The position numbers and the translations under genes are program-made. Of a stretch of 64,000 nucleotides of DNA, positions 1-64,000 are shown piece by piece. The first letter of the stretch is position 1, and the number at the start of each line of letters is the position of its first letter. Where the stretch lies: IMG/VR virus record IMGVR_UViG_3300015241_000002, positions 1 to 64,000 of that record; one strand, written 5' to 3'. The notes under the pieces were generated by a model, which was given only the letters and a program-made list of their open reading frames with translations, was not told the DNA's origin and did not search any database. Source of the DNA: a virus.

Positions 1-168
1 AAGAAGTCTAGCTACAGCCAGGGTAATGGCAATTGTGTTGAGGTTAAGAAGGCCGAGACTATCACGGTTCGAGATTCCAAGGATAAGACCGGACCGATTC
101 TTATGTTCACCATAGCCGAGTGGGACGCCTTTATTCGAGGCGTAAAGGATGGTGAGTTTGACCTGTAG
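1..168 (+). CDS. DUF397-like protein, 3' fragment (5' end lies outside the window)
   Basis: Frame 1 is open from base 1 to the TAG at 166-168. The translation KKSSYSQGNGNCVEVKKAETITVRDSKDKTGPILMFTIAEWDAFIRGVKDGEFDL fits the DUF397 pattern (SSYS..G.CVEV...V.VRDSKD..GP.L.F....W..F) typical of Streptomyces and other actinobacterial proteins. Confidence 0.75.
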   Translation, partial: KKSSYSQGNGNCVEVKKAETITVRDSKDKTGPILMFTIAEWDAFIRGVKDGEFDL

Positions 169-358
169 CGATTCTTGCCCTGTGGGGGTTTTTGACAAGA
201 TCTCCATGGGGCATGAATTTAAACAAGGAGAGAAGATGATCATGGTTCTGGAGCCCGGTACCTGGGATATGGACACTGGACGTTTCGTCCGTGTCCGGCC
301 AGATCAGCTCGCCAGCTGGCCAAATGATCTTGACTATAGGCAAGTATAGGCACTCGAC

Positions 359-724
359 ATGTCTAATTATGGATACAATAAAATACACGATGAGGTTAGA
401 GCTGAAAAAGGCCCGGCCACTCTGTACTTATGCGTGGATTGCCCAAATAGAGCAGCTCATTGGTCATATGATAATAACGACCCAAATGAACATTTTAACT
501 TAAAACTACAATATTATAGCGAAAACGTAGATCATTACGTTCCAAGATGTATGCCATGTCATCAACAATTTGATATGTCTAAAAAATTTCAAGAAAGAAT
601 AACCCTTCAATGTGAACATGAATTACATGTAAAGTATGATACTGAAGTGAAATATAAATTTATATTTTGTTACGGATGTATGTTTTATAGACGCGAACCA
701 TTGGGGGATTATAATGAGCAATAA
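359..724 (+). CDS. HNH homing-type endonuclease
   Basis: 121-aa ORF. It carries CVDCPNRAAHW...DPNEH...HYVPRCMPCH, the Cys-pair plus His-Asn-His arrangement seen in freestanding phage HNH nucleases. Confidence 0.75.
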   Translation: MSNYGYNKIHDEVRAEKGPATLYLCVDCPNRAAHWSYDNNDPNEHFNLKLQYYSENVDHYVPRCMPCHQQFDMSKKFQERITLQCEHELHVKYDTEVKYKFIFCYGCMFYRREPLGDYNEQ

Positions 725-1106
725 GTTGCCATCAGACCTATGGAATCTTTCGGTGGAAGCCCTTAATAATTCTGAACGTTGGTTTGGAGAGAGTGGAGTA
801 GCTGCGGATATTTCTCATATGAGTTTGTCCATGTGTGGGGAGGCAGGAAATTTAGCTAACATTATCAAATTAATAGATCGGGGTGAGATAGACCCTAAGG
901 ATGCACGTGCTCACTTTGATATGGTGATGGCACTTGCCGATGTGTTCGTTTATGTACTTAACATAGCTGCAATATTACAAATTGATTTGTTGAGAGCGTA
1001 TGAACAAAAAGTGATTGCTAATGAGAAACGGTTTGTAGATGATAGGGAAAAGAAAAATCAACCTATTAGAGCAATAGGTTGGCAATCGTATAGTAGTGGA
1101 GAGTAA
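714..1106 (+). CDS. MazG-like nucleotide pyrophosphohydrolase
   Basis: 130 aa. The segments CGEAGNLANIIK...ALADVFVYVLNIAAILQIDLLRAYEQKVIANEKRF match the helical MazG/dimeric dUTPase-like pattern (GE.GE....K...EL.DV..Y...LA...GIDL..A...K...N..R). Confidence 0.7.
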   Translation: MSNKLPSDLWNLSVEALNNSERWFGESGVAADISHMSLSMCGEAGNLANIIKLIDRGEIDPKDARAHFDMVMALADVFVYVLNIAAILQIDLLRAYEQKVIANEKRFVDDREKKNQPIRAIGWQSYSSGE

Positions 1107-1375
1107 TGAGAAAAATTTACTTTTATGCTGGAGTAATTGGAAATACAAATGATAATACTTCAAGTCCGCATTCAAGAGTAGAAGAATATGAAGATGAGCT
1201 TCCAGAAAATGAGCAACACAATGGAATCCAAGGTGTAAATCTACATGCTTATGGAGATTCTCTTGACTCTGCATTCTTGGAGGTATATGGACCGGACGAA
1301 AACGAAGTATTTCATAAGTGGAATCAAATCTCTGCATTAAGTTTAGGATTCCTTCAAGCTTGGTGGGAAGAATGA
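1106..1375 (+). CDS. hypothetical protein
   Basis: 89-aa ORF with a TAATG junction to the upstream gene. The product is acidic. No motif recognised. Confidence 0.55.
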   Translation: MRKIYFYAGVIGNTNDNTSSPHSRVEEYEDELPENEQHNGIQGVNLHAYGDSLDSAFLEVYGPDENEVFHKWNQISALSLGFLQAWWEE

Positions 1376-1641
1376 TAATATCAACTAGACAGGCAGAAAA
1401 GATACTTGCTAGAACTTTAGAATTTCGTATCTCAGATGGACATGTTGAGTTTCTTGAATTCAATACAGATGACGATGGTGAGGAAAAGATAACTGTAAGA
1501 GCAGTCCAGCCTGTGGAGCTTTGGGCATGGCAGCTTTGGAATCAATCTCTAATTCTAGTTCAACAAGTTATGGAATTAACTCCAGAGCAGGATGGACCTA
1601 AACTTGGAGTGGAATCATTCAAGAGAGTAATGGATCAATGA
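1372..1641 (+). CDS. hypothetical protein
   Basis: The in-frame ATG at 1372 forms an ATGA overlap with the upstream stop. I prefer it to the 1318 start given in the ORF track. No motif recognised. Confidence 0.55.
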   Translation: MIISTRQAEKILARTLEFRISDGHVEFLEFNTDDDGEEKITVRAVQPVELWAWQLWNQSLILVQQVMELTPEQDGPKLGVESFKRVMDQ

Positions 1642-1928
1642 GAGTATTAAGATATGAAGTTCCTGTTGATGATTTTACACATGTAATTTCTCTATCAGGT
1701 GAAGTGTACCCATTTATCAATGCTTCACACCCACACATTGTCGAATTCTGGTCACTTGACACTGGCGGTCCATCCACAGATAGAAAATTTAGAGTCGTAG
1801 GTACTGGACAGCCGCTTCCAATCTCTGAGTATTGGGAAGGAGATTACGTAGGAACAGCAATCCATATTATAACACCATCTGGACTGCCTGGTTCGCGTTT
1901 GGTATGGCATTTATTTGAAATTAAATAA
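1638..1928 (+). CDS. hypothetical protein
   Basis: 96-aa ORF with an ATGA overlap onto the upstream gene. No motif recognised. Confidence 0.6.
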   Translation: MRVLRYEVPVDDFTHVISLSGEVYPFINASHPHIVEFWSLDTGGPSTDRKFRVVGTGQPLPISEYWEGDYVGTAIHIITPSGLPGSRLVWHLFEIK

Positions 1929-1985
1929 AAAGTCGGGCACGTCCGCTCGCGCATAGGCAAGGACCCCACAGGGAAGGAATAGGTA

Positions 1986-2219
1986 ATGTCTGTACAGCAA
2001 GAAATGTCTATTGGAGCCAAGTTCGTTCTTTTAAAAGACGGGCAAGGACCAGACATTTGTATTTATCACGATGGAGAGATTGAACACGAGATTGCATGGA
2101 GCGCGGTGCCTGAGAGCGGCGAACTCGACGATACAGACGTAAAAGATAGGTTTAAGTGGCTTATTGATGCAGCAGCGGCGTTCCACGAAATTCCAGTGGA
2201 AATTGAGACTATTAAGTAA
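1986..2219 (+). CDS. hypothetical protein
   Basis: 77-aa acidic ORF with a GGAAGGA Shine-Dalgarno sequence just upstream. Confidence 0.6.
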   Translation: MSVQQEMSIGAKFVLLKDGQGPDICIYHDGEIEHEIAWSAVPESGELDDTDVKDRFKWLIDAAAAFHEIPVEIETIK

Positions 2220-2329
2220 TGTGGTATCTAATAACTGGTAGCATAATCTTGGTATTATGGTTAATAGGATGGTACTTTAGAAAGCATGCACCTTTCTACG
2301 AGGATGAATACGACCGGGAGTATTGGTGA
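2219..2329 (+). CDS. small membrane protein (36 aa)
   Basis: Translated by hand because it is below the track cutoff. It has a TAATG junction and one hydrophobic helix (WYLITGSIILVLWLIGWYF). Confidence 0.4.
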   Translation: MWYLITGSIILVLWLIGWYFRKHAPFYEDEYDREYW

Positions 2330-2353
2330 CTAATACATCAACAGGAGGCTAAG

Positions 2354-2524
2354 ATGGCTAACGAAATATTAACTATATCATATACACACAATCATGAATG
2401 CGAACGTAAAGATCAAGAATATATCTACTTTCCGCGTTGCACTAATGGAGTAGCTGAGATTCCCGAAATAGTATGTATCGAATCTGGAGCTAAGTTAGAA
2501 ATTATTCGGGAAAGAAAGATGTGA
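2354..2524 (+). CDS. hypothetical protein (56 aa)
   Basis: Translated by hand. AGGAGG lies about 6 nt upstream of the ATG. Confidence 0.5.
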   Translation: MANEILTISYTHNHECERKDQEYIYFPRCTNGVAEIPEIVCIESGAKLEIIRERKM

Positions 2525-2527
2525 TAT

Positions 2528-2752
2528 ATGGTGAGTGGATTTTTGAAGGTTGATAAAATAATTTCATTAGCTGCATGTCCTATATGTTTAGTTGATAAAG
2601 ACGTAAGATGTGTTGATCAGACCGGTCAAGACCGTGATGTGCAACACAAGGCTAGAGTGATGGCCGCAAGGAATGCAATTGCTATGGTTTCTAAGCCTAA
2701 GAAACCTTCCGATAAGCCTGTAGGGATCGTTCCTAACTATAAGGTATACTAA
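2528..2752 (+). CDS. hypothetical protein
   Basis: 74-aa ORF with a CPIC...RC cysteine pattern. It is tightly packed against its neighbours. Confidence 0.5.
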   Translation: MVSGFLKVDKIISLAACPICLVDKDVRCVDQTGQDRDVQHKARVMAARNAIAMVSKPKKPSDKPVGIVPNYKVY

Positions 2753-2922
2753 TGGGTTATATTATTTGGAAACGTGATGATCGATACAACGGTATGACTA
2801 AAGAGGAAGCATGGGAAGATTACCATGAGCGTCACCCAGAAGTTTTGGCTGATTGGGGAGAGCAAAATGATAGAATGCCAAATGATAATATCATAGCCAT
2901 AGAGGTGGAAGATGGGGAATAA
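2752..2922 (+). CDS. hypothetical protein (56 aa)
   Basis: Translated by hand. It has a TAATG junction with the upstream stop and overlaps the next gene by 11 nt. Confidence 0.45.
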   Translation: MGYIIWKRDDRYNGMTKEEAWEDYHERHPEVLADWGEQNDRMPNDNIIAIEVEDGE

Positions 2923-3097
2923 TATAGATAAGTATTGTGAAGTTATGCATGATGCTTACGAAAAGGCCGCTTTGGGTGCTGGTTGGGAGACTAACCCGGC
3001 GAGCCGCAAGCCGTGGTCTGATGTGCCTGAGGCCAACAAAGAAACTATGAGGGTAGCAGTTGTGGCACTATTAAAGTATCTAGATAATGATGAGTAA
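2912..3097 (+). CDS. hypothetical protein, possibly RyR-like domain
   Basis: 61 aa. MHDAYEKAALGAGWE...KPWSDVPEANKETMRVAVVALLKYL resembles the phage RyR-domain pattern (H..Y...GW......W..lPE..K...R..V). The call is tentative. Confidence 0.4.
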   Translation: MGNNIDKYCEVMHDAYEKAALGAGWETNPASRKPWSDVPEANKETMRVAVVALLKYLDNDE

Positions 3098-3404
3098 GTA
3101 CACCGACGATGCAATTAAGTTGGGTATATACAGACATTACAAAGGACAACTATATCAAGTATTAGGAATAGCACATGACGCAAACGATGAGAGCCGTACT
3201 TGCGTGGTCTATATTGGACTTCAACTTGATAAAGCAAATCCAGGTCCAAGAATGGCTGTAAGAACAATAGAAGATTTTTTAGCTTATATAGATCCAAAAA
3301 CTGGTGGTAAGGCTCTAGACTGGGCAACACCAATGTATCCACGCTTTGATTATATTGGAATGTATTTGGAGGAGTGGATGGTGGGAGATGCAAAACAAGA
3401 GTAA
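3087..3404 (+). CDS. DUF1653-like protein
   Basis: 105 aa. GIYRHYKGQLYQVLGIAHDANDESRTCVVYIGL matches the DUF1653 core (YRHYKG..Y.V...A.H.E......VVY). Confidence 0.65.
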   Translation: MMSKYTDDAIKLGIYRHYKGQLYQVLGIAHDANDESRTCVVYIGLQLDKANPGPRMAVRTIEDFLAYIDPKTGGKALDWATPMYPRFDYIGMYLEEWMVGDAKQE

Positions 3405-3576
3405 TATATTTCCAGTTTTGATCGCAATATCTTTTCGAGTATCTGATCCCAAAGATATTCCAGAGATCATTGAGGCTATACACCCACCAAGTCTCCCCAG
3501 TTTTGCTGGTGAGATTCGTGTAGTTGTTGGTACAGATGTGGATGACGTTATTAAGTTTCTAGATGAAGAAGAATAA
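3388..3576 (+). CDS. hypothetical protein
   Basis: I chose the in-frame ATG at 3388 (MQNKSNIF...) to keep the overlap with the upstream gene small. No motif recognised. Confidence 0.45.
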   Translation: MQNKSNIFPVLIAISFRVSDPKDIPEIIEAIHPPSLPSFAGEIRVVVGTDVDDVIKFLDEEE

Positions 3577-3579
3577 TAT

Positions 3580-4155
3580 ATGAAAAGACGTCATCCTGAA
3601 GCATTATGCGAGAGTTGCCCCCTCTTCGAGACAGGCGAATTCGTGCCTAGCTGTGGGCCGGAACATGCAAAATTGGCGGTTATCGGAGAGGCCCCGGGTA
3701 TTAATGAATCAAGAATCGGAAAACCGTTCGTTGGTCAGAGTGGTAGGCTTTTGGACGTATTGCTTAAGCACAATGAAATTGACAGAGAAGAAACCTTTCT
3801 TAGCAATGCGTGCCTATGTCGAGATCCTTCCGGAGAAAATCCTCCCAAAGATGCAATCGGTGCGTGTAGACCAAGACTACTTCATGAACTCAAAGAGCGT
3901 GGAGTGGAAACTGCCGTTGCCATGGGAAACTACGCAGCCGAATCACTTTTGGGTAAAACTGGTATCACGAAGCTCCGGATTGGACCCCCAAAAGAAAGTA
4001 ACACTATCAATGGAATTAGAGTTATTCCGACCATCCACCCTGCGGCGGCTCTTAGAGCGCCTGATAACTTTCTATTTATCCAAAGAGATTTCAAAAAGAT
4101 AAATGGGATTCAAAGAACATGGAATCCCCCTAATTATATAGTAGTTGATGATTAA
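3580..4155 (+). CDS. uracil-DNA glycosylase, family 4-like
   Basis: 191 aa. It has an N-terminal Cys cluster (CESCPL), the motif GEAPGINESRIGKPFVGQSGRLLD (GE.PG..E...G.PFVG..G.LL) and a C-terminal HPAAALR. Confidence 0.8.
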   Translation: MKRRHPEALCESCPLFETGEFVPSCGPEHAKLAVIGEAPGINESRIGKPFVGQSGRLLDVLLKHNEIDREETFLSNACLCRDPSGENPPKDAIGACRPRLLHELKERGVETAVAMGNYAAESLLGKTGITKLRIGPPKESNTINGIRVIPTIHPAAALRAPDNFLFIQRDFKKINGIQRTWNPPNYIVVDD

Positions 4156-4622
4156 TGGATATATTAGTTGATCCAGAAGATGAACATTTATTAAAGAAAT
4201 ATAATTGGAGAGCAAATGCTGATGGATATGCATGCGTTAATAGATCTGGAAACGTAATATTTCTACATAGTTTAATAATGGGTTTCTTAGGGGTGGATCA
4301 TATCAACTGTAATCCACTAGACAATAGACGTTCTAATTTACGACCAGCGACTGACCAACAAAATACACAGAACAGACGTAAATGGCACAAACAAGGAAAT
4401 AGTATTTATAGATCTAAATACAAAGGAGTCTATACTAAAATTACTAGGAAAGGAGTTATATATTATTGTTCACATATAAGAGAAAATGGGGCACTAAAAT
4501 ATTTAGGGTCTTTCGATACTCCAGAAGAAGCAGCGCTAGTTTGGGATGAAAATGCACGGCGCCTACATGGAAACTTTGCAAGACTAAACTTTCCAATGGA
4601 AGGAGAGGAATCAGCTTTATGA
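4155..4622 (+). CDS. HNH endonuclease with C-terminal AP2-type DNA-binding domain
   Basis: 155 aa. The HNH core is LHSLIMGF..VDHINCNPLDNRRSNL. The AP2-like segment is YKGVY...YLGSFDTPEEAALVWDENARRLHGNFARLNF. The gene lies between UDG and the polymerase, as freestanding homing endonucleases often do. Confidence 0.8.
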   Translation: MDILVDPEDEHLLKKYNWRANADGYACVNRSGNVIFLHSLIMGFLGVDHINCNPLDNRRSNLRPATDQQNTQNRRKWHKQGNSIYRSKYKGVYTKITRKGVIYYCSHIRENGALKYLGSFDTPEEAALVWDENARRLHGNFARLNFPMEGEESAL

Positions 4623-6512
4623 AAGCTGTAGATGCCATAAGGCAAGTCAAAGCTCTCAATCCTAAGTTTGTAACTATAGACATAGAATGTGGAATAGAAA
4701 AGGATGCATCGTTTGGACATCCAAATGAGTTCGATCTTTTATGTGTTGGAATAGGATACGCAAAAGGCAAGGTATTAGTTATCGGAGAAAATGCTTTAAA
4801 GAAGGATGAAGTTTTAGAGGAGCTTGGGGATCTTTTACGATCAGTGAGGATTGTTTGCCAAAACGGTAAATTTCGATCTAGCAGGACTCTATCTACATTG
4901 CGGTCCATTAAAATTATGGGCAGACACAATGTTAGCGCATTATGTGCTGGACGAGCGTCCTGGTGTTCATGATCTAGAACAAATGTCTATGGAAGATTTG
5001 GGAAGTCCCAATTGGAAAAATACATTAAATAAATATAAAAAGCCTGGAGAATCGTATGCAGTCATACCGAGAGACGTTCTGTATAAATACAATGCTTTTG
5101 ACGTGGCCAATACATATGATTTAATTGAACTATATTTGATGGAGATTGAAGCCCAACAGGAAAAAGATACTTACTTCTTGCTTCAAGGTAAGATGGTTCC
5201 TGGTAAGACGTTGTTGGACGTTCATGATTTTCTGTGTGAAGTCTCTAACGAGTTAATGTTCGTAGAATTGAATGGAATTGGAATTGACCCAGATTACATT
5301 GACGAGCTGGCTGAGAAACTTGAATTCAATATGGGTAATTTGGAAAGATCCATTAACGATATGCTTCCATGGATTAAGTCTGTGGATGAGGACGGTATAC
5401 CAGATGTTGGCCAGAGAGACTATGATAAAAAACTAGGTGGCGTTAATCCTCGTAGTCCTAAGCAGCTTTTGCAAGTGTTCAAAGATTTTGGAATGTATAC
5501 ACAATCTACTGATGCTGATACATGTAAGATGATTATTGAAGTTAAGGGATTAGATTCTACAATTGGAAGATTTTGCGCAACATTATTACAATATAGAATG
5601 GAAGCTAAAGAATATGGAACCTATGTGGACGGGATACGAAAGCGTATCCTTGCTGGTACCACCAGAGTTTATCCAAGTTTCTTGCTCCATGGAACCACTG
5701 AGGGAAGATTATCATGTAGGAATCCGAATCTCCAGAATGTTCCTAGAAAATCTGCCATCAGAAGACTTTTCGTACCTACGAAATCTGAAAATATCTTCGT
5801 TCAAGCCGACTATTCACAGGCTGAACTTCGAGTCCTATGTTGGCTCGCCGGGGATACTTACTTCACTCCAATTTTCAACGAGGGAATAGAAGATATATTC
5901 GATACTCTTTCTGAAAATGTATTGTTTCCTCAATACCCAAAAGCAACTACAGACAAAGAGTTCTTTAAGGAAGTTAGATCGAAATGGGTCAAACCTTTTG
6001 TGTACGGGTTAGCGTATGGTCGTACTGAACATGGAATTGCAGGAGACATTGAAATTGGAATGACGCTCAACGAAGCTAAGCTAACTATGGATAAATTCAT
6101 GAGTGTTATCCCAGAGATAGTTCGTTGGCAAAAAGACATTAAGAGAATAGTTTCCGGTGGCGGTGACCTAGTTACACCATTTGGTAGGCACAGAAGATTC
6201 CATCTTATCACACGGCAAAATCATGACGATGTAATGCGCACTGGTTTGGCTTTCGTACCTGCAAGTACGTCATCAGATCTATGTCTTAGAGCATTTGCTA
6301 GAATGAACCCAGAGTTTAGAGCTAAAAAAATAGCCGTAGTCCGTAACCTGGTCCATGATAGCGTTATTGCAGAGTGTAATGAAAATGATGCTGAAGAGGT
6401 AGGACAGATAATGACTAAATATATGTTAGATTCAGCCCAAGAGCTTGTTGGGAATTATGTAAAATTTGCAGTGGATGTTGAAACGGGTTTTAGTTGGGGG
6501 GATCTCCATTAA
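4619..6512 (+). CDS. polA: DNA polymerase I (family A, 3'-5' exonuclease plus polymerase domains); reading frame broken by a 1-nt shift near 4868-4874
   Basis: Track ORFs 4619-4972 and 4851-6512 overlap in different frames. The first carries Exo I (VTIDIE) and ends in ...VCQNGKF. The second continues DLAGLY...DTMLAHYVLDE. Polymerase motifs are present: RNPNLQNVP, ADYSQAELRVL (motif A), KPFVYGLAYG (motif B) and LVHDSV (motif C). Confidence 0.85.
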
Positions 6513-6697
6513 TGAAGGGAATGCATACTTGCTCTCGTTGTGGTAGAATTCGTTATGAAGATAGAATGCGCCCAGTACATAGCGAAGCACACCCGGGACA
6601 GACGTTTTATATTTGTGCCTCAAGGCTAACCTGTAATATCCATAGAAAAATGGTCCGTAAAAGTACAATCATGACTAACGAGGAAATTAATGAATGA
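6512..6697 (+). CDS. hypothetical Zn-ribbon-like protein
   Basis: The in-frame ATG at 6512 forms a TAATG junction with the polA stop. The product MKGMHTCSRCG...YICASRLTCNIH contains Cys pairs. Confidence 0.45.
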   Translation: MKGMHTCSRCGRIRYEDRMRPVHSEAHPGQTFYICASRLTCNIHRKMVRKSTIMTNEEINE

Positions 6698-6809
6698 TGG
6701 ACCCAAGTGGGCTACAATTGTCGGGGTAACAATCATAGGTCTATTTGTCTTAGCGGTATTTACTGCTATGATATTAGGACTTATCTGGTTAGCAGGAGTT
6801 GTATTATAA
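6690..6809 (+). CDS. small membrane protein (39 aa)
   Basis: Translated by hand. MNDGPKWATIVGVTIIGLFVLAVFTAMILGLIWLAGVVL is hydrophobic throughout. It overlaps both neighbouring genes. Confidence 0.4.
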   Translation: MNDGPKWATIVGVTIIGLFVLAVFTAMILGLIWLAGVVL

Positions 6810-6955
6810 TGCATATATTTCACAAATGGGAAAGATGGGGAAATCCAGAGGTTACTGAATTTTTAAATGTCTATTCTGATAAGAAATTTAATAGATCAAT
6901 CCAAAGACGAATTTGTAAGAAGTGTGGATATGTCCAAGAAAGAAAGGTTGATTAA
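6809..6955 (+). CDS. hypothetical protein (48 aa)
   Basis: In-frame ATG at a TAATG junction. The product contains a CKKCG motif. Confidence 0.45.
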   Translation: MHIFHKWERWGNPEVTEFLNVYSDKKFNRSIQRRICKKCGYVQERKVD

Positions 6956-6956
6956 T

Positions 6957-7286
6957 ATGCCTAAGTCATTACAGACGATGTTATCAGAAGTATTTGCAAA
7001 TAACGTAGAGCATGGCTGGTACGAAAGAGATAGACCGTTCAGTGAAGATATTGCATTGCTGACTACAGAGGTTGCCGAAGCTTACGAAGCTTATCGAATC
7101 CGTAGTATGGATGCCTACACAGATCCTAATGGCAAGCCAGATGATGTCAAAAGTGAATTAGCAGATATTCTTATTCGGTTACTCGATACGTGCCAAAGAT
7201 ATAATGTAGATTTGGAATTGGAATACGAACGCAAAATGGCCTATAATAAGACTCGTCCGTATAGGCATGGAAATCGATTAGCATGA
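6957..7286 (+). CDS. MazG-like nucleotide pyrophosphohydrolase (second copy)
   Basis: Internal ATG at 6957. The segments LLTTEVAEAYEAYR...VKSELADILIRLLDTCQRYNVDLELEYERKMAYNKTRPYRHG match the MazG/dimeric dUTPase-like helical signature. Confidence 0.7.
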   Translation: MPKSLQTMLSEVFANNVEHGWYERDRPFSEDIALLTTEVAEAYEAYRIRSMDAYTDPNGKPDDVKSELADILIRLLDTCQRYNVDLELEYERKMAYNKTRPYRHGNRLA

Positions 7287-7798
7287 CCAATTTTAGAATC
7301 TTGGCGGCAGATCCTGGTGGTACAACTGGAATAGCAACCTATTCTGCATTACGCATGACCAATCCTACTACAAATGAATTTGAATATTTTGATGAAGAAT
7401 GGTGGGGTACACAGTTGGGGCCAGAAAAACACCATGATGAACTTGATATGCTTTTAGGTATACAGCACGTACAAAATTATAGAATTGTTTGTGAGTCTTT
7501 CGAATATAGAAATCGTTCACGTGCTGGGTTAGTTTTGGTATCTCAACAGTATATTGGCGTGATTGAAAGATTTGCTCAAGAACGTAATATTCCATTGTTT
7601 ATGCAACCTGCGAGCTTGGGCAAAATTACCAAGAAAAGCTTTGTTAGAAAAGAAAATTTGGAGCGGTTGGGTTTGTGGGTCAAAGGCGGTGCCTCTACTT
7701 ACAATCATCAAATGGATGCTTTCGGTCATCTTTTGCAGTACATGATTAAGAACAATATTCAGAAACAAGAACTATTAGAAAAAGGCTGGTCTAAATAA
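7283..7798 (+). CDS. RuvC-like Holliday junction resolvase
   Basis: 171 aa. The N-terminal ILAADPGGTTGIA supplies the catalytic Asp in a beta-strand and DPG turn, followed by an acidic CESFEY segment, as in phage RuvC-family resolvases. Confidence 0.65.
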   Translation: MTNFRILAADPGGTTGIATYSALRMTNPTTNEFEYFDEEWWGTQLGPEKHHDELDMLLGIQHVQNYRIVCESFEYRNRSRAGLVLVSQQYIGVIERFAQERNIPLFMQPASLGKITKKSFVRKENLERLGLWVKGGASTYNHQMDAFGHLLQYMIKNNIQKQELLEKGWSK

Positions 7799-8248
7799 AT
7801 GGAACTTCGAATGGGATTCTCTGGAACAAGATATGGTATGACTAATGGTCAGTCCAAAAAAGTTGCAGAGATAATTAACTGGTTTAGACCACAAGAATTT
7901 CATCATGGAGATTGCATTGGATCGGATGCAGAAGCTCACGAAATTGTTAGTAAGCACGAATATATTTGGACGGTTGGGCATCCTCCAATAGATGACAGTA
8001 AAAGAGCATTTTGCAAATTTGATCAAGAAAGACTTGCACAGGAATACAAAGCTAGAGATAGAAGAATTGTCATAGAGTCCAATATATTAGTAGCAACACC
8101 AAAAGATCCATTTGAAGTTTTGCATTCGGGAACGTGGACCACAATAAGATATGGTTTGGAAGCAAATATTCCCGTACTTATTGTAAGAGCCGATGGTACT
8201 TTAATGGTTAAGGGCTTGTTTGGGTTAAGCGGAATTCTTGAATATTAA
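7799..8248 (+). CDS. SLOG/DUF2493-like Rossmann-fold protein (tentative)
   Basis: 149 aa. GFSGTRYGMT...HHGDCIGSDAEAH...GHPP resembles the GTR.G...HGG..G.D pattern of DprA/DUF2493-type SLOG proteins. The call is weak. Confidence 0.4.
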   Translation: MELRMGFSGTRYGMTNGQSKKVAEIINWFRPQEFHHGDCIGSDAEAHEIVSKHEYIWTVGHPPIDDSKRAFCKFDQERLAQEYKARDRRIVIESNILVATPKDPFEVLHSGTWTTIRYGLEANIPVLIVRADGTLMVKGLFGLSGILEY

Positions 8249-8440
8249 ATGGATAAAGAAGCATTAACTATGGAACAGATAGAATCTGCAAAAAGAATGT
8301 GCGAAGATATTTTTACTAGAAGTCATTGGACAGCAGAGGAAAGGACTAATATATTGGAGATGTTAGGAATACAGCCATATGTGTCTGCTGTACACAAAAA
8401 GCAATATGCCCCTAAAAAGAAAAGAGTTAGAAATAAATGA
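8249..8440 (+). CDS. hypothetical protein
   Basis: 63-aa ORF directly abutting the upstream stop. Confidence 0.55.
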   Translation: MDKEALTMEQIESAKRMCEDIFTRSHWTAEERTNILEMLGIQPYVSAVHKKQYAPKKKRVRNK

Positions 8441-8622
8441 CAGCAATAACAGTAGGTGAGCTTCGCGAGAAGATGGTAACTCTACCTGACTCTGCTATAG
8501 TGGTAGCAGAAGAACTACCAGCCTTCAATTACATTACAGATAAATTCGATGTAGTTAGTGCAATGGCAATTGGAGCTAGAACTGATGATCCAGGTTTAGT
8601 CCTTAAACTTAAGTTGATGTGA
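8437..8622 (+). CDS. hypothetical protein
   Basis: 61-aa ORF with an ATGA overlap. Confidence 0.55.
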   Translation: MTAITVGELREKMVTLPDSAIVVAEELPAFNYITDKFDVVSAMAIGARTDDPGLVLKLKLM

Positions 8623-8623
8623 T

Positions 8624-9217
8624 ATGAAGATTTGGTATGATACAGAATTCTTAGAAGATGGAAAGACTATTGAATTAATATCGATTGGGATGGTTCGTGA
8701 GGACGGAGAAGAATATTACGCAGTCGTTGATGTAGGAGCAATAACGTGGTTACGAATTACTCAGCATGATTGGCTAATGCGAAATGTAATTCCAAGTTTA
8801 CCATTGCAAAATAGAACATCACTCGACACTTGGTTATCTGTTCCAGCCAATTCATACCCCAAGCCGTCAACTAGCCTTCTCTCACTTGATTTTGCAGATT
8901 CAAGAGTGAAGCCTAAGAGAGTAATCGCTAATGAGGTTAGAGATTTCATTAGTGAGGTTGACAGGCCAGAACTATGGGCTTGGTATGCAGCATACGACCA
9001 CGTAGCATTGTGCCAACTGTGGGGTCCTATGGTTGCAATACATGGCACGAAGATTCCATTCTGGACTAGCGATCTCAAGCAAGAATGCAATCGTTTAGGT
9101 AATCCTACAGTTCCGCAACAGTTAGCAGGTCAGCACAATGCTTTAGCAGATGCCAAACACAATCGTGAGATTGATGAATTTTTAATGCAGTATAAGAGTG
9201 TTAAGAGGTCACCATGA
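8624..9217 (+). CDS. 3'-5' exoribonuclease, Rv2179c-like (DEDDh)
   Basis: 197 aa. WYDTEFLEDGKTIELISIGMV, ELWAWYAAYDHVALCQLWGPM and HNALADAKHN closely follow the sequence I remember for M. tuberculosis Rv2179c. Confidence 0.85.
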   Translation: MKIWYDTEFLEDGKTIELISIGMVREDGEEYYAVVDVGAITWLRITQHDWLMRNVIPSLPLQNRTSLDTWLSVPANSYPKPSTSLLSLDFADSRVKPKRVIANEVRDFISEVDRPELWAWYAAYDHVALCQLWGPMVAIHGTKIPFWTSDLKQECNRLGNPTVPQQLAGQHNALADAKHNREIDEFLMQYKSVKRSP

Positions 9218-9507
9218 CACAAGAAGATAAAGAACGTTACGTAGCTGCTATGCATGGCGTGCAATCTGGCGTAGCTATGAAAATGAATTGGGATACTAAA
9301 GAAACTGAGCCAAAAAGTCTCAGAGTCGGAGTTAATTCTGCACTAGTAGACTTCAGTGCTCTACAAAAATTATTAATAGATAAGGGTATAATCACAGAAG
9401 ACGAACTATATTCTGCACTTGCAGATATGGCAGAACTTGAAGTAGCATCATATGAAGACGAAATCAATTCACACTACAACACTAATTGGACTATCGAGTT
9501 AAAATAG
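9214..9507 (+). CDS. hypothetical protein
   Basis: 97-aa ORF with an ATGA overlap. It is the last gene of the left + strand block. Confidence 0.6.
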   Translation: MTQEDKERYVAAMHGVQSGVAMKMNWDTKETEPKSLRVGVNSALVDFSALQKLLIDKGIITEDELYSALADMAELEVASYEDEINSHYNTNWTIELK

Positions 9508-9511
9508 AAAG

Positions 9512-9577
9512 ACCACGACCCCATTCAATTGAGGGATGACACGGGGAGCTAGTGTCAAAATTGAATGGGGTCGTGGT
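9512..9577. terminator. large hairpin at the point where the + and - strand blocks converge (candidate bidirectional terminator)
   Basis: A perfect 19-bp inverted repeat: ACCACGACCCCATTCAATT (9512-9530) and AATTGAATGGGGTCGTGGT (9559-9577), with a 28-nt loop. It starts 5 nt after the stop at 9507. Confidence 0.6.
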
Positions 9578-9652
9578 GGTATATGTTGAGGTTATAAGAA
9601 AAAACGGAACTTCGAGGTTAGCACATGGCAAAGCCCCACAGGGGGCAGGAGG

Positions 9653-9820
9653 CTAACGACGGCGCGGTATGTCATCTGGGTTAAAGAAGGATAAAGCCCA
9701 AAAAGCTATCCCCAAGTAAAATAGATTTACAACATGATCGTTGACTGTAGGACCCTTGACAGCAAAGGCAGCGAACCCGATCAATAGAGCCGCAACTAGA
9801 ATACATAATGCCCTGAACAT
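9653..9820 (-). CDS. small membrane protein (55 aa), possibly lysis-associated
   Basis: Translated by hand. AGGAG lies upstream of the ATG at 9820. MFRALCILVAALLIGFAAFAV...LFYLGIAFWALSFF gives two hydrophobic segments. The gene follows the holin-like gene. Confidence 0.45.
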   Translation of the reverse strand: MFRALCILVAALLIGFAAFAVKGPTVNDHVVNLFYLGIAFWALSFFNPDDIPRRR

Positions 9821-9854
9821 TATGGCTCCTCGTTATAGAGGTTAGCGAGAACCA

Positions 9855-10046
9855 CTATACTTGCTTATTAGCGGGTGCAAGATATGTCGTAACTGCGACA
9901 AACACACCGGCAGCAATGGCGGCACCAATATCTGCAGCAATAGTCCACGTAGTAGCTCCAGTAGCGAGAGGTACGAAAGCTGCCACACCAGCAGCTATAC
10001 CTGCAGCGGCGGATTTATAAGCTTTTTGAATGCTAGTAATATTCAT
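9855..10046 (-). CDS. holin-like membrane protein
   Basis: 63 aa with two Ala/Gly-rich hydrophobic helices. It overlaps the stop of the upstream lysin gene by 4 nt. Confidence 0.5.
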   Translation of the reverse strand: MNITSIQKAYKSAAAGIAAGVAAFVPLATGATTWTIAADIGAAIAAGVFVAVTTYLAPANKQV

Positions 10047-11059
10047 ACTGGATTCACTCCTGTATCTCCATGGACTGTCACATTGACGTCTACGACTGAA
10101 GCGTTCAACGCCTCTGTAATAATAGCCTTGATCTGGTCACCTGTAAGTCCGGTCTTCTCAGCTAACGCATTGATAGTCGCAGTCTGTGCGGCAAGTACCT
10201 TACCGAACGGATTAGTTGTGAATCCAGAGAAGTCGTTCAACGTACCCTTCTCTGCACCTGTACCATCCATTGAGTCAGCTGGATAAAGTGCATTAGTCTG
10301 TCCGGTCAATACCATCAGCACAGCCCGTGGGACATACTGCTTGATGTGATCGTCGACAGCGGCAAAGTGTTTGTCCAAGTAAGTCTTAGTTGAGGCGTCC
10401 AATGTAATGTCCTCCTTAGTTGACGCGTAGGGCGAACCATCAGGCCACCAAGCGCGCAATCCATGTGGATCAGTAATCGTATTGATATCGGTACCAGCTA
10501 CTGGTGTGTTTAACCACTTACCGTCGATGTCATGTGATTGAACCATGCATACATGCGGCGATTTGATGTTGTATGGCATATTGAATGTAGAACCCATCAA
10601 CCAGTGCTGACCAGTTAGATATCCATTTGCACACAGATACTCAATTAGGTTTGATTGACCATAGATCTGGCAAATGTAGTGGCCTGCTAACCCTGCCTTC
10701 ACTTGATTAATCTTGGCACCCATCTCATGGAACCTATCGGCAGATGTAAACGTATCAAAGCTAAATGCACACTGAACTGTTCCATCGTCTGGTACACCAA
10801 GTGCACGACACGCAGCTATTGATTCTACACCTGCCGCCTTAGCCTCAGCCATAGTGGAGTCAAGGAAGAAGCTTGCCTTCCGCTCCCTATTAGGCAAGAA
10901 CCCCATTCCTAACTGTCGGGCCTTATCTACGCGGGCCTTATTAATTGGGTCAAATCCACCAGGCTTACCTACGATATAGCCTGTAATGGCTATCGCGCCG
11001 TGAACCTTTGCATCATTTAGATTGAACGGTGATGCTCCATCGTAAGCGAACTGAGCCAT
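10043..11059 (-). CDS. endolysin candidate, DUF1906 / Rv2525c-like glycoside-hydrolase-like domain
   Basis: 338 aa. The N-terminal 200 aa (AITGYIVGKPGGFDPI...GMGFLPNRE...AFSFDTF...IYGQSNLIEY) resemble the DUF1906 TIM-barrel family. The gene lies between the minor tail genes and the holin-like gene. Confidence 0.55.
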   Translation of the reverse strand: MAQFAYDGASPFNLNDAKVHGAIAITGYIVGKPGGFDPINKARVDKARQLGMGFLPNRERKASFFLDSTMAEAKAAGVESIAACRALGVPDDGTVQCAFSFDTFTSADRFHEMGAKINQVKAGLAGHYICQIYGQSNLIEYLCANGYLTGQHWLMGSTFNMPYNIKSPHVCMVQSHDIDGKWLNTPVAGTDINTITDPHGLRAWWPDGSPYASTKEDITLDASTKTYLDKHFAAVDDHIKQYVPRAVLMVLTGQTNALYPADSMDGTGAEKGTLNDFSGFTTNPFGKVLAAQTATINALAEKTGLTGDQIKAIITEALNASVVDVNVTVHGDTGVNPV

Positions 11060-11080
11060 GTTACCCCTTCCCTCAAGGGC

Positions 11081-11443
11081 TTACAAACCGATGCACACAT
11101 ATGCAACGGTGCAGTTATGGTTACCAGCAGCGTTGGCGCCACTCGTTGTAAAAATTCTCCAGTCAAATCCTGTAACAGTAATATTGCCAATAGTCAAACC
11201 TAGTGATGAAGGACCTCCAGCGCTATCGGCCTGAATCTCAGTGAATACCAAGGGTGGATCTTGGAAGGTTACACCAAAAGTAGTTGAACCAGAGGTGAAT
11301 GATGTACCCGCAACCAAATTAGCACTGAATGCATTAGTAAATGGAAATTCAGGATTAGTTCTAAGGTTCGTTATAGAACGTTGTAGATCGCTAAAAAGGT
11401 CATATAATGTATCGACTGTCATCTTAGGCCTAGGTACTGGCAT
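11081..11443 (-). CDS. minor tail / baseplate-associated protein (hypothetical)
   Basis: 120-aa ORF in the tail module, start/stop coupled to the upstream gene. Confidence 0.45.
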   Translation of the reverse strand: MPVPRPKMTVDTLYDLFSDLQRSITNLRTNPEFPFTNAFSANLVAGTSFTSGSTTFGVTFQDPPLVFTEIQADSAGGPSSLGLTIGNITVTGFDWRIFTTSGANAAGNHNCTVAYVCIGL

Positions 11444-12510
11444 TATGCTACCTCTGCCGTATCCTTAGTATAAATGACTGTCGTTAGCTTGTCCCCTTGA
11501 CTGATAGTATTTTGCCAACCAACTACACGGATGAGGTTGTTGTACTGTACATATTCGTCGTTAATTATTACAGTGAACTGTGATCCAAAATCAAAGTCCT
11601 TAATAGGCGTTAATACTCTACTTACAAGAGCAGGTATAATCTTAGTCGTTGCTGTAGCCTTGACCTGACTTGTAGCAGAGTTATTCAAAGCTGTTAGGTT
11701 GCTTAGATGCGAACCACGTTCTATAATTTGGTAGAGAGCATCGTATGCTGTTTGATTGGCTGCATCAACTGCGTTACCAATCACATTATTACTATTAGCT
11801 ATGTCGTAGTCATTACCTATTGCCTGTGCATTGTACTGTACAGAATAGCCATCCATGTTACCACCATACTCTAAAGTATTTGATAGAGCGGCAGCTGGCT
11901 TAATCTTTCCTCCATACAACTGTAGAACATGTGACGCACCGACAGTGCGGAAGAAAAAGTCTACACCGTCAGTGCTAGTCGATGTAGCATCTATCAAGTC
12001 GAGAATGAAGTTCCTATCTATGGCTCTATATGTAGGTGACATAGTTTGAGCATTGCTTGTTACCTTATTAGTAGTCATTTGCGTAGAGCGAATACTGTTA
12101 ACATAAGCGATTAGGTTGATAATAATGTCAGCACCGCCCTGTGCTGAGTATACCTTATTAGTCTTGAGTTCACGCTTTGCTAAGTAGGATAATGGATCTT
12201 GAGCTGCACAAGACAAGACACCAGTACTACTTGCAGGTGTAGCATCCCATAGAGGACCCGCAAATACTGGATCATCTTGACTCACCTTATTATCATAGAA
12301 CCAAAGTTCATGCTTACCTGGGTATAAGTTACTTTGATTGACCTGAGAATAGCCTCTATAAGGTATTTCACAACGGAATGATTGGCCACTAACGTTGAGC
12401 ATCTGTTCATATTGCACATTCCTGTAAGGTAGTGCGGCTATGAAATCACCATCATGGTCATGGGATTCAAGTTTGAATCTAGAATTGAGTGCCCCTAGAG
12501 CTGCCGGCAT
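11443..12510 (-). CDS. minor tail protein
   Basis: 355-aa ORF, the second gene downstream of the tape measure. The call rests on position only. Confidence 0.5.
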   Translation of the reverse strand: MPAALGALNSRFKLESHDHDGDFIAALPYRNVQYEQMLNVSGQSFRCEIPYRGYSQVNQSNLYPGKHELWFYDNKVSQDDPVFAGPLWDATPASSTGVLSCAAQDPLSYLAKRELKTNKVYSAQGGADIIINLIAYVNSIRSTQMTTNKVTSNAQTMSPTYRAIDRNFILDLIDATSTSTDGVDFFFRTVGASHVLQLYGGKIKPAAALSNTLEYGGNMDGYSVQYNAQAIGNDYDIANSNNVIGNAVDAANQTAYDALYQIIERGSHLSNLTALNNSATSQVKATATTKIIPALVSRVLTPIKDFDFGSQFTVIINDEYVQYNNLIRVVGWQNTISQGDKLTTVIYTKDTAEVA

Positions 12511-12512
12511 GA

Positions 12513-14132
12513 TTATCTCCAGGCGTCGTCGTAGGCATAAGAGAAACCTTCATTGGTAATCGAAGTAGATGAGCCTCCTGGTCTCTGCATAACGATCTGA
12601 TTAGATCCAGATAGTAAGGACCACCAAGTACGTCCTGTAATATACATAGACCAATCGCTACCATCGGAAAGTCTTGTAAGTGTTCGTCTCTTAAGATCTA
12701 ATACATAACCTTCACCAACTGCTGAATTTGCTAGATTTACGCCACCTAATTGATTAATGATTTCTATTCCAATAGTTGCGCCATTTACTGATTTACCAGC
12801 CACAATAGCAAAAAATTCTGGATTGTAAAATTTAAAAAATTGTCCTGGCGTCCCTATATCGGAAGTGTTATATACATTAAAATATATTAGAGGATATGTC
12901 TCTGCATTGCCATTATTGACCAGTGGAGTAGCAATATAATTGGCAATGCCTAGAGTATTTGCTACTCCAAATGTCGTAGCAACTGCATAAGCAACTGAAT
13001 CTTCGTTTTTCATTTGTATTTGGAACGGGGTGGATCCTATAGAACGTACCCTATCCAGGTCGGATTTGAATCCTATGGGCTTGACCATCAAGACACGTGG
13101 ATTTTGCCCAGGTAATTTAAAATAAAATGGTATAGCAACATCAACGGGGCTAGCTGATGTTTTTAATGTATCATAACGAGATTCATTGATGGGCGGGGTA
13201 TCAATTAAGGTTCCATCTATTACGACAGTTTTGCCTAAAGTAAACTTGGCATCAACATAAGAACCATTAGCACCATCTATAGCAGAATCCGATTCTGCAG
13301 CATCCAGATCTACCAGTCCAGTAACTGTATTAATATCATATATAGGTGGCGTTACGTCAGATGGATCATTAAGTAAAATACCGTTATCTGTTAGCTTGAA
13401 AGTCATATCATCCAATTGCACGGTAGGACCATAGAAAGTAATACCTACAGTGTTCCATGCACTAGAGGATGCGAGTGTAGAAGAATAGGTTTCCACCGTG
13501 CCAATACCCACAGGTGTAGTGACCATTGACTGTATTATAGTACCAGTAATAGTGGATGATGTAGTATATGCAACTGGAGGTGTGGTTCGTTGTGCGGTAG
13601 GAGCCGCTCCAGATCTTAGAAAGAACATTGATAATGCATTCGGAGCGGTAAGAGCCGGCATAGTTAATGAAGGAGTAGTACTTGTAGCGGAGTTAGCAGT
13701 TATAGATGAGACACTACTTACATTGTGTACTACATAAGCATGCATGCGAGTGGTACCACTAGTAGTAGTTGCTGATGCAGATCCTATGCCTATAACAGTG
13801 GCCGCCGCAATTCCACTTACCCAAATTCCGGCAAGTCCCATTGAGGCTACTTGTGTGAAAGTTAGCCCCGAACTTCCCACTCCTACCGAAGATACACCAA
13901 CATCCGAAACGGTAACTATAACTACTACATCGCCCTTATATATGACATTGAGGTTACTACCTACATAATTGATACCAATACCGTCTCCACAACTGGCACC
14001 ACTATTAGGCATAGTTTGCGCATTGTTAGACACAGAATTAGATATACCAGAAAAACCAGCTATAATAGCATTACTGATAACAGCCCAACCAATTGATGGA
14101 CTTGTCACACCTGGATAAGTAGTGAGGGCCAT
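12513..14132 (-). CDS. minor tail protein (distal-tail position)
   Basis: 539-aa Ser/Thr/Gly-rich ORF. Its start abuts the tape measure stop (ATG at 14132). The call rests on position. Confidence 0.5.
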   Translation of the reverse strand: MALTTYPGVTSPSIGWAVISNAIIAGFSGISNSVSNNAQTMPNSGASCGDGIGINYVGSNLNVIYKGDVVVIVTVSDVGVSSVGVGSSGLTFTQVASMGLAGIWVSGIAAATVIGIGSASATTTSGTTRMHAYVVHNVSSVSSITANSATSTTPSLTMPALTAPNALSMFFLRSGAAPTAQRTTPPVAYTTSSTITGTIIQSMVTTPVGIGTVETYSSTLASSSAWNTVGITFYGPTVQLDDMTFKLTDNGILLNDPSDVTPPIYDINTVTGLVDLDAAESDSAIDGANGSYVDAKFTLGKTVVIDGTLIDTPPINESRYDTLKTSASPVDVAIPFYFKLPGQNPRVLMVKPIGFKSDLDRVRSIGSTPFQIQMKNEDSVAYAVATTFGVANTLGIANYIATPLVNNGNAETYPLIYFNVYNTSDIGTPGQFFKFYNPEFFAIVAGKSVNGATIGIEIINQLGGVNLANSAVGEGYVLDLKRRTLTRLSDGSDWSMYITGRTWWSLLSGSNQIVMQRPGGSSTSITNEGFSYAYDDAWR

Positions 14133-17100
14133 TAGCCAACTCTCCTACTGAATTCCCAACCTAAGTCGGCTGCATGTTTAACAGGATCAATCTCTTGTGT
14201 TGTTATGTAGAAGTTCTGAGAAGGGCCTGTGCCACGTCCAGGCGTCACGCTGACCGTCTCAGCTCCACGCTCACCCACGCCGATGACGGTAGGCGTGTCG
14301 AATACAGTCGGCGACATCCCACCGCCGTACCAGTGTGGAGAGCGGTTTAGCCAGGTACCATAAGCGTTGGATGGGGAACCATAACGTCCTCTAATATAGT
14401 TGAGACCCCAGTTAATCTGAGTAGCTGGGTTAGTTAACCAGTCGGATCCGGAAGAAGCCATCTTACTAGCAGGGAGTGCCTGAGGAATTCCATAGGCACC
14501 ACTAGATGGATTTTTAGCAAATTGGGACCAGCCAGAATTACCTGTAAGAAAGATTCTTCCATCCTGTTCGGCCGTCCAAGAACCAAGCTCTGTAGTCACA
14601 CACCACACATCTTGTCTTTCTAACAATTTCGTAATTTGGAACTTACTAATATATGGTACTGTCATTCCAATTCTTCCAGCAGACTCCCCATGTGCTGTAC
14701 GTGATGGTTTAAATCCTTCTAAATAAACAGCAAGTTTAATAGCATCTTGCATTTCACCATTATTTTGTGTGATAGTTGTATGCCCACGATCACCATTCTG
14801 CCCTATGCTATGTCCTTCTGCATCTATCATTGCTGCAAGCCATGCAGAACGTTGCTCGATAGATAGTCCTAGTATAAACTGTTCTAGACCATAATCCATA
14901 ATTTGGGATCTTTTTACCAAATCTGTAACGTAATGGCGTGGAAGCAGGAAAATATGTTCTGGAAGCCAATTAGCTTTAGAATTACTGCGATTGGAAATTG
15001 TTTCAGTATAGTCTATACCTACCAACATAGCACGTATTCTAACAATTTGGCTTAACTTGGACTGATAAATTCTACCATCCCACTTACCATTGGATGTTTC
15101 GGTAAGGGTTCCATCTCCCTGTATCCACGCCAATACTGCTGCATCTTGAAGCGAAAGTGTCGGGATGCCATCAGTATTGGCAATGGCGGATAACCGAATT
15201 CGATGACCCCAACGAAGTTCATCTGTTCGTACAAATCCCGGAACTTTCTGCGCCCCGCCCTTTTTAATTACAGATTCCAACGGCTCACTCCACCAACGAT
15301 GGCCAGGAGTTACATCAACTTGCCAATTACGATTTCCTAAACGTTGAACTTCACGGTCTTCGTAATGGACAATACGAGTTATTCGTGTCCACTCGTTGCA
15401 ATCTAAAATAGGATTATAACCAAGTGTTTCGTCCCCAATTTCCACCTCGCCATGAGATAGCCAGCCGCGTTTGGTGAGAATTCGAGTTCGTAGTGGAACA
15501 CATTCGCCATTCCAGAGATTTATAAGGGATCCCATCTGATCTAATCCCCAACCAAATCTACCTAACTGACCCTTAGCATAAGCTTGATTAGCTAGAGCAC
15601 CCGCTCCAGTAACATTTCCTTGAGAACCAACTGACGAAGCCGCAGCTTTCGCAGCAGCCTTACGAGCCTTACCACCCAAATCATCGATCATACTTCTAAT
15701 TACTTGGTCTACCTTTTGATATCCACCACTGGATATATCCTTAATAATTCCACCTGGCATAGATCCAAGTGCAGCCTTAACTGGAGCTTCTGCCAAGTTA
15801 AGACCAGCTCTTAACATGGCTGCAACACCCTTGCGAAGTCCGCCCTCCACAGCGCCGACTGTACTCTTTAGAGCACCAGCAATACCTCCAATTATACCTC
15901 CCCCAATAAACATACCAGACTTGTCCATTGATCTTCTATTGGAAAACATGGAATTTATTCTGTCAATTCCACGCTTTCCGCCAATCGCACGAACAGCTTC
16001 TGGTATTAATATGCCCTCGCCGCCAGAGAACATATAAGCTGGCAACCGTATATTATCCTTACCTGGAGAGTAACCGGGAAGAACTCCACCTCTAGCAAAG
16101 CCTCTAGTATTAGGTGTATGTGCGGGGCCCTTAGCATTAGGGTCAGCAATAGTTCCTATCTTATCAATGTGGAAATGGCCTGGGAGGTGACCAAGCAGAG
16201 CGTTAATTCCACCGATAAAGGCATTGATTACAGAAATTATGCCATTGAGAGCACCTCTAATTGCTCTCTGTACTCCATTCCAAATGCTGGAAAATACATT
16301 TGACATTCCAGACCATAAACTTCTCCAACCATTACTTATGGCAGTAAATGTTGGGCTTATTACGTTACGCCATATAGCCTTAATGGAATTACCTGCCGCT
16401 GTAAATACAGGCTTTCCTATGTTATCCCAAATTCCACGAATTAGATTCCAAGTACCTCTCCAAACTGTAATCATTGCATTCCATATAACTCTGATACTAG
16501 TCCACATAAATTTAATACTAGACAATATGAAATCAAATATGGGTCGGCCTACATTATTCCATGTAGCCTTCATCAAGTTCCAAGTAGCCCTCCATAAACT
16601 GACCTGAGCACGCCAAATAATCTTGACACCGCTCCACATAAATCTAACAGTATCAAGTATAGCAGTAAATATAGGATGGCCTACCGTATTCCAGATAGCA
16701 GAAACAACGTCCCAAGTAATCTGCCATGTCTTTTTTAGAGCCTCAAAAATAAGTTTAATTTGAATACCTAATACAGCATAGAAAAATAATCCAATTCCAC
16801 GGATTACTGGCATGACCGCGTTCCATACATTTATTATAGCATGCCATAAATTACTCCAAGCATGGTCTAAATTATCTAATGCATGTAATACATTGTCAAA
16901 AGAATGCACTACATTCTGCCAAGCGTGCGCTATTGCCATAACAACTTCATTTACAGCCGTACTTATTGCTTTGTATATAGCATCCCAAGTAGACTTAACT
17001 GCATGGTATGCATTATCCCAAGCATGGACAACATTACTAGCTGCATGCGCTACAGCCTTGTAAACATCATTCCAGATCCTTACGGCAAATGACGATATTT

Positions 17101-18574
17101 GCTTCCAATATTTAATTACAAAGAATACTGCAGCAGCTATGGCAATTATAGCAAGTATAATTAAAGCAATTATTCCAAGCAATGGCGCCGCACCTATCTC
17201 GAACGCAGCCGCAGCGGCGGTCAATATAAGGAAGGCACCAGCCATAGCAATAATAACACCAACCAGTATCATTGCAACAGCTGTAGCAGCAAGAATATAA
17301 GTAATCCATTTCTTGACAGTCGGATTGAGCTTGTTAAACCAATTTAGTACAGCACTAAGCGCCTTCACTAAAGCTAGCTTGACAGGGATCAAATTATTAC
17401 CCAGCTCAATACGCATTGCCTGATATTGGTTTTTCAGCTGCTGTACCTTCGCCTGTGGGGTATTTGACATAACCTTGTAAGCAGAAGATGCAGCTCCGCT
17501 AGAGTTATGCATATCATTGGTCATTTCTTTCAACAAACCATTGGAATCACTAATTCCAAGGTTGAAGAAACGCATAGCTTGAATGGTACCGCCAGCACCC
17601 TTGAATATTTCATTAAGCTTAATAGCACGAGCTACTGGAGTTAATTTGCCTAACTTGTCTCGCATCTCAGAGACAATGTCTACCATGGGGCGGAATTTAC
17701 CGGACGCATCCTGAACTTCAATACCCATATCATGGAGATTTTTAATAGCAGTCGGCTTAGACAACGCATCCAAAGCACGAGATGCAGAGGCGGAAGCCAT
17801 AGCTGCGCTAAGTCCATTACGGGTTAGGAAGGCCATCATGCCGGCTAAGTCTTCGATAGACTGTCCAGCCTTCAAAGCTGAGGGCACAGCTCGACCAATG
17901 ACAGCAGCAAATTGCGAATAAGTACCGACGCCTTTTCTGACCAACTGGAACAAGACATCACTAACATGAGTAACTTGCTGAGCTGGTAATTTATAGGCGT
18001 TAAGTACGGCTATAATAGCTCTACCAGCTGTGGCCATATCGGTAGCGCCGCCCACAGAGGCCTGAGCTATAGCCTTAAGAATTTTCTCCGCACCAGGACC
18101 ATTAGTGTCCAAAGAGGAGAAAATATCGTATAAGGATTTTTGAATATCGTCAAAAGCTACTGGGACTGTTCTCGCTACTCGGAGTCCGATATCAGATAAA
18201 TCCTTGAAACTTACCTTAGCCTTGTCAACCTGTGTCAGTGTTAAAGAGACTTGCTGGTTATATTTAATGGCCTCATTGGTCATCTTGTTAAAGGCATTAA
18301 CACCAATGCCCCCAACAATGGCCATACCAGCACCTATGGTAATAAGATTTTTGCCTCTTGCTATTTGAGCCACCGTTGCTGCTTTGGCTGCTTTAGCAGA
18401 TTTTAAATCTGCAGCCGCTTGGGAGCCTGCAACTTTAATTCCTGCCGCCTGCATTTCATTAACACGCGCCTGTGCAATGGCAATGGAATTAAGTTGTTTA
18501 GAAGTACTAGCTAAGGCAATCGCAGCTTCATTTCTGGCACGCAAAATGAGGTAGATTTCGCTGGCTCCAAACAT
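14132..18574 (-). CDS. tape measure protein with a lytic-transglycosylase-like motif interrupted by an intein
   Basis: 1480 aa. The N-terminus is coiled-coil, followed by a hydrophobic block (ILAATAVAMILVGVIIAMAG...) and Trp-rich repeats (IWN.V....W). The spliced C-terminal region would read NLWNGE/SGWSQFAKNPSSGAYGIPQ. The gene follows the G/G-T chaperones. Confidence 0.9.
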   Translation of the reverse strand: MFGASEIYLILRARNEAAIALASTSKQLNSIAIAQARVNEMQAAGIKVAGSQAAADLKSAKAAKAATVAQIARGKNLITIGAGMAIVGGIGVNAFNKMTNEAIKYNQQVSLTLTQVDKAKVSFKDLSDIGLRVARTVPVAFDDIQKSLYDIFSSLDTNGPGAEKILKAIAQASVGGATDMATAGRAIIAVLNAYKLPAQQVTHVSDVLFQLVRKGVGTYSQFAAVIGRAVPSALKAGQSIEDLAGMMAFLTRNGLSAAMASASASRALDALSKPTAIKNLHDMGIEVQDASGKFRPMVDIVSEMRDKLGKLTPVARAIKLNEIFKGAGGTIQAMRFFNLGISDSNGLLKEMTNDMHNSSGAASSAYKVMSNTPQAKVQQLKNQYQAMRIELGNNLIPVKLALVKALSAVLNWFNKLNPTVKKWITYILAATAVAMILVGVIIAMAGAFLILTAAAAAFEIGAAPLLGIIALIILAIIAIAAAVFFVIKYWKQISSFAVRIWNDVYKAVAHAASNVVHAWDNAYHAVKSTWDAIYKAISTAVNEVVMAIAHAWQNVVHSFDNVLHALDNLDHAWSNLWHAIINVWNAVMPVIRGIGLFFYAVLGIQIKLIFEALKKTWQITWDVVSAIWNTVGHPIFTAILDTVRFMWSGVKIIWRAQVSLWRATWNLMKATWNNVGRPIFDFILSSIKFMWTSIRVIWNAMITVWRGTWNLIRGIWDNIGKPVFTAAGNSIKAIWRNVISPTFTAISNGWRSLWSGMSNVFSSIWNGVQRAIRGALNGIISVINAFIGGINALLGHLPGHFHIDKIGTIADPNAKGPAHTPNTRGFARGGVLPGYSPGKDNIRLPAYMFSGGEGILIPEAVRAIGGKRGIDRINSMFSNRRSMDKSGMFIGGGIIGGIAGALKSTVGAVEGGLRKGVAAMLRAGLNLAEAPVKAALGSMPGGIIKDISSGGYQKVDQVIRSMIDDLGGKARKAAAKAAASSVGSQGNVTGAGALANQAYAKGQLGRFGWGLDQMGSLINLWNGECVPLRTRILTKRGWLSHGEVEIGDETLGYNPILDCNEWTRITRIVHYEDREVQRLGNRNWQVDVTPGHRWWSEPLESVIKKGGAQKVPGFVRTDELRWGHRIRLSAIANTDGIPTLSLQDAAVLAWIQGDGTLTETSNGKWDGRIYQSKLSQIVRIRAMLVGIDYTETISNRSNSKANWLPEHIFLLPRHYVTDLVKRSQIMDYGLEQFILGLSIEQRSAWLAAMIDAEGHSIGQNGDRGHTTITQNNGEMQDAIKLAVYLEGFKPSRTAHGESAGRIGMTVPYISKFQITKLLERQDVWCVTTELGSWTAEQDGRIFLTGNSGWSQFAKNPSSGAYGIPQALPASKMASSGSDWLTNPATQINWGLNYIRGRYGSPSNAYGTWLNRSPHWYGGGMSPTVFDTPTVIGVGERGAETVSVTPGRGTGPSQNFYITTQEIDPVKHAADLGWEFSRRVG
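14537..15502 (-). mobile_element. intein (322 aa) with LAGLIDADG homing-endonuclease domain, inside the tape measure protein
   Basis: The N-terminal splice junction is GE/CVPLRTRILT (Cys1). Block B is TPGHRWW. Two dodecapeptide motifs are present (LAWIQGDGT and LAAMIDAEGH). Block F is VWCVTTELGSWTA. The C-terminal junction is IFLTGN/S (Asn then Ser+1). The joined exteins restore an E-S-GW...NPSSGAYG.PQ transglycosylase-like motif. Confidence 0.8.
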
Positions 18575-18587
18575 AGCTTAATCTACC

Positions 18588-19198
18588 TCATCTCTTATTA
18601 AGAGCAGCTTTTCTTTCTGCTTCTATACGCTTTCTTTCCTCAAGCTTGGCCATTCCATATAATCCAGCATTCAACAATGCTACATGATAATAGTCCTGAT
18701 CTAAAATGCCGCCTTGTCGAGGCAAAGAATGAAAAGATTTGCAGAGAGTAGTAAGTTCGAGTGCTAACTTGACTTCGTCATCTGCTTCTTTTCCCCCAGG
18801 TAGTAAGAGGTGCGCCTCGACGCGGCTATTCAGTTTCCCTGATCTTCCTCGTTAAAGTTATTCATCTCTCCAATATACTTTTCAATCTCTTGACCAACCT
18901 TTGGATCCAATTCATCAAGAGTAGCAACCTTTGTGAGATCCAAAGGCTGTTCGTCATCGCCAGTCAGATTATGTTCAACAACACAAATAGCGAATTCGAA
19001 AGCGCTAATCTTCTTGTTGCCCATTGCCATCTCACCCTTGAAATCCTTACTATTCCCATCAGTTTCGAACCCAAGGGTAAGCATAGAACGGCGCTCTACA
19101 GACTGTCCATAACTCATTCTTTTCAGCACAACATAACCGTCCGGAAGAGACTTGAGTTCTTTCCGTTCGGTGTTGAGACTAACTGTCGCTTTTGGCAT
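18588..19198 (-). CDS. tail assembly chaperone, -1 frameshift product (G-T-like)
   Basis: After a -1 slip on GGGAAAC the frame stays open for 81 further codons (LNSRVEAHLL...ERKAALNKR). It stops at 18588-18590, 14 nt before the tape measure ATG. Confidence 0.7.
18830..19198 (-). CDS. tail assembly chaperone (G-like)
   Basis: Internal ATG at 19198 preceded by GAGGGAG. The 122-aa acidic product lies directly upstream of the tape measure and ends right after a slippery heptamer. Confidence 0.75.
   Translation of the reverse strand: MPKATVSLNTERKELKSLPDGYVVLKRMSYGQSVERRSMLTLGFETDGNSKDFKGEMAMGNKKISAFEFAICVVEHNLTGDDEQPLDLTKVATLDELDPKVGQEIEKYIGEMNNFNEEDQGN
18833..18839 (-). other. programmed -1 ribosomal frameshift slippery site G_GGA_AAC
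   Basis: A canonical X_XXY_YYZ heptamer in the correct zero frame, immediately before the G stop codon (18830-18832). Confidence 0.7.
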
Positions 19199-19320
19199 TT
19201 TCGGCTCCCTCAGCCTAATATTATATACTACGATTTGTAGTAGTTTAATTGCTCCCCTTAAAATGATAGAGGCTAGATGGCATAATCTACAACCACCCAA
19301 GCACCTACCAGGCACTAAAA

Positions 19321-19677
19321 TTACGGAGTCGGAGTTACGGGCGGATCATCCACAGCAACGGCCGCATCCAACGAGTCACGTGCGGTACTAAGGTTATCTG
19401 AGGCACTGGTCAGCGTAGCCGTAACTGCATCAATATCTGCCTGAGACACGGAGCCTCCAGCTGCAACCTTTGCAGCAAGGTCATTAAGAGCAACGACGGC
19501 AGCAGCAACATCCGTAGCGGTACTATCTACCGTTGAAGAAATATTAGCCGCAGCCGCCTGGAGAGCGGAAATACTAGTCATGATCTGTTGTACTCCTTCA
19601 TGTAGTGAATTTAGCTGAATTCCTTGAGTTCCAGTTCGTTCCAGAATCTCCATCAATAGGAAGTTCTGAATGTTCAT
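19321..19677 (-). CDS. hypothetical Ala-rich coiled-coil protein
   Basis: 118-aa ORF between the major tail protein and the chaperone, with an ATGA overlap onto the upstream gene. Confidence 0.55.
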   Translation of the reverse strand: MNIQNFLLMEILERTGTQGIQLNSLHEGVQQIMTSISALQAAAANISSTVDSTATDVAAAVVALNDLAAKVAAGGSVSQADIDAVTATLTSASDNLSTARDSLDAAVAVDDPPVTPTP

Positions 19678-20945
19678 GACATATTCTCTGCCGTAATAAC
19701 AGTCAACTGATAATGCTTACCAGTACCATCGATTGCGCATTGATAAGTGATGCTAGCTCGAACCAAGTCGCCTTGACCACCAATGTTGACTTCATACGTA
19801 TCAACGATGGAAGTTGGAGACAGAAGTGCAATAGATTCAACCGGTGAAGTGTGAGTAGCAGTTAGAGTAATAGATTTAGAAGTCAATGCCTTAAATGCAT
19901 CATATTCAGTGCGGTTAAAGAAGTCACGAGTAATTGTAATACTAGCCTCGGACTCACCGAATGCAACAAACTGAGCACCAGTATTAGCGCTAATCAGGCG
20001 GAACTGTGCAGCTCCATTATCATTCGATTCAAAAGTGAATCCATCCGAATCAAAAATCTGAGTAGCAGTAGGAATCTGCAAGTTATACTGTCCGGCACCA
20101 AACGGAGTAGTAGTTGGCCAAGTCGCAGTGGGACCGGATTGCACAGTCTCATTTGTAGATACAATAGTTGGAGTAAACTGTAGAACGGCGTTATTAACCT
20201 CAAACTTGAAGCTGCCAACGGTACACCCAACGTAGCCGTAAACAACACCATTTCTAACAATCGTAATCGACAAAGTACGAGCTGGTACAGCCACAGCAGA
20301 TGGTGTATACACATAAGTATTCTGTGCAGCAACGACCTTAGTAAAAGTACACCTCGATGCAGACAGGAAATAAACAATACAGTCAGTCAACGCCTCAATA
20401 GAGATGTCACCTTCTGCATTAGAGAATCCTGGAGATGCACCGACAAGTCCAGGAGTATTACGGATTGGTCGACGCCAGTTAGTCTGCTGGACATACTTCA
20501 ATGATTCAGACAGATATGGAATGTACTTAGTCGGAGCTACATACACACCAGGATTCGCAGCAGTATTAATAAGTGGAAATGCTCCAGTTGGAGTGCCAGG
20601 AGTAGTGTCTGTATCTGTAGTAACAAGACCTACGGTTTTGTAAAGAAGTTCAGTGCCTGCACCACCACCGGCAGCTGTTTTATACAACTTAAACCCAGTA
20701 GCTCCAGCAACAGTTACCCAAACTAAAACGACTGACGATGTAGATCCTGTTGTAACTACACCACTTATTTCGTTACTAGTAACAGTTTCCCCAGCTCCAT
20801 TGATTGCAGTTATTATGTACCTATAGGTACCAGCAGTAATGGTCCCGCCAGAGGCAGATGGAGTTGCGGAAGTAAACACTGGAGGTGGCAAAACTTCTGC
20901 GGCCACACCCATAATACTAGCGGCGCCAAGTCCGGGTGTCGTCAT
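19674..20945 (-). CDS. major tail protein with N-terminal FN3-like module
   Basis: 423 aa, placed upstream of the chaperones and tape measure. The N-terminal GTYRYIITAINGAGETVTSNEISGVVTTGSTSSVVLVWVTVAGATGFKLYK is FN3/Ig-like, as in many siphovirus tail tube proteins. Confidence 0.65.
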   Translation of the reverse strand: MTTPGLGAASIMGVAAEVLPPPVFTSATPSASGGTITAGTYRYIITAINGAGETVTSNEISGVVTTGSTSSVVLVWVTVAGATGFKLYKTAAGGGAGTELLYKTVGLVTTDTDTTPGTPTGAFPLINTAANPGVYVAPTKYIPYLSESLKYVQQTNWRRPIRNTPGLVGASPGFSNAEGDISIEALTDCIVYFLSASRCTFTKVVAAQNTYVYTPSAVAVPARTLSITIVRNGVVYGYVGCTVGSFKFEVNNAVLQFTPTIVSTNETVQSGPTATWPTTTPFGAGQYNLQIPTATQIFDSDGFTFESNDNGAAQFRLISANTGAQFVAFGESEASITITRDFFNRTEYDAFKALTSKSITLTATHTSPVESIALLSPTSIVDTYEVNIGGQGDLVRASITYQCAIDGTGKHYQLTVITAENMS

Positions 20946-21322
20946 GTCTGGTCATCCCCCTTCAAACTATCGCCAACAAGCTTTTCTTTATTATCTGTGG
21001 GGGAAAAGCCGCCCACCACTATCGGATCTAGAACAACTTCTTCCACCGGACTCGAAGGCGAATCGTACTCTTCTATAGTAACGCCTGGAGTCAAATCAAA
21101 AGCACTTAGAAGATTAAACTCTGGAGCATCTTCACCCCATGTAGCCTCTAAAGTAGCCGGATCCTGCATTAGATTATTAGGTGCATGATGGGCTATGAAA
21201 GCGTCCTCATTAAAGTCTTCTGGCAAGTCTGTGGATTCTCCATTCTTGAAGAGTCCAACACCATCCACCTCCACTAATGCACCCTGAGGTAAGTTGGGTA
21301 GGTCAACGGTAATTTTGTACAT
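20942..21322 (-). CDS. hypothetical virion-module protein
   Basis: 126-aa acidic ORF with an ATGA overlap onto the downstream gene. Confidence 0.5.
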   Translation of the reverse strand: MYKITVDLPNLPQGALVEVDGVGLFKNGESTDLPEDFNEDAFIAHHAPNNLMQDPATLEATWGEDAPEFNLLSAFDLTPGVTIEEYDSPSSPVEEVVLDPIVVGGFSPTDNKEKLVGDSLKGDDQT

Positions 21323-21344
21323 TAAATCCCTCCTAACCTAAGGG

Positions 21345-21800
21345 CTAACTTGGCAACAAAAACTGTGACTGTGCAGTATAACTAATTTTATTTGCACGGA
21401 CTAGTGAGCCGCTCTTTGTGGTATACCCTGACTGTACCTCTGGGCAATAACCATGAATGACCCGTCCACCCAATTGCCTATCAGAATGGACTACTGCTTC
21501 AACAGCCTCAGCTAGTAAGTCCGCCCCTCTTCTGTTTTCCTGTGGGGATGTTATAAAGCTATGGTATACTAGAATAGTTAAATCAAAAACTATATCTAAC
21601 ATTCTAGCACCGGCAGCTTGACGTAGCAAATTTCTTTTAGTGCCAGGTTCTATACAAACTACGGGGGTAGTTGGTATTTTATCTTGATCCCCAAAGAATA
21701 CGTCTGCTAAACCTAAAGTCGCTTTATTGTCCAACATTTTGTCAAATAAAAAATCACAAACTTCTACTAGGCTTCCAGTTAATGTACCAACTTGCGTCAT
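21345..21800 (-). CDS. head-tail joining / tail terminator-position protein
   Basis: 151-aa ORF. The call rests only on its position between the connector genes and the tail tube gene. Confidence 0.4.
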   Translation of the reverse strand: MTQVGTLTGSLVEVCDFLFDKMLDNKATLGLADVFFGDQDKIPTTPVVCIEPGTKRNLLRQAAGARMLDIVFDLTILVYHSFITSPQENRRGADLLAEAVEAVVHSDRQLGGRVIHGYCPEVQSGYTTKSGSLVRANKISYTAQSQFLLPS

Positions 21801-21809
21801 TTATTTCGA

Positions 21810-22487
21810 CTACCACCTAGTATAAGCTGCAACGCGTTCATTAAGCCATACTATAAATATATCTCTAATTCTATCCTCATCCTCCGGCTGTATAACAAGG
21901 AACGGACGAGCTGGGACATCAGGAGCAGTTTTTCCTTGCTTGATATTACCAAGCTCCCTAAGTCCAGCTCCTAATTGTCCTGCAGTAACTCCACGTTTTA
22001 CAGTAGTAGTTCCCACAGGGTAACCAGATTGCTGAACCTTACCATACCAAACGGACTGTTGAAGATCCTGAACTTCTGCTTTTTCCCTATCAATAGTCCA
22101 AAGATTAAGCTGTGTAGCTTTACGCTTTAAGGCTCCAGTTGAATCTAGTATATTATTTCCAGACCCACCACGTTCACCGAATCTGACTAAACCTCTTTCT
22201 CTCATTTCTAAAGAGAAGTCCGAAAGAGGTTCCCAATCACCACCGGCTCCAGGTGCATTACGAGCTGATTCAGAATCAAAATTCTGTCTAATACTAGGGA
22301 TCATTACTTGCTGAACTGCTCTAGTCAATGGAACTCTAAATGACCTAATATCCATGTCCAGTTTAGCAAGACGACTAGCAACAAAACCTATTGATGGGGA
22401 GAAAGTAACGCTGGCCCCAACTGGTAGAGCACGACCAAACCTTATAGCTCCAGGTGCGTTAACAGCACCACTAGGTGTGGTCACCAA
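21810..22487 (-). CDS. virion morphogenesis protein (Mu gpG-like, tentative)
   Basis: 225 aa. The segment IPSIRQNFDSE...GGDWEPLSDFSLEMRE...NILDSTGALKRK resembles the phage virion morphogenesis family pattern (F...G....W.PLS..T...R....IL..TG.L). Confidence 0.45.
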   Translation of the reverse strand: MVTTPSGAVNAPGAIRFGRALPVGASVTFSPSIGFVASRLAKLDMDIRSFRVPLTRAVQQVMIPSIRQNFDSESARNAPGAGGDWEPLSDFSLEMRERGLVRFGERGGSGNNILDSTGALKRKATQLNLWTIDREKAEVQDLQQSVWYGKVQQSGYPVGTTTVKRGVTAGQLGAGLRELGNIKQGKTAPDVPARPFLVIQPEDEDRIRDIFIVWLNERVAAYTRW

Positions 22488-22939
22488 ATCCTACCCATAC
22501 TAAATTTTGCTGGCCCAAGACTAGGATCGTCATCAGTAGGCTGCAATGCGGATGATGCATCCGTAGGGTAGAATACTGGCTGACTAAATCCGAGATCAGT
22601 ACCAGGTGGTACATCAGGTAAAGTTATGGCCCCACTAATTATTCCAGCTATTAAATTACCAGCTTCATTAATTAGTAAGAGGCCATAACTATTTACATTA
22701 CCATCTTCGGAATATGTACGCTGATAATACCAACCTACATATAGCATTGAAATTATTTTTCTAATTAATGCTGGAGTAGTACCTGGTGTAATCCAACTTG
22801 TAACATCGTAAACCTGCGAAACTTTTGTAAGCACTTGGGTAGCTTGCGATGCTTCAAGATCACTGTCGAGCTCCCCAAAGTTAAGCTTGGAATGGTCCGC
22901 CCAAGCATTCGCCTCGTCGACAGTGATATGAACAACCAT
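22481..22939 (-). CDS. head-tail connector-position protein
   Basis: 152-aa ORF downstream of the capsid genes. The call rests on position. Confidence 0.4.
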   Translation of the reverse strand: MVVHITVDEANAWADHSKLNFGELDSDLEASQATQVLTKVSQVYDVTSWITPGTTPALIRKIISMLYVGWYYQRTYSEDGNVNSYGLLLINEAGNLIAGIISGAITLPDVPPGTDLGFSQPVFYPTDASSALQPTDDDPSLGPAKFSMGRIW

Positions 22940-22949
22940 GGATTACACC

Positions 22950-23249
22950 TTAAGGAGTTGCTTTGGCAGGTGCGGCCTTAGCGGGCGTGCTAGTGCTAGG
23001 GGCAGCAGGCTTCTTAGCCTCTTCCAACAGAGCCTCTAGCTCAGCAACACGAGCCTCTAACGCGTCCTTCTCTTCCATAACATTAGCAGCAATAGGAGCA
23101 GGTTCACCAACACTTCCATTAGCTAACCACTGAGCTACTACATCTTCTGGAGCACCCTTAATTTCGTCATCCGGCTCGAACCAGATGACGCTATCAGGAT
23201 CCTTATCATCCTTCTGGTATCCAACTGTGGATAAAGCGACGATAGCCAT
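22950..23249 (-). CDS. hypothetical protein (Ala/Pro-rich C-terminus)
   Basis: 99-aa ORF whose start abuts the capsid gene stop. Confidence 0.5.
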   Translation of the reverse strand: MAIVALSTVGYQKDDKDPDSVIWFEPDDEIKGAPEDVVAQWLANGSVGEPAPIAANVMEEKDALEARVAELEALLEEAKKPAAPSTSTPAKAAPAKATP

Positions 23250-24283
23250 TATGCAATGGCCCCCTTAATCAAATACCCGGTGACACACTTTTGGAAGTCA
23301 CCAGAGGCAGGGTTGATTTCATATCCAACGATCTTAAGATCGTAGCGACGACGCACGCGAATAAGATCAGACGCACGCTTATCCTCACGCCAGCGATCGG
23401 TAATCATTGGAGTACCCCCATAGCTCCAAACAAATTCATAACCGAACGCAGGGATCTTAATACCTGGACGTGGGGGAACCCAAGCGAGCAAAACATCTTT
23501 GCCCCAAAGATAGGAACCCACAACAGCGTTACCAGCAGTACCCATACCACCGGTACCAACGGCAACACCAGGAACAATGATGTTTGGAATACCCAGAACA
23601 GCACCGATAATCTCCGGAGTGAGAATAGCACGCTCCGAATACTTAATGCGCTCGATGATATCGGGGTGATCCTCCAACTGCGACATAACCTGGTAAGGGA
23701 TGACGGCAGTATTAGGCTCCATGAACACCTTGGCATGGACGGCACGAGTACCAGTACGAACCATGCCGATCGGGTCTGACGTAGCATAAGTATTCCACTG
23801 CGAAGCAGAAACAGCAGAAATATCAATGCTCAGACCAGATGCAAAGTTAGCAATTGTAGTAGCTAACGTCTGCATGGCAACTTCACGACTAAGAAGAATC
23901 TTAGAAGTAAGGAGTTCAGTACCATCCCGGTCAGGAGAAAGAGGTGAATCAACGTTCTCACGCTCTTCATCAGTAACAGGAATCTGTAGCGCGTGCTCCT
24001 GAGCATAGTACGAGTCCAGAGAAAGCTTCAAACCTGGAATTTCATTAGCCTCAGTACCGGGAGCGCGGTAGTCGCCAACTTCTGGCAACCAAGCTTCACG
24101 GCCGAACACGTAATACTTATCAGACTGCTTCCTAACACCCACTGCTGGGAAAAGCTGTTCACCAACAAGAGAGTTATTCGGCCAGCCCAACGAAATTTCT
24201 GTAAGAACGGCATCAATGTGGACGTTGCCGGTTCCCGTAGGCTGATAAACTGCGAGAGTCTTTCCTCTATCGAACCTTGCCAT
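23249..24283 (-). CDS. major capsid protein (Mu gpT / protein E-like, HK97 fold)
   Basis: 344 aa, placed after the protease/scaffold and decoration genes. The N-terminal LFP.VGV.K.SDKYYVF..E.W and the overall length match the major capsid protein E family as I remember it. Confidence 0.75.
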   Translation of the reverse strand: MARFDRGKTLAVYQPTGTGNVHIDAVLTEISLGWPNNSLVGEQLFPAVGVRKQSDKYYVFGREAWLPEVGDYRAPGTEANEIPGLKLSLDSYYAQEHALQIPVTDEERENVDSPLSPDRDGTELLTSKILLSREVAMQTLATTIANFASGLSIDISAVSASQWNTYATSDPIGMVRTGTRAVHAKVFMEPNTAVIPYQVMSQLEDHPDIIERIKYSERAILTPEIIGAVLGIPNIIVPGVAVGTGGMGTAGNAVVGSYLWGKDVLLAWVPPRPGIKIPAFGYEFVWSYGGTPMITDRWREDKRASDLIRVRRRYDLKIVGYEINPASGDFQKCVTGYLIKGAIA

Positions 24284-24300
24284 TTTGATTACACCTCCTT

Positions 24301-24717
24301 TTAGAAGACAGTACCTGGAGTAAGCATGACATCAATGAATCCACCACTGGAACCGACACCGGTCATAGCAAAACCAAGAACGTTTTCAGTGGAAACTGCC
24401 GCACGGGCTAAACCATTAGCAGCACTAGCAATCTTAACTCCGGCCGTAATAGCGACAGCAGTAGTTTGAACACGAACTAGACCAAGAAGAGCACAGTTAA
24501 TTTGTGCCTTACCGGTAGCAAGACGAACTGTGTCAAGATCTTCCATGCAGACTACTAACAATCCCGTTGCGGCGTTGCCGGCAATGGCAACGGTGTTCAA
24601 GTTAAGTACTTGTCCTCCTGAACCAACAGCAGGCTTAAGAATAAGCCCTGCGGTGTATGCAGTAGCACCTGTGGCAAGGAATCCCTTGTCAAGCACATAG
24701 TTCTGGCCGACACCCAT
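24301..24717 (-). CDS. head decoration protein (DUF2190-like)
   Basis: 138 aa, Gly/Ala-rich and predicted beta-rich. It lies between the scaffold/protease and capsid genes, which is the typical DUF2190 context. Confidence 0.5.
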   Translation of the reverse strand: MGVGQNYVLDKGFLATGATAYTAGLILKPAVGSGGQVLNLNTVAIAGNAATGLLVVCMEDLDTVRLATGKAQINCALLGLVRVQTTAVAITAGVKIASAANGLARAAVSTENVLGFAMTGVGSSGGFIDVMLTPGTVF

Positions 24718-25964
24718 TAGTTGTCACCTCCAAAGGAATACGCATCTTCCTGGTATCTGTGGTAAAGATCCGGATTCCTCGCAGCAATGATGTCAGCAGC
24801 ATCCGCAAAACCAAGAGTCTTGTCACTCTCCTGTAGCTTCTTGACTTCCTCAGTGAATTCATCACTTGAAGTCTTACCATCATCATTAACCTTATTACGG
24901 AGGTACCCACGCTCTCCAAGGGCCACAATCTGAGAATCAACCATTTGGTTGAATCCATCAAGAATGACCTTGGAAGTAGCAGCATCATTAAGCTGCATAA
25001 GAGTAGCCGTAAGCGAATCTCTCATAGGAACAGGAATTGCGTAACCCTTAGCACTTGCACGATCACAAAGTTCCTTGACCGTCTTGGTTACGTTCTCTTC
25101 CCGCAGCTTATTGCTAAACTCGGTGAGCTTCGCACCCTGGTTCTCAACTAGCTGAGCCTGAGCTTGATAAAGCTGCAACAGAGTCGCAACTACAGGGTTG
25201 TTATCTCCAAGCTTCTTAGCCTCTTCCATAGCGGCAAGAACTGCCGGGTCGGTAATAGGCGCAGGCACTGGTGGAACAACTACGGGTGGCGTTACAGTAG
25301 GAGCCGGTGGAACTGCCGGAATAGGCACAGGCGGCGCAAAAGTAAACTTCTCTAGCGCCTCCAAAACCTGAGCCTCAGTTGCACTCTCACCAAGCCCAAG
25401 CTTAATACCGAGTGACTTAACCTGTTCAGGCGTCATGTTGCTACCTCCTTCATTGGGATTAGTGGGTGCATCTGGAACATTTGCAAAAACCTCCGACAGA
25501 TTGATTGGCATTAAATCTTTTAAGAAAGGACGATTGGTAAGAGAGCCGCCAAATATAACGTTCTGATAAGTTACACCAGACTTTGCGTCAGTCCACTCAT
25601 CATCAAATTCAGCAGAGAAATAACGATAGGCCTTGTCCTTAATTGACTGAAATGCTTTCTTCGTAAAGTCAACTAAGAGCCAAAGCCCATCTGTACCACG
25701 GTCTGCTGCATCTTTAACCCAACCGGCAGCATCACCACCATAAAGTTTATGATCGTAGTCAATATCAAGCTGTTGTACACGAACATTATTCTTGATATTG
25801 TCAACGTACTGCTTTACCTTATCTGGGTTAATATCAATGATTCCATACTGAGGATGCTCATACGTGCCCAAAGGCATTGCCTGCAGCCATATAGAAGTGT
25901 CTTCTTCTACGACGTCATCTAATTTTATAGCATACAAATCTAATAAGTAGGAAGCCTTAGCCAT
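24717..25964 (-). CDS. capsid maturation protease / scaffold fusion (Mu gpI-like)
   Basis: 415 aa. The N-terminal MPLGTYEHPQYG.IDI....V......N......LDIDYDH......AAGW...........GLWLLVDFT..A...I....YRYFSAEF matches the Mu-like prophage protein I pattern. A Pro-rich linker and a helical C-terminus follow. Confidence 0.7.
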   Translation of the reverse strand: MAKASYLLDLYAIKLDDVVEEDTSIWLQAMPLGTYEHPQYGIIDINPDKVKQYVDNIKNNVRVQQLDIDYDHKLYGGDAAGWVKDAADRGTDGLWLLVDFTKKAFQSIKDKAYRYFSAEFDDEWTDAKSGVTYQNVIFGGSLTNRPFLKDLMPINLSEVFANVPDAPTNPNEGGSNMTPEQVKSLGIKLGLGESATEAQVLEALEKFTFAPPVPIPAVPPAPTVTPPVVVPPVPAPITDPAVLAAMEEAKKLGDNNPVVATLLQLYQAQAQLVENQGAKLTEFSNKLREENVTKTVKELCDRASAKGYAIPVPMRDSLTATLMQLNDAATSKVILDGFNQMVDSQIVALGERGYLRNKVNDDGKTSSDEFTEEVKKLQESDKTLGFADAADIIAARNPDLYHRYQEDAYSFGGDN

Positions 25965-26385
25965 CGTACGACCTCTTCTTATTGTGAATTATATCACTGA
26001 TATGTGGCTGCGTAACACCAAAATCTCTAGCCAAATCTCTTTGGAAGAAACGGCCGGTAGCCCACAATTCTCTAATCTTCTTAACTTGATCACTGGATAA
26101 CACCGAACGTCCATGACTTTCCCCGTACGACTGTCTACCCTTAGAAACCTTATCCCTCATATTATCTGCTTGTGTTCCAAGAAATAAATGAGCTATTTCA
26201 AAACATGGGGGATTATCACAACGATGAAGTACATACATACCATCAGGTATAGATCCTATCTTTCTAGTCCATTCTAATCGCGTAACTCTCCACAATTTCC
26301 CATCGTATTGGGACAATCCATAACCATCTTTATCAAAATAACCATCCCACTCTACACATGGTATGTCTTGCCAAAGTAACTCCAT
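25957..26385 (-). CDS. HNH homing endonuclease (HNH_3-type with C-terminal HTH)
   Basis: Internal ATG at 26385 preceded by GGAGG. The product contains YVLHRCDNPPCFEIAHLFLGTQADNMRD and then a helix-turn-helix-like LARDFGVTQPHISDIIHNKKR. The gene is inserted inside the head-gene module. Confidence 0.8.
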   Translation of the reverse strand: MELLWQDIPCVEWDGYFDKDGYGLSQYDGKLWRVTRLEWTRKIGSIPDGMYVLHRCDNPPCFEIAHLFLGTQADNMRDKVSKGRQSYGESHGRSVLSSDQVKKIRELWATGRFFQRDLARDFGVTQPHISDIIHNKKRSYDG

Positions 26386-26543
26386 CGTACCTCCAATCCC
26401 ACATCTTATCTTAATAGTACAGGAAAAAGGCACACATAGGTCTGCGCACCTTATAGAATGTTACAATGTGATCAAGATCAACTTCCGGGCCCTCTTTTGT
26501 CATCGAAAAGCCCCACAGGGAAAGGGCAAAGCGACGCAAAAAT

Positions 26544-26882
26544 TCAGACTAACTTAAGAATGCCTACAACTCGAACAGGTACATCAGTTCCAGAGATCCT
26601 AAGCCAGACAGTATATGTGCCAGCAGCGTGGGCCGGCGGTTTAACTTGGGCGCGGTAGATTACAACTCCAACATTAGCATCTACATCCCAAACTCCAGCA
26701 ACCCAATCCCCAGAAATTGGCTCCACTCCCGGGAATACAGCTGTAGGATCGTAGAGAATGAACGCCATCTCTACAGACATGCTGATAGGAACAAAGACAG
26801 ATCCATTAACCTCCGCGAAGACCGGAACGCGCAATGGCTCAGAAGATAATCTTGGCCTTTCTACAGTTTTAAGTGACATCAT
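26544..26882 (-). CDS. hypothetical protein (beta-rich)
   Basis: 112-aa ORF abutting the stop of the 1180-aa gene. Confidence 0.5.
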   Translation of the reverse strand: MMSLKTVERPRLSSEPLRVPVFAEVNGSVFVPISMSVEMAFILYDPTAVFPGVEPISGDWVAGVWDVDANVGVVIYRAQVKPPAHAAGTYTVWLRISGTDVPVRVVGILKLV

Positions 26883-29800
26883 CTACCTATTTTCTATAGC
26901 CGCTATGTTCCAAACCGGAATGGTAGATCCAATATCCCATTTTGTTTCTATCTGACCCATTACCCATACAGGTTCTAAATTACCAGTAATGTAAGACGGG
27001 AATTGTACGTTGACAATTATAGAGACGTTGCCAACTTGTTGCTGAGATGCAATCCCAAACGCTGTGATGGTTTGTGTAAGTAGGACTCTAGCAATTCCGA
27101 CTAATTCGCCAGATTTAATACCAAATGGAGATATCGTAACGCTACCTGTTGTAACTGTTACGTTACCAACTCGTTCCCCAGATACAATCCCTACTGGAGT
27201 AACTACACTAGCACCTACAGATATACTTGGGTTACCAAAACCTTCTCCACTACTTATCCCAAAGGCTGTGATAGTAACACTGCCGGCAGTTATAGAAGGA
27301 TTGCCTACACTATCACTACTGCTTATACCTGCAGGATTAATACTTGGAGCAGTTACTGAGATACTTATATTACCAACTACCTCAGAACTTCTCACACCGA
27401 ATGGGGCCAACGTCTGAGCCACGCTCAGAGCCCCTACAGCCTCGCCTGACGCTATACCTATAGGGCTGACCGTGACCGATCCTGGCGTGGCCGTGGCGTT
27501 GCCGACAGACTGCCCAGAGTCAATTCCAAATGCATTAATAGACTGTGCTAATTGAACTAGAACATTACCTATAGAACTAGTATCAACAATACCAGAAGCG
27601 TTTATGGTTACGGATCCTGGCTGGACAGAACTATTTCCAATGGTTTCTGAAGATTTAATTCCAAATGGAGATATAGTAGCGATGGAACTGATTGTTGCAT
27701 TTCCAATAATTTCGGAGGATTTAATTCCACTAGCAGAAATTGTAACTGCGCCCGGGGAGACTGTAACGTTGCCTACAGTCTCTCCATCAACAATACCAAA
27801 TGGACTTATTGTAACAGCACCAGTAGTTACACTAATATTGCCTATTTTTTCAGAAGAGAGTAATCCATAAGGATTGATATTACTAGAAGCAAGATTAGTG
27901 TGATTGATAGCTATAGGGCCGCCAGAATCTAAGATTCCAGCATTTTGTGAAACAAATTCCCATCGATAAGAATCAGGCCTAAGATACAGACGAAGGTACC
28001 CAAACCATTGAGAATTTAGTTGATCATAAGCACCCGTTTGTAGAGAGTTAGGCGATCCAGATTCATTTCTAGTGGGCACTCCAGTATGAAGTCCAGAACC
28101 TCCTGTACCGACTACAAACGATTTGATTCCATTACTATCTATGGAAGGGTTAGTAGTTGAAGACGTTCCACGTTCAAACTTGGGGAATCTTTGATATGAG
28201 TGACAATGACCCTCGAATACTATACTACACCCAGCATCATAAAGTAAGTCCCAGAATGTCTGGACGGTTATATCATCCCCAGTAGATCCAGTATTTCCAT
28301 CAGAATATCTAGGGTGATGCCAGAAAGCAATAATAGGCTTACCAGTGTTAGCCGCTAAATCAGATTGCAACCAGGCATATTGTGCAGATGAAGAATCGTG
28401 AGCTGTTTGAGAGTCAGAATCCAATGCAATAATATGCCAACCTGTAGTTGGCGAGTCAAAGCTATAATAGTGTTGTGGTGAGTGAGCTTGTGTACCCCAA
28501 TAGGTATCATACTGAGTAAGATCACCAGGAACCCAATCATGGTTACCAGGAGTTGGCTCCAACCTCGCTTTAATAGCTCCATACATTGTATCAAAGAAAC
28601 CATATTGCGCAGTAGTTCCATCATTAGCAAGGTCACCTGGTAGTAAAACCATAATTGGATTGTCTGCTACAACCTTCGCAGCAACTACAGACGGCGGGGG
28701 GTTAACGCCGGCACCAGGTTGCATATCTGCAACGACTATTAGGAAATCTTCTCGTTCAACTCCAAGCTTAGACTGGAGGAATCTAGCATTTGATGGCCCC
28801 TTACCTGGGTGTAACTGGGATGCAATAAGTCCTGGACCAGATATTACTAAAGGACCAGAAGCTGGACCAATAAATCCCTGTATACCAGTTCTTATAGCAA
28901 TTTGGTTGATGTACTGATCACACCAGTTACCAGTAGATGAAACCTTACCAAGGATCATTACGCCTGAGATAGCGTTAACAGTCGCGGTGAGTGTGTCAAA
29001 TGTATCTACTGGACTTGCAGTGTCATCCCCAATATACAAAGCATAGTGGAATTCAGATCCAGCCGCATTCCACCAAGCTTCCAACCTATACTGAGTATTA
29101 GCCAATAACGTATATGTCGAAGTATAAACTACTGTACTGTTAAGAGAAACAAAAGGATGTGCAGATGTGTTAACTCCAACATAGTTAGCACCATTGCCAC
29201 CCAACTGAACCCACTGCACTGAAGATGTTGGAGCAAGTGTACCAACGAAATATGCGTACGCACGTACGGCAACAACTGCGATGGCGGAAGTACTTAACTG
29301 TAATCTGCACTGAGTACCGGTCTGTGCAGGCAAGAAATAATCTTGAGTACTATCCCACGGATGGGTATTGTCAAAGGTTGGAGAATCTACTATGGCACTA
29401 AATGCAGTATTAGTTCCTCCACCTGAATTACCAGTTGTAACTACTGTTCCATTAGATTGTCCAGCCTGTGCCGCATCGTTAGTAACTGTAATTACTGGAC
29501 CTATTACTGCAGTCCCAATTCTTTCACTACTAGCAATCCCAACAGGACTTATAGTAACAGAACCTTGAGCTACTGTGAGATTCCCTACACTGTCACTAGC
29601 CGCAATTCCAAATGGGCTAATCGTTTGATCCGCAATAGGAGCAATCTGAGCCCCAAGTGGTGTTGCAATGAAGTTAAATTTATTATGTGGTCCGAGAAGT
29701 CCTGGGAAGACTAAGCTAGAAACCATACCAACCACAGAAACAAGTGGACCAGGCTGTGCAGTATCACTAAAAGCCACATCATCATACCATGTTGACCAGT

Positions 29801-30425
29801 TAGCCGTCATGGTCACTGCTGATGAGTGACCGAATCGAACGTCACTAACAAGTGCCGTAGTAGCTCCACCTGTAGCGGAAATCGAGCCCCCACTATCCGG
29901 TGTATTCGTCTCTAGATTTCCGCCAGAATAAATGCGTGCTGCCTGATCAGCAGTACTAGTGGTGATGTTAGTAACATCCCACTCGACCCGGCACCATTGA
30001 TTAAGTGGAATTGCGGCAGTACTAATTGCAAGTTGTGTACCGACATTGTTAAGAATGCGAATCGTGCCAGCAACGTTAATTTGCAATGCTGCTTGAGTCG
30101 CAGCCGATCCAATCATTCCAGCAATACGAGTTGCTAGAGTGGGATATGCAGTTATATATATGTAGAACCGCATAAACGCATTAGCTACAGGTGTTGGGCT
30201 TATACCAGCACCTGAATAGTTTTGATTAGAAGTACAAGAAACCCCACTTATTAGAGTGTTCTTGATAGCAGTTAGACCAGAGTGCACTTGTGCATTGTCG
30301 TAAATACAAGTAGCACCTGCACCGCTAAGACCTACAACAGTAAATTGATTAGGACCAGTAGAGTTAGAATTGGATACAGTCGTGCCTTGCGTGCCTTCAC
30401 ATGTATTTGAAAGATTATCAGCCAC
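26883..30425 (-). CDS. large fibre-like protein with calcineurin-like metallophosphoesterase domain and tandem 22-23-aa repeats
   Basis: 1180 aa, GTG start preceded by GAGGTGA. The central region carries the phosphoesterase motifs VVADMQPG, PGDLANDG, GNHDW, FWHHPRYS and GHCHSYQR. It has 13 C-terminal and 2 upstream copies of a VTISPFGI.SSE.IGN.-type repeat. Confidence 0.7.
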   Translation of the reverse strand: MADNLSNTCEGTQGTTVSNSNSTGPNQFTVVGLSGAGATCIYDNAQVHSGLTAIKNTLISGVSCTSNQNYSGAGISPTPVANAFMRFYIYITAYPTLATRIAGMIGSAATQAALQINVAGTIRILNNVGTQLAISTAAIPLNQWCRVEWDVTNITTSTADQAARIYSGGNLETNTPDSGGSISATGGATTALVSDVRFGHSSAVTMTANWSTWYDDVAFSDTAQPGPLVSVVGMVSSLVFPGLLGPHNKFNFIATPLGAQIAPIADQTISPFGIAASDSVGNLTVAQGSVTISPVGIASSERIGTAVIGPVITVTNDAAQAGQSNGTVVTTGNSGGGTNTAFSAIVDSPTFDNTHPWDSTQDYFLPAQTGTQCRLQLSTSAIAVVAVRAYAYFVGTLAPTSSVQWVQLGGNGANYVGVNTSAHPFVSLNSTVVYTSTYTLLANTQYRLEAWWNAAGSEFHYALYIGDDTASPVDTFDTLTATVNAISGVMILGKVSSTGNWCDQYINQIAIRTGIQGFIGPASGPLVISGPGLIASQLHPGKGPSNARFLQSKLGVEREDFLIVVADMQPGAGVNPPPSVVAAKVVADNPIMVLLPGDLANDGTTAQYGFFDTMYGAIKARLEPTPGNHDWVPGDLTQYDTYWGTQAHSPQHYYSFDSPTTGWHIIALDSDSQTAHDSSSAQYAWLQSDLAANTGKPIIAFWHHPRYSDGNTGSTGDDITVQTFWDLLYDAGCSIVFEGHCHSYQRFPKFERGTSSTTNPSIDSNGIKSFVVGTGGSGLHTGVPTRNESGSPNSLQTGAYDQLNSQWFGYLRLYLRPDSYRWEFVSQNAGILDSGGPIAINHTNLASSNINPYGLLSSEKIGNISVTTGAVTISPFGIVDGETVGNVTVSPGAVTISASGIKSSEIIGNATISSIATISPFGIKSSETIGNSSVQPGSVTINASGIVDTSSIGNVLVQLAQSINAFGIDSGQSVGNATATPGSVTVSPIGIASGEAVGALSVAQTLAPFGVRSSEVVGNISISVTAPSINPAGISSSDSVGNPSITAGSVTITAFGISSGEGFGNPSISVGASVVTPVGIVSGERVGNVTVTTGSVTISPFGIKSGELVGIARVLLTQTITAFGIASQQQVGNVSIIVNVQFPSYITGNLEPVWVMGQIETKWDIGSTIPVWNIAAIENR
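27020..27885 (-). repeat. in-frame tandem repeat array (about 13 units of 22-23 codons) at the C-terminus of the 1180-aa protein
   Basis: Successive units include NINPYGLLSSEKIGNISVTTGA, VTISPFGIVDGETVGNVTVSPGA and VTISASGIKSSEIIGNATISSIA, continuing to TITAFGIASQQQVGNVSIIVNVQ. Boundaries are approximate. Confidence 0.75.
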
Positions 30426-30428
30426 GAC

Positions 30429-30596
30429 TCACCTCACTCCAAATTCCAACTCATCAATATGATGCCAACTCTTGGAACCATCATTCCAAATTATATTTAC
30501 AAATTCCCCTTCAATGTCTTTGACCATGCCAAAATTCCCATCAGACTTTCGTTTGACAGGATCATAATGCTTAAAGAACTGTCGCTGTTCTAGCAT
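30429..30596 (-). CDS. hypothetical protein (55 aa)
   Basis: Translated by hand (MLEQRQFFKHYDPVKRKSDGNFGMVKDIEGEFVNIIWNDGSKSWHHIDELEFGVR). Its stop lies 3 nt before the GTG of the next gene. Confidence 0.45.
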   Translation of the reverse strand: MLEQRQFFKHYDPVKRKSDGNFGMVKDIEGEFVNIIWNDGSKSWHHIDELEFGVR

Positions 30597-30606
30597 TGCT
30601 TACGAC

Positions 30607-31170
30607 TTAGTTCAATGCTTCAAGCTTGTACTGGTGTAGCTGAATCGAAGTAGTCGCTGTAGCCACTGAGAATTTGGCTTGGAGATCAACGGCCTGTGAA
30701 GTTGTGGTATCGAAGTTAGAACCTACTGCAGGCGCTGACGCGGGAATGAATAAGGTACCAGCGCCACCTGCAGTTGCTACTGGTGAACCGACTACTGCCT
30801 CAGACGTCCACTGCCCAATTCCCATTAGATTACCTGTTGCACCAATCACTCGGCACACCAAGTCGATTTCTAATGCCCAGGTGACGTCAGTCTTTGCAAC
30901 GATATTCAAATTCATTGCAGCTGCTGCGTTGTTGTACACAGCGGTCCCACCAAATAGCACCTGAAACAATAGAGTGCCCGGCGTAGTCACCACACAGCTA
31001 ACACGACCCATTGCTGTAAGTCTAATCGTCTTGCCAATGGAGAAAAAGTTAGCTGGTAGCGTATACTTAGCAGCAGCAGGTATGATAGACCCTTGTGTGG
31101 TGGAGTTAGTGATAGCTGTTCCATCAACCTGCGCCGTGACTAAAGTTTCTTGCCAAGTCTGCAAACTCAT
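30607..31170 (-). CDS. hypothetical virion protein
   Basis: 187-aa beta-rich ORF in the cassette between the portal and protease genes. Confidence 0.5.
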   Translation of the reverse strand: MSLQTWQETLVTAQVDGTAITNSTTQGSIIPAAAKYTLPANFFSIGKTIRLTAMGRVSCVVTTPGTLLFQVLFGGTAVYNNAAAAMNLNIVAKTDVTWALEIDLVCRVIGATGNLMGIGQWTSEAVVGSPVATAGGAGTLFIPASAPAVGSNFDTTTSQAVDLQAKFSVATATTSIQLHQYKLEALN

Positions 31171-31185
31171 TTTATTCCCCTATCC

Positions 31186-32067
31186 TTATAGCTTGAATAT
31201 TCCACGGCCAGCAGTATTGTCCCATGAGACGACAATATTTCCACCATTAGGAGTAACTGGTAATCCAGAACCGGTAGCAGGAGCAAGAGCTCTACTTCCC
31301 GCCGTAACTGTGGTTGACGCTACAGTTAAAGAACGATCCCCAACGTTAGCAAGAGAAGATAAGGTAGCAGACGCTCCATCCGAGAATCTTAAGACAGTAG
31401 TGTTGGGGATGGCCGCAGTTAAAGGTTCAACAACGATCGTAGTAGATGCGCCAGGGCTGGAATCACATGTCACGATGTGAAATCCATCAACTACACCAAT
31501 TATTTGAGAAGTGCCAGCAGTGCCAGTATCTTGTAGAATAAGAATACCATCAATGGCAGCGGCTGTAGCAATAGTCGAGAAAGTTACATCAGCAGCATCA
31601 GCTACGCCATTAAGTACTGTACGAGAAGCCAAATTTACTTTACCATTAGCCCCATAAATTTGGGATGCAGACCAGTCAGTATAAAATTTTCCAACTGTAG
31701 ACACTCCACCGTATGTAATAGCATACCCACCAGCACCAGCTCCACCCGTTCCAACTACGTTCGTTCCACTAATTGGATTTTGAAGACTAAAGTGTGTAGT
31801 ATCTACTACTGTAATTTTCCAAAATCCATTACACGCTGTATTCGTAGTATGGCCATTAATGTATACTAAATCCCCAGTAGACAAACCATGAGTCGTAGCA
31901 GTCAACATAACCGGAGGGGTTGCGGACGTTGAAGATGTTACCTGAATAATAGCCGCTGACGCAGTATTGAAATCCAATATTGCGACTGACATATTTGTGG
32001 CTCCATCGAAGTCAATGGATCCATCAAGAAATCCTTGTCTGCCAGTTTCTGTTAATGCATTTACCAT
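31186..32067 (-). CDS. fibre-like structural protein
   Basis: 293 aa. The segment TATTHGLSTGDLVYINGHTTNTACNGFWKITVVDTTHFSL resembles a small beta-barrel module that recurs in phage fibre and collar proteins. The rest is Gly/Thr/Ser-rich. Confidence 0.45.
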   Translation of the reverse strand: MVNALTETGRQGFLDGSIDFDGATNMSVAILDFNTASAAIIQVTSSTSATPPVMLTATTHGLSTGDLVYINGHTTNTACNGFWKITVVDTTHFSLQNPISGTNVVGTGGAGAGGYAITYGGVSTVGKFYTDWSASQIYGANGKVNLASRTVLNGVADAADVTFSTIATAAAIDGILILQDTGTAGTSQIIGVVDGFHIVTCDSSPGASTTIVVEPLTAAIPNTTVLRFSDGASATLSSLANVGDRSLTVASTTVTAGSRALAPATGSGLPVTPNGGNIVVSWDNTAGRGIFKL

Positions 32068-32068
32068 C

Positions 32069-32566
32069 TTAATTTACCTCCGCACAGGTTGCTTCAACAG
32101 TAATTTGATGAATAGCCTCAATAACACCTGGTTTGGGTGTTACTCTAATGACATAGTTATTGAGAGCACTAGCGTCAGTTCCAGCATCCACAACTAGAAA
32201 ATCTGCATTAACTGCATCTCCAGTTTGATACCCACCCGAAATTACTACCGTTCCAGAAGGACATATAACATTGTAGCCATTAGTGTCCCCAGCCATTAAA
32301 TCCACCGAATAGAAATGTCGAACTAGTTGGAAATTTGAAATTCCAACAGGTCCTTGTGGCCCAACAGGTCCAGTCTGATTCCAATTTAAGGAAGTTTCTC
32401 CGGAAGCACAAGTGGAATCAACTACTCGAAGCTTGCCATCGGAAGTTTTATAACAACCATGAATTACTCCACCAGAATCAGGAATGGACGCATAAGCAAA
32501 CGCCCCAACTCCAATACCAATAGCGATTACTGCACTGCCAATTACTAATTTCTTACGTAATCTCAC
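32069..32566 (-). CDS. secreted/membrane-anchored protein with short collagen-like segment
   Basis: 165 aa. The N-terminus is signal/anchor-like (MRLRKKLVIGSAVIAIGIGVGAFAYA). A GPVGPQGPVG triplet run is present. The gene has an ATGA overlap with the portal gene stop. Confidence 0.5.
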   Translation of the reverse strand: MRLRKKLVIGSAVIAIGIGVGAFAYASIPDSGGVIHGCYKTSDGKLRVVDSTCASGETSLNWNQTGPVGPQGPVGISNFQLVRHFYSVDLMAGDTNGYNVICPSGTVVISGGYQTGDAVNADFLVVDAGTDASALNNYVIRVTPKPGVIEAIHQITVEATCAEVN

Positions 32567-34377
32567 TTGCTACCTCCTGAATTATCTCTACCGGCGTTAG
32601 ATTTTTGCTGGCCACTTGGAGGTGGCCCCTGGCGTGGTAATCCAGCTTGGGCACCTCTTTGCTTACGTCCTCTCTTACGTCCTGCGGTAGCGCTCCCAGG
32701 GGCCACAGGAGGGCCTACACCGGTGCTCCCACCACTATTATTTGCGGGTGGTGGAGTAGGAGCTCCAGGCGTATTTTGATTTGTGCCTGTGGGCGGTCCT
32801 TCAATTGGAGTTTGTGGCTCATCACTTCTATTCATTGGAGTAGCTGCAAGACGACGAGTTGCCTTGTCAATAAGTGGCAAATCCATCTCATCGCGAAGCA
32901 TCTCTTCCAGTGGATCATCTGGAATCAAAGCACCAGCACCAATAAGGTTACGAATAGCAAACGACAACGTACGCCAGTCTGCCTGCTCACCAATTCGTCT
33001 TGCTTTAAGCTTAGGAACTCCTACTCGACTAAAGTTTGCGTCTATTATTTTGGGAATGAGATAAGTATTGATAGTCTCACATACAATGTCCGCAATAAAT
33101 CGAGTCGCCTTGAGGAACATCGTTTGATCTTCCTCTTTGGTAGTCGTATCTACACTCATAAACCCCAGTAGGATATTTTCACGAATAGCTTCCTTGTGTT
33201 CCTTAATGGACGCTAAACAATCTACTCTTTGTCCTTCCAACTTAGCAAACATAATATCCCAATTTGGAGGAAGAACAACATGAGCTCTCTCATTGGTTCG
33301 AAGATTTCTACCCATGTTTTCAGCCATAGATTTGTCGCCTTGACTAAATCCTGGGGGCAATTTAATGATAGGTATACCAATTCCATGCCGTTCTTTCTGA
33401 ATAGCATCGATCTTGTAAAGCTGTTCCATGTAGAACCAATGCTTATACGCAGAGCGCAGAACAGAAATGCCTTCGATATCCCCAGCTTCTCTATCGAAAG
33501 TAAATACAATTAGCTTGCTAATTGGTATATCAACTGGCTGCTGCATTCCAGTCGTAGGAGGCAACATAGTAACACCAGCTGGCCCACCATTTTCATCAAA
33601 ATGCCAAGTCCATACATCCAGCGGATGACGTGGTGCTAACTTCTTAACACAAAGCCTTTTCTGCCCATTTACAATCTTTTCTTCCCATACAATCTCAAAC
33701 ATGTAGTAGCCAAACTCGCACATGAGTAGAGACTCTATAAGGAACTGAGGCCAAGTAATAGACATGTGTGTGAGATTATCCCACACAAAGTCAGCCGCAT
33801 TCTTGTCTGCAGTTTTTGTATTGTCATCGGGCTCTACAAACCAACGCGCAGACAAGACAGGAGTTTTTACAGCCCGCAAAGTCCCCTTGACTGTTCCATC
33901 CGATTTTCTCATTTTGTCATATTGCTGTAAACCCTTAATTCCAACAAGGTCTTGATTGTACTCTCTACGAACCCAAGATGTAAATGGACTTACAGATGAA
34001 CTACCAAGCTCTCCGATACTGACATCTGTGTAATCGACAAGTTGCTTTCCCTGTTCCTTAAGGAGATTACCACCTTCATCAACCTTAAGAGACATAGTAG
34101 GTAACGCTAACCCCTTGACATCACTAGAACTTCTATTGCTGCTATTAGCACCACGCTCTGCGACTATAACAAATGGATCCCCATAATTCTCTACAACCTC
34201 GACAAGATCATATCTTTCCATGACAGTAGACAGAGTAGTGTATTGCTTATTCTGCTCAGCTAAACTAAACTCTTTAGTCGCAGTACTAGTAGAAACTTTG
34301 CTATGTCCATTGCTACTAGCCTGCCCATTCTTACCCACAGGACCGTAAGGATTAGAGCGTCGCTTCTTGTTACTCAT
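32563..34377 (-). CDS. portal protein (Mu gp29 / DUF935-like)
   Basis: 604 aa, immediately downstream of TerL. The central region (YDKMRKSDGTVKGTLRAVKTPVLSARWFVEP...) follows the DUF935 portal pattern. The C-terminal tail is basic and Pro/Gly-rich. Confidence 0.8.
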   Translation of the reverse strand: MSNKKRRSNPYGPVGKNGQASSNGHSKVSTSTATKEFSLAEQNKQYTTLSTVMERYDLVEVVENYGDPFVIVAERGANSSNRSSSDVKGLALPTMSLKVDEGGNLLKEQGKQLVDYTDVSIGELGSSSVSPFTSWVRREYNQDLVGIKGLQQYDKMRKSDGTVKGTLRAVKTPVLSARWFVEPDDNTKTADKNAADFVWDNLTHMSITWPQFLIESLLMCEFGYYMFEIVWEEKIVNGQKRLCVKKLAPRHPLDVWTWHFDENGGPAGVTMLPPTTGMQQPVDIPISKLIVFTFDREAGDIEGISVLRSAYKHWFYMEQLYKIDAIQKERHGIGIPIIKLPPGFSQGDKSMAENMGRNLRTNERAHVVLPPNWDIMFAKLEGQRVDCLASIKEHKEAIRENILLGFMSVDTTTKEEDQTMFLKATRFIADIVCETINTYLIPKIIDANFSRVGVPKLKARRIGEQADWRTLSFAIRNLIGAGALIPDDPLEEMLRDEMDLPLIDKATRRLAATPMNRSDEPQTPIEGPPTGTNQNTPGAPTPPPANNSGGSTGVGPPVAPGSATAGRKRGRKQRGAQAGLPRQGPPPSGQQKSNAGRDNSGGSK

Positions 34378-34398
34378 AAATTACCACCTTATGGTACA

Positions 34399-35829
34399 TC
34401 AGAATTCCTGACCGCTCTTGGTGAAGTATCCACTAGCGCCTTCTACGTCATAGCCACCGTATTGTTCGCCAGAACTACGAGTTGCTTCTAAATTAAGATC
34501 CATAACATCTGAAAGATGGTAAGTTGCGCCAAGCTTGTAGATATGAACCAAAGCATAGCGTAAAGCATCCATTGCGTGATCGTCTTGCGCTAAGCTCTTC
34601 TCTGGAGCATTTCTACCATTTGGGGGATTGCTTGACTTGTAATTATTAAACTCACGAATCGTGTTGATGCAAGAGAAATCAACGAATATAGCGGGGAAAT
34701 ATATAGGCCCACCGAATTCATCTTCTTTTTCCTCACGTTCCATGAAAGAACGCACTAAGTCTATACCTTCACGCCAGTTGGTTTTAGCTTCTGGCATTGC
34801 ATAACATGGCACAAGCTTTTGCGATATAGTAGCTGCCGCTTCTGGATCTGCCGCATCTCCAAAAGCAAGGTCTAGGTGGTAGCCAAATGGCTGTTCTCTA
34901 GCCTTGAGCTGTTCACAGTGATCTTCTACACGAGTGAAGCTTTTGTAGTGCTCTCTCCAAATATACACTCTATCATCTGGACTTATTTGGAACTCAATTG
35001 CAGCCAGTGGATTCGTATAACCGAAATCAAATGCGATGTAATTTGGCCATAATGGATTAAATTTAATTTCCTTGACGTGCTTACTTATGTCCCATTCAGG
35101 ATATATCTTTCCAACGAAAGAGCCAAAATCCGCGCCAATTTCCTGAGCAAAAGCTTCTGCAGTCATGGTACGACGTAGTAGCTTTATTTCCGAATCAGAC
35201 TCGCCACCAGGATAAACGGATGGATTGTTCCAAGATGGAAAAGACCATGACGCATATTCAGGAACCGAAGGATCATGCCCTAACATCCACAAGTCATACA
35301 GCCAATTGAATCCTTCTGGCGTCGTTACAAAATCTGCACTTCCTCGATGGTCTGCTAATGCAGGTCGAATGAATCGCTCCCATGTATCTAACTGATGCTT
35401 TGCTGCCTCAGACATAATGACATGGTCCAGACCTTCACCAACGAGATTCTCACTATGGTCAGCACTTTTGCACTCAAGTTTAGTGCCCCAAGGAAACTCG
35501 ATCCACATATTCCCTTGCTTTGGAGAGTAAGCTCGCTTTATAGTCTTATCTTGCCCAAGCTTTCTATTTATAATCAAGTCTTGCCAAATAACTCTAAACT
35601 CTTTTTCCGCCAAAGAGTAGACTGGACCGACGATCCAAAACATTTTGTTAGGGAGAAATAACTTAGGTTCTAGATCTTTCCCAGCCATGTGCGACTTGCC
35701 ATATCTTCTACCACATACAGCTACCCTAAATCTGGCATCAGACCTGTGGAACTCTACTTGTCCTGGGTGGGGCTCATAGCCTATCTGCTTAAAGAAGGCT
35801 GCTTTGGAAATAGCTCTATTATTCGCCAT
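34399..35829 (-). CDS. terL: terminase large subunit
   Basis: 476 aa. PHPGQVEFHRS...VAVCGRRYGKS gives a Walker A-like motif. The acidic nuclease-half motifs GDAADPE and DDHAMDALRY are present. The portal gene follows. Confidence 0.9.
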   Translation of the reverse strand: MANNRAISKAAFFKQIGYEPHPGQVEFHRSDARFRVAVCGRRYGKSHMAGKDLEPKLFLPNKMFWIVGPVYSLAEKEFRVIWQDLIINRKLGQDKTIKRAYSPKQGNMWIEFPWGTKLECKSADHSENLVGEGLDHVIMSEAAKHQLDTWERFIRPALADHRGSADFVTTPEGFNWLYDLWMLGHDPSVPEYASWSFPSWNNPSVYPGGESDSEIKLLRRTMTAEAFAQEIGADFGSFVGKIYPEWDISKHVKEIKFNPLWPNYIAFDFGYTNPLAAIEFQISPDDRVYIWREHYKSFTRVEDHCEQLKAREQPFGYHLDLAFGDAADPEAAATISQKLVPCYAMPEAKTNWREGIDLVRSFMEREEKEDEFGGPIYFPAIFVDFSCINTIREFNNYKSSNPPNGRNAPEKSLAQDDHAMDALRYALVHIYKLGATYHLSDVMDLNLEATRSSGEQYGGYDVEGASGYFTKSGQEF

Positions 35830-35962
35830 TCATAGCAACCCTTCTTGTAAATACAAACCCGTCCTCGGGCTTGGAAGTGCCCCACAGGCAGGAGGCGGAT
35901 AAGTCGATCGAACCCGACGCGTGTAGTTATAACCTTGGAAGCATGTAGTATAATCGAAAACT

Positions 35963-36784
35963 TTAACCACCTCCACTACTATCTGGGGTTGCAATTGGAA
36001 AATTACGAGGCCGTAATAGAGGAGGGATACTAATAGTAATAGTTATACCAGGTACTGTAATAATGCGTGGCGGTGGAGTAACTGTTTTTGTCACCGTGGC
36101 AGTAGCTATGATTGTCAATGTTGCTATTTGACCAGGCGTAGTTTTAGTTGTAGTAATATACGTAGTACCATTTTTGCCAGCACTCCCTGGTACGTTAACT
36201 GTTTGTGTAAATTTGGTTGGGATCGCTATTGGTGTGGGTGTAGATGTAATAGTGTGTGTAGCTGTTGGTACAGTCTTAGGAGTTGAAGGTACCGCTGTAG
36301 GAATCTTGCATCCTAATGTAGGAGCTGGAGGAATAGGGTTATTCTTAACAGCTGCATTATATTCATCGGATGCTATCAGGTATGCCTTACCATCTTTTGC
36401 AAGTTCGGCTTGACTAAATGGGACTTTAAATACGTCCCGTACTACTTTGTCTAAAGCATTAGTTCTTATAGTACTGGATTTCGATAATGCATCAGATCTC
36501 TTAGTGAATTTGGCAGACCAATCTTCTACACAATTAAGTACTGCTTGTATCTGTGCATCCTTCAATTTACCAGCTTTGGTTGCATTCTTTCTATCATTAT
36601 TTTCTCGATTAAATGCTATAAGAGTAATTAACAACAAGATAGCTAAAATTACAGTACCTATTCCTATTATCCATCTAAACTTCTTATTGCGTTGTAGTTC
36701 ATTACGAACTGCTTTAGCGTCTGTTGCAAGCTTTATTATTGAATCGTTTAGCTCATGCATCTCATTCGCAAGTTGATCAGGCAT
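35963..36784 (-). CDS. membrane-anchored Thr/Pro-rich protein
   Basis: I prefer the internal ATG at 36784. The product has a coiled N-terminus, one TM helix (WIIGIGTVILAILLLITLIAF) and a long T/P-rich C-terminus. Confidence 0.55.
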   Translation of the reverse strand: MPDQLANEMHELNDSIIKLATDAKAVRNELQRNKKFRWIIGIGTVILAILLLITLIAFNRENNDRKNATKAGKLKDAQIQAVLNCVEDWSAKFTKRSDALSKSSTIRTNALDKVVRDVFKVPFSQAELAKDGKAYLIASDEYNAAVKNNPIPPAPTLGCKIPTAVPSTPKTVPTATHTITSTPTPIAIPTKFTQTVNVPGSAGKNGTTYITTTKTTPGQIATLTIIATATVTKTVTPPPRIITVPGITITISIPPLLRPRNFPIATPDSSGGG

Positions 36785-36914
36785 AGTTGGCCTCTTCCCA
36801 ACAAGGCCGCACATCTGGCCAGTAGACCGTCACATCTGCATCTAGTGCGAACATCGGCCTGTCATCCCAAGCCGTCGATTGGGTATCCAATACAGGAATA
36901 GACAGGTCAAGCAT
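36777..36914 (-). CDS. hypothetical protein (45 aa)
   Basis: Translated by hand. It is start/stop coupled on both sides, overlapping each neighbouring gene by 8 nt. Confidence 0.35.
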   Translation of the reverse strand: MLDLSIPVLDTQSTAWDDRPMFALDADVTVYWPDVRPCWEEANYA

Positions 36915-37071
36915 GATGCCCCCCGTTGTTTGGCTTCTTAGCTTTTTCAATTAGAGGGACTAACCTTTGGTAAACTTGCTCTAATCTGTCGACAGTAGCA
37001 TCAAGCCGGTCTGCTACACTGTCGACTTTCTTGATAACATCAACTTCTTTCTTTCGATGGCGGAATATCAT
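36907..37071 (-). CDS. hypothetical protein (54 aa)
   Basis: Translated by hand (MIFRHRKKEVDVIKKVDSVADRLDATVDRLEQVYQRL...). It has an ATGA overlap with the upstream stop. Confidence 0.4.
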   Translation of the reverse strand: MIFRHRKKEVDVIKKVDSVADRLDATVDRLEQVYQRLVPLIEKAKKPNNGGHHA

Positions 37072-37358
37072 ACACTTCCGCCCCCTTGCATTTGTCGACG
37101 TAACATCTCTGCCTGCAAAAGTGGGGTAATTTGCTCCATTATAAGTGTAGACTTTACTATGGCGGGGATAGCTGTATCCAAGGTAGCTAATAACTTTTCG
37201 TTCGCTGCCTCTAATCTTTCAACCTCCCCTTTAGTACGCAATTGACCTGTTATGAACAACCCTATAATGACTCCAGGGAATCCTAGTCCCAACACATAGG
37301 TAACAGGGTCTGTGGCTGCTCCCCCAGCTGCGTCAGCTAAAAATTGTGCAATAACCAT
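37068..37358 (-). CDS. membrane protein with coiled-coil tail
   Basis: 96 aa with an N-terminal hydrophobic segment (YVLGLGFPGVIIGLFITG) followed by a helical region. Confidence 0.5.
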   Translation of the reverse strand: MVIAQFLADAAGGAATDPVTYVLGLGFPGVIIGLFITGQLRTKGEVERLEAANEKLLATLDTAIPAIVKSTLIMEQITPLLQAEMLRRQMQGGGSV

Positions 37359-37666
37359 TAGCTACCAACTAGCTCACTACTATGCCCCCAAGTAAACTCA
37401 CCTACTGGGCGATGCATCCTACAACCTACACAGTATGTACTTCCGTAAAACCTTGGGTTTCTTGCATAGGTTTCCGCAAGCGCTTCACCCATAGTCGTTA
37501 ATGTTCCACATGTTTGGTGCACGTAGCTCCGACGTATTGGACGAACAAATCCTTTTGCGCGTTCCTCTTTAGATAAAACTAAATAAACTTCTGCCTGCTC
37601 AACCGGTTCGCTATCCGGTCCATGTGTTAGTCTTGGATCCTTTGGATCATCTGTTAAGTGCCCCAT
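37358..37666 (-). CDS. hypothetical Cys-containing protein
   Basis: Internal ATG at 37666 preceded by GGAGGG. The product contains HQTCG...YCVGCRMHRPVGEFTW, a Zn-ribbon-like arrangement. Confidence 0.5.
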   Translation of the reverse strand: MGHLTDDPKDPRLTHGPDSEPVEQAEVYLVLSKEERAKGFVRPIRRSYVHQTCGTLTTMGEALAETYARNPRFYGSTYCVGCRMHRPVGEFTWGHSSELVGS

Positions 37667-37689
37667 GGATACCCTCCAAAACTTAGATC

Positions 37690-38115
37690 TTAATAAGGTT
37701 GCCATGTATTTGCCTTAGTAGCAGAATGATTAAATGGCTCTCTCAAAATGCCTGTAGTAGCATCTCCCGCAAAACTTACAACATTTACAAAAACGTTAGA
37801 TGCACTTGCTGTTGCTGCATTGGACATTACTACATGTGTAGAATCGGTGAATGAGCTAATAGTAGTATTTGGTGGGATCCCAGCTCCAACAACTGTAAGT
37901 CCAACACCACCAGAGGAAAAAGTACCAGTCGTTGCGGTTAGTGTAGTAGTTCCATTTGTAGTACAAATAAGCTGCTTACCACGACCAATTCTTAAAATAA
38001 CTCCGCCATTTGTTGACCCAACTGCTGTAATTGTAGCAGCTCTAGCTCTTGTGGGTGTAGACCCATCAAAATAGGTTACATGTCCATTCACTTTAGGTAC
38101 ATAGGTCCTAGCCAT
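37690..38115 (-). CDS. hypothetical Thr/Gly-rich protein
   Basis: 141-aa ORF. No motif recognised. Confidence 0.5.
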   Translation of the reverse strand: MARTYVPKVNGHVTYFDGSTPTRARAATITAVGSTNGGVILRIGRGKQLICTTNGTTTLTATTGTFSSGGVGLTVVGAGIPPNTTISSFTDSTHVVMSNAATASASNVFVNVVSFAGDATTGILREPFNHSATKANTWQPY

Positions 38116-38136
38116 TACTCACTTGTTTCTCGTTTT

Positions 38137-38679
38137 TTAAAAGACCGTATAGTATGCATTGACATCATGCATTGTGGCGGCAGCCTTCACATTATCGATC
38201 TGGAAATTGTTGCCACCCATCTTTAACTTGAGGCCCAAGGTCCCAGCCACAAAAGCCCCCACAGGGGTAATCGATCCTAGATCCACGAATGAATTCGTGC
38301 CCACCTGAGCCATAAACAGTGGGACGCCAGTGGCGCGTCCATACACGCGATAAGCGCTGGCCCCCGCCTTTGCAGTCCAGTTCAGGGTTACAGTAGACGT
38401 GGCTCCTGTAGTGACCTGGGAAACTTCTGTCGCTAGTGGTGTTTCCGTCCCATTAATAATTGCAGAGACGTTATAGAAGTAAGTGCTTGCAGCTAAGGTC
38501 CCACCCGTAGTACTCGTGCTTGGTGCCAAACCAGCTACGGCCGTACCAATAACTCCGGCACCCATTACTAATGCATCGTAGCTGTGGCCATTATTCGCAC
38601 GGTAGCGAACGTTCAATCGGCCATCCGTACTCTTGGGTCCACTAGCTACAACGACTGCTCTCTTATCCTTCTGTGACAT
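38137..38679 (-). CDS. FN3-like domain protein, paralogous to the N-terminus of the major tail protein
   Basis: 180 aa. GGTLAASTYFYNVSAIINGTETPLATEVSQVTTGATSTVTLNWTAKAGASAYRVYGR aligns position by position with residues about 33-90 of the 19674-20945 product. Confidence 0.55.
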   Translation of the reverse strand: MSQKDKRAVVVASGPKSTDGRLNVRYRANNGHSYDALVMGAGVIGTAVAGLAPSTSTTGGTLAASTYFYNVSAIINGTETPLATEVSQVTTGATSTVTLNWTAKAGASAYRVYGRATGVPLFMAQVGTNSFVDLGSITPVGAFVAGTLGLKLKMGGNNFQIDNVKAAATMHDVNAYYTVF

Positions 38680-38715
38680 TACTTTACTCCATTCTACATA
38701 ACTATCTAATCATTG

Positions 38716-39021
38716 TTAGGCCGCACCGTTACCAGACTTACCTGCGCGGCCACGATTGGTACCCTTATTTACAGAGACTCCACTAACTTTTGGAGCTACC
38801 TTCTTAAAAGCACCCCTAGCTCCCGTCGTCTTGACCTTAGGGTTAGTCGTAACACTAGTACCAGCTCTAGTGGCCGCATTACGCCCCGCAGTTCCTACGG
38901 CTTGGTTGGCCTTCTTGACGGGGGCAGACTTAGCATTGCCGACTCGGCCAGTATTTGTCATCTTACCTGAATTGGCCTTCTTAGTACCTGTGTTGGTGCC
39001 TGTACCAGGTGCACTAGCCAT
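38716..39021 (-). CDS. basic low-complexity protein (Lys/Thr/Gly/Asn/Ala-rich)
   Basis: Internal ATG at 39021 preceded by GAGG. The product MASAPGTGTNTGTKKANSGKMTNTGRVGNAKSAPVKKANQ... is 101 aa. Confidence 0.5.
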   Translation of the reverse strand: MASAPGTGTNTGTKKANSGKMTNTGRVGNAKSAPVKKANQAVGTAGRNAATRAGTSVTTNPKVKTTGARGAFKKVAPKVSGVSVNKGTNRGRAGKSGNGAA

Positions 39022-39022
39022 G

Positions 39023-39232
39023 TTATTTACCTCTAGCTTTCTTTGAAGTAACCTTCTTAAGATTGGGGTTAGCTTTCTTGGCAGCTGGACTAGCCTTTCG
39101 GCTTGCATTGGCTACAATGGCTGCTGCCTGATCCGGAGTGTAACCTCCACTCTTTGCAACAGACTTAGCTGCTGCCTTAAAGCCCATACCTTTTCTTGCT
39201 GGTGCTTTTGCCTTAGGTGGCATGTCACTCAT
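39023..39232 (-). CDS. basic Lys/Ala-rich protein
   Basis: 69 aa: MSDMPPKAKAPARKGMGFKAAAKSVAKSGGYTPDQAAAIVANASRKASPAAKKANPNLKKVTSKKARGK. Confidence 0.55.
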   Translation of the reverse strand: MSDMPPKAKAPARKGMGFKAAAKSVAKSGGYTPDQAAAIVANASRKASPAAKKANPNLKKVTSKKARGK

Positions 39233-39527
39233 CCTCGCTATTGTTGTGTCTATCTAGTACATGAGACCTAACTTCCCAAAGTGACAATTCTAAGAGCCCC
39301 ACAGCCATGGGTAAATTGGTGTCAGGGCCTACACTATAATCAAATCCCTGAACTATATCACCTTCATCGTCGAATCTACTTGTACCGATGGATAAGACCC
39401 ATCCAGTTACAACACCAGGCCGATTCAAATTTTCGGCAGTGTACTTGCGAACAGCTTCATCTAGAACAATTCGATTCTGGACAAGCTCTGAATCATCTAT
39501 CCTTTGGAAGCTTCCCTCAGTGCCCAT
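39225..39527 (-). CDS. hypothetical protein
   Basis: 100-aa acidic ORF that overlaps the next gene by 8 nt. Confidence 0.55.
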   Translation of the reverse strand: MGTEGSFQRIDDSELVQNRIVLDEAVRKYTAENLNRPGVVTGWVLSIGTSRFDDEGDIVQGFDYSVGPDTNLPMAVGLLELSLWEVRSHVLDRHNNSEDE

Positions 39528-39550
39528 AGGTTTGACCTATCTTTAGATTA

Positions 39551-39715
39551 CTAGATAGTAGTTTGGCTAGTACGAACACCCGGTGCTAAGACTAGTGGGT
39601 TGATTGGCTTCTCACCACTAGTCTTTATTTTTCTTTTGGTAGGCTGCTTAGTCGCTACCTTTGTGGCCTTGCTTGGAGCTGCCTTCTTGGTTGGCTTTTT
39701 CTTCTTGGGGGGCAT
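39551..39715 (-). CDS. basic Lys/Pro-rich protein (54 aa)
   Basis: Translated by hand. It has a TAATG junction with the upstream gene. The product begins MPPKKKKPTKKAAPSKATKVATKQPTKRKIKTSGEKP... Confidence 0.45.
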   Translation of the reverse strand: MPPKKKKPTKKAAPSKATKVATKQPTKRKIKTSGEKPINPLVLAPGVRTSQTTI

Positions 39716-40062
39716 TAGAGTTTGTCCACATCTTGAAGGACAGACTCAAGGAACTCACTAATTGGAGTACTCTCAGGGCTCGTTACCTCTTCCCCGACAC
39801 GGCCCATTGCACGATCCATAAGGTATCTGCCGGCATCAAAGCGAATGCGCTCACTAGAGCTATGGATAGCAAGGTGAATCATGGACTGAGCAACAATGGG
39901 AATGTTCTCATCGACAAGGCGTCTGGAAGTCTTGACGTTGTTTTCCCCCTCATGCAAAGAGCGTTCCATAATCATACTTTCTAAAGCCTCGTCAGGAATC
40001 CATTCCTTACCTGGCTTTTGATTGTCGTTATCACTGTCTCTACCGTTGTAATCACTAGACAT
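39715..40062 (-). CDS. terminase small subunit-like protein (tentative)
   Basis: ATG at 40062 preceded by GAGGAGGAAGG. The C-terminal half (AIHSSSERIRFDAGRYLMDRAMGRVGEE) resembles the ..R..AA..LLDRG.GK motif of some small terminases. It is the first gene of the late - strand block. Confidence 0.4.
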   Translation of the reverse strand: MSSDYNGRDSDNDNQKPGKEWIPDEALESMIMERSLHEGENNVKTSRRLVDENIPIVAQSMIHLAIHSSSERIRFDAGRYLMDRAMGRVGEEVTSPESTPISEFLESVLQDVDKL

Positions 40063-40361
40063 AAGGGGTCCTTCCTCCTCATCTATACTTAGTTTAATTG
40101 TACTGCTTTTGCGCACCTATTTTTGCCTATGCTTATATAATGTTACAATTAGGTTATAGTTGAAATTTTTAGTTACTTCTACTTTCTTATTGTCAAATTT
40201 AGTTTAGGATAGATAGGTACTACTTCAATTAAATAAGTAGAGTATTTGGTTAACTTTGAATATATAACTAGTAGAGCCTGAAAATGTTAAAAAAGTTTTC
40301 GGCACTATTTTGCTTAACCTACACCCCGTTTTGCGGCTGGAAAAAGTTGATCAAGAATATA

Positions 40362-40401
40362 GTTAACAAAAGCGACAAAATTGACGTTAACAAAAGCGAC
40401 A
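40362..40401. repeat. two exact 16-bp direct repeats GTTAACAAAAGCGACA in the divergent intergenic region
   Basis: The copies are at 40362-40377 and 40386-40401, 24 bp apart start to start. They lie inside the ORF-free stretch 40063-40731. Confidence 0.8.
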
Positions 40402-40731
40402 TTAACGAATTATAAGACACGACAATAAGGATAAAATTAGACAATCTCTACATAAAATCACCACAAACTAGGACAGTGCTAAGCTATGCCTAGTTCCAAA
40501 GCACGGATCGGAGCGGGGCCACCATTGCCTGCAACACGCAAGAGATAGGAGAGAGAGGCACACAAGCACAAGGCTACTGCTATGCCTTGCTACATACGTA
40601 CACACAAGACAGTCACGTGCTTTCCCTAGCCTGACTCTGACACCTATCTATGCAGAGTCTCAGACGTCTAGTGAGCACAGTGTGTGCGTATCTAGGAAGC
40701 CATAGATTGGCCTCTAGAAAGGATAGGCGCC

Positions 40732-41193
40732 ATGCCTCGCAACTGGTATGGCAATGCACAATCGGCAAGGCAGGCTACACGTAGCCACAATGGTGCGCTA
40801 AGCCTGTCAGCAGTAGGCGGCATGAACAGCAAGGCAACGGTCCAAGCTCGCACTGTGGATCCGCAGTCTTGCCGTGCCATCTATGGCAGTACCGACAATG
40901 CAGCACAGGATGCCACTAACAGCGTACTGTGCCGTGCTCTCGATACCGCTAAGGCCAGTGCATTGCACTCGCTACAGCATTACACGGGTCCGCAGTATGG
41001 GCCTAACGTTCACCGATACGCGCCGTCAATGGGCGCTATCAACACCACAACTGCGGTCGCTGCTGCTAGCACTCCTAGCGAGTCGCCCGCATCTACGCCT
41101 AGTGAGGCAGACATTGCCTGGCTAACAAAGCGCGCAACGTCGCGTCACATGACTTTGGTCGAGTACTGCGCCACAATTGGCATAGTGCTCTAG
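40732..41193 (+). CDS. hypothetical protein
   Basis: 153-aa ORF and the first gene of the right + strand block. It lies in GC-rich sequence. No motif recognised. Confidence 0.5.
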   Translation: MPRNWYGNAQSARQATRSHNGALSLSAVGGMNSKATVQARTVDPQSCRAIYGSTDNAAQDATNSVLCRALDTAKASALHSLQHYTGPQYGPNVHRYAPSMGAINTTTAVAAASTPSESPASTPSEADIAWLTKRATSRHMTLVEYCATIGIVL

Positions 41194-41350
41194 ACCAGAG
41201 GCACCCACAGGGGCAGCATAAAAAGCGGTGCAACACTGCCTAGATGACTGTGTGGGTTCCGAACGGGTCGCTATGATAAGTGATCCCGCCATGTAGAGTG
41301 TCAAAGCTCTACGTGGTGCTGGCTCGAAATGGGCCGTAGTAAGGGGAGCT

Positions 41351-41692
41351 ATGAAAACTCAATACGCAATTGCTGTGACAGCCACCGTAATAATCGGGCT
41401 GCCTCTATTGGCCGGGTGTAATAACTCGGGCCCCGGGGAGCATCCCAAAGGCCCCACAGGGCAAACGGCGGCAGTGACGGTAAAGCCACAGGTGACTGAA
41501 GAGGATTTGTACCATTTCAATTGCCTGACGATGGGCAACCACAAATGCGGATCGAAGTGGCAAATCCTAGACGCCGGATGGAAGGGGCAAGTAAAACTAG
41601 ACAACCCACGCCAAGACACAACGGGTTGCAAAGTCTTAGTCGGTGACACTACCTATATCGACTGCCCAAACGGAAGGATCTACACAAGCTAA
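41351..41692 (+). CDS. lipoprotein
   Basis: 113 aa. The signal peptide carries the lipobox LPLLAG-C (MKTQYAIAVTATVIIGLPLLAGCNNSG). GGGGAG lies upstream of the ATG. Confidence 0.7.
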   Translation: MKTQYAIAVTATVIIGLPLLAGCNNSGPGEHPKGPTGQTAAVTVKPQVTEEDLYHFNCLTMGNHKCGSKWQILDAGWKGQVKLDNPRQDTTGCKVLVGDTTYIDCPNGRIYTS

Positions 41693-41725
41693 CACAACAC
41701 AACACAACACAACACAACACAACAC
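41691..41725 (+). repeat. pentanucleotide microsatellite (AACAC)x7
   Basis: Seven perfect tandem AACAC units start inside the lipoprotein stop codon (TAA at 41690-41692). Confidence 0.95.
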
Positions 41726-41741
41726 ATGTAAATGCTGCATT

Positions 41742-41787
41742 GCCCCGACTAGGGTCAGATACGGATGAACCGTCAAGTAGTCGGGGC
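41742..41787 (+). terminator. hairpin downstream of the lipoprotein gene
   Basis: A 10-bp stem, GCCCCGACTA (41742-41751) and TAGTCGGGGC (41778-41787), followed by TTTG. The loop is 26 nt and the U-tract is weak. Confidence 0.45.
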
Positions 41788-41833
41788 TTTGCTGTGTCTA
41801 TATGGGCACACTAACTGAATAGAAGGTGACGTA

Positions 41834-42019
41834 ATGGACCCAGACGCTACCGTTCGCCTTGCTGAAAAAGCAATTGCGGATGAGGATTGGGCACTGGCGG
41901 GAGATCTGCTAAATGCCTATTTCGAGTGGACGCGCAAAGGGGGCTATCACTCCGACGGCCAAATGCTACGCGTCCATGCACTGCAACATGTTGTGGTGCA
42001 ACACGAGAAATACCAGTAG
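41834..42019 (+). CDS. hypothetical protein
   Basis: 61-aa ORF with AGAAGGTGA upstream of the ATG. Confidence 0.55.
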   Translation: MDPDATVRLAEKAIADEDWALAGDLLNAYFEWTRKGGYHSDGQMLRVHALQHVVVQHEKYQ

Positions 42020-42092
42020 ATAGAACATTGTCTTAGTCATGCACTAGGACAGTGTTGTGTCTATATGGCACAAGACAGGAGGTGAAACAAAC

Positions 42093-42536
42093 ATGTCCAA
42101 GTCAGAACACACTGAGTTTGTCATGCCGACAGTGACGTTCGTAGAGGATTACGAACCCACTACTCAGCTAGGCCGAAAGGCAGAGGATAACCCGTTTAAC
42201 GACGTCGTGACTGCGCTCGCCGCTACTTACGATAAAGAGCTCAATCGCAGCAAGGGTGCCGCTAATCTGGTGATCGCAAAGGGTGAAACTCGAATCCGCG
42301 TAGCTGCAAAAGTACAGAAGGCTGCCCGTGCACAGGGTTTCACTGCACGTATCGATGACAAGGCGACCGAAAAAGGATTGGCCGTCATTGCGGTCTATCT
42401 CGTCCCAATCATCAATCGCAGTTCAAAGAAACATCCAAAAACTGTCACTATCACTAACGTGGCAGACACCGCAGACGATGCTTCAAATGGACTGGAGTCA
42501 GCTCCAGAAAGCCAGGAACAGTCTGTTACAGTTTGA
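42093..42536 (+). CDS. hypothetical protein
   Basis: Internal ATG at 42093 preceded by GGAGGTGAAACAAAC. The product is 147 aa. No motif recognised. Confidence 0.55.
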   Translation: MSKSEHTEFVMPTVTFVEDYEPTTQLGRKAEDNPFNDVVTALAATYDKELNRSKGAANLVIAKGETRIRVAAKVQKAARAQGFTARIDDKATEKGLAVIAVYLVPIINRSSKKHPKTVTITNVADTADDASNGLESAPESQEQSVTV

Positions 42537-42606
42537 GATAGTACCATCTCTCAAAAATGCACAACGTACAAAACAAACGTCCATACTCTAGCGTACTGTT
42601 ACGCTA

Positions 42607-42706
42607 AAAACGTCATAGTACACACTATAATCACACGTAAAACGTTATAGTAACCACTATGATTTGCGTAACATACGCTGGAGTACGGAAAACATACGCT
42701 AGGGTA
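42607..42706. repeat. two pairs of 14-16-bp direct repeats (iteron-like) in an ORF-free stretch
   Basis: Pair one is AAAACGTCATAGTA (42607-42620) and AAAACGTTATAGTA (42639-42652). Pair two is AACATACGCTGGAGTA (42670-42685) and AACATACGCTAGGGTA (42691-42706), with starts 21 bp apart. Confidence 0.75.
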
Positions 42707-42902
42707 TTGTAGCGACATAAGTCAGAGTCGCTTTAAGCCCTTATAAGTACCATTACCAACTACTCTCTGTGACATTCGTGACTCAGAGTAACCATCGCTT
42801 AACATCGATCTGCTGAACCAATCATGAAACATAATGCGCAAAACGGATGTTGATCAATAGCACGTCTGTTCGAAACAAAAAGGGATATTCGGAACATATC
42901 CG

Positions 42903-43190
42903 TTATGCACACATTTTTATGATCTTGTAAGGCCCAATTTTGTCCCATTTAGGTAGACACCACACACTACACAGCTCCAGCACCCCAACATTTTTTGTTA
43001 AGTCATACATCTGGTCTATAACATTAATACTAGAAGTAGTATCAGTGTATAAGTGTACTGTGTTTTTTGCCTGATTAATCGGACATTTCAGGAATTGTAC
43101 GCATTCACTTTTTGGAATGTCACAACAACATCGAACGCATGACGTCCGCACAGTGGTATCCAGTTTCAACAGACAAGCGTCAGAACCCAT
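42903..43190 (-). CDS. possible Cys-rich protein encoded antisense to the early block
   Basis: This 95-aa ORF is the only ORF of 60 aa or more on either strand between 42591 and 43393. It contains 9 Cys. The Shine-Dalgarno sequence is weak, so coding status is uncertain. Confidence 0.3.
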   Translation of the reverse strand: MGSDACLLKLDTTVRTSCVRCCCDIPKSECVQFLKCPINQAKNTVHLYTDTTSSINVIDQMYDLTKNVGVLELCSVWCLPKWDKIGPYKIIKMCA

Positions 43191-43268
43191 TTCAGCACAT
43201 CCCGTGCAGGCTTCAATGTTGATCTTGTTAGAATCGATCTCAGACAGTCGAGATCAGGCTTGACGAGC

Positions 43269-43292
43269 TTTGTCTACTAGACATGTAGACAA
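43269..43292. promoter_or_regulatory. operator-like inverted repeat TTGTCTAC-N8-GTAGACAA
   Basis: 8-bp perfect arms at 43269-43276 and 43285-43292, extendable to about 11 bp. A nested palindrome GTCTA-C-TAGAC is present. The site lies between the antisense ORF and the next + strand gene. Confidence 0.45.
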
Positions 43293-43392
43293 GCTAGCCA
43301 ATCGTGAATTCGAAGATGATGATCTTGACATAGCGGAAGTCGATACATGCTATGAAAAGCAAAAATAGCAAAGGAAAAGAGGTGAAACAAGG

Positions 43393-43806
43393 ATGATCTA
43401 TAACGGCAATGATTTGTCAGACATAAACAGAATCGTCAAACGTGCTGTGAGAGAACTAAAGCAGTCCAAAGCTCCAAACCCCAACCACTTCGATTTCATC
43501 GCAGTCCGGGGAATGTCCGGAGTATTGGTCGGCGCTCCTGTCGCAATAGCGCTACGAAAGAAACTGATAGTAGTACGTAAGCCAGGTGAGAACAGTCACG
43601 GCTACAAGCTACTGGGCGCCGGACAAGGAGAGATAGGCAATCTCCACTACAAGCAACGATTCATCTTTCTAGATGATTTCATCTCTACAGGGGCAACCAA
43701 AGAATATGTCCTAGATGAAATCCCCAAAAGATGCCAACATGTAGGTGATTACTTGTATGAGCCTACAGACAAGTCACAAAGGTTACGGTGGAACAATGAG
43801 AACTAA
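43393..43806 (+). CDS. phosphoribosyltransferase-domain protein
   Basis: 137 aa. GAGGTGAAACAAGG precedes the ATG. RFIFLDDFISTGATK is a PRPP-binding loop (hydrophobic run, DD, then .TG.T). Confidence 0.65.
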   Translation: MIYNGNDLSDINRIVKRAVRELKQSKAPNPNHFDFIAVRGMSGVLVGAPVAIALRKKLIVVRKPGENSHGYKLLGAGQGEIGNLHYKQRFIFLDDFISTGATKEYVLDEIPKRCQHVGDYLYEPTDKSQRLRWNNEN

Positions 43807-44347
43807 ATGGGAAATCCTAAAAGAGCAACAAACAAACGCAAAAGCCAATCTCGAAAGAATTGAAAACGAGATGTTCGGCCTAGAGCAGACACCATGCAAG
43901 CTCAATTGCGCAGGGTGCGGGGAATACCTCGAAACAGAGGCAGACTTTGCCGACCATTTCGAAATTCCAGATGAGCAATATCTGAATCTGGGTCGCTGCC
44001 CGCGCAATTGGCTAAAAGAGGTCAACACCACAAACACCACAAACACTACACAGAATGTCAACGTGTGGGGCACCGATAAGCAACTCATAGGTGAAGGTTT
44101 CTGTGCTGAGTGTGAGCACGCCAGCCCGGGGCACTACACGAATTGCCCACTGCACAGAAACAATAACAGTCGTACTGTGAAACGAATAGATCCAATTGGT
44201 TGTGGTTGCACAGACTGCATCGTGGGCTATTCCATTCCATTGGACATAGCTAGTGACCATCAAATCAAGGCCATGGTTAGGGGCCACCTAATTGATGCCA
44301 CATCTCAAACCGAATTTGATTTCGATGCTTACATGAAAGACAGGTAA
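43796..44347 (+). CDS. Cys-rich hypothetical protein
   Basis: The internal ATG at 43796 overlaps the PRT gene by 11 nt. The product contains CAGCG, CAECEH and GCGCTDC motifs and an NTTNTTNTT run. Confidence 0.5.
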   Translation: MRTKWEILKEQQTNAKANLERIENEMFGLEQTPCKLNCAGCGEYLETEADFADHFEIPDEQYLNLGRCPRNWLKEVNTTNTTNTTQNVNVWGTDKQLIGEGFCAECEHASPGHYTNCPLHRNNNSRTVKRIDPIGCGCTDCIVGYSIPLDIASDHQIKAMVRGHLIDATSQTEFDFDAYMKDR

Positions 44348-44709
44348 GCCCGAAAATGCCACCCAAAGTCGCGGGTCGCTCCCACACTCTGTCGACACAA
44401 CTAAACACTAACTGTTGCCCCCTCTGTGGGGCAGTACCATGACAGTAGACGACCGTATGGCTTCTTTATAAATGAATTCTAGTCACCACCTTACGCTAAC
44501 TTTACATGCCTAGGTGTAGCATATCAAGTGGGCAGGCAGTAACAGCAAGATCAAATAGCTAAGTAAAGTGTAGGGCTAAGCATATAATTGATGCTATGGT
44601 TCAATCCAATTAGCTCACGTAGTAAAACAATTGAGTAAGTATTACAGCGAACCGGCCAAGTGAGTCGGGTAAAAGAGAACATAAGTCATGTAAAGAGAAG
44701 AGGTGAACA

Positions 44710-45249
44710 ATGGATAACGAAACCAACTTGGAAAGCCTAGGGCTAGAACACAGTGCTTGGCAAACTCAGGAAGAGCAAGAGAGTGCCCAAAGTGAAGCGC
44801 TAGCGCAGGCAGAGCAAGACGACAAAGCCCGTGAGCATGCAACGGCTATTGCGAAGATGCGAGCCATTGCGGATTTCTTCGAAGCTAACCCACAGTTTGA
44901 TGTGCCAAACCAAAACCAAAGCGTTAGCGTGTGGGTATGGGGCAAGGAAGAAATGGCCAAGTGGGCAAAGGCATTGCCAGGTAAAAAGGATAAGGACCAG
45001 AGCAGTAACACGTATACCCTACGCGGCAAGCTGCCAATCGAGACGTACGTAACTGATATGGGCATGTACCCTACAGGTGAGTCCGTAGCAGTAACGATTA
45101 GCTCTAACCGTAGCGAGATTTGTGAGCGCGTCGTGACGGGTAGGGAAATGCAAGAGGTTAGGGTGTACCCGCCTAGCACTACGGAAATGCAAGAGGTAGA
45201 GATCGTAGAGTGGGTATGCACAGATAGCCTACTCGCAACAGATGAATAA
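44710..45249 (+). CDS. hypothetical protein
   Basis: 179-aa ORF with GAGGTGAACA upstream. The N-terminus is acidic and Gln-rich. Confidence 0.6.
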   Translation: MDNETNLESLGLEHSAWQTQEEQESAQSEALAQAEQDDKAREHATAIAKMRAIADFFEANPQFDVPNQNQSVSVWVWGKEEMAKWAKALPGKKDKDQSSNTYTLRGKLPIETYVTDMGMYPTGESVAVTISSNRSEICERVVTGREMQEVRVYPPSTTEMQEVEIVEWVCTDSLLATDE

Positions 45250-45275
45250 GCTAGCACAACCTTAGAAAAGGTGAT

Positions 45276-45452
45276 ATGAGCAAGTTCAAAGCTAAGCACC
45301 GACGTAGTAAGCGGCAGATCAAAGCGGCAGAGCGTGCGGCGAACCGATTTAGTGGGTTGCCAAAGCACAGTAACATGCAAGTGAGTGACACTGAGTATCC
45401 AACAGAGCCGTTGCCCTATGTGCGGCTAGATGAACTGTTGGCAACTAAGTAA
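45276..45452 (+). CDS. small basic protein (58 aa)
   Basis: Translated by hand. AAGGTGA precedes the ATG. The product begins MSKFKAKHRRSKRQIKAAERAANRF... Confidence 0.45.
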   Translation: MSKFKAKHRRSKRQIKAAERAANRFSGLPKHSNMQVSDTEYPTEPLPYVRLDELLATK

Positions 45453-45544
45453 GTAAGCAATACGGCAGTAACGCATAGATGGTTCCGAGAGGTTTGACGC
45501 CTATGACTATCGTGCTTACCGGATAGGCTGTAAACGGTAAGGGA

Positions 45545-45631
45545 GTGCATGCTAAGGGAAGACGGGTAAGGCCTGAGAAACAGTAGGGCGCCGTCGACAA
45601 AGTACAGCCCGTTCAAGTCGGGCCATGCACA
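45545..45631 (+). ncRNA. tRNA-like element 1 (acceptor stem and T-arm present, no convincing D or anticodon arms)
   Basis: GTGCATG (45545-45551) pairs perfectly with CATGCAC (45624-45630). The T-arm GCCCG-TTCAAGT-CGGGC (45607-45623) is canonical. I could not fold the 55 nt between them into a cloverleaf. Confidence 0.35.
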
Positions 45632-45961
45632 CTGGAAAGGCTACGCAATACAAAGGCAAGGTGCAAGCTGCCCATTACAGGGCGGAACTTGTGGCGTAGC
45701 AATCCATGCAACGCAAGATAGCAACTTGCGCCAAAGTTATTGATAGGGGCTAGTGCACTAGTCAGACCTAGGGGTGGATAGAGTCGCTTGAGCTAGTAGA
45801 AGCCGCCTAGGCAAATAAATGAATAACGTGGAGGCAGTTCCGTAAACTTGGTAGTTGATAATCGGGCCCACGTATGATCCTTCGTAACTACCAAACACAA
45901 GGCAAGATGGTGCCATAGCTGAAAGCAAGGATACGGTGAGAAATTAGCCTGGCCCTTGTAG

Positions 45962-46016
45962 GTGCGGCCGCTATAGCGGATTGGTTAAGAGTAGGGTTCA
46001 AGTCCCTACCCGCACA
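45962..46016 (+). ncRNA. tRNA-like element 2 (acceptor, mini D-like hairpin and T-arm; anticodon arm missing)
   Basis: GTGCGG (45962-45967) pairs with CCGCAC (46010-46015). A CCGC-TATA-GCGG hairpin is present. AGCGGATTGGTTAAGAG resembles a D-loop sequence. The T-arm is TAGGG-TTCAAGT-CCCTA (45992-46008). The total length is only 55 nt. Confidence 0.35.
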
Positions 46017-46054
46017 CGTAATACAGCGAACCGATCGAAGAGGTGAAGTACACG

Positions 46055-46207
46055 ATGAGCAAGAAAGCACGGCGTAGATTGAAAGATCACACCCGTGGCC
46101 TAAATAGGCACTCCAAAGGTGCAAGCCAACTTGACAAGGAAGTGAGATTACGTCAAGAGCATGCGTTAAATAAAATAACAAAGCCAACGGATCAAAAGCC
46201 AATCTAA
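46055..46207 (+). CDS. small basic protein (50 aa)
   Basis: Translated by hand. GAGGTGAAGTACACG precedes the ATG. The product begins MSKKARRRLKDHTRGLNRHSKGASQ... Confidence 0.45.
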   Translation: MSKKARRRLKDHTRGLNRHSKGASQLDKEVRLRQEHALNKITKPTDQKPI

Positions 46208-46341
46208 CCCACATAAAGTTCGGGCGTCGCTGCTCGTGACTAACGTAACTGAATAGCTAAGTAGAGCTTTGTACTTGCCCCCTGTGGGGGTAGTTAATCG
46301 AAGCCCGAGGGCCGGTTTATAACTATAACAAAGGTAGAATT

Positions 46342-46503
46342 ATGAAGCGCCTTACAAAAGATCTCACCAACCCGCATAAGTATGGTAAATCCAGCGGGGA
46401 CGCCAAGAAGGTTGGGGATAGTAAGACCAACTTCTCTCGCAAAACCGATGGCAAAAGTGGGTACAAGCACGGCTCATTTAGCAATCCACGGAAGCCTAAG
46501 TGA
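46342..46503 (+). CDS. small basic protein (53 aa)
   Basis: Translated by hand. AAGGTAG lies upstream. The product is MKRLTKDLTNPHKYGKSSGDAKKVGDSKTNFSRKTDGKSGYKHGSFSNPRKPK. Confidence 0.4.
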   Translation: MKRLTKDLTNPHKYGKSSGDAKKVGDSKTNFSRKTDGKSGYKHGSFSNPRKPK

Positions 46504-46533
46504 CAAATTGGAAAAAAGAAGGTGAAATAACTA

Positions 46534-46731
46534 ATGAGCGTAGCGCGTAAGGACTTTGTAGGAATTGCGAATGCGATCAATATAGAAGCTAATCGTGAGC
46601 ACAATTCCGCGAATGACAGCCCATCTCAAGTACTGACTCGCGTAGTAAATCTCATTGGAGACTACCTCGCCACTCAGAACAAGAATTTCAATATGTCTAC
46701 GTTTGAATGGGAATGTTTTCGCGATAAGTGA
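46534..46731 (+). CDS. hypothetical protein
   Basis: 65-aa ORF with GAAGGTGAAATAACTA upstream of the ATG. Confidence 0.55.
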   Translation: MSVARKDFVGIANAINIEANREHNSANDSPSQVLTRVVNLIGDYLATQNKNFNMSTFEWECFRDK

Positions 46732-46740
46732 AAAGCACGT

Positions 46741-46822
46741 GGGGATGTGCTGGAATTGGTTTACAGAGTGCCCTTAAAAGGCATCGCCGAAAGGCTTACG
46801 GGTTCGAATCCCGTCATCCCTA
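46741..46822 (+). tRNA. tRNA-Leu(UAA): tRNA-Leu, anticodon UAA (type II, long variable arm)
   Basis: Cloverleaf folded by hand. The acceptor is GGGGATG/CATCCCT (G1-U72 wobble). The D-arm is CTG-GAATTGGTTTA-CAG. The anticodon arm is GTGCC-CTTAAAA-GGCAT. The variable arm contains GCC-GAAA-GGC. The T-arm is ACGGG-TTCGAAT-CCCGT. CCA is not encoded. Confidence 0.85.
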
Positions 46823-47127
46823 CTGTAGGAAGCAATTAGGTACCTAAGAGAGCGACAGCTAGACCCTACAAAGCTCTAGTGCTTCCGTTGTAGGCTAGTA
46901 AGGTAGTACATACCTGGAAATAACAATAGCTTCCCTGGCTTATTTATAGGTTGGGCAGTCAGGGCAGGGAGCGCGGCTTGGAAAAGTTGCCATGAAAGTT
47001 TGTGGAAAAGCCAGGCTACAGCGATTGCAAAGCATCGTAACGCGCACGAGCTAAGCGTAGGTAGCTACTGTGGTTACTATTTTTTATTATAGGCTACGGT
47101 AAGCTCTTAGCTTGGAGCAAACCCGTT

Positions 47128-47196
47128 CGCTACAGGGAGTTGAAAGTCTCTTACCTACTTTGACTTTCATAATGTTAGGTGATCCTACCTGTAGCG
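47128..47196 (+). other. nested inverted repeats (possible structured RNA or 5' leader) upstream of gene 47244
   Basis: The outer stem is CGCTACAGG (47128-47136) and CCTGTAGCG (47188-47196). The inner stem is TGAAAGTC (47141-47148) and GACTTTCA (47162-47169). The loop sequence ACCTA could pair with TAGGT at 47176-47180. Confidence 0.4.
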
Positions 47197-47243
47197 GGCG
47201 GGCCCAAAGCTTTTTATAAACTATAGAAGAGAGGTGAAAGTAA

Positions 47244-47723
47244 ATGTCACTTAACAAGGTGGAAATTGAAGTTAATTGGAACTCGCCTGTTCTGTATGGA
47301 ATTGGTGTTGATACATATAGAGGTCCTAACCTGGAACGTATTGATGCGGCCCTAGAGGCTATTGACGCATCGCCCGAAAATTGGAATCAAGAGGATTGGG
47401 CAATTCGGGGTAGTGAGGATAGTATACCTAACCTACCAGAGATAGTAGTCGAGCCGGTACCACATTGTGGAACGGCTATGTGCTTAGCTGGCCATGTGGT
47501 AACTCAAGCGGGATATTATCTTTTGTTTGAAAAGGGCCTAGCAAATACCAATGTTGCAGTCGATTCTAGTGGCCAACGGTATTACATAGATCAGTTAGCG
47601 GAGGGTATATTAAATATAACGCATGATCAAGCCGAAGCTTTATTCGAGTACAGAAATACTCGTGATGGATTGGCGTGGGTCCGTGGTCAAATTGCCAATG
47701 GCTCTCGTCATCCATCGATTTGA
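47244..47723 (+). CDS. hypothetical protein
   Basis: 159-aa ORF with GAGAGGTGAAAGTAA upstream. It contains a HCGTAMCLAGH motif. Confidence 0.6.
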   Translation: MSLNKVEIEVNWNSPVLYGIGVDTYRGPNLERIDAALEAIDASPENWNQEDWAIRGSEDSIPNLPEIVVEPVPHCGTAMCLAGHVVTQAGYYLLFEKGLANTNVAVDSSGQRYYIDQLAEGILNITHDQAEALFEYRNTRDGLAWVRGQIANGSRHPSI

Positions 47724-47733
47724 GGTGAAATAA

Positions 47734-48306
47734 ATGTATAATGGTTTAGGCTTGCCTAAGGCAGCTGGACATCCTGGGCGCGGAGTAACCGTGTTTGACG
47801 CGAAGCAATTTGCAGAGATGTTAGCACATGACTTGTGTGCCGAATCTGACTGTCTCATGTGGGCAGATGCAGCCTCTGTACCGTTGCGTGGCCGTGTCAT
47901 TGCAAGCACCAATAGCAAAGCTAAAGACATCTACCCAGAGTACCTACAGAAGTACTGTTTTACATGTGCTTTCTGGTATCAGATGTTGGAAACGGCCAAT
48001 GAAGGCACACTGATTGTGGAGACTACTAGAGTACCGTACGATTCAAATGGATTGGATCTTTGCAGATACCAGTTCGACCCTAAGAATCCTATCGTGAAAG
48101 ATAAACGAAATTTCTTAGGGTTTGGCGGCTCAGTATTTAATATCAAGTTCCAAGATGGCCGTATGAATAGTGAAATTAGAACGAACAATCTTTGGCATCA
48201 AGGAACAGTGCCTGATCATTTGCGTGACAGGTTCAAAGTAAATGCAGTGTTTGTTGATTCTTTCAATCCTGCTAGTGGACTTGACCTTGCTAGAGGAGGT
48301 GCGTAA
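47734..48306 (+). CDS. hypothetical protein
   Basis: 190-aa ORF with GAGGTGAAATAA upstream. No motif recognised. Confidence 0.6.
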   Translation: MYNGLGLPKAAGHPGRGVTVFDAKQFAEMLAHDLCAESDCLMWADAASVPLRGRVIASTNSKAKDIYPEYLQKYCFTCAFWYQMLETANEGTLIVETTRVPYDSNGLDLCRYQFDPKNPIVKDKRNFLGFGGSVFNIKFQDGRMNSEIRTNNLWHQGTVPDHLRDRFKVNAVFVDSFNPASGLDLARGGA

Positions 48307-48310
48307 TAAG

Positions 48311-48652
48311 GTGACTGAGCTAGACCAGGAAGAGATTTACGATCGTATGCAGAAATACTGGATAGAGGCTGACGATTTTCACAGGACTGCCGCCATGTCT
48401 CATCTAGCCTTACCAGAAGTAAATGCAGTCGTTGACCATGCGCTACTTATGATGGACAACATTGTATTGCAAGCGGCTAGTGTATACTCCACAGGAGAGG
48501 ATTCGTTAGTAGGCGCCATGCAACAGTTTGAAAACAAAAAGGCTAGCCTGTTAATACACATCTTCTTGGCAGCTTATAACATGGGTATAGCAGGTGATCC
48601 TCTAATAAAGGTGCCTGCAGGTTGTGCACATAACCATGGAATAGAAAACTAA
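48311..48652 (+). CDS. hypothetical protein
   Basis: I prefer the GTG at 48311, which is preceded by AGAGGAGGTG, to the upstream track start that overlaps the previous gene. The product is 113 aa. Confidence 0.5.
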   Translation: MTELDQEEIYDRMQKYWIEADDFHRTAAMSHLALPEVNAVVDHALLMMDNIVLQAASVYSTGEDSLVGAMQQFENKKASLLIHIFLAAYNMGIAGDPLIKVPAGCAHNHGIEN

Positions 48653-48804
48653 TGCACCTAATTAGATGGTGGATACGTAAACATCCAAAGTTGCGTGCAC
48701 GAATTCTGACTCGTATTATTGAATCTAAACTGAACGATCAAAGACTATCTCCAATGGAGATTCGCACGAGATACAACAATTACATTGACCGTGGTATTAA
48801 ATAG
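48652..48804 (+). CDS. hypothetical protein (50 aa)
   Basis: Translated by hand. It has a TAATG junction with the upstream stop. Confidence 0.4.
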   Translation: MHLIRWWIRKHPKLRARILTRIIESKLNDQRLSPMEIRTRYNNYIDRGIK

Positions 48805-48822
48805 TTTTGGAGGATATTTAAA

Positions 48823-48948
48823 ATGGTTTGGGTTTGTAAGTCGTGTGGTATCTTGTGGACTCGTACACGATCTTTGAAAAGATACTACAGGAATGCCGTT
48901 CCTAATGGAACTTGCCCAGATTGTATTAAGGTTGGAAAGGGAGGGTGA
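48823..48948 (+). CDS. Zn-ribbon mini-protein (41 aa)
   Basis: Translated by hand. GGAGGA lies upstream. The product has CKSCG...CPDC. Its stop directly precedes the next ATG. Confidence 0.4.
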   Translation: MVWVCKSCGILWTRTRSLKRYYRNAVPNGTCPDCIKVGKGG

Positions 48949-49155
48949 ATGGCAAGAGCAAAGAAAGACATAAATTCAAACGATGTTTTCATTACAGTTG
49001 ATGGGCATGAAGTAACCATTGGATACATTGGTAATTTAATGTTCTCAGGTAAGTGTGAATGTGGAGTAATTAAGGTTAGCCCGACGCACTTAGGTATTAG
49101 GCAACACGTACATCGTGAACATCTTAAGCAATTAATTTTACCAGAGACGGTTTAG
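48949..49155 (+). CDS. hypothetical protein
   Basis: 68-aa ORF with GGGAGGGTGA upstream. Confidence 0.55.
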   Translation: MARAKKDINSNDVFITVDGHEVTIGYIGNLMFSGKCECGVIKVSPTHLGIRQHVHREHLKQLILPETV

Positions 49156-49161
49156 TAGTAC

Positions 49162-49235
49162 GGGGGTATAGCTCAGCGGATTAGAGCGAGACTCTTCTAA
49201 AGTCTAGGTCGGGAGTTCGAATCTCCCTACCCCCG
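49162..49235 (+). tRNA. tRNA-Arg(UCU): tRNA-Arg, anticodon UCU
   Basis: Cloverleaf folded by hand. The acceptor is GGGGGTA/TACCCCC. The D-arm is GCTC-AGCGGATTA-GAGC. The anticodon arm is AGACT-CTTCTAA-AGTCT. The variable loop is AGGTC. The T-arm is GGGAG-TTCGAAT-CTCCC. Confidence 0.9.
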
Positions 49236-49276
49236 CGTAACTATTTAAATAAAAACTAAGAGAAAGAAGGTGAACA

Positions 49277-49654
49277 GTGAAGCAAGCTATTAAAAGACTT
49301 TGGATAGATGCACTAAGGTCTGGTGAATACGAGCAAGGGCATAGAGTGCTAGTGCTAGCAACAGCAGGTGTGGATAGAAAGTATTGCTGTCTAGGAGTGC
49401 TTTGCCAGCTTGCAGTAAACAATAGAGTTCCTATCGACGTTACGGTGGAATACTCCACAGTTGTTGGAGATGATGTTTTAGCTTACGATGGAGTTAGATT
49501 TAATCTGCCAGAAAGTGTTATCGAATGGGCAGGATTGGGCAGTGATAACCCGAGTGTGTCAACCATGGATGGCAGTGGAACTACTTTGGCAGATATGAAC
49601 GACAATGGAGCCTCATTTAATCAAATCGCACTTGAAATCGAGGAGCATTTATAA
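49277..49654 (+). CDS. hypothetical protein
   Basis: 125-aa ORF with a GTG start preceded by AGAAGGTGAACA. It contains a YCCLGVLC motif. Confidence 0.55.
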   Translation: MKQAIKRLWIDALRSGEYEQGHRVLVLATAGVDRKYCCLGVLCQLAVNNRVPIDVTVEYSTVVGDDVLAYDGVRFNLPESVIEWAGLGSDNPSVSTMDGSGTTLADMNDNGASFNQIALEIEEHL

Positions 49655-49756
49655 AATTCGCCAAAAGGTGACGGGCTAGTTAGGATCAAACTTAACTAGC
49701 TCACGTTGCAGCAATTAAGCTGTGCAAAGAAATATAAGTAAAGGAGGTAAGAAGCT

Positions 49757-50836
49757 ATGAGCCAAGAGACTGTAGCATGGCTCCACAATAACTGTCTGAT
49801 TGGATTTGCAAACAAGCGCGGCAGTGCGTGGTGGTCATCTAGAGGGCTGGATTCTGTTGACGATAACGGAGAGCCTATGCATTACAATGGACCTGTTCCA
49901 TTGGACGACGTAATTCGTCGACTGCCGGCTTTTAATGTTGAAGCTATTTCAGTTCCTGTGACTGCAGTGTATGAGGACGCCGATGGTAACGAGGTTACTT
50001 TGACGGACTCTTCACGACAGGTTATTGTGCGCCCAGATACACAGCACATCCTAGGCGTATTCAAGGATGGCTACGTGGTGCATCAGTATCAAGAGTGGTT
50101 AATCGGATTGGCTAGTAAGTTGCTGGATACTTCAACTAGTGACTTGGGTATTGCCAACGTAGTTACCTTAAAGAATGGTGCTGTTGCGGCAGTGCAATTC
50201 GAGGTGCCGGATACTGTGACGACAAAGCATGGCCTAGAAATTAGACCGTCTTTGCTTATCGTCTCTAGTATGGACGGATCACTGGCAACCATTCCTAAGC
50301 GAGTCGTAACCAACATGGTGTGTGACAACACTATGAAGGCTGGCTTATCTGAAAAGGGCCCGGAAGCTAGAGTCAAGCACACTCGTAATTCTCTCGACAA
50401 ACTCGACGCTATGAGAGCCAAGCTTGAACTGGAATTCATTGCGGACGAGGTTTCAGAGGAATTCAATCGTCTTTGCGAGACTAAGGTTACTGGATTGCAG
50501 TTCAAGCAATTCTTGACTGAGTACCGTATGGCTGAAAACTCAAAAGGATTAGATCCCATGGCGCCCGACGCCGAGGATGGCAGAGCTAAGACTCTTGCTG
50601 AGAATAAGCAAGACAAGCTCATGAGCATGTGGCTTAGTGACGATCGTGTCAGCCCGTGGGCAGGAACGGCTTTTGGTGTGCTACAGTTGACGAATACCTA
50701 CTTGCAGCAGGTGGCACCCACTAACAAGGGGACCATTCGTTACGAGAGAAATGTGCTTGATGCCGCGAGTGGTAAGATCGAGAAATCCGACAAACTCACT
50801 CTAGAAATTCTCGAAAAGGTTTTGGCGGCAGCGTAA
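49757..50836 (+). CDS. DUF932-like protein (phage/plasmid-like protein)
   Basis: 359 aa with AAGGAGG upstream. Its size and N-terminal pattern resemble the DUF932 family common in actinophages. The call is made from memory and is moderately confident. Confidence 0.5.
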   Translation: MSQETVAWLHNNCLIGFANKRGSAWWSSRGLDSVDDNGEPMHYNGPVPLDDVIRRLPAFNVEAISVPVTAVYEDADGNEVTLTDSSRQVIVRPDTQHILGVFKDGYVVHQYQEWLIGLASKLLDTSTSDLGIANVVTLKNGAVAAVQFEVPDTVTTKHGLEIRPSLLIVSSMDGSLATIPKRVVTNMVCDNTMKAGLSEKGPEARVKHTRNSLDKLDAMRAKLELEFIADEVSEEFNRLCETKVTGLQFKQFLTEYRMAENSKGLDPMAPDAEDGRAKTLAENKQDKLMSMWLSDDRVSPWAGTAFGVLQLTNTYLQQVAPTNKGTIRYERNVLDAASGKIEKSDKLTLEILEKVLAAA

Positions 50837-51009
50837 TGGCTAGACACAGTAAGAAGTCCACTACAAAGTCTACAGGCAATCCTGTTGGGGCAAAAGGAAC
50901 ACATCCCGTATCAACTAGACTTGGGATTAGGCAGGATCAAATGCCTACTGACAGGCCGAATGAAGGGTTACACGCCATAAAGCCAGGATCACAGAATCGT
51001 AAGAAGTAA
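50836..51009 (+). CDS. small basic protein (57 aa)
   Basis: Translated by hand. It has a TAATG junction. The product is MARHSKKSTTKSTGNPVGAKGTHPVS...GSQNRKK. Confidence 0.45.
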   Translation: MARHSKKSTTKSTGNPVGAKGTHPVSTRLGIRQDQMPTDRPNEGLHAIKPGSQNRKK

Positions 51010-51261
51010 ATGGGTAAATATATAGAGTACTCAGTATGGTGGCGTTTTAGTGACGACCATGATCCGGATCATTGGAAACAAATAGGCAAGCCAACTAAAG
51101 ACTTGGAAGTTTTGCGGGAGATATTCATTCCAGATGGAGTACCAATTGGTATAGCCTGGAATGAAGACGATAAGAATTTCAAAATAATGCAGCGCACGGT
51201 ATCCACTAGCGAGTGGAGAAATCAAGATGCAGGTACGTCAGGCTTTAGGCGGTATGCATGA
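51010..51261 (+). CDS. hypothetical protein
   Basis: 83-aa ORF that directly abuts the upstream stop. Confidence 0.55.
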   Translation: MGKYIEYSVWWRFSDDHDPDHWKQIGKPTKDLEVLREIFIPDGVPIGIAWNEDDKNFKIMQRTVSTSEWRNQDAGTSGFRRYA

Positions 51262-51422
51262 TAACTACAATTCATTTATGTTTAGTACATGGTGAGCAAA
51301 AGCCTGATAGAGACTGGTTACCTAACTATTGCCAGGTCATTATAGGAACTGATGTAGTAGGTACCAACACTCCAGACATTATTTGTGGCAGACCACTATA
51401 TGAGAAAAAGGAGGTGAAATAA
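51258..51422 (+). CDS. hypothetical protein (54 aa)
   Basis: Translated by hand. It has an ATGA overlap upstream, and its stop abuts the next ATG. Confidence 0.4.
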   Translation: MITTIHLCLVHGEQKPDRDWLPNYCQVIIGTDVVGTNTPDIICGRPLYEKKEVK

Positions 51423-51668
51423 ATGATTACTAAGTCCATCGTAGTTGGTGCGTTTTTGGCGGTCGGAATTGTTGGTGGTGTTGCTAGTGCCACTTCAATT
51501 CACAGTCATAGCCAGGTCAAGCACCCAATGGTGAAGGTAGTTAAGTTAGCTCCGGCTATGCCTAGGATGTCTAACGAGATTACTGTGCCCGTGAGAACTG
51601 CAGGATGTCCTCAAGTACTGTGCCCGACAACTCCAGGTCAGGTTAGTACGGGCCCTCCGCTTCCGTAA
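51423..51668 (+). CDS. secreted or membrane-anchored protein
   Basis: 81 aa with GGAGGTGAAATAA upstream. The N-terminal helix is hydrophobic (IVVGAFLAVGIVGGVASA). Confidence 0.55.
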   Translation: MITKSIVVGAFLAVGIVGGVASATSIHSHSQVKHPMVKVVKLAPAMPRMSNEITVPVRTAGCPQVLCPTTPGQVSTGPPLP

Positions 51669-51781
51669 TAATTGCTGTAGGTTGGCCCATATATTGTGTG
51701 ACTAAACATACGGTATGTGGGTCTTTCCTATAGTTATTATTCAGCAAGGTTTTAAATAGAAACTTAAATAGAAAGGAAGTT

Positions 51782-52012
51782 ATGTCAAATCTTGGTGCAA
51801 TAAATGTATTAATAGAAACTGCCCAAAAAGTAGATACTACTGTGGAAGAACTAACAAAGCGTATACAAAGACACTACCCTGCTACAACTCTATTTGAGCA
51901 AGGTTTAGTATCAGCTTGGGTGCAAGCAATTAGTTTACTTACGGGAATCACGTTCCATGAAGTATACATACAGACTTATAAACCGCTAAAACTAGAATCC
52001 AAGCAAGTCTGA
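51782..52012 (+). CDS. hypothetical protein
   Basis: 76-aa ORF with AAAGGAAG upstream. Confidence 0.55.
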   Translation: MSNLGAINVLIETAQKVDTTVEELTKRIQRHYPATTLFEQGLVSAWVQAISLLTGITFHEVYIQTYKPLKLESKQV

Positions 52013-52159
52013 GGCTAGAGATCAACTAGCTTCCATCTGAGAAGAGGTCAAACTTTTTTCAGATACGCCATTGCCATTGCGGCCCGACAGGAGTACAGTT
52101 TCTCTATGGAAGGCCGAGAGGCGGCCAACACAAATCGAGAAAATTAGGAGAATCACACC

Positions 52160-52951
52160 ATGGCACGAAGAGATCAGGGAAACACCGCAGTCGCTGAGCC
52201 GGATGAGGTTGACACCGCGACGGCGTCAGATGAGGCCGCGCTGGCCGATTCAGAGGTAGAGGACATCGCCGGTACGCCAGTAGAGGCCGAAGCCGAGACT
52301 GTAGATCTAACTGGATTCTGGAGCGCTATTGACGCGCTTGATAAGGAGACTCCGGATTATTCTACCGTTAAGGCCGAGTACGATGTTCTTTCTCGCAAGG
52401 GAAAGATGCAGGCTAGTACTGGTATTCGTACGAAGCTTATGGCGGAGGTTGAGAACGATAACTACGAAGCGGCTCGTTCGCTTTCAAAGGTTAAGAAGTA
52501 CTTTGCAAGTCTTACCCCGTCTACTTCTACTGAGACGGCTGATCCTACGGTCGAGCTTGTCAATCGAATTGCTGCATTGAGAATTGTTAGTGCGCAGCTT
52601 TCCGAGGGACAGGATGCTTTGGAAGAGCGCATTGTGGCAGCAGTTACTAGTCCGGATGAAAAGGTTCAGGCCGCTGTTACTAAGTTGCTGGAGATTCGTG
52701 CGGCTCGTAAGCCGCGTGAGCCTGGCAGTGTTCGTCACAACGTGGGTAACCACATCGTTCAGGTGTTTGCTAACGTTGCTAGTGGGGAGTTCCTGGATTA
52801 CAAGGCTATTGGCGAGGCCACGTCTGATGAGTATGACGGTAAGACGTCCACTCCGTCAGCTGTCAAGGCTAAGTTGGAGTCGGGTAAGTTTGCCGAGGAT
52901 GGTCTCAGTGTCGAGACTGTGGGTGGTAAGGTTGGGGTCCGCAAGTCGTAA
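52160..52951 (+). CDS. hypothetical protein with acidic N-terminus
   Basis: 263-aa ORF with AGGAGAA upstream. It lies in a distinctly GC-rich patch. No motif recognised. Confidence 0.6.
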   Translation: MARRDQGNTAVAEPDEVDTATASDEAALADSEVEDIAGTPVEAEAETVDLTGFWSAIDALDKETPDYSTVKAEYDVLSRKGKMQASTGIRTKLMAEVENDNYEAARSLSKVKKYFASLTPSTSTETADPTVELVNRIAALRIVSAQLSEGQDALEERIVAAVTSPDEKVQAAVTKLLEIRAARKPREPGSVRHNVGNHIVQVFANVASGEFLDYKAIGEATSDEYDGKTSTPSAVKAKLESGKFAEDGLSVETVGGKVGVRKS

Positions 52952-53177
52952 GTAGCTATAAAAGTTAGATATAACTAAACAGCATTTGGGTGCGGCACCT
53001 TTGCACGGATCCCCCGATACGTAGCTCTAGGTACAAAAAGCGGTAACGCTGGCCGTAACAAAGTCTAAAGCTTTTAACTTTGGGTCGCACTCGCTAAAGG
53101 TTAAACCAACCGCCCCACAGGGCAAAGAAAAACCAGTAACCAAGTCACTAAACCGAAGGGAGTCGGAGGTGTTGAAG

Positions 53178-53345
53178 ATGACTATAGATGGTAACATCCA
53201 GATAGAAGCTGAGGCTTTGTACGACGCTTATAACCTAACGTCGGATGAGCTGGAGCGTACTTTTATCATGCAGAAGATCGAAGCTCTTTACGCCTCTGCT
53301 CGTAACGGTAGCAAGGTTAGAGAGCGCACCTTAGAACTAGTATAA
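53178..53345 (+). CDS. hypothetical protein (55 aa)
   Basis: Translated by hand. GGAGGTG lies upstream of the ATG. Confidence 0.45.
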   Translation: MTIDGNIQIEAEALYDAYNLTSDELERTFIMQKIEALYASARNGSKVRERTLELV

Positions 53346-53456
53346 CTGCAAATTCAAGTTTGGGCACCGACTATGGAGGAAGGTCGATGTCCATTCTTGT
53401 TTTAACAGTAAAATACATAACAGTTTAAATTAATTAAAAGGAGAAGGAATGAAGCC

Positions 53457-53651
53457 ATGAGTGGTGTAATGGTTAGACGTCCAGGTGAAACGCGCTGGAC
53501 CGAGATTTGGCATTTAGATGTGATGCATGAGTATCTAAAGGCTGGAAAGGATTTCGAGGTTCCTGTCCATTGGTCTAAAGATACAGGTATACAAGAGGTC
53601 TATCGCTACACTATAACTGGGAAAAGGTTAAACCCAAATACAAATATGTAA
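53457..53651 (+). CDS. hypothetical protein
   Basis: 64-aa ORF with AAAGGAGAAGG upstream. Confidence 0.55.
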   Translation: MSGVMVRRPGETRWTEIWHLDVMHEYLKAGKDFEVPVHWSKDTGIQEVYRYTITGKRLNPNTNM

Positions 53652-53679
53652 GATCAAAACTAATTAAAAGGATGGAAAC

Positions 53680-54060
53680 ATGACACAACCAAATGCCCCA
53701 CAGGAAGATGTAACAGCTAGAACTGTAAGAGTGGCCGGAGTACAAGCATTAGTTCTAGCTTACTTCGATAAGCATCCAAACCAGGTCTTACACATTGCAG
53801 AAATATCAGAAGCTGTAGGATCGCCAAGTGACAAGGTCCGCAATGCTATCAATAACATTAGGACTGGAAACAAAGCTGACGCTCAGAAGCGTTTGAAGGT
53901 CGAGCTTCAAGGTCAGGCTTGGGTTTGGCGTAGTGGCAATTTAGGAACCGATGGGTCCACACTAGATACACTCTATGTCAAGGCTTATGAATCCAAGAGT
54001 GGTGTTGTTTTAGTGGAAGATGAGAACGGCCAAGTTTACAAATTAACTCCTATTGAATAG
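53680..54060 (+). CDS. possible winged-helix DNA-binding protein
   Basis: 126 aa. LVLAYFDKHPNQVLHIAEISEAVGSPSDKVRNAINNIRTG looks like an HTH or winged-helix segment. The call is tentative. Confidence 0.4.
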   Translation: MTQPNAPQEDVTARTVRVAGVQALVLAYFDKHPNQVLHIAEISEAVGSPSDKVRNAINNIRTGNKADAQKRLKVELQGQAWVWRSGNLGTDGSTLDTLYVKAYESKSGVVLVEDENGQVYKLTPIE

Positions 54061-54069
54061 GAACATTAG

Positions 54070-54288
54070 ATGAAGCTGGGGGAATTTAGAGAAAAGACTA
54101 AAGATTTACCTGACGACACTGACATGCTCATGGAAGCCGAAGAGCATATGCAATATAATGAAATGTTTTTTCGTTGGATTCTTCCTCCAGTACTTGATCA
54201 TCCCTATGTAGTACTATTTGAGGGTGGCCAGATCTGGAACTACGAATTAGATTTAGATGCTCGTATCGATGCTAGATTAGATTTATAG
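54070..54288 (+). CDS. hypothetical protein
   Basis: 72-aa acidic ORF. Confidence 0.55.
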   Translation: MKLGEFREKTKDLPDDTDMLMEAEEHMQYNEMFFRWILPPVLDHPYVVLFEGGQIWNYELDLDARIDARLDL

Positions 54289-54298
54289 GAGAGGTGGC

Positions 54299-54562
54299 AT
54301 GGAGAAAGATTATTTGCGACCCACGGATCCACAACCAAGGGTTGACACAAGAGAATTCGACCCTGATGAGGATGACCAGAAGAAACATCTCATCCGTCAG
54401 AGCTTTGGCATGCTTGCATCGTGGGCTAAGACTCGGCCTACGGCGCGCTTGTATGAAGGCAGCGTCCACGATGACGACCACAAAATGAATAATCTAGAGC
54501 GGCGCCGTGCTAAGAATAAGATTGCAAGGAAGTCTAGACGAATCAATAGGCATCGATCCTAG
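54299..54562 (+). CDS. hypothetical protein with basic C-terminus
   Basis: 87-aa ORF with GGAGAGGTGG upstream. The C-terminus is RRRAKNKIARKSRRINRHRS. Confidence 0.55.
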   Translation: MEKDYLRPTDPQPRVDTREFDPDEDDQKKHLIRQSFGMLASWAKTRPTARLYEGSVHDDDHKMNNLERRRAKNKIARKSRRINRHRS

Positions 54563-54577
54563 AACGAGAGGCTAGTT

Positions 54578-54724
54578 ATGCAGTGCGCTTGTAACGTATT
54601 TGGTTTGTGTGTCTGGCATTTTGGGCACTTAGATCGCAAAGAAAAAGAAGCCTATGCGGCAGAGCATGGGTTTAGAACGGGCAAGACCTCTACCGTTATC
54701 ACTAGAAGGAATGATCCACGATGA
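54578..54724 (+). CDS. hypothetical protein (48 aa)
   Basis: Translated by hand. GAGAGG lies upstream. It overlaps the next gene by 4 nt. Confidence 0.4.
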   Translation: MQCACNVFGLCVWHFGHLDRKEKEAYAAEHGFRTGKTSTVITRRNDPR

Positions 54725-54894
54725 ATAGAATTGAATTAAAATCGAAGTTAATTGATGTTAGATCAGACATTGCCGTTCTTTTGAACGATCTAAACGATCC
54801 CACTGCGACAGTCGATGGTATCAACTCTAGCATTACTGATATTATCAATCAGATTGACGATCTGGAGGCCACAGAGGATGATTGGGATGAGTGA
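54721..54894 (+). CDS. hypothetical acidic coiled-coil protein (57 aa)
   Basis: Translated by hand. It has an ATGA overlap upstream. Confidence 0.45.
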   Translation: MNRIELKSKLIDVRSDIAVLLNDLNDPTATVDGINSSITDIINQIDDLEATEDDWDE

Positions 54895-55258
54895 AGCAAC
54901 ACCTTTAGTTGGTGTTGAAGCGACGCCTTTAAGTGTGGTAAGGCTGGATCCAAAGCTAGCAGAATTTGCTGTACCGGCAGGGTCCAATAAATTCTATTCT
55001 GAGAAATGCCCAACCTGTGGTTTTGAGGGATACGTAAATCCCACTACTCCTGATGGCAAACATACTTGGGAGGGAAATTGGTTCCTGTTTAGAGACCACC
55101 TTTCTGCTGTGGAATATAGAATCAGTGGAATGTGCCAAGAATGCCAAAACTCAGTCTTTGATGTTGATGACGAGCCAGAAGAGAGCTATGGAGAGTTCTA
55201 TAGTTCAGTAGACGAGGATGATTATCTAGCTTCCCGACAGGAAGACATGGATAGGTAA
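54887..55258 (+). CDS. Zn-finger protein
   Basis: Internal ATG at 54887 (MSEATPL...). The product has CPTCG...C.EC Cys pairs and an acidic tail. Confidence 0.5.
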   Translation: MSEATPLVGVEATPLSVVRLDPKLAEFAVPAGSNKFYSEKCPTCGFEGYVNPTTPDGKHTWEGNWFLFRDHLSAVEYRISGMCQECQNSVFDVDDEPEESYGEFYSSVDEDDYLASRQEDMDR

Positions 55259-55404
55259 TGTATGTAGTTGTTGCCATGATTCTTTATGCATACTGGCACT
55301 TTGTTACCATCCCAGATATGTTATTTCTAATCGTAGGGATGGTAATAAAGGGAATAGAGATCAATCCGGATGGAAAACCCATACTCAGAAAAGGCAAGAC
55401 GTAG
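55258..55404 (+). CDS. small membrane protein (48 aa)
   Basis: Translated by hand. It has a TAATG junction. The hydrophobic stretch is MYVVVAMILYAYWHFVTIPDMLFLIVGMVI. Confidence 0.35.
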   Translation: MYVVVAMILYAYWHFVTIPDMLFLIVGMVIKGIEINPDGKPILRKGKT

Positions 55405-55651
55405 GTTCCTTAGGAAGTTTGTACTCTATACGTTTTTAGCTATACCTGGTACAGTGATAGGGCTATTATTAACGCTTACAATCGTCTTGGCAATTATCGG
55501 GATTCCATTAATGTTACTATCCATTAGACCTCTCGCATTGCTTAACAAGCGGCGTGTCGCTGCCATAGTTGAGTGGGATTTCGAGCAGCTTAGACTAGCT
55601 AAAGAGTCCAAGATTTACGGACCCGAACCTAAGCGGCCATGGTTAAACTAG
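55370..55651 (+). CDS. membrane protein
   Basis: 93 aa with two hydrophobic helices (FVLYTFLAIPGTVIGLLLTLTIVLAIIGIPLMLLSI). Confidence 0.5.
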   Translation: MENPYSEKARRRFLRKFVLYTFLAIPGTVIGLLLTLTIVLAIIGIPLMLLSIRPLALLNKRRVAAIVEWDFEQLRLAKESKIYGPEPKRPWLN

Positions 55652-55827
55652 ATAGCGATGAGCCTATCCATGACAAGGCAGCACGGAGGATATTGTGGCT
55701 CGCAATAGCACACTCTGAGAGCGGACCGCAGCATGTAACCAATTTGCATTTTAACGAATTCTTTGCTTGGTTTACCTGTACCCCTCCCTGTGGGGTCTTT
55801 GTAATTCTCCAATGTGATAAATTTTAA
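55639..55827 (+). CDS. hypothetical protein
   Basis: 62-aa ORF that overlaps the upstream gene by 13 nt. Confidence 0.45.
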   Translation: MVKLDSDEPIHDKAARRILWLAIAHSESGPQHVTNLHFNEFFAWFTCTPPCGVFVILQCDKF

Positions 55828-55893
55828 ACAAAGAATCAAGATGATCTTCATTCAGCATGTCCGGTTTGTCCACTTGCCAGGCCGGGAGCCATT

Positions 55894-56124
55894 GTGAGAT
55901 TATATAGGCAAGCGATCGACCGGCGGGCGGTAATTGTGAGTGACAATAGTAGAAGCATACCTTGTATTAGCTGTGAAGGCGCAGGGTATAGCTGGAAAAG
56001 ACTTGTGGATTTCCAAGATGAAGAGACATGTAGTCATTGTAAAGGTACAGGTCTGGAGCCTGTAGTTACAATGACAAGTGGCTTTGAAGGTTCAATCCCA
56101 CCAATTAACATGCCCAAGTTATAA
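55894..56124 (+). CDS. DnaJ-type CxxCxGxG zinc-finger mini-protein
   Basis: 76-aa ORF with a GTG start. CISCEGAGY and CSHCKGTGL are two CxxCxGxG motifs. The start codon is uncertain. Confidence 0.45.
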   Translation: MRLYRQAIDRRAVIVSDNSRSIPCISCEGAGYSWKRLVDFQDEETCSHCKGTGLEPVVTMTSGFEGSIPPINMPKL

Positions 56125-56359
56125 AATTGGACGTTAGCTCTAGAGGGAGCTAATAGGTTGCTGACAGCGCACTCACCCCCACAAGGGGAACTGTAGGTAA
56201 TCATACAATTGAATAGGGTAAAAGGCCCGAGGTATAAGTTGTATTTCGGGCTTAACGGGGTAGGTCGGAATGGTTTTCCGAGCGTGTCTTATACACACGC
56301 CAAGCTGGTCCAATTCCAGATGCCCCGACTTTATAACCAAACAAACAATAGGTGAATAT

Positions 56360-56515
56360 ATGAGATGGCAAAGTTGTAGTAAGTGCGGTACAAGAATAAA
56401 GCATGGATTTCCATTTAGAGGATTGCAATTATTGTGCGGAGGCTGCATGTTTCCGCACTTCAAGTCGGATTACGCCCGTGGTGCTGGATGGACTAGTAAA
56501 AAGGATGATAGGTAA
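56360..56515 (+). CDS. Zn-ribbon mini-protein (51 aa)
   Basis: Internal ATG at 56360 preceded by AGGTGAA. The product has CSKCG...CGGC. Confidence 0.45.
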   Translation: MRWQSCSKCGTRIKHGFPFRGLQLLCGGCMFPHFKSDYARGAGWTSKKDDR

Positions 56516-56814
56516 TGTCAGATTTTAATTTAGTTAAGTCGGAATCGAAAAGTGATACTCCCCCAGCTAAAGCTGTAATGGCGTTGGAAACGACACGTAC
56601 TATTGCGGCATCAATAAGTGGGGAATTAGCTATTCTTGAAAAAAGATTAGAGCATGTAAGTTTGGCTAAGAATGTAACGGAAATGTCTGAGAAAGCTCCT
56701 TCCGTTCCAACAGATCCTAGTTCTGAATTTGTAAGTGGAATAATCGATCTAAACAATTCTCTTAGAAAAATTTTGGATCGAATTGGTGTTACTTTACAGT
56801 ATTTGGAAATTTAA
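56515..56814 (+). CDS. hypothetical protein
   Basis: 99-aa ORF with a TAATG junction. Confidence 0.55.
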   Translation: MSDFNLVKSESKSDTPPAKAVMALETTRTIAASISGELAILEKRLEHVSLAKNVTEMSEKAPSVPTDPSSEFVSGIIDLNNSLRKILDRIGVTLQYLEI

Positions 56815-56816
56815 AG

Positions 56817-56852
56817 CTTCTACTGTGCTGTCCTATTCCGGTACAGTAGAAG
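56817..56852 (+). terminator. hairpin directly after the stop at 56814
   Basis: A 10-bp stem, CTTCTACTGT (56817-56826) and ACAGTAGAAG (56843-56852), with a 16-nt loop. It opens a 330-nt ORF-free region. Confidence 0.5.
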
Positions 56853-57141
56853 AATGGGTTCCCTTTTCAGGACCCTCTTCTCCAAAAGAGGGTAGGGGAA
56901 TTCATGTAAGAGGGTAGTAGGGGAAAGATAAACCTAACATTTAGGTGCGACTAAATGAGGTTGGCCATTTGCAAGGATGGTTTAGGCTCCGGGTATGGTT
57001 GTAACGTGGATAACCAGCCGCCCGAACGTTATAATTAATACTTGTTGCAGCCGCTTTTCCCTGCTGCCTTCTACAATGTAAAGCCCACTGCATGGTTGGC
57101 AGACTGTACGGCGGGCTTTACTAACTTAGGAAGGCTAGTAC

Positions 57142-57597
57142 ATGAGCAATACAACTAAGGCAGCGCCTCCTGCGCTCTATATACATTGCAGGGCCATATA
57201 CGACAAGATGATGGAACGTGCACACGAGGAACAGCACAAAGATGGTTCCATGATCGTGTACGTTGGATTTTTGACGTATCTTATTCAAGAGCTCTCTTTA
57301 AGCAGCCCCTATTATACATTTGGAACTAAGGCTCTCAAGGAAATGGGATGCATTAGACAAATTCAACGGGGCGGTGGACGAAACCCTAGTCATTGGGAAC
57401 TTATAAAGGCACCCACCGAAGAATTGTTTAGGTTAGCAAATCCTAATGATGCATCTAAGGCACAGTTAGGAAGAAAGGGTGCTGATGCAATGTTACAGGC
57501 CCAGCTTGTAGACTTAACTAAGAGAGTCAGTTTATTAGAGAAGGCTATTGTGCCCAAAAATACAGAATTATTGGCGGATGGAGTTAGCAATGACTGA
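57142..57597 (+). CDS. hypothetical protein, possible winged-helix
   Basis: 151-aa ORF with GGAAGG upstream. LKEMGCIRQIQRGGGRNPSHWELI resembles a wing segment. The call is tentative. Confidence 0.45.
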   Translation: MSNTTKAAPPALYIHCRAIYDKMMERAHEEQHKDGSMIVYVGFLTYLIQELSLSSPYYTFGTKALKEMGCIRQIQRGGGRNPSHWELIKAPTEELFRLANPNDASKAQLGRKGADAMLQAQLVDLTKRVSLLEKAIVPKNTELLADGVSND

Positions 57598-57919
57598 GAC
57601 TAGACCGACTTTTGAGAACGCATCAAGGTGTCCCAAATGCGACACTCCTGGAGAGGATAGGAAAGACGACACTGGACCAAAAGGTTCCACATTACACTAC
57701 ATCTACTGTGTTAATTCAAGATGTAAGTGGTTCGATACTTTCTGGATCGTTCAAGTAAATAAGGATGGAACCGTTCCACCTGCTAAGGATCACACCGGAG
57801 AGAAAAAGATTTATGAGGGATTTGAAGGTCATGATCGGAGAGCAGAGGAACTTATAAACACATTGAAGCGCAACGCAGAAGCAGAATTAAGACCTGGTGG
57901 AGCCGAGCTAAATCAGTGA
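57590..57919 (+). CDS. Zn-ribbon protein
   Basis: Internal ATG at 57590, overlapping the upstream gene by 8 nt. The product has CPKCD...C..SRC Cys pairs. Confidence 0.5.
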   Translation: MTETRPTFENASRCPKCDTPGEDRKDDTGPKGSTLHYIYCVNSRCKWFDTFWIVQVNKDGTVPPAKDHTGEKKIYEGFEGHDRRAEELINTLKRNAEAELRPGGAELNQ

Positions 57920-57968
57920 ATTGGCACTAAAATAACCAACACAATCCATAGTTTAGAAATGAGGTGAA

Positions 57969-59507
57969 ATGTTAGACTTATATCCTTATCAAGAGAACGA
58001 TATCAAGAAACTCTATAGACAAAAAAGTGCAAGTATAGAATCAGAGATGGGCAGTGGCAAGACGCTCGAAGCTATAGCTCTTGAAGAATTGTGGAATCCA
58101 TTGGGAGAGAAGCCTACTCTTGTTATAGCACCAATTAATACGTTTGATACATGGCGCAGTAAGTACGCTATACAGGCTCCTGGTGTGGACTTGATTACTA
58201 TTGATCGTAAGAATGCTGAGACTAGGAACGAATTCCTAAAGAAGATTCAAAAGCGTCAAGGTGACGTATTCCTTATGCATTACGAAGCCGTTCCATTGAT
58301 GCCAAAATTACAGAAAATTGAATTTGAAGTAATTATATGCGATGAAGCACACAGACTTAGCAATTGGCGAATCAAGAGGACGCAAGCTGTAAAGAGGCTA
58401 AAGACGAATCATAAGCTTGCAATGTCTGGGACCATGACTGGAGAATACCCGGATAGGCTATGGAGTATATATGAATGGTTATGGCCTGAGTACTTTACTT
58501 CCTACTGGAGCTTTCGTAAGCGCTTTTGTGAGGAAGAGGAAGTATGGAGTGAGAAAAGACAGACTTATTATACCACAGTTGTTGGAACTAAAAATATAGA
58601 TATACTGAACGACATTCGTGATCCTTGGAGAGTGCGGCATCTCAAGAGAGAACAGTGCTGTTCGAACCATCTTAATGGGATTATGAACTGGCTGCCTGAC
58701 AAGACGTACGACGATCCTATCATGGTAGATCTTTCGCCGACACAGAGAAACTTCTATGATCAGATGGAAGCTAGCATGATTGCATGGATTGGGGAGAATC
58801 AGAACGAGCCACTTGTAGCTCAAGTAGTTATTGCTCAGCTAACCAGGCTTAATCAAATGGCATTGGCTACTCCAGAGTTCTATACCAAGTTGGTATGGAC
58901 TCCATACTATGAGCGTGAGCATGACCAAAATGGTAAGAGAATAAGTGAACCAGAGACTCCTATTATTAACCCTATTACTGGACTGGTTGAGAAGCATAGA
59001 GTACCAATTCAAGCAATCAAGCTAAAGGCTCCATCAAGTAAGATCGAAGCATGTATTGACTTTATCAAGGATCATGCTTCTCAACCATTAGTTGTATTTA
59101 GTTCTTCTAAGAAAGTGTGTTACTTAGCTCAGGAAGAATTTGCAAAACAGCATATTACTTCTGAGGTCCTAAGTGGAGATACACCACAGTCTCAAAGAGA
59201 CGGAATGGTGAAGCGTTTCAATAATGGAGATTTCCAAGTATTCATTGGAGTAATTGAAGCTGCGGCTGAGGGAATTGATGAGCTACAATTAACATGTGAT
59301 ACCATGATTTTCTTAGACAGATCTTGGAGAACAATTAAGAACAAGCAAGCAGAAGAAAGACTAGATCGTCCGGGCCAAAAGAATACAACTAGAGTCATTG
59401 ATATTCAAGCTCGTGGTACTAGAGATGCTGGAAGAAAGCAGCAACTCGAACTTAAGTGGGAAAATATCCGCAGTATGCTTGGTGACCCTACATTAGGAGA
59501 CAAATAA
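57969..59507 (+). CDS. SNF2/DEAH-box superfamily-2 helicase
   Basis: 512 aa with GAGGTGAA upstream. Motif I is EMGSGKT and motif II is CDEAHRL. The C-terminal helicase domain contains GIDELQ...DRSW...QAEERLDRPGQ. Confidence 0.85.
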   Translation: MLDLYPYQENDIKKLYRQKSASIESEMGSGKTLEAIALEELWNPLGEKPTLVIAPINTFDTWRSKYAIQAPGVDLITIDRKNAETRNEFLKKIQKRQGDVFLMHYEAVPLMPKLQKIEFEVIICDEAHRLSNWRIKRTQAVKRLKTNHKLAMSGTMTGEYPDRLWSIYEWLWPEYFTSYWSFRKRFCEEEEVWSEKRQTYYTTVVGTKNIDILNDIRDPWRVRHLKREQCCSNHLNGIMNWLPDKTYDDPIMVDLSPTQRNFYDQMEASMIAWIGENQNEPLVAQVVIAQLTRLNQMALATPEFYTKLVWTPYYEREHDQNGKRISEPETPIINPITGLVEKHRVPIQAIKLKAPSSKIEACIDFIKDHASQPLVVFSSSKKVCYLAQEEFAKQHITSEVLSGDTPQSQRDGMVKRFNNGDFQVFIGVIEAAAEGIDELQLTCDTMIFLDRSWRTIKNKQAEERLDRPGQKNTTRVIDIQARGTRDAGRKQQLELKWENIRSMLGDPTLGDK

Positions 59508-59728
59508 TGAGTGCGTTCCGTGATGCCCTTTCCGATTTGATCAATGAGAAGAATAAGGAAGCCGGTTCCAATACCCCTGATTTTGTTTTAGCTAACTATC
59601 TTGGCGACTGCCTAGACGCCTTTGATGAGGCCACCAAAGCCCGTGATGGATGGTACGGCATTGCTCCTGAGCCTGGCATGGAGACTGACACCGACGATGG
59701 TGTAGTGATGGTTCCTAAGGCTGGGTAA
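59507..59728 (+). CDS. hypothetical protein
   Basis: 73-aa ORF with a TAATG junction. Confidence 0.55.
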   Translation: MSAFRDALSDLINEKNKEAGSNTPDFVLANYLGDCLDAFDEATKARDGWYGIAPEPGMETDTDDGVVMVPKAG

Positions 59729-59729
59729 A

Positions 59730-59885
59730 ATGATAAGTACAGAAACTCTCAAAATACTAATTGATTTAGCAGAAGTTGGAAATCAAGAATCTCCGTGGGC
59801 ATGGTCAGAAGGTTTTATGTGGAAATCAGAAGAATGTGCATTGGCAATAGATAATGCACGTAATGAGTTATTGGATCTAAGATGA
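59730..59885 (+). CDS. hypothetical protein (51 aa)
   Basis: Translated by hand. It has an ATGA overlap with the next gene. Confidence 0.4.
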   Translation: MISTETLKILIDLAEVGNQESPWAWSEGFMWKSEECALAIDNARNELLDLR

Positions 59886-60196
59886 CTAATACTAGAGTTT
59901 TACCAACGATTGATGTAGATCCATCTCTAGAGGATGAAATAACCCCGATCTGTAATGTCACGGATAATTCTGGTTGGATAAGACGTAAGCATAAGCCGTG
60001 TCAAGAAAAAGCAAAGTGGATTGTATATTTCACATGCCCCACAGAAGGTAGGATGCTAGGTGGGTGTCCGGCAGGTCCAGGAAAATTTGGATACGCATGT
60101 CACAAACATCGTAGCGATATGATAGACCCCAATAGAAGAGTCCTCTGCTCGGGTTGTGGATCAAATGCAAAAGTTACAGCAGTACAGCCAATATAG
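59882..60196 (+). CDS. Cys-rich hypothetical protein
   Basis: 104-aa ORF containing 9 Cys, including a CSGCG motif. Confidence 0.5.
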   Translation: MTNTRVLPTIDVDPSLEDEITPICNVTDNSGWIRRKHKPCQEKAKWIVYFTCPTEGRMLGGCPAGPGKFGYACHKHRSDMIDPNRRVLCSGCGSNAKVTAVQPI

Positions 60197-60204
60197 GAGA
60201 CTTA

Positions 60205-60537
60205 ATGGACATTACTTTAGACCCTAACGACCAGTTCGAGGCAGTAGTAATGGAAATGGTTAGGACTAATCGAAAGAAACGTGCCGATTATGCTGGTGAT
60301 GGGCACATTTTTCAAAACTTTTATGATTCAGCATATCAACTTGGATTGACGCCTGGCTATTCTGTAGAAACACTCGTTGCCACTAAGCAATCACGCTTAC
60401 GTGTCTTGGGTGTGGAAGATAAGAGAATAGTTAATAACGAATCTAAGCGGGATACAATTTTAGACAGAGCAGTATATTCAGTTATCGCATTAGCCCTTTA
60501 TGATGAGGGTTCCTATGCTCAAACTTGGCAAGAATAA
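60205..60537 (+). CDS. DUF1599-like protein (nucleotide-modification-associated domain 1)
   Basis: Internal ATG at 60205 preceded by AGGAGA. RKKRADYAGDGHIFQNF...ATKQSRLRVL...DTILDRAVYSVIAL follows the DUF1599 pattern (K..DYg...F.NF......K..R......D...D..nY). Confidence 0.5.
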   Translation: MDITLDPNDQFEAVVMEMVRTNRKKRADYAGDGHIFQNFYDSAYQLGLTPGYSVETLVATKQSRLRVLGVEDKRIVNNESKRDTILDRAVYSVIALALYDEGSYAQTWQE

Positions 60538-60554
60538 TCAAAAGGAAAAATAAA

Positions 60555-61067
60555 ATGCCTAATCAATCTAAACCATTCAAGGTTGAAACCGAACCACGAG
60601 GAGAAATAGTACAACTATATTTTGGTATGGGCAATTGGACAGAGAGTCTGAAAGAGGCTACGGAGCAAGCAGACGGCACAGGTGTTTATGTTCGAACTGT
60701 TTATTATGGGCCTATTTCTAAAGTGGACGAAGAAGATTCCGCATTAACACCGAGTTATGTGGAGGAACTTCCAGATCATTCTGATCATGGAATAGATAGA
60801 AGAGAAGTTGTAAGAGAAGGTTTAGTAGAGCTTCGCAATGCAATGCTTACTATTCCTCGCTTCGATGAAACACTTTTGCTTAGTCATGCAATCTGGTGGT
60901 TGTCGGATCACGACGTGCCTACACCTGCACCGCTGCCTAGAGAGCTTCTGACGGCCGATCCTGCGCTCATGGCTAGCCCAGAAGGTGACGTCAAGGGATT
61001 GCAAGAGCTTAGAGACGAAATTGATTGGGTACACAACGATAATTTGAACGAGCCATGGGAAAACTAA
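60555..61067 (+). CDS. hypothetical protein
   Basis: Internal ATG at 60555. The product is 170 aa. No motif recognised. Confidence 0.5.
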   Translation: MPNQSKPFKVETEPRGEIVQLYFGMGNWTESLKEATEQADGTGVYVRTVYYGPISKVDEEDSALTPSYVEELPDHSDHGIDRREVVREGLVELRNAMLTIPRFDETLLLSHAIWWLSDHDVPTPAPLPRELLTADPALMASPEGDVKGLQELRDEIDWVHNDNLNEPWEN

Positions 61068-61231
61068 TGGTTAAGGATTTGCTACATACAGAGGAAACCA
61101 TGAGAGTCTAGTGGGTGAAGTAAGAGGTCCAACTACCTATAACTCTATGGTCATTGCAATTGAAGCAGAATACAATCCAGAAACTAACAAAACTCGCGTA
61201 AAGTTTGCCCATGTAATAGAAGGTGATTTGG

Positions 61232-61405
61232 ATGGGACTGTACCAAGCTAGATATCTTCCAGAAGATGATGACATTTGTGCCTGTGGTCACTTCGCAGGA
61301 AGTAAGACATACAGACATTGTGATGAATGTGATTGCAAAAAGTTTAACTTAGATGAAAAAGCAACTCTTTCAAATTGGGAAGCCGAGGAAGCAACGTGGG
61401 ACTAG
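61232..61405 (+). CDS. Cys-rich mini-protein (57 aa)
   Basis: ATG at 61232. The GTG at 61223 used in the track is part of the AAGGTGA Shine-Dalgarno sequence. The product has CACGH...HCDECDC. Confidence 0.45.
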   Translation: MGLYQARYLPEDDDICACGHFAGSKTYRHCDECDCKKFNLDEKATLSNWEAEEATWD

Positions 61406-61620
61406 TGGGACTGACTATTTCTCCAGACCCATCGATGAATTATGAACACGAAGTTGGCAATAATGGATGCTATATTAGCTGGTGTGGAAGCCAAGGTTAT
61501 CCCAAGGATTGTAAACAAGAGGGATGTGATGGGTTAGTCCATGCCGACTTTGGTGACGAGAATATGGACTGTGATTACTGGCTGTACACGAAATGTGATA
61601 AGTGTGGTGAAAGTGAATGA
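61405..61620 (+). CDS. Cys-rich hypothetical protein
   Basis: The GTG at 61405 overlaps the upstream TAG. An alternative ATG lies at about 61435. The product has multiple Cys pairs (CDGLVH...CDKCG). Confidence 0.4.
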   Translation: MGLTISPDPSMNYEHEVGNNGCYISWCGSQGYPKDCKQEGCDGLVHADFGDENMDCDYWLYTKCDKCGESE

Positions 61621-62018
61621 GCGTTTACGTTATCCTGGACTTTGATGACGAATTGGAGGCTAAAGAGTTTGTCATTGACGCTAGGTATGCACCATGGAAA
61701 ACAAGAACTAATACAGTAGTTGACCCTACAGTTGCAGCAGTAATCAAGAAAGCTACTGTATTCTGCCATTGTGTTAAAAGAGAGGGCTGGACTAGAGGCA
61801 GGAATTTTGGATGGTATGTCTGTGCTAGTTGCGGACACCCTACAGAAGCGTATGCATCCATAGATAGTTGGGCATCTTTTATGGGAGCGAATCTACTACC
61901 ACCAGAAATTTCCAAAGAGATGAGACCTAAAGGTTGGGAACATTCACCGAAAGAATGGACCTTCTTGTTGGCACCAAAGACCCCACAGGGAACAGAACAA
62001 ACTGACAAGGAAATTTGA
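61617..62018 (+). CDS. hypothetical protein
   Basis: 133-aa ORF with an ATGA overlap. It contains CHC...CASCGH Cys pairs. Confidence 0.55.
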   Translation: MSVYVILDFDDELEAKEFVIDARYAPWKTRTNTVVDPTVAAVIKKATVFCHCVKREGWTRGRNFGWYVCASCGHPTEAYASIDSWASFMGANLLPPEISKEMRPKGWEHSPKEWTFLLAPKTPQGTEQTDKEI

Positions 62019-62021
62019 AAA

Positions 62022-62267
62022 ATGGATCTTAACAGTGTAGAAATCAATAGCAGCGAAGCCGACCGAAAGATCCGAGCTGATGCGTTACTAACTGCTCGTA
62101 AAGTTATTTACGGCCAAGGAGCTTATGGTCCACTTTCAGTAAATCATAGTGCTGTGGCCGATACTTTAGATGTAATAACTGTAGCAAAGTGGATTGTCGA
62201 TGGTTTCGATCCCTGGCCAGAAATTCAGGATGATACACAGTGGACCCCCAAAAATTTTGATGGATAA
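62022..62267 (+). CDS. hypothetical protein
   Basis: 81-aa ORF. Confidence 0.55.
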   Translation: MDLNSVEINSSEADRKIRADALLTARKVIYGQGAYGPLSVNHSAVADTLDVITVAKWIVDGFDPWPEIQDDTQWTPKNFDG

Positions 62268-62289
62268 TTTTATCTAAGGAAGGGAACTA

Positions 62290-62754
62290 ATGAACAAGTT
62301 TCGAATTTATCTAACGACAGTTCTACTGATCGTCGGTATTGGGTTTGTTATGGCTCCAAGTGCTAATGCTGATATTTGTAGTGGAGTACCTGGTTGCTAT
62401 AGCGATTGGAAGTCCATTACCTACCACAATGCATACGATGATGGTGTAGATATTACTGTCGCACAAGCGGTGGCGTGGCACCCGGACGATCTATCTCGAA
62501 CGGTTTACGCTTCTGGATCATATTGTTGGTCTGACGGGCCGCACATTTGCCATCGTATGGATGAGATGCGCCTCTATTGGGCAGTTCCTGGTTCTGGTGT
62601 TTGGAATCAATATTACGCTCAAAGTCCAGGTCCCAACTATGGATATTATACTGTTCAATACATTACACCTCCAAGTAATGGGTCTGTCAAAGGCTGGATG
62701 GCTAAGTTCCGTTTCGCCGGGGACTGGGTGAACGCTCCTATTATCTATAACTAG
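62290..62754 (+). CDS. secreted protein
   Basis: 154 aa with GGAAGGGA upstream. The signal peptide is MNKFRIYLTTVLLIVGIGFVMAPSANA. Confidence 0.6.
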   Translation: MNKFRIYLTTVLLIVGIGFVMAPSANADICSGVPGCYSDWKSITYHNAYDDGVDITVAQAVAWHPDDLSRTVYASGSYCWSDGPHICHRMDEMRLYWAVPGSGVWNQYYAQSPGPNYGYYTVQYITPPSNGSVKGWMAKFRFAGDWVNAPIIYN

Positions 62755-62786
62755 AGTTACTCTCGGAAACTACGGAGTGCTGAGTA

Positions 62787-63017
62787 ATGAAGCTAAGGCA
62801 TAGGCGTAGAGAACGTGAGAGAATAGAGGAACGGAGATATATTTATAGGCATGCAAGGGAATTAGCTGCGTGGAACAGCCCCAAGTTTCAACAATGGTGG
62901 GAGGAATTCACTAAAGCGTACGAGGCTAATAGAAATGCGGCATTAAGAGCTACACTAAGGCGTGGAGATCCACCAAAGGATAGGGAAGTTATACCTTGGA
63001 ATCCATATAATGGGTAG
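62787..63017 (+). CDS. hypothetical basic protein
   Basis: 76-aa ORF with an Arg-rich N-terminus. Confidence 0.5.
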   Translation: MKLRHRRRERERIEERRYIYRHARELAAWNSPKFQQWWEEFTKAYEANRNAALRATLRRGDPPKDREVIPWNPYNG

Positions 63018-63225
63018 ACAATCAATCATGGAAGATTTTGCTACCGTTCGTTCCGCATTGGAAGACGCTGTTAAGCACTTAATGATGAACGGATACGATA
63101 TGCGATTGCATGAAAATTTTGGCGATGCACTTTATAGTTTAACAAGAATTGAAAAGGCATATTCTGAAAAAAGAATTGAAGATGTAATAGTAAATGACCC
63201 CAATATACAAGATCATATAAAGTAG
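63010..63225 (+). CDS. hypothetical protein
   Basis: Internal ATG at 63010, overlapping the upstream gene by 8 nt. The product is 71 aa. Confidence 0.45.
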   Translation: MGRQSIMEDFATVRSALEDAVKHLMMNGYDMRLHENFGDALYSLTRIEKAYSEKRIEDVIVNDPNIQDHIK

Positions 63226-63235
63226 AGGAAAAATA

Positions 63236-63586
63236 ATGGATGCAGAAAAAGTTGCTTTTATGGTAGAATGGGCAGCAGAGGGTGGTGCTCATTTAGAAAC
63301 GAATGGAGAGTGTGGATTCGGCCGTGATTGTGTGGGCATTTCCAAAGACAATGCTTACATTGATTACGACTACAAAGATAATATTTGGGTTCCAGAAGAT
63401 GCTTACCACAAGCACGATTGTCTAGCCGTTTTAGGTCATGGAGAAGGACCATTAGAGCAGCTATATCAGTGGGTTAAGTGGCTCAAAGACAATGGCTGGA
63501 TCATCAAAACTGATCCGCGTAACCCTAAGGATGATTTAGATCTTCTATTTCATGGAGTAACAACTTCTTATATTAAGGCACTTTAG
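63236..63586 (+). CDS. hypothetical protein
   Basis: 116-aa ORF with GAGGAAAAATA upstream. Confidence 0.55.
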   Translation: MDAEKVAFMVEWAAEGGAHLETNGECGFGRDCVGISKDNAYIDYDYKDNIWVPEDAYHKHDCLAVLGHGEGPLEQLYQWVKWLKDNGWIIKTDPRNPKDDLDLLFHGVTTSYIKAL

Positions 63587-63589
63587 ATC

Positions 63590-64000
63590 ATGAAGACTGC
63601 CAAAGAATGGTTGGTAGATGACTATATCGAGAGTAAATTATTCCATGAAATACATAACTCTGAGAGAAAATCTTTTGAAGGGTGCAGACGTAGGTGGGAC
63701 TGGCATTTTCGTGACTCACTCTACCCACCTACAACGCTAAAAGTTTTTGAATTCGGTATAGCGTACCACAAAGGGATGGAGGTGTACTATAACCCAGAGA
63801 CTTGGAAATGGGATGACGAGGTAAAAGCCAATCTTAGCATCAAAGCATTCGTAGATTCTTGCGAAGAACAGCGTGCGAAGGCTCTAGCCTCCAACATTTT
63901 CTATGATCATGAAGTTGAGCAGGATTATAATGAAAGAGTAGAGCTCGGCAAAGGAATGCTAAACTACTACTTTTCTTCGGTTGCACCCAAAGAAGATAAC
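63590..64000 (+). CDS. PD-(D/E)XK Cas4/RecB-like exonuclease, 5' fragment (continues beyond the window)
   Basis: The frame is open from the ATG at 63590 to the window end. The N-terminus (SERKSFEGCRRRWDWHF...FGIAYHKGMEVYY) resembles the start of actinophage Cas4-family exonucleases. Confidence 0.5.
   Translation, partial: MKTAKEWLVDDYIESKLFHEIHNSERKSFEGCRRRWDWHFRDSLYPPTTLKVFEFGIAYHKGMEVYYNPETWKWDDEVKANLSIKAFVDSCEEQRAKALASNIFYDHEVEQDYNERVELGKGMLNYYFSSVAPKEDN

Follow-up and report, generated by a model that had tools for sequence, protein, structure and literature searches.

A dispersed asymmetric motif, concentrated at gene junctions, in an uncultured soil phage and its relatives

Copies of the motif in the window

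The window analysed here is a 64,000-nt stretch of the 71 kb genome of an uncultured soil phage. This phage and its relatives carry a dispersed motif of 10–14 bases with the core CCACAGGG, in about 15–20 copies, most of them at gene junctions. A word count on both strands of the window found exactly 12 copies of the 9-mer CCCACAGGG or its complement CCCTGTGGG, starting at 178 (minus strand), 1965, 9635, 22012, 26512, 38258, 41204, 41453, 46280 (minus strand), 53114, 55786 (minus strand) and 61982. The recount agrees with a preliminary description of this DNA except for one start, given there as 22013; the near-variants listed in that description are likewise present, a few bases displaced, at 17451, 21538, 35881, 44422, 53697 and 56178. 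The individual sites, with their scores in bits, are as follows.

178..187, minus strand: CCCCACAGGG, 27.1 bits; plus strand CCCTGTGGGG then GTTTTT; 9 nt past the stop at 166-168, upstream of an HNH-like gene (359-724)
1964..1973, plus strand: CCCCACAGGG, 24.4 bits; 36 nt past the stop at 1928, continuing straight into AAGGA and the ATG at 1986
9634..9643, plus strand: CCCCACAGGG, 23.6 bits; at the meeting point of two converging gene arms, 10 nt past the stop of ORF 9653-9820 (minus strand), adjoining a separate perfect 19-bp inverted repeat (9512-9577)
17451..17460, minus strand: variant CCCCACAGGC, 22.2 bits; within the tape-measure gene
21538..21547, minus strand: variant CCCCACAGGA, 19.1 bits; within gene 21345-21800 (minus strand)
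22012..22020, plus strand: exact 9-mer, below 12 bits; deep within gene 21810-22487 (minus strand); T at -1, A-rich flank missing; weakest of the twelve exact copies
26511..26520, plus strand: CCCCACAGGG, 27.3 bits; in a 158-nt spacer, 22 nt past the stop of gene 26544-26882 (minus strand; gene calls of database contig L023), upstream of an HNH_3 endonuclease gene (26385-25957) and the prohead protease
35880..35889, plus strand: variant CCCCACAGGC, 20.9 bits; 51 nt ahead of the start of the terminase large subunit (35829, minus strand) and followed, on the mRNA strand, by a small hairpin with TTTGTATTT
38257..38266, plus strand: CCCCACAGGG, 25.8 bits; within a 180-aa gene (38137-38679, minus strand) called in L023
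41204..41212, plus strand: ACCCACAGGG, 18.7 bits; 10 nt past the stop at 41193, with an imperfect inverted partner CTGTGTGGGT about 45 nt downstream
41452..41461, plus strand: CCCCACAGGG, 24.8 bits; within a lipoprotein gene (lipobox LAGC), coding for Gly-Pro-Thr-Gly
44422..44431, minus strand: weak variant CCCCACAGAG, 15.3 bits; 75 nt past the stop at 44347
46280..46289, minus strand: CCCCACAGGG, 20.6 bits; in a spacer and 53 nt ahead of the ATG at 46342, its 38 flanking nt similar to those of the site at 35880
53113..53122, plus strand: CCCCACAGGG, 20.9 bits; 162 nt past the stop at 52951; a start follows 46 nt on, at 53169
53696..53705, plus strand: variant CCCCACAGGA, 21.9 bits; codons 6-9 of gene 53680-54060
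55786..55795, minus strand: CCCCACAGGG, 26.6 bits; between genes 55370-55651 and 55894-56124
61981..61990, plus strand: CCCCACAGGG, 26.7 bits; in the last 36 nt of a conserved Zn-Cys gene (61617-62018), 32 nt ahead of the next ATG

Judged by eye, the product of gene 53680-54060 is a winged-helix-like protein, and gene 55894-56124 encodes a small protein with two CxxC pairs.

Enrichment and extent of the motif

The excess of the motif over chance is real and far above background. Against the 12 copies observed, 100 dinucleotide shuffles averaged 0.38 and never exceeded 3, and Markov models of orders 0–5 predicted 0.2–0.9 copies (Poisson p ~3e-17 at order 3); overall the excess is 30- to 200-fold against all background models, and the enrichment first proposed for the 9-mer holds at every order, including the third. 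Words extended at the 5' side are also over-represented in the window (CCCCACAGGG, 10 copies versus 0.05 expected; CCCCACAGG, 14 versus 0.31; CCCCACAG, 19 versus 1.5), and a weight-matrix scan found 15 sites at 18 bits or more with 0.03 expected. Generic one-mismatch variants of the 9-mer are not enriched in the window (10 extra versus about 10 expected). The selected unit is wider than the 9-mer and asymmetric, of the form (C)AAAG-N0-1-CCCCACAGG(G) and about 13–14 bp long. Agreement of the flanks on both sides had been noted; it stands for the A-rich 5' flank, which carries 0.3–0.7 bit per position from -7 to -4, but on the 3' side the signal is weak. The 7,208 nt of the genome that run from the window end to the window start hold no strong site, so that all strong sites of the genome fall inside the window.

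Placement, orientation and local structure

Eight of the 12 exact copies are intergenic and a further one lies 36 nt before a stop; the copies at 22012, 38258 and 41453 are intragenic. When the window was taken together with the related contigs L027 and L028, 17 of 20 sites lay between genes or no more than 36 nt from a gene end, a preference for boundaries with p <1e-8 even if 25% of the genome is counted as boundary. Distances to stops and starts vary from 5 to 170 nt and orientation is mixed, at about 2:1 overall; read on the mRNA strand, roughly half of the intergenic sites in the window are CCCCACAGGG and half CCCTGTGGGG. The preliminary description placed ten copies between genes, each downstream of a stop in the direction of transcription. 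All of the stops that it named were found and the concentration at junctions is borne out, but its reference to the direction of transcription obscures the mixed orientation. The same asymmetric flank accompanies the sites irrespective of which strand is transcribed, and this fits recognition of DNA rather than RNA.

A conserved hairpin was considered and rejected. The core had been credited with a stem of 4–5 bp, yet nine of the 12 window sites permit just three Watson–Crick pairs, all sites of the relatives L005, L003, L151 and L012 exactly two, and L152 and L030 one or two. The third G of the motif is retained though unpaired. Searches for a second promoter box and for an Rfam family match found neither.

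Conservation in related phages

CCACAGGG is the core that is invariant across the clade, and in L005, L008, L009, L012, L015, L151, L027 and others it ranks first or nearly first among over-represented 8-mers. In the relatives in which it is enriched, terminase or helicase identity is 54–77% and GC content runs from 40 to 62%; constancy of the core over this range makes a constant host factor unlikely, whereas a phage-borne reader could persist. The 5' flank differs by subclade, being CAAAG-N-CC in the window phage, AAAAC-C in L152, AGA in L151 and TTA in L005, and L152 retains its flank even at intragenic sites.

Several positions are also kept. The window site at 178 corresponds to L027 20803 (in L027 a stop, 8 nt, then CCCTGTGGGGGTTTTT); that at 61981 to L028 13506 and L029 6389, which are translated in a different frame (Pro-Thr-Gly versus Pro-Gln-Gly), with a variant of the motif at the matching position in L030; and that at 53113 aligns with L028 3657, behind an orthologous gene of 263/269 aa. 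A site lies upstream of TerL in both the window (51 nt) and L008 (57 nt), and in L009, L011 and L013 a site at the portal 5' end keeps the codons CCT GTG. The preliminary description had asked whether related phages keep the motif and its positions; the motif and several of its positions are shared.

As negative controls, 117 random viral loci with one match each showed no further enrichment, and none was seen in the closest cultured phage; Arthrobacter phage Wollypog has one copy in 50 kb. The sole 'cellular' match, Bacterium UASB270, is a wholly viral scaffold of 47 kb.

A possible protein-binding site

Our preferred reading, put forward tentatively, is that the motif serves as a DNA site for a protein, dispersed over the genome, specific to the lineage and placed at gene and module junctions. 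We infer that a protein binds it, that this protein is of phage origin and that the output lies in gene expression. A cis-acting asymmetric site of about 13–14 bp would be read as sequence by a lineage-encoded protein and would be kept chiefly in the short spacers of cistron and module junctions, favoured spots being those that closely follow a stop, those that directly precede a ribosome-binding site and either edge (5' or 3') of a gene. The bound protein may mark these junctions and tune or time expression across them, possibly in that it stops or dampens read-through or governs the downstream cistron. If so, a phage protein or host extract would shift a CAAAGNCCCCACAGGG duplex. That sequence-specific recognition rather than a generic hairpin is at work had already been suggested, and is supported here; no match to a standard promoter, operator, cos or Chi sequence was found, again as first described. 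Some observations sit less easily with this reading: L012, L151 and L152 have half or more of their sites deep within genes, which is against a pure junction signal; the orientation bias of about 2:1 is not predicted by a simple operator model; the spacing from stops and starts is variable; and L002, the closest relative by terminase (67%), lacks enrichment in 21 kb.

One product of the phage is a candidate for the reader.

57142..57597, plus strand: candidate reader, a winged-helix protein of 151 aa with a long C-terminal helix; putative role

This protein is conserved upstream of the SNF2 helicase in every early region of a relative that was examined, and its family has an invariant MGC.R...RGGG..S.W.L block. 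The predicted structure has a pLDDT of 73 overall and 86–94 over residues 11–100, with the best, weak fold matches (E ~6e-3) to the RepA_N initiator–DNA complex 5kbj and MarR-type regulators. The cultured-phage collection contains no homologue, in parallel with the motif. Co-occurrence and fold suggest that this protein may read the motif.

Alternative explanations

The main rival, possible though on balance doubtful, is a polar signal of DNA metabolism that is read on one strand: a Chi-like regulator of a helicase–nuclease, a site for a RepB'/DUF3987-type primase or a T5-like site-specific nick, the active strand being the G/T-rich 5'-CCTGTGGGG(T)TTTG. E. coli Chi, GCTGGTGG, is G/T-rich. Here too the invariant core is an 8-mer with a G/T-rich complement, as in known Chi sites, and sites occur in coding and non-coding DNA. 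About two thirds of sites carry CCACAGGG in the sense of the early genes, and so CCCTGTGG in the sense of the terminase, with strand counts of 9:3 in the window, 10:3 in the L007/L151 phage and, by hand tally, 26:13 for intergenic sites over nine phages; the bias is nevertheless only about 2:1, is absent in L027, L005 and L152, and within genes could reflect codon constraints, Pro-Val (CCT GTG) accounting for 14 of 21 sites. The conserved core of the clade is a replication and recombination gene set, which includes an SNF2 helicase, a PDDEXK nuclease, an AAA_24/Sak4-like protein, DUF669, several HNH genes and a DUF3987 primase with a weak RepB_primase match. Folding of the 36 nt 5' of CCACAGGG is more favourable than in controls, at -7.4 versus -5.9 kcal/mol (p 1e-4), the 3' side folding no better than controls, and ssi and nic sites are built in this way, with a hairpin beside a conserved word; such a hairpin adjoins about 38% of sites versus 26% of controls, however, and may reflect intergenic location. 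The strong preference for junctions, the kept positions, a recognised unit of 13–14 bp with subclade-specific flanks that exceeds any known Chi in length, and the lack of a match to a known Chi sequence all count against a polar signal.

Action at the RNA level appears unlikely. In this view the transcript would carry a mini-hairpin (CCC-ACA/UGU-GGG) or else a linear RNA word. Its role could be to terminate transcription weakly, to stabilise 3' ends, to mark a processing site for an endoribonuclease or to act in translation as an element resembling a start-associated sequence (SAS), with the G-run doubling as, or masking, a Shine–Dalgarno sequence; transcript ends would then map precisely to both CCCUGUGG and CCACAGGG RNAs. 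On the CCCTGTGG strand, 21% of sites follow a stop (ORF of at least 90 aa) within 40 nt versus 7% of random positions, and 24% versus 11% have a Shine–Dalgarno sequence and start 0–70 nt downstream; some sites read CCCTGTGGGGGTTTTT (window 178, L027 20803), and at window 1964, L027 8689, L027 20803 and L028 13506 the G-run is 5–9 nt before a start. Set against this, the stem is not conserved (two pairs in four relatives, three at most window sites) and compensatory changes are absent; folding of the 12 site regions gave no common structure, with z-scores near 0, and there is no Rfam match. The sites are not associated with hairpin plus T-tract terminators (1/72 and 3/72 sites versus 2% of random positions), and a proper terminator-like hairpin already adjoins the site at 9634. 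About one third to one half of sites run opposite to the mRNA with the asymmetric flank unchanged.

It is improbable that the motif is a boundary or linker word promoting cassette exchange at module junctions, or a target or landing pad of HNH genes. Sites do flank variable cassettes between conserved genes (for instance following the 263-aa gene and the Zn-Cys gene, and ahead of the conserved gene 714-1106), and two of the three HNH-type genes of the window (359-724 and 26385-25957) are directly downstream of the sites at 178 and 26511; the third, like the HNH gene of L027, has no adjoining site. Moreover, 8–14 bp is too short for homologous exchange, repetition ends at about 14 nt with neither terminal inverted repeats nor target duplications, and many sites are within conserved genes.

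Least probable is a host-derived word (host Chi, uptake sequence or REP-like element) mimicked or acquired by phages: over-represented host 8–10-mers commonly recur in phages (Chi, DUS/USS, HIP1), and inverted motif pairs, as seen for uptake sequences, occur at L015 17558/17575, L012 9565/9612, L009 1770/1800 and L005 5384/5488, but the same core in phages of 40–62% GC makes a single shared host lineage unlikely, the flanks follow phage subclade and random viral contigs with a single match are not enriched.

Comparison with known systems

Like intrinsic terminators and RNase III-type intercistronic hairpins, the motif is GC-rich and found just downstream of stops; unlike them it offers 2–3 pairs, does not conserve stem and T-tract, and faces the wrong way at half of its sites. 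With Chi it shares an 8-nt core, a G/T-rich complement, a density of one per 3–5 kb, presence in coding DNA as well as in spacers, and a strand bias of moderate size. Chi, however, takes its definition from the host enzyme RecBCD/AddAB and is enriched in the chromosome of the host; the present motif matches no known Chi and has a longer conserved unit with phage-specific flanks.

The closest parallels appear, by analogy, to be the stoperators, start-associated sequences (SAS) and Cluster O repeats of actinobacteriophages. The 17-bp repeats of Cluster O mycobacteriophages (TGTTCGGNNNCCGAACA) are dispersed in more than 30 copies, part intergenic and part in gene 5' ends, with an asymmetric centre and no clear orientation rule (PMC4351075). 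They contain a true 7-bp dyad; the motif here is asymmetric, its dyad part being reduced to CC/GG in relatives.

The SAS/ESAS of Cluster K mycobacteriophages is a non-palindromic 13-bp word in 11–19 copies, conserved over subclusters before non-homologous genes and accompanied in a subset by an adjacent inverted repeat (PMC3203893). Both words have symmetric outer triplets, CCC...GGG here and GGG...CCC in SAS. SAS lie 3–7 bp upstream of starts, in one orientation, in the non-structural genome half only, and include a Shine–Dalgarno core; the present sites are at distances of 5–170 nt, in both orientations and both genome halves, and some are intragenic.

Stoperators of Cluster A mycobacteriophages (L5, Bxb1, D29) are asymmetric 13-bp words in tens of copies, mostly in short intergenic spacers, with a lineage-specific consensus that is read by a winged-helix/HTH phage protein (PMC9283540, PMC6550527). 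All of them point the same way with respect to transcription, and the protein that binds them is a temperate phage's immunity repressor. The motif here differs in its mixed orientation, unrelated sequence and putative binding, and our searches for an integrase or a repressor were negative, which makes a stoperator-type role in immunity unlikely. It resembles stoperators in being asymmetric, multi-copy, mostly in short spacers and lineage-specific, with a candidate protein reader.

Enrichment and extent of the motif

The preliminary description had counted twelve exact copies of the 9-mer in the window, and all were recovered, one of them a single base away from the position first given. Its claim of over-representation also held, with 12 copies seen against 0.38 expected by dinucleotide shuffles and 0.2–0.9 by Markov models of orders 0–5. 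No word of 8–10 letters is more strongly over-represented in the window than the motif; CCCCACAGGG occurs 10 times (0.05 expected), CCCCACAGG 14 times (0.31 expected) and CCCCACAG 19 times (1.5 expected). One-mismatch variants of the 9-mer remain at chance level in the window; the selected unit grows by 5' extension, not by mismatch, and the aligned sites are A-rich from −7 to −4, so that the form becomes (C)AAAG-N0-1-CCCCACAGG(G). A weight matrix trained on sites of the low-GC subclade, with its information spread over ~14 positions, was used to scan the window: 15 sites reached at least 18 bits, for an expectation of 0.03, and 19 reached at least 14 bits, for an expectation of 0.7. Because window sites make up about half of the training set, the scan is partly circular. 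Chance or composition as the source of the motif is ruled out by the shuffles, the Markov models and the weight-matrix expectations.

Searches of the literature for the motif string gave no matches other than primers and the word 'macrophage'. A recurring TTTAAACAA downstream box was found in two copies only, without enrichment, and ACAAAAGCG was not enriched as a companion motif. After the motif, the most over-represented word family in the window is an (ACAAC)x8 pentanucleotide tandem repeat (41690–41726), which begins at the stop codon of a lipoprotein gene and is followed on its 3' side by a CCCCGACTA...TAGTCGGGG hairpin with CTTTG (41743–41788).

Layout of the phage genome

The window covers the greater part of a siphophage genome of 71.2 kb that was assembled from soil metagenome data (JGI 3300012925/27 and ENA ERZ272531xx). 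It is a permuted cut: L155, a database contig of the same phage, joins the window end to its start via 7,208 nt (L155 1447–8654) absent from the window. This stretch codes for a 752-aa PDDEXK nuclease, an AAA_24/Sak4-like protein, DUF669, a 749-aa DUF3987 primase-helicase and DUF397, and contains no strong motif site. Genes are read rightward at 40.7–64 kb and 1–9.5 kb, and leftward at 40.1–9.65 kb, with the following landmarks.

57969–59507, rightward arm, SNF2 helicase
4851–6512, rightward arm, DNA polymerase A
Rightward arm, uracil-DNA glycosylase and HNH genes
39715–40116 (−), leftward arm, TerS
34399–35829 (−), leftward arm, TerL
Leftward arm, portal, protease, capsid protein and tape measure

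About 70 ORFs were annotated, with almost no regulators among them. Some 4 kb of small ORFan genes separate the small-terminase homologue (39715–40116, −) from TerL (34399–35829, −), unlike the arrangement in 12 relatives, in which this homologue lies directly upstream of TerL. The arms are parted by an AT-rich divergent region (40117–40731) that has no CCCACAGGG motif. In it TTAACAAAAGCGACA occurs as two exact direct repeats (40363–40377 and 40387–40401, 24 nt apart); the copies overlap a TTGACG hexamer and resemble a pair of operators within the main divergent promoter region. Two exact copies of TGTGTCTATATGG (41793–41805 and 42056–42068) lie ~30–40 nt upstream of the starts at 41834 and 42095, with no enrichment elsewhere. 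Near the start of the rightward arm, and far from the structural genes, the lipoprotein gene (41351–41692, lipobox LAGC) and a weak Rz-family match (42057–42536) may be a spanin pair in an unusual place. In the virion module, a 1180-aa Metallophos-containing protein is encoded by DNA holding, at 27093–29556, a family of diverged 46-nt repeats whose central block has a spacing of 66–69 nt.

The window also has three HNH-type endonuclease genes that stand alone, two of them with HNH_3 Pfam matches. Two of the three lie immediately downstream of a motif site (178 or 26511).

359–724, HNH-type gene, assigned by eye from its Cys/His pattern
4155–4622, HNH-type gene
25957–26385 (−), HNH-type gene, with a homologue in a different module of the relative L027

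Conservation in relatives

Relatives were collected through TerL (contigs L002–L021, 51–67% identity) and through the helicase (L027–L031 and L150–L152, 46–88% identity). The clade is large, with more than 200 helicase homologues at E 1e-20 or better, and its host range may be actinobacterial, as the DUF397, DUF6197, DUF6085 and TROVE Pfam domains of close relatives suggest to us. Cultured phages gave no DNA-level match to the window; their best terminase match is 37% identical and belongs to a phage without the motif. In nine relatives CCACAGGG is the top or a near-top over-represented 8-mer, and the motif-bearing relatives span 40–62% GC.

Form and copy number of the motif in relatives
L005, TACCACAGGG, 9 copies
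L008, CCACAGGG, 5 copies
L009, CCACAGGG, 6 copies
L012, CCACAGGG, 9 copies
L015, CCACAGGG, 7 copies
L151, AGA-CCACAGGG, 10 copies
L027, AAAACC-CCCACAGGG, 4–5 copies
L152, cAAAAC-CCCACAGG, 8 copies
L030, variant CCCACAGCC, 6 copies

The motif is not enriched in L002, the closest TerL relative, and Arthrobacter phage Wollypog, a negative control, has one CCACAGGG in 50 kb. A 14-base pattern scan of IMG/VR gave chance matches that serve as a second negative control: among the matches listed, 117 random loci, each with one AAAG(N)CCCCACAGGG, yielded no further enrichment; L100 has four copies, but their flanks are atypical and it has no homology to the window.

Relatives keep several of the positions as well as the motif, a point on which the preliminary description had made its case depend. 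Window site 178 pairs with L027 20803: both show a stop, 8 nt and then CCCTGTGGGGGTTTTT, with otherwise unrelated flanks. Window 53113 and L028 3657 align with each other, each following a copy of one orthologous gene. Window 61981, L028 13506 and L029 6389 all fall where the variable tail at the C-terminus of an orthologous Zn-Cys protein is encoded; the site is read there in different frames (Pro-Thr-Gly versus Pro-Gln-Gly), which places the selection on nucleotides. A site also lies 51–57 nt upstream of TerL in the window and L008 alike, and L009, L011 and L013 have kept the CCT GTG codons at the 5' end of the portal, a place at which the window has a near-variant.

Two further features of the relatives were noted. 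L028 encodes a tRNA with a CUA (amber-reading) anticodon (8111–8183; ARAGORN call tRNA-Pyl) beside tRNA-Ile and tRNA-Pro, which may be a suppressor tRNA. In the L007/L151 relative QueC is encoded just after the primase (L151 20835–21575), a hint that some members of the clade carry 7-deazaguanine DNA modification; no QueC-type gene was seen in the window phage.

Position and orientation of the sites

Boundary sites, either intergenic or at most 36 nt from a gene end, account for 17 of the 20 sites in the window, L027 and L028 together (p < 1e-8), and many sites in these three begin 5–13 nt past a stop. Elsewhere the share is only 5 of 10 in L151, 2 of 8 in L152 and 2 of 9 in L012. The next start is 12–172 nt from the window sites with no peak at a fixed distance, and a double role as Shine-Dalgarno sequence is conceivable at only ~4–5 sites.

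Strand polarity is ~2:1 overall, with 9:3 in the window (nine copies on the plus strand, three on the minus strand) and 10:3 in the L007/L151 phage, but 2:3 in L027, 5:4 in L005 and 4:4 in L152. By sense, the intergenic sites of the window divide into four CCCCACAGGG-sense and four to five CCCTGTGGGG-sense; the split is 2:3 in L027 and 4:1 for the intergenic sites of L151. On the CCCTGTGG strand 21% of sites stand just after stops (7% for random positions) and 24% just before starts (11% for random positions), with no enrichment at either place on the opposite strand. Deep coding sites favour CCCTGTGG on the sense strand by 21:6, a bias that codon constraint may explain because 14 of them encode Pro-Val (CCT GTG). 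When the intergenic sites of nine phages were counted by hand, CCACAGGG lay on the early-gene strand at a ratio of 26:13 and CCCTGTGG on the local mRNA strand at ~20:15, two frames of reference that these data do not separate. The 36 nt 5' of CCACAGGG fold at −7.4 kcal/mol compared with −5.9 in controls (p 1e-4), and no better-than-control folding was found on the other side; the effect is modest and could follow from the location of the site, with a stop codon to one side and the usual intergenic hairpins to the other.

Rejected RNA, terminator and promoter functions

The preliminary description had given the core a stem of 4–5 bp, with the flavour of a hairpin or terminator, and this had to be abandoned: most stems have one to three pairs, and the sites show no common fold and no association with a hairpin and T-tract. 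Only three pairs flank the ACA loop in 9 of the 12 window sites, exactly two in all sites of L005, L003, L151 and L012, and one or two in L152 and L030, and the third G is kept beside a non-complementary base (ACCACAGGG, nine times in L005 and eight in L151). The twelve site regions gave no common structure on folding; stem counts and folds together rule out a conserved RNA hairpin. A hairpin with a T-tract lies within 45 nt of 1/72 and 3/72 sites, compared with 2% of random positions. An intrinsic terminator was rejected, as the sites lack a stem of at least ~5 bp with a U-tract and point both ways relative to genes. Beside site 9634, where the arms converge, a perfect 19-bp inverted repeat (9512–9530 and 9559–9577, 28-nt spacer) is likely a bidirectional terminator.

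A bipartite sigma-70 or ECF promoter was excluded by the lack of a second box, with nothing above 0.15 bit outside −6 to +7 in 79 aligned sites; sigma-70-like promoter matches were below shuffle expectation. A phage RNA-polymerase promoter of the T7 or N4 hairpin type was likewise rejected, since the late-arm sites would point against the genes, and the large ORFs of the 71 kb genome include no RNA polymerase gene. The repeat families shrink to 18–32 nt around the core with unconserved flanks, which disposes of REP/MITE elements and longer mobile repeats (unit of at least 30 nt, with terminal inverted repeats or conserved arms). An Rfam scan of the window at the gathering threshold returned two tRNAs only and no family for the motif. 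No site is near the window's tRNAs; one L027 site sits before a tRNA-like sequence that ARAGORN did not call.

Candidate reader proteins

Three products of window genes are candidates for reading the motif.

57142–57597, gp57142, predicted winged helix
61617–62018, gp61617, Zn-Cys protein
53680–54060, gp53680, winged-helix-like protein

Every early region retrieved encodes gp57142 or a homologue (35–60% identity) ahead of the helicase; the homologues share an invariant MGC.R...RGGG..S.W.L block, and gp57142 has no match in the cultured-phage collection. Structure prediction gives it a winged-helix fold and a long helix at the C-terminus (pLDDT 73), with RepA_N initiator–DNA complexes and MarR regulators as nearest folds at weak scores. 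Co-occurrence, which is not proof, makes gp57142 a candidate motif reader, with gp61617 and gp53680 as alternative candidates; the gp53680 gene itself holds motif site 53696 at codons 6–9.

Interpretation

The motif is a real, strongly selected cis-element kept across the clade. Sequence-specific recognition, as first suggested in the preliminary description, is the right reading. Four features lead us to infer that the DNA sequence is read by a protein travelling with the phage lineage: a unit that is asymmetric and spans 13–14 bp, a flank that does not change with the transcribed strand, a core that stays constant over a wide range of GC content, and flanks specific to each subclade. The junction preference and the positional conservation argue for a role tied to particular genes. 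We therefore favour, tentatively, a role in punctuating expression, of the type represented by stoperators, SAS or Cluster O repeats.

Intragenic sites, a strand bias of roughly 2:1, a G/T-rich complementary strand and the clade's conserved core of mostly replication and recombination genes point instead to a polar signal of DNA metabolism (Chi-like, priming or nicking), which we regard as the main alternative, though an unlikely one. Chi sites are marked by strong strand polarity along the replicon, for which the motif gives ~2:1 overall with clear skew in some phages and near parity in others; they are also over-represented in the host chromosome and recognised by host RecBCD/AddAB. That the signal is phage-encoded and co-evolves with the phage's own SNF2 helicase, PDDEXK nuclease, Sak4-like ATPase and RepB'/DUF3987 primase seems quite improbable. 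It could, for example, be a phage-specific Chi-like or priming/nicking site that would mark phage DNA as 'self' and direct where strands are primed, nicked or spared degradation. We know of no phage with its own dispersed, lineage-specific polar signal of such a kind; if true, this would be a new kind of phage cis-element, and such signals could be inferred from metagenomes alone. RNA-level, recombination-linker and host-word readings rank lower than both expression punctuation and the polar signal.

Comparison with known dispersed repeats

To our knowledge, the reader protein and mechanism have yet to be established for most short genome-wide phage repeats such as stoperators, SAS and Cluster O repeats, which are rare handles on the regulation of large blocks of phage genes of unknown function. 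The present motif adds a well-defined example from a large uncultured clade of soil siphophages, with three useful traits: its 8-mer core is invariant, its flanks are specific to subclades and so open to covariation tests, and its candidate readers are few.

For expression punctuation the comparison is with repeats of the stoperator, SAS and Cluster O types (PMC9283540, PMC3203893, PMC4351075). Like Cluster A stoperators, the motif is an asymmetric word of ~13 bp in many dispersed, mostly intergenic copies; stoperators, however, have a single orientation relative to transcription, whereas that of the motif is mixed. They are bound by the immunity repressor of a temperate phage, and no integrase or repressor family was found among the ~70 window-phage ORFs scanned, most of them ORFans. 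Cluster K SAS lie 3–7 bp upstream of a start and contain the Shine-Dalgarno core, neither of which holds for the motif as a whole; as with SAS, the motif is kept across subclades before different genes. It is a further example of an already known class, the dispersed short repeats of phage genomes.

Follow-up and report, generated by a model that had tools for sequence, protein, structure and literature searches.

A probable mobile LAGLIDADG intein interrupts the peptidoglycan hydrolase domain of a phage tape measure protein

ATPases and DNA-metabolism enzymes are the main hosts known for inteins. The window analysed here, the whole stretch of 64,000 nts of viral DNA, contains a long tail gene in which 322 codons separate the two parts of a peptidoglycan hydrolase domain. 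This arrangement raises the question of whether the insert is an intein, by which route it would leave its host protein and what its removal would mean for the phage tail. The phage is uncultured and has a GC content of about 43%. Its best relatives, though distant, are actinobacteriophages (29% identity for the portal protein), and a megablast search with the tape measure gene gave no match among GenBank phages. An exact copy of the precursor protein was also absent from the assembly collection. The gene and the main parts of its product are the following:

14132..18574, minus strand, tape measure protein precursor gene (1480 aa plus stop; a single uninterrupted ORF)
15503..18574, minus strand, N-extein (aa 1-1024), ending ...LINLWNGE, with the Glu1024 codon at 15503-15505
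14537..15502, minus strand, intein (322 aa, precursor aa 1025-1346), recognised from homologues, an AF2 model and Foldseek
14135..14536, minus strand, C-extein (aa 1347-1480), starting SGWSQFAKNPSSGAYGIPQ, with the Ser+1 codon at 14534-14536
14327..15571, minus strand, aggregation-promoting-factor (APF) C-terminal / SLT-like peptidoglycan hydrolase domain, with its N part at 15503-15571, its C part at 14327-14536 and the intein between them

The host had been taken for a tape measure protein in a preliminary description of this DNA, and profile searches agree with this assignment. The precursor matches PF10145 over aa 132-324 (E=5e-30) and TIGR01760 over aa 92-433 (E=2.6e-37). The gene belongs to a run of minus-strand genes and stands there between head genes and a minor tail gene; the latter (11443-12510, same strand) lies two genes beyond the tape measure gene. 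The protein combines a TMP domain and a position in the tail module with great length, since 1158 aa are left without the intein.

The insert itself reads CVPLRT...IFLTGN and carries the following elements:

15461..15502, minus strand, block A CVPLRTRILTKRGW, with the Cys1 codon at 15500-15502 (Cys1 is present in 155/155 aligned family N-termini)
15293..15310, minus strand, block B TPGHRW (intein aa 65-70), with Thr65 (B:7), His68 (B:10) and Trp70 (B:12)
14648..15166, minus strand, LAGLIDADG homing endonuclease domain (about intein aa 113-285), from Foldseek and PF14528
15110..15133, minus strand, LAGLIDADG motif 1 LAWIQGDG (intein aa 124-131), with the predicted catalytic Asp130
14813..14839, minus strand, LAGLIDADG motif 2 LAAMIDAEG (intein aa 222-230), with the predicted catalytic Glu229
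14567..14608, minus strand, block F VWCVTTELGSWTAE, with Cys301 at F:4 (Cys in 183/188 family members)
14537..14554, minus strand, block G IFLTGN, with Thr320 (G:5), Gly321 (G:6) and Asn322 (G:7)

The boundaries 14537-15502 first given for the insert are exact and apply to the minus strand; read on the plus strand, the same interval is full of stops. The insert stands between ...NLWNGE and SGWSQFAKNPSSGAYGIPQ, and each of the motifs originally quoted is found, namely TPGH, LAWIQGDG, LAAMIDAEG, VWCVTTELGSW (intein aa 299-309) and a terminal Asn, here within G321-N322, followed by Ser. The elements expected of an intein are present: Cys1, T65-x-x-H68, N322 and S+1, together with blocks A, B, F and G. 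The catalytic residues of both activities are all in place and are conserved in the family (C1, T65, H68, N322 and S+1 for splicing; D130, E229, Q147 and K149 for the endonuclease). With homologues of the insert down to E=2.7e-93, a family of 1187 representatives at E<=1e-30 in a profile search and a structural match at E=1.6e-16, the observation lies far beyond chance. The insert is, with high probability, a mobile intein composed of a HINT domain and a double-motif LAGLIDADG endonuclease, which splits an SLT-like domain and likely splices by the class-1 route. A search of the whole 64,000-nt window found no other intein of the same family.

The AF2 model of the intein (pLDDT 93.8, pTM 0.92) consists of a HINT splicing domain and a double-LAGLIDADG endonuclease. 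In Foldseek, the top 16 matches are all inteins, with E values from 1.6e-16 to 3.9e-8, led by 7qsu TliVMA (E=1.6e-16), 1dq3 PI-PfuI and 1vde PI-SceI. The best PDB matches are endonuclease-containing inteins and I-DmoI comes next, matching the endonuclease with E about 1e-7 and TMt about 0.56. In TliVMA, PI-PfuI and PI-SceI, as in the window intein, the HINT domain is split by a double-LAGLIDADG endonuclease (TM-score 0.60-0.68, E 1.6e-16 to 1e-8). However, these inteins are only 10-15% identical to it in sequence, are larger (361-454 residues in the crystal structures), carry extra DNA-recognition regions and reside in archaeal or yeast ATPase and ribonucleotide reductase proteins. Motif 1 ends helix 118-130 of the model and motif 2 ends helix 215-229; among relatives, D130 and G131 are invariant or nearly so, and A228, E229 and G230 nearly invariant or invariant. 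The match to PF14528 (E=5.6e-4, 20.6 bits) falls just under its cut-off of 22.5. Searched against PDB as a single sequence, the intein returned noise only, and a signal needed the family profile, which matched the solved inteins 7cfv (E about 2e-5 to 3e-5) and 6zgq (E=0.0015) and aligned block B with TGNH of the former and SPNHRM of the latter. Homologues, fold and matches to solved inteins thus all bear out the initial identification as a LAGLIDADG intein. A BIL domain was also considered and was ruled out by Ser+1, the conserved insertion site and the endonuclease domain; the BIL structure 2lwy matches the shared N-lobe only (E=0.0045).

Deletion of the insert restores ...LWNGE|SGW...SGAYGIPQ, and the E|S junction is crossed without a gap by 119 of the 120 best extein homologues, so the insertion point is as clean as had been supposed. 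One of these, L009, is an intein-less allele that is 86% identical in amino acids and 80% in nucleotides, aligns as a single block over 1006 nts through the junction and reads ...CTCATCAATCTTTGGAATGGCGAG|AGCGGCTGGAATCAATTTGCTAGA... at the site. The related phage contig L001 is also intein-less. In a second phage, L004, this very site is occupied by an intein of 49% identity, within an extein 51% identical to that of the window; its intein-bearing protein is encoded directly upstream of a Dit gene, which is the position of the tape measure gene end. The opposing possibility raised at the outset, that the 322 aa are a conserved non-splicing domain of tape measure proteins, was rejected, as close homologues, L009 included, lack the insert.

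The interrupted domain is recognised by NF052397, a profile for aggregation-promoting-factor C-terminal / SLT-like domains with a cut-off of 40. The unspliced protein scores 92.1 bits over profile positions 12-80 and the protein spliced in silico scores 105.1 bits over positions 4-80. A match to PF01464 (SLT) appears in the spliced form only, at 21.3 bits, which equals its cut-off. The gain in the hydrolase-profile match agrees with the proposal that removal of the insert rebuilds an E-SGW...SGAYGIPQ motif. Glu1024 is invariant, both in the aligned domains (22/22) and in the junction-spanning homologues (119/119), and the E-S pair as a whole is invariant among aligned domains; in the domain model (pLDDT 78.7), it lies where helix 10-24 ends. 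A fold search with this model placed lytic transglycosylases first, with 7 of the 10 Foldseek matches, at non-significant E values of 2.6-7.2. Searches of the spliced domain against PDB, as a single sequence and as a profile, gave only spurious matches to ribosomal L2 and to WD40 'VKLWN'. Hence, of the "catalytic E-S" in the preliminary description, the insertion between E and S holds, and the word catalytic has to be softened. On the grounds of its invariance and of the borderline SLT match, Glu1024 is a probable catalytic residue, and it is graded no higher because the lytic transglycosylase fold matches are non-significant (E>=2.6). Since the insert parts an invariant Glu-Ser pair at a helix-to-loop transition of a small domain, hydrolase activity would almost certainly be missing from the unspliced protein.

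The hosts of the family are mostly peptidoglycan hydrolase active-site motifs in long, tape-measure-like proteins. Elsewhere, full-length relatives occur at a different site in the tape measure protein of the Gordonia phage Mcklovin, in DNA polymerases of Pseudomonas KIL and E. coli phages, in a Gordonia portal and in a TerL. The presence of the same family, at full length, in such unrelated host proteins is a signature of mobility. The sequence blocks are strongly conserved, with H in 192/194 and W in 181/192 members in block B, and T in 184/186, G in 182/186 and N in 169/179 in block G. The penultimate Gly, first remarked on as standing in place of the usual His, is indeed present and is no anomaly, Gly being the rule in this family. 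Among HMM-aligned C-termini, the +1 residue is Ser in 146 cases and Thr in 25 (S/T in 171/171, with no Cys), while a separate motif search found Cys+1 in 5 of 125 family members. Distant relatives in DNA polymerases have Cys+1.

With its 322 aa, the window intein is shorter than its closest relatives (about 400-430 aa) and lacks the Cys/His-rich insertion, a possible DNA-binding module, that these carry after block B. Its GC content is 0.422 against 0.430 for the N-extein and its codon-usage cosine is 0.867 against 0.906+-0.021; this composition is not foreign and hence gives no sign of recent arrival. A small size, a missing insertion and a composition fully ameliorated to the host genome would also suit an intein in decay or already domesticated, which would have lost splicing, be reduced to cleavage or persist as a permanent domain, and/or harbour a dead endonuclease. 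Some family members are in fact degenerate: in P0010, ALGAKW replaces TPxHRW and the end reads LVGG|T, and in P0018 the first residue is Gly. For the window copy, such a fate is nevertheless extremely improbable. All its catalytic positions for splicing and cleavage of DNA are intact, its ORF is uninterrupted, it parts the invariant Glu-Ser pair of a small hydrolase domain, and close homologues without it speak against a conserved tape measure domain.

Apart from a preprint of 2025, no relevant work on inteins in transglycosylases or tail proteins came up in a literature search. This survey of actinobacteriophages reported three tape measure inteins among 784, in the Gordonia phages Mcklovin and Twinkle (cluster CZ4) and BearBQ, and classed those of Mcklovin and Twinkle as class 1 with a LAGLIDADG endonuclease (bioRxiv 10.1101/2025.01.02.630785). 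All three share the type of host protein with the window intein, whereas their phages are unrelated to the window phage at the DNA level (no megablast match). The Mcklovin intein belongs to the same family (27.6% identity over the full length; E=6e-22 in tblastn and E=5e-27 in a local BLASTP), with the common motifs CVPL..ILT.RGWL (start), NHRW (block B) and VWC.TTEL.TWTA...LT.N|S (end). It differs in its site, ...GTNADH|C...TSN|SDHVHW with a penultimate Ser, as compared to ...LWNGE|C...TGN|SGW within the SLT-like domain of the window. The RDF (phosphoesterase) intein of mycobacteriophage Bethlehem is a more distant homologue (BLASTP E=1e-6 over 200 aa; N-lobe HMM E=3e-8; identity about 24%). 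Like the window intein, it has Cys1, Cys at F:4, VWC...LTGN|S, a penultimate Gly and a LAGLIDADG endonuclease, but its block B reads TANHRV, with Val at B:12 where the window intein has Trp, and its host is a DNA-metabolism protein, the recombination directionality protein, rather than a virion protein. Complete splicing of the Bethlehem RDF intein has been shown (Kelley et al. 2016, PMC5050341), the penultimate Gly being compatible with fast splicing and its replacement by His slowing the reaction; clones with the intact endonuclease were toxic to E. coli.

Which route the window intein would follow depends on how its conserved residues are read. With Cys1, the intein has a potential nucleophile at position 1, as class-1 inteins do. 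There is no penultimate His, no Asp at F:4, which is Cys301, and no His in block F. The class-1 assisting residues Asp F:4 and His G:6 are common, not obligatory. Functional exceptions are documented, for example the Bethlehem RDF intein (PMC5050341). The window intein also has the 'WCT' and Ser/Thr+1 signature of class 3, of which the preliminary description makes no mention, with Trp70 (B:12), Cys301 (F:4), Thr320 (G:5) and S+1, but not the class-3 lack of a position-1 Cys, Ser or Thr, as Cys1 is invariant. The full WCT and Ser/Thr+1 set alongside Cys1 makes class 1 and class 3 both candidate routes. Tori and Perler reportedly tested, in 2011, WCT inteins beginning with Ser or Cys.

[quoted passage not shown] His68 and Thr320 would activate Cys301, Trp70 would give structural support, and Cys1 would either be unnecessary or redundant, or would start a thioester relay. 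Such a route would fit the near-invariance of WCT and Ser/Thr+1 in the family (W 181/192, C 183/188, T 184/186, S/T 171/171) and the numbering of His68 and position 70, which is as in AceL NrdHF. The spacing of 21 residues from Cys F:4 to Asn G:7 is the same in the class-3 inteins Msm DnaB-1 and Mle DnaB (PMC5222942). In addition, WCT was found to co-vary strongly with the class-3 mechanism (Tori et al. 2010), for which an N-terminal Cys, Ser or Thr "is not required" (Tori and Perler 2016, PMC5222942). The class-3 inteins MP-Be DnaB, Msm/Mch DnaB-1 and AceL NrdHF share W B:12, C F:4, T G:5, S/T+1 and the catalytic spacing with the window intein and are, like it, phage-associated; AceL NrdHF has no His at G:6 and F:13 and yet splices fast. 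However, these inteins have no position-1 nucleophile, in contrast to the invariant Cys1 of the window family, and their hosts are mostly P-loop or helicase-type proteins, in contrast to the peptidoglycan hydrolase domains in which most members of the window family reside. The presence of Cys1 in 155/155 members, across many extein contexts, is hard to square with dispensability and argues that Cys1 is the working nucleophile. Furthermore, class 1 is the assignment used for the experimentally tested Bethlehem RDF intein and for that of the Mcklovin tape measure protein, and grafting WCT onto a class-1 intein gave no class-3 splicing (PMC7664689). A class-3 or mixed route is thus distinctly improbable.

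On the preferred class-1 route, established intein chemistry predicts that splicing would begin with an N-S acyl shift at Cys1, aided by Thr65 and His68. The resulting thioester would be attacked by Ser+1, Asn322 would cyclise without the aid of a penultimate His, and an O-N shift would restore the E-S peptide bond. The product would be a siphophage tape measure protein of 1158 aa with an intact hydrolase domain, and its predicted junction peptide is ...LINLWNGE-SGWSQFAK... (LINLWNGESGWSQFAK). As a globular insert of 36 kDa should not fit in the tail, splicing presumably precedes the enclosure of the tape measure protein. During co-infection, the endonuclease is predicted to cut the intein-less site coding for E|S, into which the intein would then be copied. 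Homing of this kind would explain the coexistence of intein-plus and intein-minus alleles in related phages.

[quoted passage not shown] Judged from its residues, a clade with Cys1 and a full WCT, and no His in blocks F and G, could be the long-sought intermediate of the two classes. It might splice with two alternative or sequential nucleophiles (Cys1 to Cys301 to Ser+1). Since Cys1 and Cys301 should lie close together in the active site, a disulfide between them might also make maturation of the tape measure hydrolase conditional on the redox state. If this reading were true, the strong preference for SLT, M15 and NlpC/P60 active sites in tail proteins would represent a second, hitherto unrecognised intein niche beside nucleotide-binding proteins. 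A family with both Cys1 and WCT could bear on the debate over whether class 3 diverged from class 1 or arose by convergence.

Taken by itself, the window insert is a real yet fairly ordinary intein, whose family is large and little described and targets cell-wall hydrolase domains. Sequence comparisons, with 7898 family hits in all, suggest that hundreds to thousands of related inteins reside in SLT, M15 and NlpC/P60 motifs of very long metagenomic proteins, apparently tape measure proteins. Gene prediction and annotation will assign a wrong size to such intein-bearing tape measure proteins and overlook their hydrolase domains. Compact inteins with Ser+1 and without an assisting His are also potential tools for protein engineering. 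In the window phage, the intein lies between the two presumed catalytic residues of a cell-wall hydrolase carried by the virion, so that both the tail and its wall-piercing activity would depend on protein splicing.

The tape measure gene is a single open reading frame interrupted in frame by an insert, which starts with CVPLRT, finishes with IFLTGN and is flanked by LINLWNGE on one side and by SGWSQFAKNPSSGAYGIPQ on the other. The positions assigned to the insert in the preliminary description are exact, with the feature located on the minus strand and the plus-strand translation full of stops. All motifs quoted there are present in the insert and were assigned positions on the intein.

14132-18574 (-), open reading frame of 1480 aa, tape measure protein
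14537-15502 (-), insert of 322 aa, precursor residues 1025-1346
Intein residues 65-70, block B motif TPGHRW
Intein residues 124-131, LAGLIDADG motif LAWIQGDG
Intein residues 222-230, LAGLIDADG motif LAAMIDAEG
Intein residues 299-312, VWCVTTELGSWTAE
Intein residues 320-322, C-terminal end T320-G321-N322

Homologues of the insert sequence were found in 39 proteins (down to E=2.7e-93). A tblastn search of phage genomes revealed full-length relatives in the tape measure proteins of the Gordonia phages Mcklovin and Twinkle, in DNA polymerases from Pseudomonas KIL phages and from E. coli phapecoctaviruses, and in one portal and one TerL of Gordonia phages. In each of the cultured-phage relatives that were inspected (those in the tape measure of Mcklovin, in two DNA polymerases, in a portal and in a TerL), the first residue is Cys and the last three are T-x-N, with Ser, Thr or Cys as the next residue. 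An in-frame domain found with constant boundaries in unrelated proteins is, judged from sequence, what an intein would look like. In Pseudomonas phage vB_PsyM_KIL3 (KU130128.1, 59313-62567), the database entry joins the DNA polymerase coding sequence from two pieces on either side of a family intein, which has Cys1, an FC in block F and the ending TGN|C; the insert was apparently taken for an intervening sequence by the depositors.

The AlphaFold model of the insert, built from a 31-sequence alignment, reached a pLDDT of 93.8 and a pTM of 0.92. Its top 16 Foldseek matches in the PDB are all endonuclease-containing inteins, led by TliVMA (E=1.6e-16), then PI-PfuI, PhoVMA, PI-SceI and PI-TkoII, while the free-standing LAGLIDADG enzyme I-DmoI comes after the inteins. 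The family profile also matches solved inteins, namely the Spl DnaX mini-intein (E of about 2e-5 to 3e-5) and the class-3 AceL NrdHF intein (E=0.0015), and both alignments set TPxHRW on block B. The acidic endonuclease residues Asp130 and Glu229, together with the conserved Gln147, Lys149 and Gln246, are near-invariant in the family and intact in the window copy. With its blocks and its fold both matching solved inteins, the initial identification holds, and the insert is almost certainly an intein. Most of its closest relatives (P0001-P0021, alignment A1) are about 400-430 aa long, compared with 322 aa for the window copy, and most carry after block B a Cys/His-rich insertion (consensus CPECGW..RG....RG...H....HG), absent from the window copy, which may be a zinc-binding DNA-recognition module.

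The host protein matches PF10145 (E=5e-30) and TIGR01760 (E=2.6e-37), confirming it as a tape measure protein. Its gene lies within a minus-strand structural module ordered terminase, portal, protease, major head protein, tape measure and minor tail protein. The window has a GC content of about 43%, no close relative was found among GenBank phages and the best distant matches are actinobacteriophages; together with the genes listed below, these features make it look like the genome of an uncultured siphophage.

4851-6512 (+) and 57969-59507 (+), family A DNA polymerase and SNF2 helicase, both intein-free
46741-46823 (+) and 49162-49236 (+), phage-encoded tRNA-Leu(TAA) and tRNA-Arg(TCT)

A scan of the window detected only one copy of the intein family; the polymerase lacks one, although relatives of the intein target Pol A motifs elsewhere. 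Within the head-gene module, an open reading frame of 1180 aa (26883-30425, minus strand) combines a calcineurin-like metallophosphoesterase domain at aa 585-744 (PF00149) with a C-terminal part similar to 'minor tail protein' families of PHROG, an unusual pairing in an unusual place.

The insertion point was examined with the spliced C-terminal 364 aa, which retrieved thousands of homologues. Among the best 120, the junction is crossed without a gap in 119, all of which (119/119) read E|S, so that the comparison with intein-less tape measure homologues, a check named beforehand, places a clean insertion between Glu1024 and Ser+1. The homologue P0040 lacks the insert and is 86% identical over 310 aa; its contig aligns, in one block running through the junction, with the window DNA from which the intein was removed (80% over 1006 nt). 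A related 67-kb phage contig (ENA ERZ25039533 contig_26737) is also devoid of the intein; its tape measure region (7148-10651) is called as three consecutive ORFs of 407, 523 and 216 aa, which could be due to frameshift errors or to a truly split gene. A second phage contig carries an intein at the identical E|S site, in a protein encoded directly upstream of the Dit gene, where the tape measure gene is expected to end; it shares with the window 49% identity in the intein and 51% in the extein.

After in-silico splicing, the score against the NCBIfam profile 'aggregation-promoting factor C-terminal-like' rises from 92.1 bits (profile positions 12-80) to 105.1 bits (4-80), and a Pfam SLT match appears exactly at the gathering score. 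The Glu-Ser pair is invariant across an alignment of 22 such hydrolase domains and is placed at a helix end in a moderately confident domain model (pLDDT 78.7). Lytic transglycosylases make up 7 of the 10 structural matches of this model, none of them significant (E>=2.6), and sequence profiles found no solved relative of the domain. The transglycosylase-like motif initially proposed is rebuilt as an APF/SLT-like match, and the E-S pair is therefore no more than probably the catalytic one of an SLT-like domain.

The canonical class 1 route is the most likely one, given that Cys1 is retained in many different extein contexts. On this route Cys1 would start splicing, Ser+1 would act as acceptor and Asn322 would cyclise to resolve the intermediate. 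A class-3 or dual route is a live alternative: in the standard block numbering (PMC5222942), Trp70 (B:12), Cys301 (F:4) and Thr320 (G:5) make up the WCT triplet of class 3, with Ser or Thr at +1 as well, a feature that the preliminary description did not mention. In HMM-anchored counts, these residues are found in 181/192, 183/188 and 184/186 family members, respectively, and the +1 residue is Ser in 146, Thr in 25 and Cys in none; a separate motif search detected Cys+1 in 5/125. However, class 3 is defined partly by a missing position-1 nucleophile (PMC2807308), so Cys1, present in 155/155 members by the same HMM-anchored counting, sets the family outside this part of the definition.

His is missing from both G:6 and block F of the window intein, an absence compatible with fast splicing in the class-3 AceL NrdHF intein. 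The penultimate Gly, previously regarded as irregular, is the family rule (182/186, HMM-anchored). The Bethlehem RDF intein, distantly related to the window intein (BLASTP E=1e-6; both lobes detected by the family HMMs), ends with VWC...HLTGN|S and splices to completion, while its G316H mutant accumulates precursor (PMC5050341), which together answer the concern over this residue. The architecture, together with the finding that intein-bearing and intein-less alleles occur side by side, suggests that splicing would precede tail assembly and that the endonuclease would support homing. Overall, the full explanation is very probably a functional intein of class 1 that carries a homing endonuclease.

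A 2025 preprint described the tape measure as a new extein class, with three inteins (BearBQ, Twinkle and Mcklovin) among 784 actinophage inteins, all three of class 1 with LAGLIDADG endonucleases (bioRxiv 10.1101/2025.01.02.630785). The Mcklovin intein is of the same family as that of the window but occupies a different site, and the literature search found no account of inteins placed in the active sites of SLT domains or of other peptidoglycan hydrolases. Therefore, the window feature is a bona fide LAGLIDADG intein in a known extein type, at an insertion site not previously described.

When 1.84 billion representative proteins were searched with the family profile, 7898 passed E<=1e-3, of which 1187 also passed E<=1e-30. 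The 150 best matches are mostly 1200-2600 aa long, and their intein sits about 88% of the way along the spliced protein; PF10145 was found in two of the five hosts checked with Pfam. Junctions (n=118) were classified only approximately, since regular expressions were used, as SLT-type (at least 72), M15/VanY-like (10), NlpC/P60 (2) and DNA polymerase A (5), with several 'unassigned' ones visibly SLT too. At least nine distinct insertion sites lie within hydrolase domains, and ten representatives use E|SG[WG]. In the best-scoring representatives (P0160-P0301), the intein is mostly in SLT, M15/VanY-like or NlpC/P60 active-site motifs near the C-terminus. One of them, P0161 (2211 aa), has two family inteins in a single APF-like hydrolase domain, at E|SGW, the site used in the window, and at YIL|STYG; several others have 2-4 matched stretches and might contain more than one intein. 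The wider pattern would be a Cys1+WCT clade specialised on the cell-wall hydrolase motifs of tail proteins, which deserves follow-up.

Follow-up and report, generated by a model that had tools for sequence, protein, structure and literature searches.

A candidate phage fibre protein that joins lectin-fold domains and a 22-23-aa repeat to an embedded metallophosphoesterase

One gene in the window (the whole stretch of viral DNA analyzed, 64,000 nucleotides) encodes a 1180-aa protein that comprises, from N- to C-terminus, a ConA-like domain (N1), 2 copies of a 22-23-aa repeat, a second ConA-like domain (N2), a metallophosphoesterase (MPE) resembling purple acid phosphatases (PAPs), 13 further repeats and a 41-aa tail with W motifs. 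We propose, with confidence about evenly balanced, that this protein is a modular virion fibre or appendage, in which glycan-binding modules are combined with an embedded phosphoesterase that would act on phosphate-containing surface polymers. An MPE fold would then take a fibre role, as a variation on the known virion glycerophosphodiesterase (GDPD) enzymes; our literature searches brought up no precedent for an MPE in fibre, tail or minor tail proteins. Which surface layers a phage can cross is decided by its virion-associated enzymes, and such enzymes are mined as depolymerases.

Gene and domain organization

The ORF and its parts are as follows.

26883..30425, minus strand: whole ORF, 1180 aa, GTG start, stop codon at 26883-26885
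29691..30425, minus strand: N1 (aa 1-245), ConA-like lectin/glucanase jelly-roll, from the AF2 model and Foldseek
29496..29627, minus strand: repeat units 1-2 (aa 267-310), from the HMM
28791..29489, minus strand: N2 (aa 313-545), second ConA-like domain; the profile match spans aa 321-524
27891..28760, minus strand: MPE domain (aa 556-845), from Pfam, motifs and the profile match to PAP structures
27009..27884, minus strand: repeat units 3-15 (aa 848-1139), consensus VTISPxGIxSxExxGNxxVxxGx
26886..27008, minus strand: C-terminal 41 aa with three (K/V)W motifs

A Shine-Dalgarno sequence (GGAG/GAGG) is located 5-10 nt 5′ of the GTG codon, and the start residue is also that of the homologues P0002 and P0135. 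The MPE had been described as bracketed by repeats. The 2 upstream and 13 C-terminal units stand, but the upstream pair does not abut the MPE, the 230-aa N2 lying between them. The C-terminal 41 aa are common to the repeat-only proteins P0126 and P0131, and KW/RW tails resembling them are present in P0003 and P0127. A Pfam scan of the entire protein revealed nothing beyond Metallophos (no MuF, no GDPD [PF03009] and no FN3-like domain). The two jelly-roll domains, which account for ~480 residues, and the conserved tryptophan-motif tail had gone unnoticed in the first-pass annotation.

The MPE domain is closest to the PAPs but lacks their tyrosine ligand

The MPE, assigned earlier from its ordered motifs, was borne out. 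Metallophos (PF00149) matched aa 585-744 at E = 2.5e-8, its score of 35 bits exceeding the gathering cut-off (21.5), and five of the five motifs were found in order: VVADMQPG at aa 564, PGDLANDG at 596, GNHDW at 627, FWHHP at 701 and GHCHSYQR at 739. The key residues (D at aa 568, GD at 597-598, GNH(D/E) at 627-630, H at 703 and GHxH at 739-742) are invariant in the clade described below. By profile and alignment, six of the seven metal ligands are conserved (putatively D568, D598, N628, H703, H740 and H742), as is the GNH histidine, H629, which is the predicted catalytic residue. The place of the seventh ligand holds the invariant Q570 (DMQ) or N601 (GDLA-N).

Searched alone, the MPE domain yielded 489 homologues. 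When its family profile was compared with the PDB, the best solved-structure matches were PAPs (wheat PAPhy, 6gja, E = 7.6e-22; kidney bean PAP, 1kbp/4dhl, E = 1.5e-16). Judged from sequence profiles, the domain is closest to the PAP branch, with which it shares the order and spacing of the motifs GD, GNH(D/E), WHxP and GHxHxY(E/Q)R. Unlike the PAPs, the window's protein lacks the GDxxY tyrosinate, the N-terminal FN3-like domain and a signal peptide, and its motif I reads ADMQP. The tyrosine is replaced through a one-residue deletion plus an Asn (GDLA-NDG), and motif I is DMQ rather than DxH, while the bacterial relatives keep GDxxY. As this ligand is replaced, the metal content and activity of the MPE may differ or be lost. 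Among the MPE-fold diesterases (GpdQ [2dxl], CpdA and SpdA), GpdQ has Asp50 and Asn80 aligned with D598 and N628, but GpdQ and the class III cyclic-nucleotide phosphodiesterases match far more weakly than the PAPs (E = 8e-7 vs. 7.6e-22), and the DxH is absent from the window's MPE.

The loss of the tyrosine defines a clade of MPEs devoid of signal peptides, found so far on phage contigs only. In the 19 members of this clade, which are 53-61% identical to the window's MPE domain, the six ligands, the GNH histidine, WHHPR, GHCHSYQR, Q570 and N601 are all invariant, and invariance at such a level of identity points to selection on the active site. These observations bear on whether the MPE has lost its catalytic activity and serves for binding, which would make the protein a pure adhesin; we judge this reading decidedly unlikely. 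It would account for the lost tyrosine/histidine seventh ligand and for DMQ in place of DxH, but not for the invariance of the remaining motifs; moreover, Q570 and N601 could complete the metal site. We consider the enzyme plausibly active.

Among cellular proteins, the closest relatives are secreted PAP-like phosphoesterases, which include lipoproteins and proteins annotated as acid phosphatase type 7, and the bacterial homologues carry signal peptides or lipoboxes. Since the phage-contig clade has no signal peptide, the enzyme would get outside only by lysis or on the particle. Release at lysis would make it a non-virion accessory enzyme, either a phosphatase scavenging phosphate or an enzyme that destroys receptors by removing phosphorylated surface polymers from debris or neighbouring cells. 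These relatives, together with stand-alone 320-aa versions of the MPE on phage contigs, favour such a role. A soluble scavenger, however, would have no need of lectin domains, a conserved C-terminal tail and long repeat arrays around the enzyme, of a place in the structural operon beside a small coupled gene, or of a homologue encoded in a minor-tail slot, and we find this explanation unlikely.

N1 and N2 are lectin-like domains

The AF2 model of N1 (pLDDT 89, pTM 0.83) was matched by Foldseek, with E values from 1e-7 to 1e-4, to PL20/PL14 lyases, the lectin domain of V. cholerae sialidase, BoNT Hc-N and legume lectins. At E ≤ 1e-3 the comparison gave 142 PDB and 212 viral matches, and the resemblance extends to viral LamG/ConA-like proteins (best TM 0.70). 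An N1-family HMM built without N2 recognized N2 with E = 3.4e-12, and P0147 and P0195 are stand-alone homologues of N2. Both domains share their fold with phage-tail ConA-like/LamG modules and with the lyases PL20 (2zzj) and PL14 (5gmt) at TM 0.5-0.7, with a sequence identity of at most 21%.

Two ConA-like domains would fit glycan recognition. R86, R146 and E148 are invariant in N1. P0004 and P0226 contain N1 as tandem arrays of 3-6 copies, and given these copies a catalytic lyase is a less likely identity for N1 than a binding module.

The repeat is shared with minor tail proteins

An HMM of the repeat unit found exactly 15 copies, at aa 267-288, at aa 290-310 and then 13 within aa 848-1139, with a spacing of 20-24 aa (mostly 22-23). 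A second HMM, built solely from the repeats of other proteins, placed the units at the same 15 positions and in the same register, with 7 of the 15 reaching at least 10 bits compared with none in 100 protein shuffles. The earlier count of 2 plus 13 copies is thus confirmed by two HMMs. A DNA-level tandem repeat was sought in the gene and none was found, so the units are old and diverged, and a recent expansion of the repeat at the DNA level was ruled out.

PHROG "minor tail protein" families matched the repeat region only (phrog_13352, E = 5.6e-24; phrog_8501, E = 1.7e-7). The repeat is common to mycobacteriophage minor tail proteins such as phiT46-1 gp23, the product of the last minor tail gene ahead of the lysis cassette, and the same PxGIxSxExxG unit forms long arrays in phiT46-1 gp23, Wildcat gp45 and XAI96042 of Microcystis phage Mwe-JY26. 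Unlike the window's protein, the mycobacteriophage proteins of PHROG 13352/8501 and XAI96042 have neither MPE nor N1. This sharing with annotated tail proteins supports the fibre-like character first ascribed to the protein.

The structural route proposed earlier, modelling of the repeat array followed by Foldseek, was less informative. The AF2 monomer model is all-beta and of low confidence (pLDDT 49.5), and Foldseek with it gave no significant match, the list consisting mostly of beta-helix tailspikes, all at E > 0.6. A comparison of the repeat profile with PDB sequences returned only a spurious designed protein, and neither a Pfam model nor a solved structure was found for the 22-23-aa repeat. 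As the array gave no confident model, the fibre is something we infer.

The enzymatic module differs among homologues

A word-indexed search returned 0 matches with the N1 query and 4 with the full protein; the homologues came from an exhaustive search. P0127 (in L012) is a miniature of the same architecture, with N1, 3 repeats, MPE, 4 repeats and the RW tail. Its gene occupies a classical minor-tail slot: the tape-measure gene and three tail genes precede it, and the lysin gene follows. P0135, the closest N-terminal homologue, carries a GDPD where the 1180-aa protein has the MPE, and this GDPD matches the solved "GP-PDE domain protein/ORF58". The same layout (N1, repeats, enzyme, repeats) is built with unrelated types of repeat in P0002, P0125, P0128 and P0135. 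In L002 and L004, two adjacent genes encode the MPE and the N1 protein separately; the window, L005, L012 and L013 have them fused.

These homologues bear on two suggestions of the first-pass annotation. A phosphodiester substrate is independently indicated by the GDPD of P0135, with teichoic acid just one candidate. An enzymatic receptor-binding or depolymerase function gains from the PAP-branch MPE, the lectin-fold domains and the minor-tail slot of P0127, and loses from the missing PAP tyrosine ligand.

Relatives in deposited collections were few. Against 50,697 deposited phage records, megablast with 20 kb of the window gave no match, tblastn of N1 gave nothing and tblastn of the MPE gave a weak match to Bacillus phage G gp352 only. 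With no close N1 or MPE homologue in deposited phage genomes, the function is without a characterised relative as anchor. A scan of GTDB genomes found no close relative (best 38% identity) and hence no prophage or host clue, and the IMG/VR scan detected 5 loci only.

Proposed function and relation to known virion enzymes

In the fibre that we propose, the repeats, each 22-23-aa unit contributing three short beta-strands, would build a long shaft that may be solenoid-like or oligomeric. Through its two lectin-fold domains the protein would keep the particle attached to a glycan of the host surface, and the embedded dinuclear-metal phosphoesterase would hydrolyse phosphate ester or diester linkages in that glycan (e.g., a teichoic-acid-like polymer, a phosphoglycan or a capsule). 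Hydrolysis could let the phage cross or process this layer, a role that GDPD domains play in the tail proteins of phages infecting Gram-positive bacteria. The protein would be located on the particle as a tail side fibre, or as a neck or head fibre.

A GDPD domain is carried by the virion protein Tal of Lactobacillus phage Ld17, as PMC10194240 relates it from Cornelissen et al. (2016), and a GDPD petal domain is present in the central spike of the Staphylococcus phage 812 virion (PMC13433997). GDPD is the sole phosphodiesterase type listed in a survey of enterococcal tail lysins (PMC10194240). As in Ld17 Tal and the phage 812 spike, a phosphodiesterase-type domain is built together with a lectin-like domain, here known from sequence. 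In contrast to their GDPD TIM barrel, the catalytic fold of the window's protein is predicted to be that of an MPE, a dinuclear alpha-beta-beta-alpha sandwich, and, unlike the virion GDPD enzymes, it is embedded between repeat arrays and encoded outside the baseplate block.

More tentatively, and here our doubt exceeds our confidence, the protein may represent an unrecognised fibre class. Non-homologous phosphodiesterase folds (the tyrosine-less PAP-like MPE and GDPD) would be swappable cartridges in a beta-repeat shaft behind a ConA-like head, with fixed 187-aa, 55-aa and ~110-aa partners, as a mobile cassette. If this were true, phosphate-linked surface glycopolymers would be a widespread phage target beyond the Gram-positive hosts (staphylococci, enterococci and lactobacilli) of the phages with virion GDPD enzymes covered in our reading. 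The MPE/GDPD swap and the fused or split genes would offer a natural experiment tying the lectin head and the enzyme to one function. Should the MPE act on phosphodiesters of the wall or capsule, (i) a second, unrelated catalytic fold would be added to the virion phosphodiesterases; and (ii) a modified PAP active site, with the tyrosine replaced, would be defined. The signature ADMQP, GDxxN and GHCHSYQRFPK may serve for finding such enzymes in metagenomes.

Genome position and cassette partners

The gene has its place between those for the portal and the Mu-like head protease, on the same strand and within the structural operon. The tape-measure gene is ~8 kb away, with head and neck genes between, and the tail-tip genes (10043-14132) are further still. 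The virion-module placement made earlier therefore holds for the structural operon and the strand, but the position between portal and head protease is away from the tail-tip block. Four neighbouring ORFs are relevant.

26544..26882, minus strand: 112-aa ORF, starting directly after the fibre-gene stop codon and translationally coupled
30429..30596, minus strand: 55-aa ORF, lying in what seemed a gap upstream of the gene, kept beside the MPE gene in L005, L002 and L004
30607..31170, minus strand: 187-aa ORF, a conserved cassette partner (66% identity in L005, 39% in L011, 29% in L004)
31186..32067, minus strand: 293-aa ORF, of which residues ~123-194 match 137-139-aa ORFs of L012 and L009

The cassette formed with the 187-aa, 55-aa and coupled 112-aa partners recurs at varying positions in other phage contigs, in phages of 44% to 70% G+C. 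An HNH endonuclease adjoins it.

A head or neck decoration fibre (a Hoc-like or whisker-like adhesin) would place the same domains on the capsid or collar, for reversible glycan adhesion and processing, on a surface or in the environment. The location of gene and cassette between portal and head protease favours it, as do the Mwe-JY26 gene for a repeat-bearing 835-aa protein, which lies between capsid and tail-tube genes, and the cassettes upstream of tail tube or sheath genes in L004 and L011. However, the cassette position shifts between genomes, which makes the gene position in the window weak evidence; a minor-tail slot is occupied in L012 and in mycobacteriophages, and the adjoining HNH endonuclease hints at mobile insertion. 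We regard this alternative as unlikely.

Packaging in the capsid as an ejection protein, or an anti-defence role as a cyclic-nucleotide phosphodiesterase, is highly improbable. The closeness of the gene to that of the portal recalls MuF-type packaged proteins, which are encoded there, but the absence of a MuF domain from the Pfam scan ruled out a MuF-like packaged toxin, and lectin-fold domains and tail-protein repeats are unfit for an internal protein. The weak NCBIfam matches to the cyclic-nucleotide phosphodiesterases SpdA and CpdA (28.6 vs. a cut-off of 400, and 22.8 vs. 225) are far under cut-off and, with DMQ instead of DxH in motif I, rule out that identity.

In the virion fibre or appendage that we favour, the coupled 112-aa ORF may encode an assembly or attachment partner. 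PDB searches with the 187-aa and 293-aa partners were empty, and no lysis genes that could tell the host envelope type were identified within the 64-kb window. The 113-aa ORF in the position of the 112-aa ORF in L005 showed no sequence similarity to it; homologues of the 112-aa ORF, likewise small, stand downstream of the fibre gene in both L009 and L012. In L012 the 137-139-aa ORFs directly precede the fibre gene; in L009 they lie ~1.2 kb upstream of it.

The 1180-aa gene lies in the head block of the structural operon

The 1180-aa ORF was recovered where the first-pass annotation had placed it (26883..30425, minus strand, GTG start). A GGAG/GAGG ribosome-binding site lies upstream of the GTG, and sequence comparison showed that the start residue is common to the homologues of the protein. 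The window belongs to a novel tailed phage, with a capsid protein that shares ≤33% identity with any deposited phage.

Features of the structural region
34399-35829, minus strand, large terminase
32563-34377, minus strand, Mu-like portal
32069-32566, minus strand, 165-aa ORF (hydrophobic N-terminal segment; short collagen-like stretch, GPVGPQGPVG)
31186-32067, minus strand, 293-aa ORF
30607-31170, minus strand, 187-aa ORF
30429-30596, minus strand, 55-aa ORF
26883-30425, minus strand, 1180-aa gene
26544-26882, minus strand, coupled 112-aa ORF, its start immediately past the 1180-aa gene's stop codon
25957-26433, minus strand, HNH endonuclease with a C-terminal HTH
24717-25964, minus strand, Mu-like protease
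23249-24283, minus strand, capsid protein
downstream of the capsid gene, minus strand, neck genes
14132-18574, minus strand, tape measure (1480 aa)
10043-14132, minus strand, tail-tip genes

The 1180-aa gene is part of the structural operon, within the head block and distant from the tail tip, a position that weakly favors the rival reading of its product as a head or neck decoration fiber. The HNH endonuclease sits between the head protease and the cassette (the 1180-aa gene with its 187-, 55- and 112-aa partner ORFs), an arrangement that suggests a hot spot for insertions between portal and protease. A terminator-like hairpin (26510-26527) follows the 112-aa ORF. The 165-aa ORF, directly after the portal gene, gave no family match.

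Two jelly-roll domains precede the phosphoesterase

The domain order is N1 (aa 1-245), 2 repeats, N2 (aa 313-545), metallophosphoesterase (MPE, aa 556-845), 13 repeats and a 41-aa tail. The MPE and 15 repeats described in the first-pass annotation were confirmed, but the N1/N2 region, 40% of the protein, had been overlooked. N1 gave a confident structure model (pLDDT 89, pTM 0.83) and is, as modeled, a ConA-like lectin/glucanase jelly roll. Its PDB neighbors are PL20 and PL14 polysaccharide lyases, botulinum-toxin Hc-N, legume lectins and the sialic-acid-binding lectin domain of V. cholerae sialidase; its viral structural neighbors are LamG/ConA-like phage proteins (TM 0.70 at best). N2 matched an N1-family profile built without it (E=3.4e-12).

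The C-terminal tail carries three (K/V)W motifs. P0126 and P0131, both repeat proteins, have such a tail too, and the KW/RW tails of the homologues P0003 and P0127 resemble it. Three family members share a short motif, (H/T)PG(K/R)(G/S)P and then RF, situated just C-terminal to N1 or just N-terminal to the MPE (aa 540-545 of the window protein, aa 244 and 437 of P0002 and aa 241 of P0135); it may serve for linkage, docking or processing.

The MPE domain has an altered metal site

The five ordered MPE motifs noticed earlier were located at aa 564, 596, 627, 701 and 739, and Pfam Metallophos scored 35 bits (curated threshold 21.5). The domain as sole query retrieved 489 homologues. Those nearest to it (50-59% identity) stand alone, measure ~320 aa and lack signal peptides; remoter bacterial relatives (34-40% identity) have signal peptides or lipoboxes. 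The best match of the family profile was to purple acid phosphatases (PAPs; E=7.6e-22), with GpdQ much weaker (E=8e-7), and matches to the cyclic-nucleotide phosphodiesterase families of NCBIfam were well under cut-off. The protein is a member of the MPE superfamily on the PAP branch; it lacks the defining tyrosine, N-terminal domain and secretion feature of PAPs. A rival reading is a soluble phosphatase released at lysis.

The signature of the protein's clade (ADMQP, GDxx-N(D/N/H)G, GNHD(W/H), WHHPR, GHCHSYQRFPK) is absent from the bacterial relatives, which have GDI and GDxxY in its stead. The PAP tyrosinate ligand is lost by a one-residue deletion, with Asn in its place; the remaining six metal ligands and the catalytic His are invariant across the clade. 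Given this invariance and the replaced Tyr, the predicted site is probably under selection and active, yet altered. The lost tyrosinate favors, and the invariant residues speak against, another rival, an adhesin with a dead enzyme. Many metagenomic proteins of 600-2400 aa (among them P0133, P0138, P0140, P0141, P0143 and P0145) carry 2-4 tandem copies of this MPE type.

The repeats recur in phage tail proteins

A repeat HMM recovered the 15 units counted at first pass, 2 at aa 267-310 and 13 at aa 848-1139, with a period of 20-24 aa and the consensus VTxxPxGIxSxExxG. An HMM built only from the repeats of other proteins found the identical 15 places, 7 of them at ≥10 bits, as against none in 100 shuffles. 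Recent DNA duplication was ruled out as their source. No Pfam model was found for the repeat, nor a solved homologue by profile search of PDB sequences. The repeat is abundant among metagenomic proteins. Mycobacteriophage proteins annotated as "minor tail proteins" (PHROG 13352, 8501) carry it as well, one of them phiT46-1 gp23, encoded by the final minor tail gene ahead of the lysis cassette; Microcystis phage Mwe-JY26 has it in a protein of 835 aa. The monomer model of the array was all-beta, with ~3 short strands per unit, and unreliable (pLDDT 49.5); Foldseek with it listed nearly all right-handed beta-helix tailspikes and lyases, none significant. The repeats might form a solenoid or an oligomeric shaft.

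The MPE is exchanged for a glycerophosphodiesterase within a putative mobile cassette

P0002, on phage contig L005, is the closest homologue at 66% identity; it shares N1 and the MPE, and its 22-aa repeat is of another type (TIPxPxVxTGET). P0127 (L012, 805 aa; N1, 3 repeats, MPE, 4 repeats, RW tail) is, judged by sequence, a miniature of the 1180-aa protein. Upstream of its gene are the tape measure and three tail genes, downstream a lysin gene and an integrase gene; homologues of the 293- and 112-aa ORFs flank the P0127 gene. P0125 and P0128 show the same design with further repeat types. L002 and L004 both encode the MPE as a gene of its own (324-327 aa), followed by a 67-aa homologue of the 55-aa ORF, with a separate N1-headed protein further along; right after the 67-aa ORF, L004 additionally encodes a 189-aa protein homologous to the 187-aa ORF product and a polysaccharide-deacetylase protein. 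This pattern of fusion and fission ties N1 and MPE to one function.

P0135 (L011), which ranks second to P0002 among the N1 homologues (59% identity), has a glycerophosphodiesterase (GDPD) domain in place of the MPE, likewise flanked by short repeats. PF03009 was above threshold, and the PDB match was "GP-PDE domain protein/ORF58" (E=5e-6). Upstream of the P0135 gene is an ORF of 179 aa homologous to the 187-aa ORF, and downstream lies a sheath-like gene. The relatives' contigs have 55-70% G+C, against 44% for both the window and the 1180-aa gene; the cassette is accordingly old and widespread.

The 55-aa ORF (MLEQRQFFKHYDPVKRKSDGNFGMVKDIEGEFVNIIWNDGSKSWHHIDELEFGVR), previously unlisted, occupies an apparent intergenic gap and ends 3 nt before the GTG of the 1180-aa gene. 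Its homologues (37-45% identity) always adjoin an MPE-encoding gene (L005, L002, L004); on L005 one lies with a 192-aa homologue of the 187-aa ORF upstream of the P0002 gene. The 187-aa ORF had no match in Pfam, PHROG or PDB, and is kept beside N1/MPE genes on L005 (66%), L011 (39%) and L004 (29%); it weakly matched a "PE-PGRS" ORF adjoining a putative tail fiber of Flavobacterium phage elemoA. Small ORFs similar to the 112-aa ORF overlap the end of the fiber gene on L009 and L012. On L005 a 113-aa ORF lies at or overlaps the end of the P0002 gene; its sequence showed no similarity to that of the 112-aa ORF. The 112-aa product may be a partner in assembly or attachment, conceivably a chaperone.

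On phage contig L007 (3355-9300), glycosyltransferases, a methyltransferase, a 2OG-Fe oxygenase and a UDP-glucose dehydrogenase are encoded directly upstream of the triple-N1 protein P0004, a run reminiscent of a virion-glycosylation locus.

A candidate enzymatic fiber

The best-supported reading is that the 1180-aa protein would be carried on the virion as a fiber, its lectin-fold domains binding a surface glycan and the embedded MPE hydrolyzing phosphate (di)ester linkages within it. The enzymatic fiber proposed at first pass is thereby partly supported, by the domain identities, the conserved active-site residues, the missing secretion signal, the cassette synteny, the GDPD swap and a homologue's minor-tail position; we infer its shape, activity, substrate and virion location. 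A packaged or anti-defence enzyme is a poorly supported alternative.

In function, the nearest precedents are phage tail proteins with GDPD domains: Ld17 Tal (as cited in PMC10194240), enterococcal tail-module GDPDs (PMC10194240) and the central spike of phage 812, which combines a lectin knob with phosphodiesterase petals (PMC13433997). The 1180-aa protein may work similarly to the tail GDPDs but falls outside their group because its catalytic fold differs. The searchable literature yielded no description of a phage fiber that contains an MPE. The most notable points are (i) the MPE/GDPD cartridge swap and (ii) the putative mobile cassette.

Elsewhere in the window, the tape-measure C-terminus has a transglycosylase-like segment (aa 1346-1411, phrog_12661). 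The plus-strand replication/early region encodes DNA polymerase A, UDG, a SNF2 helicase and DUF932, and bears tRNA genes Leu-TAA (46741-46823, +) and Arg-TCT (49162-49236, +).
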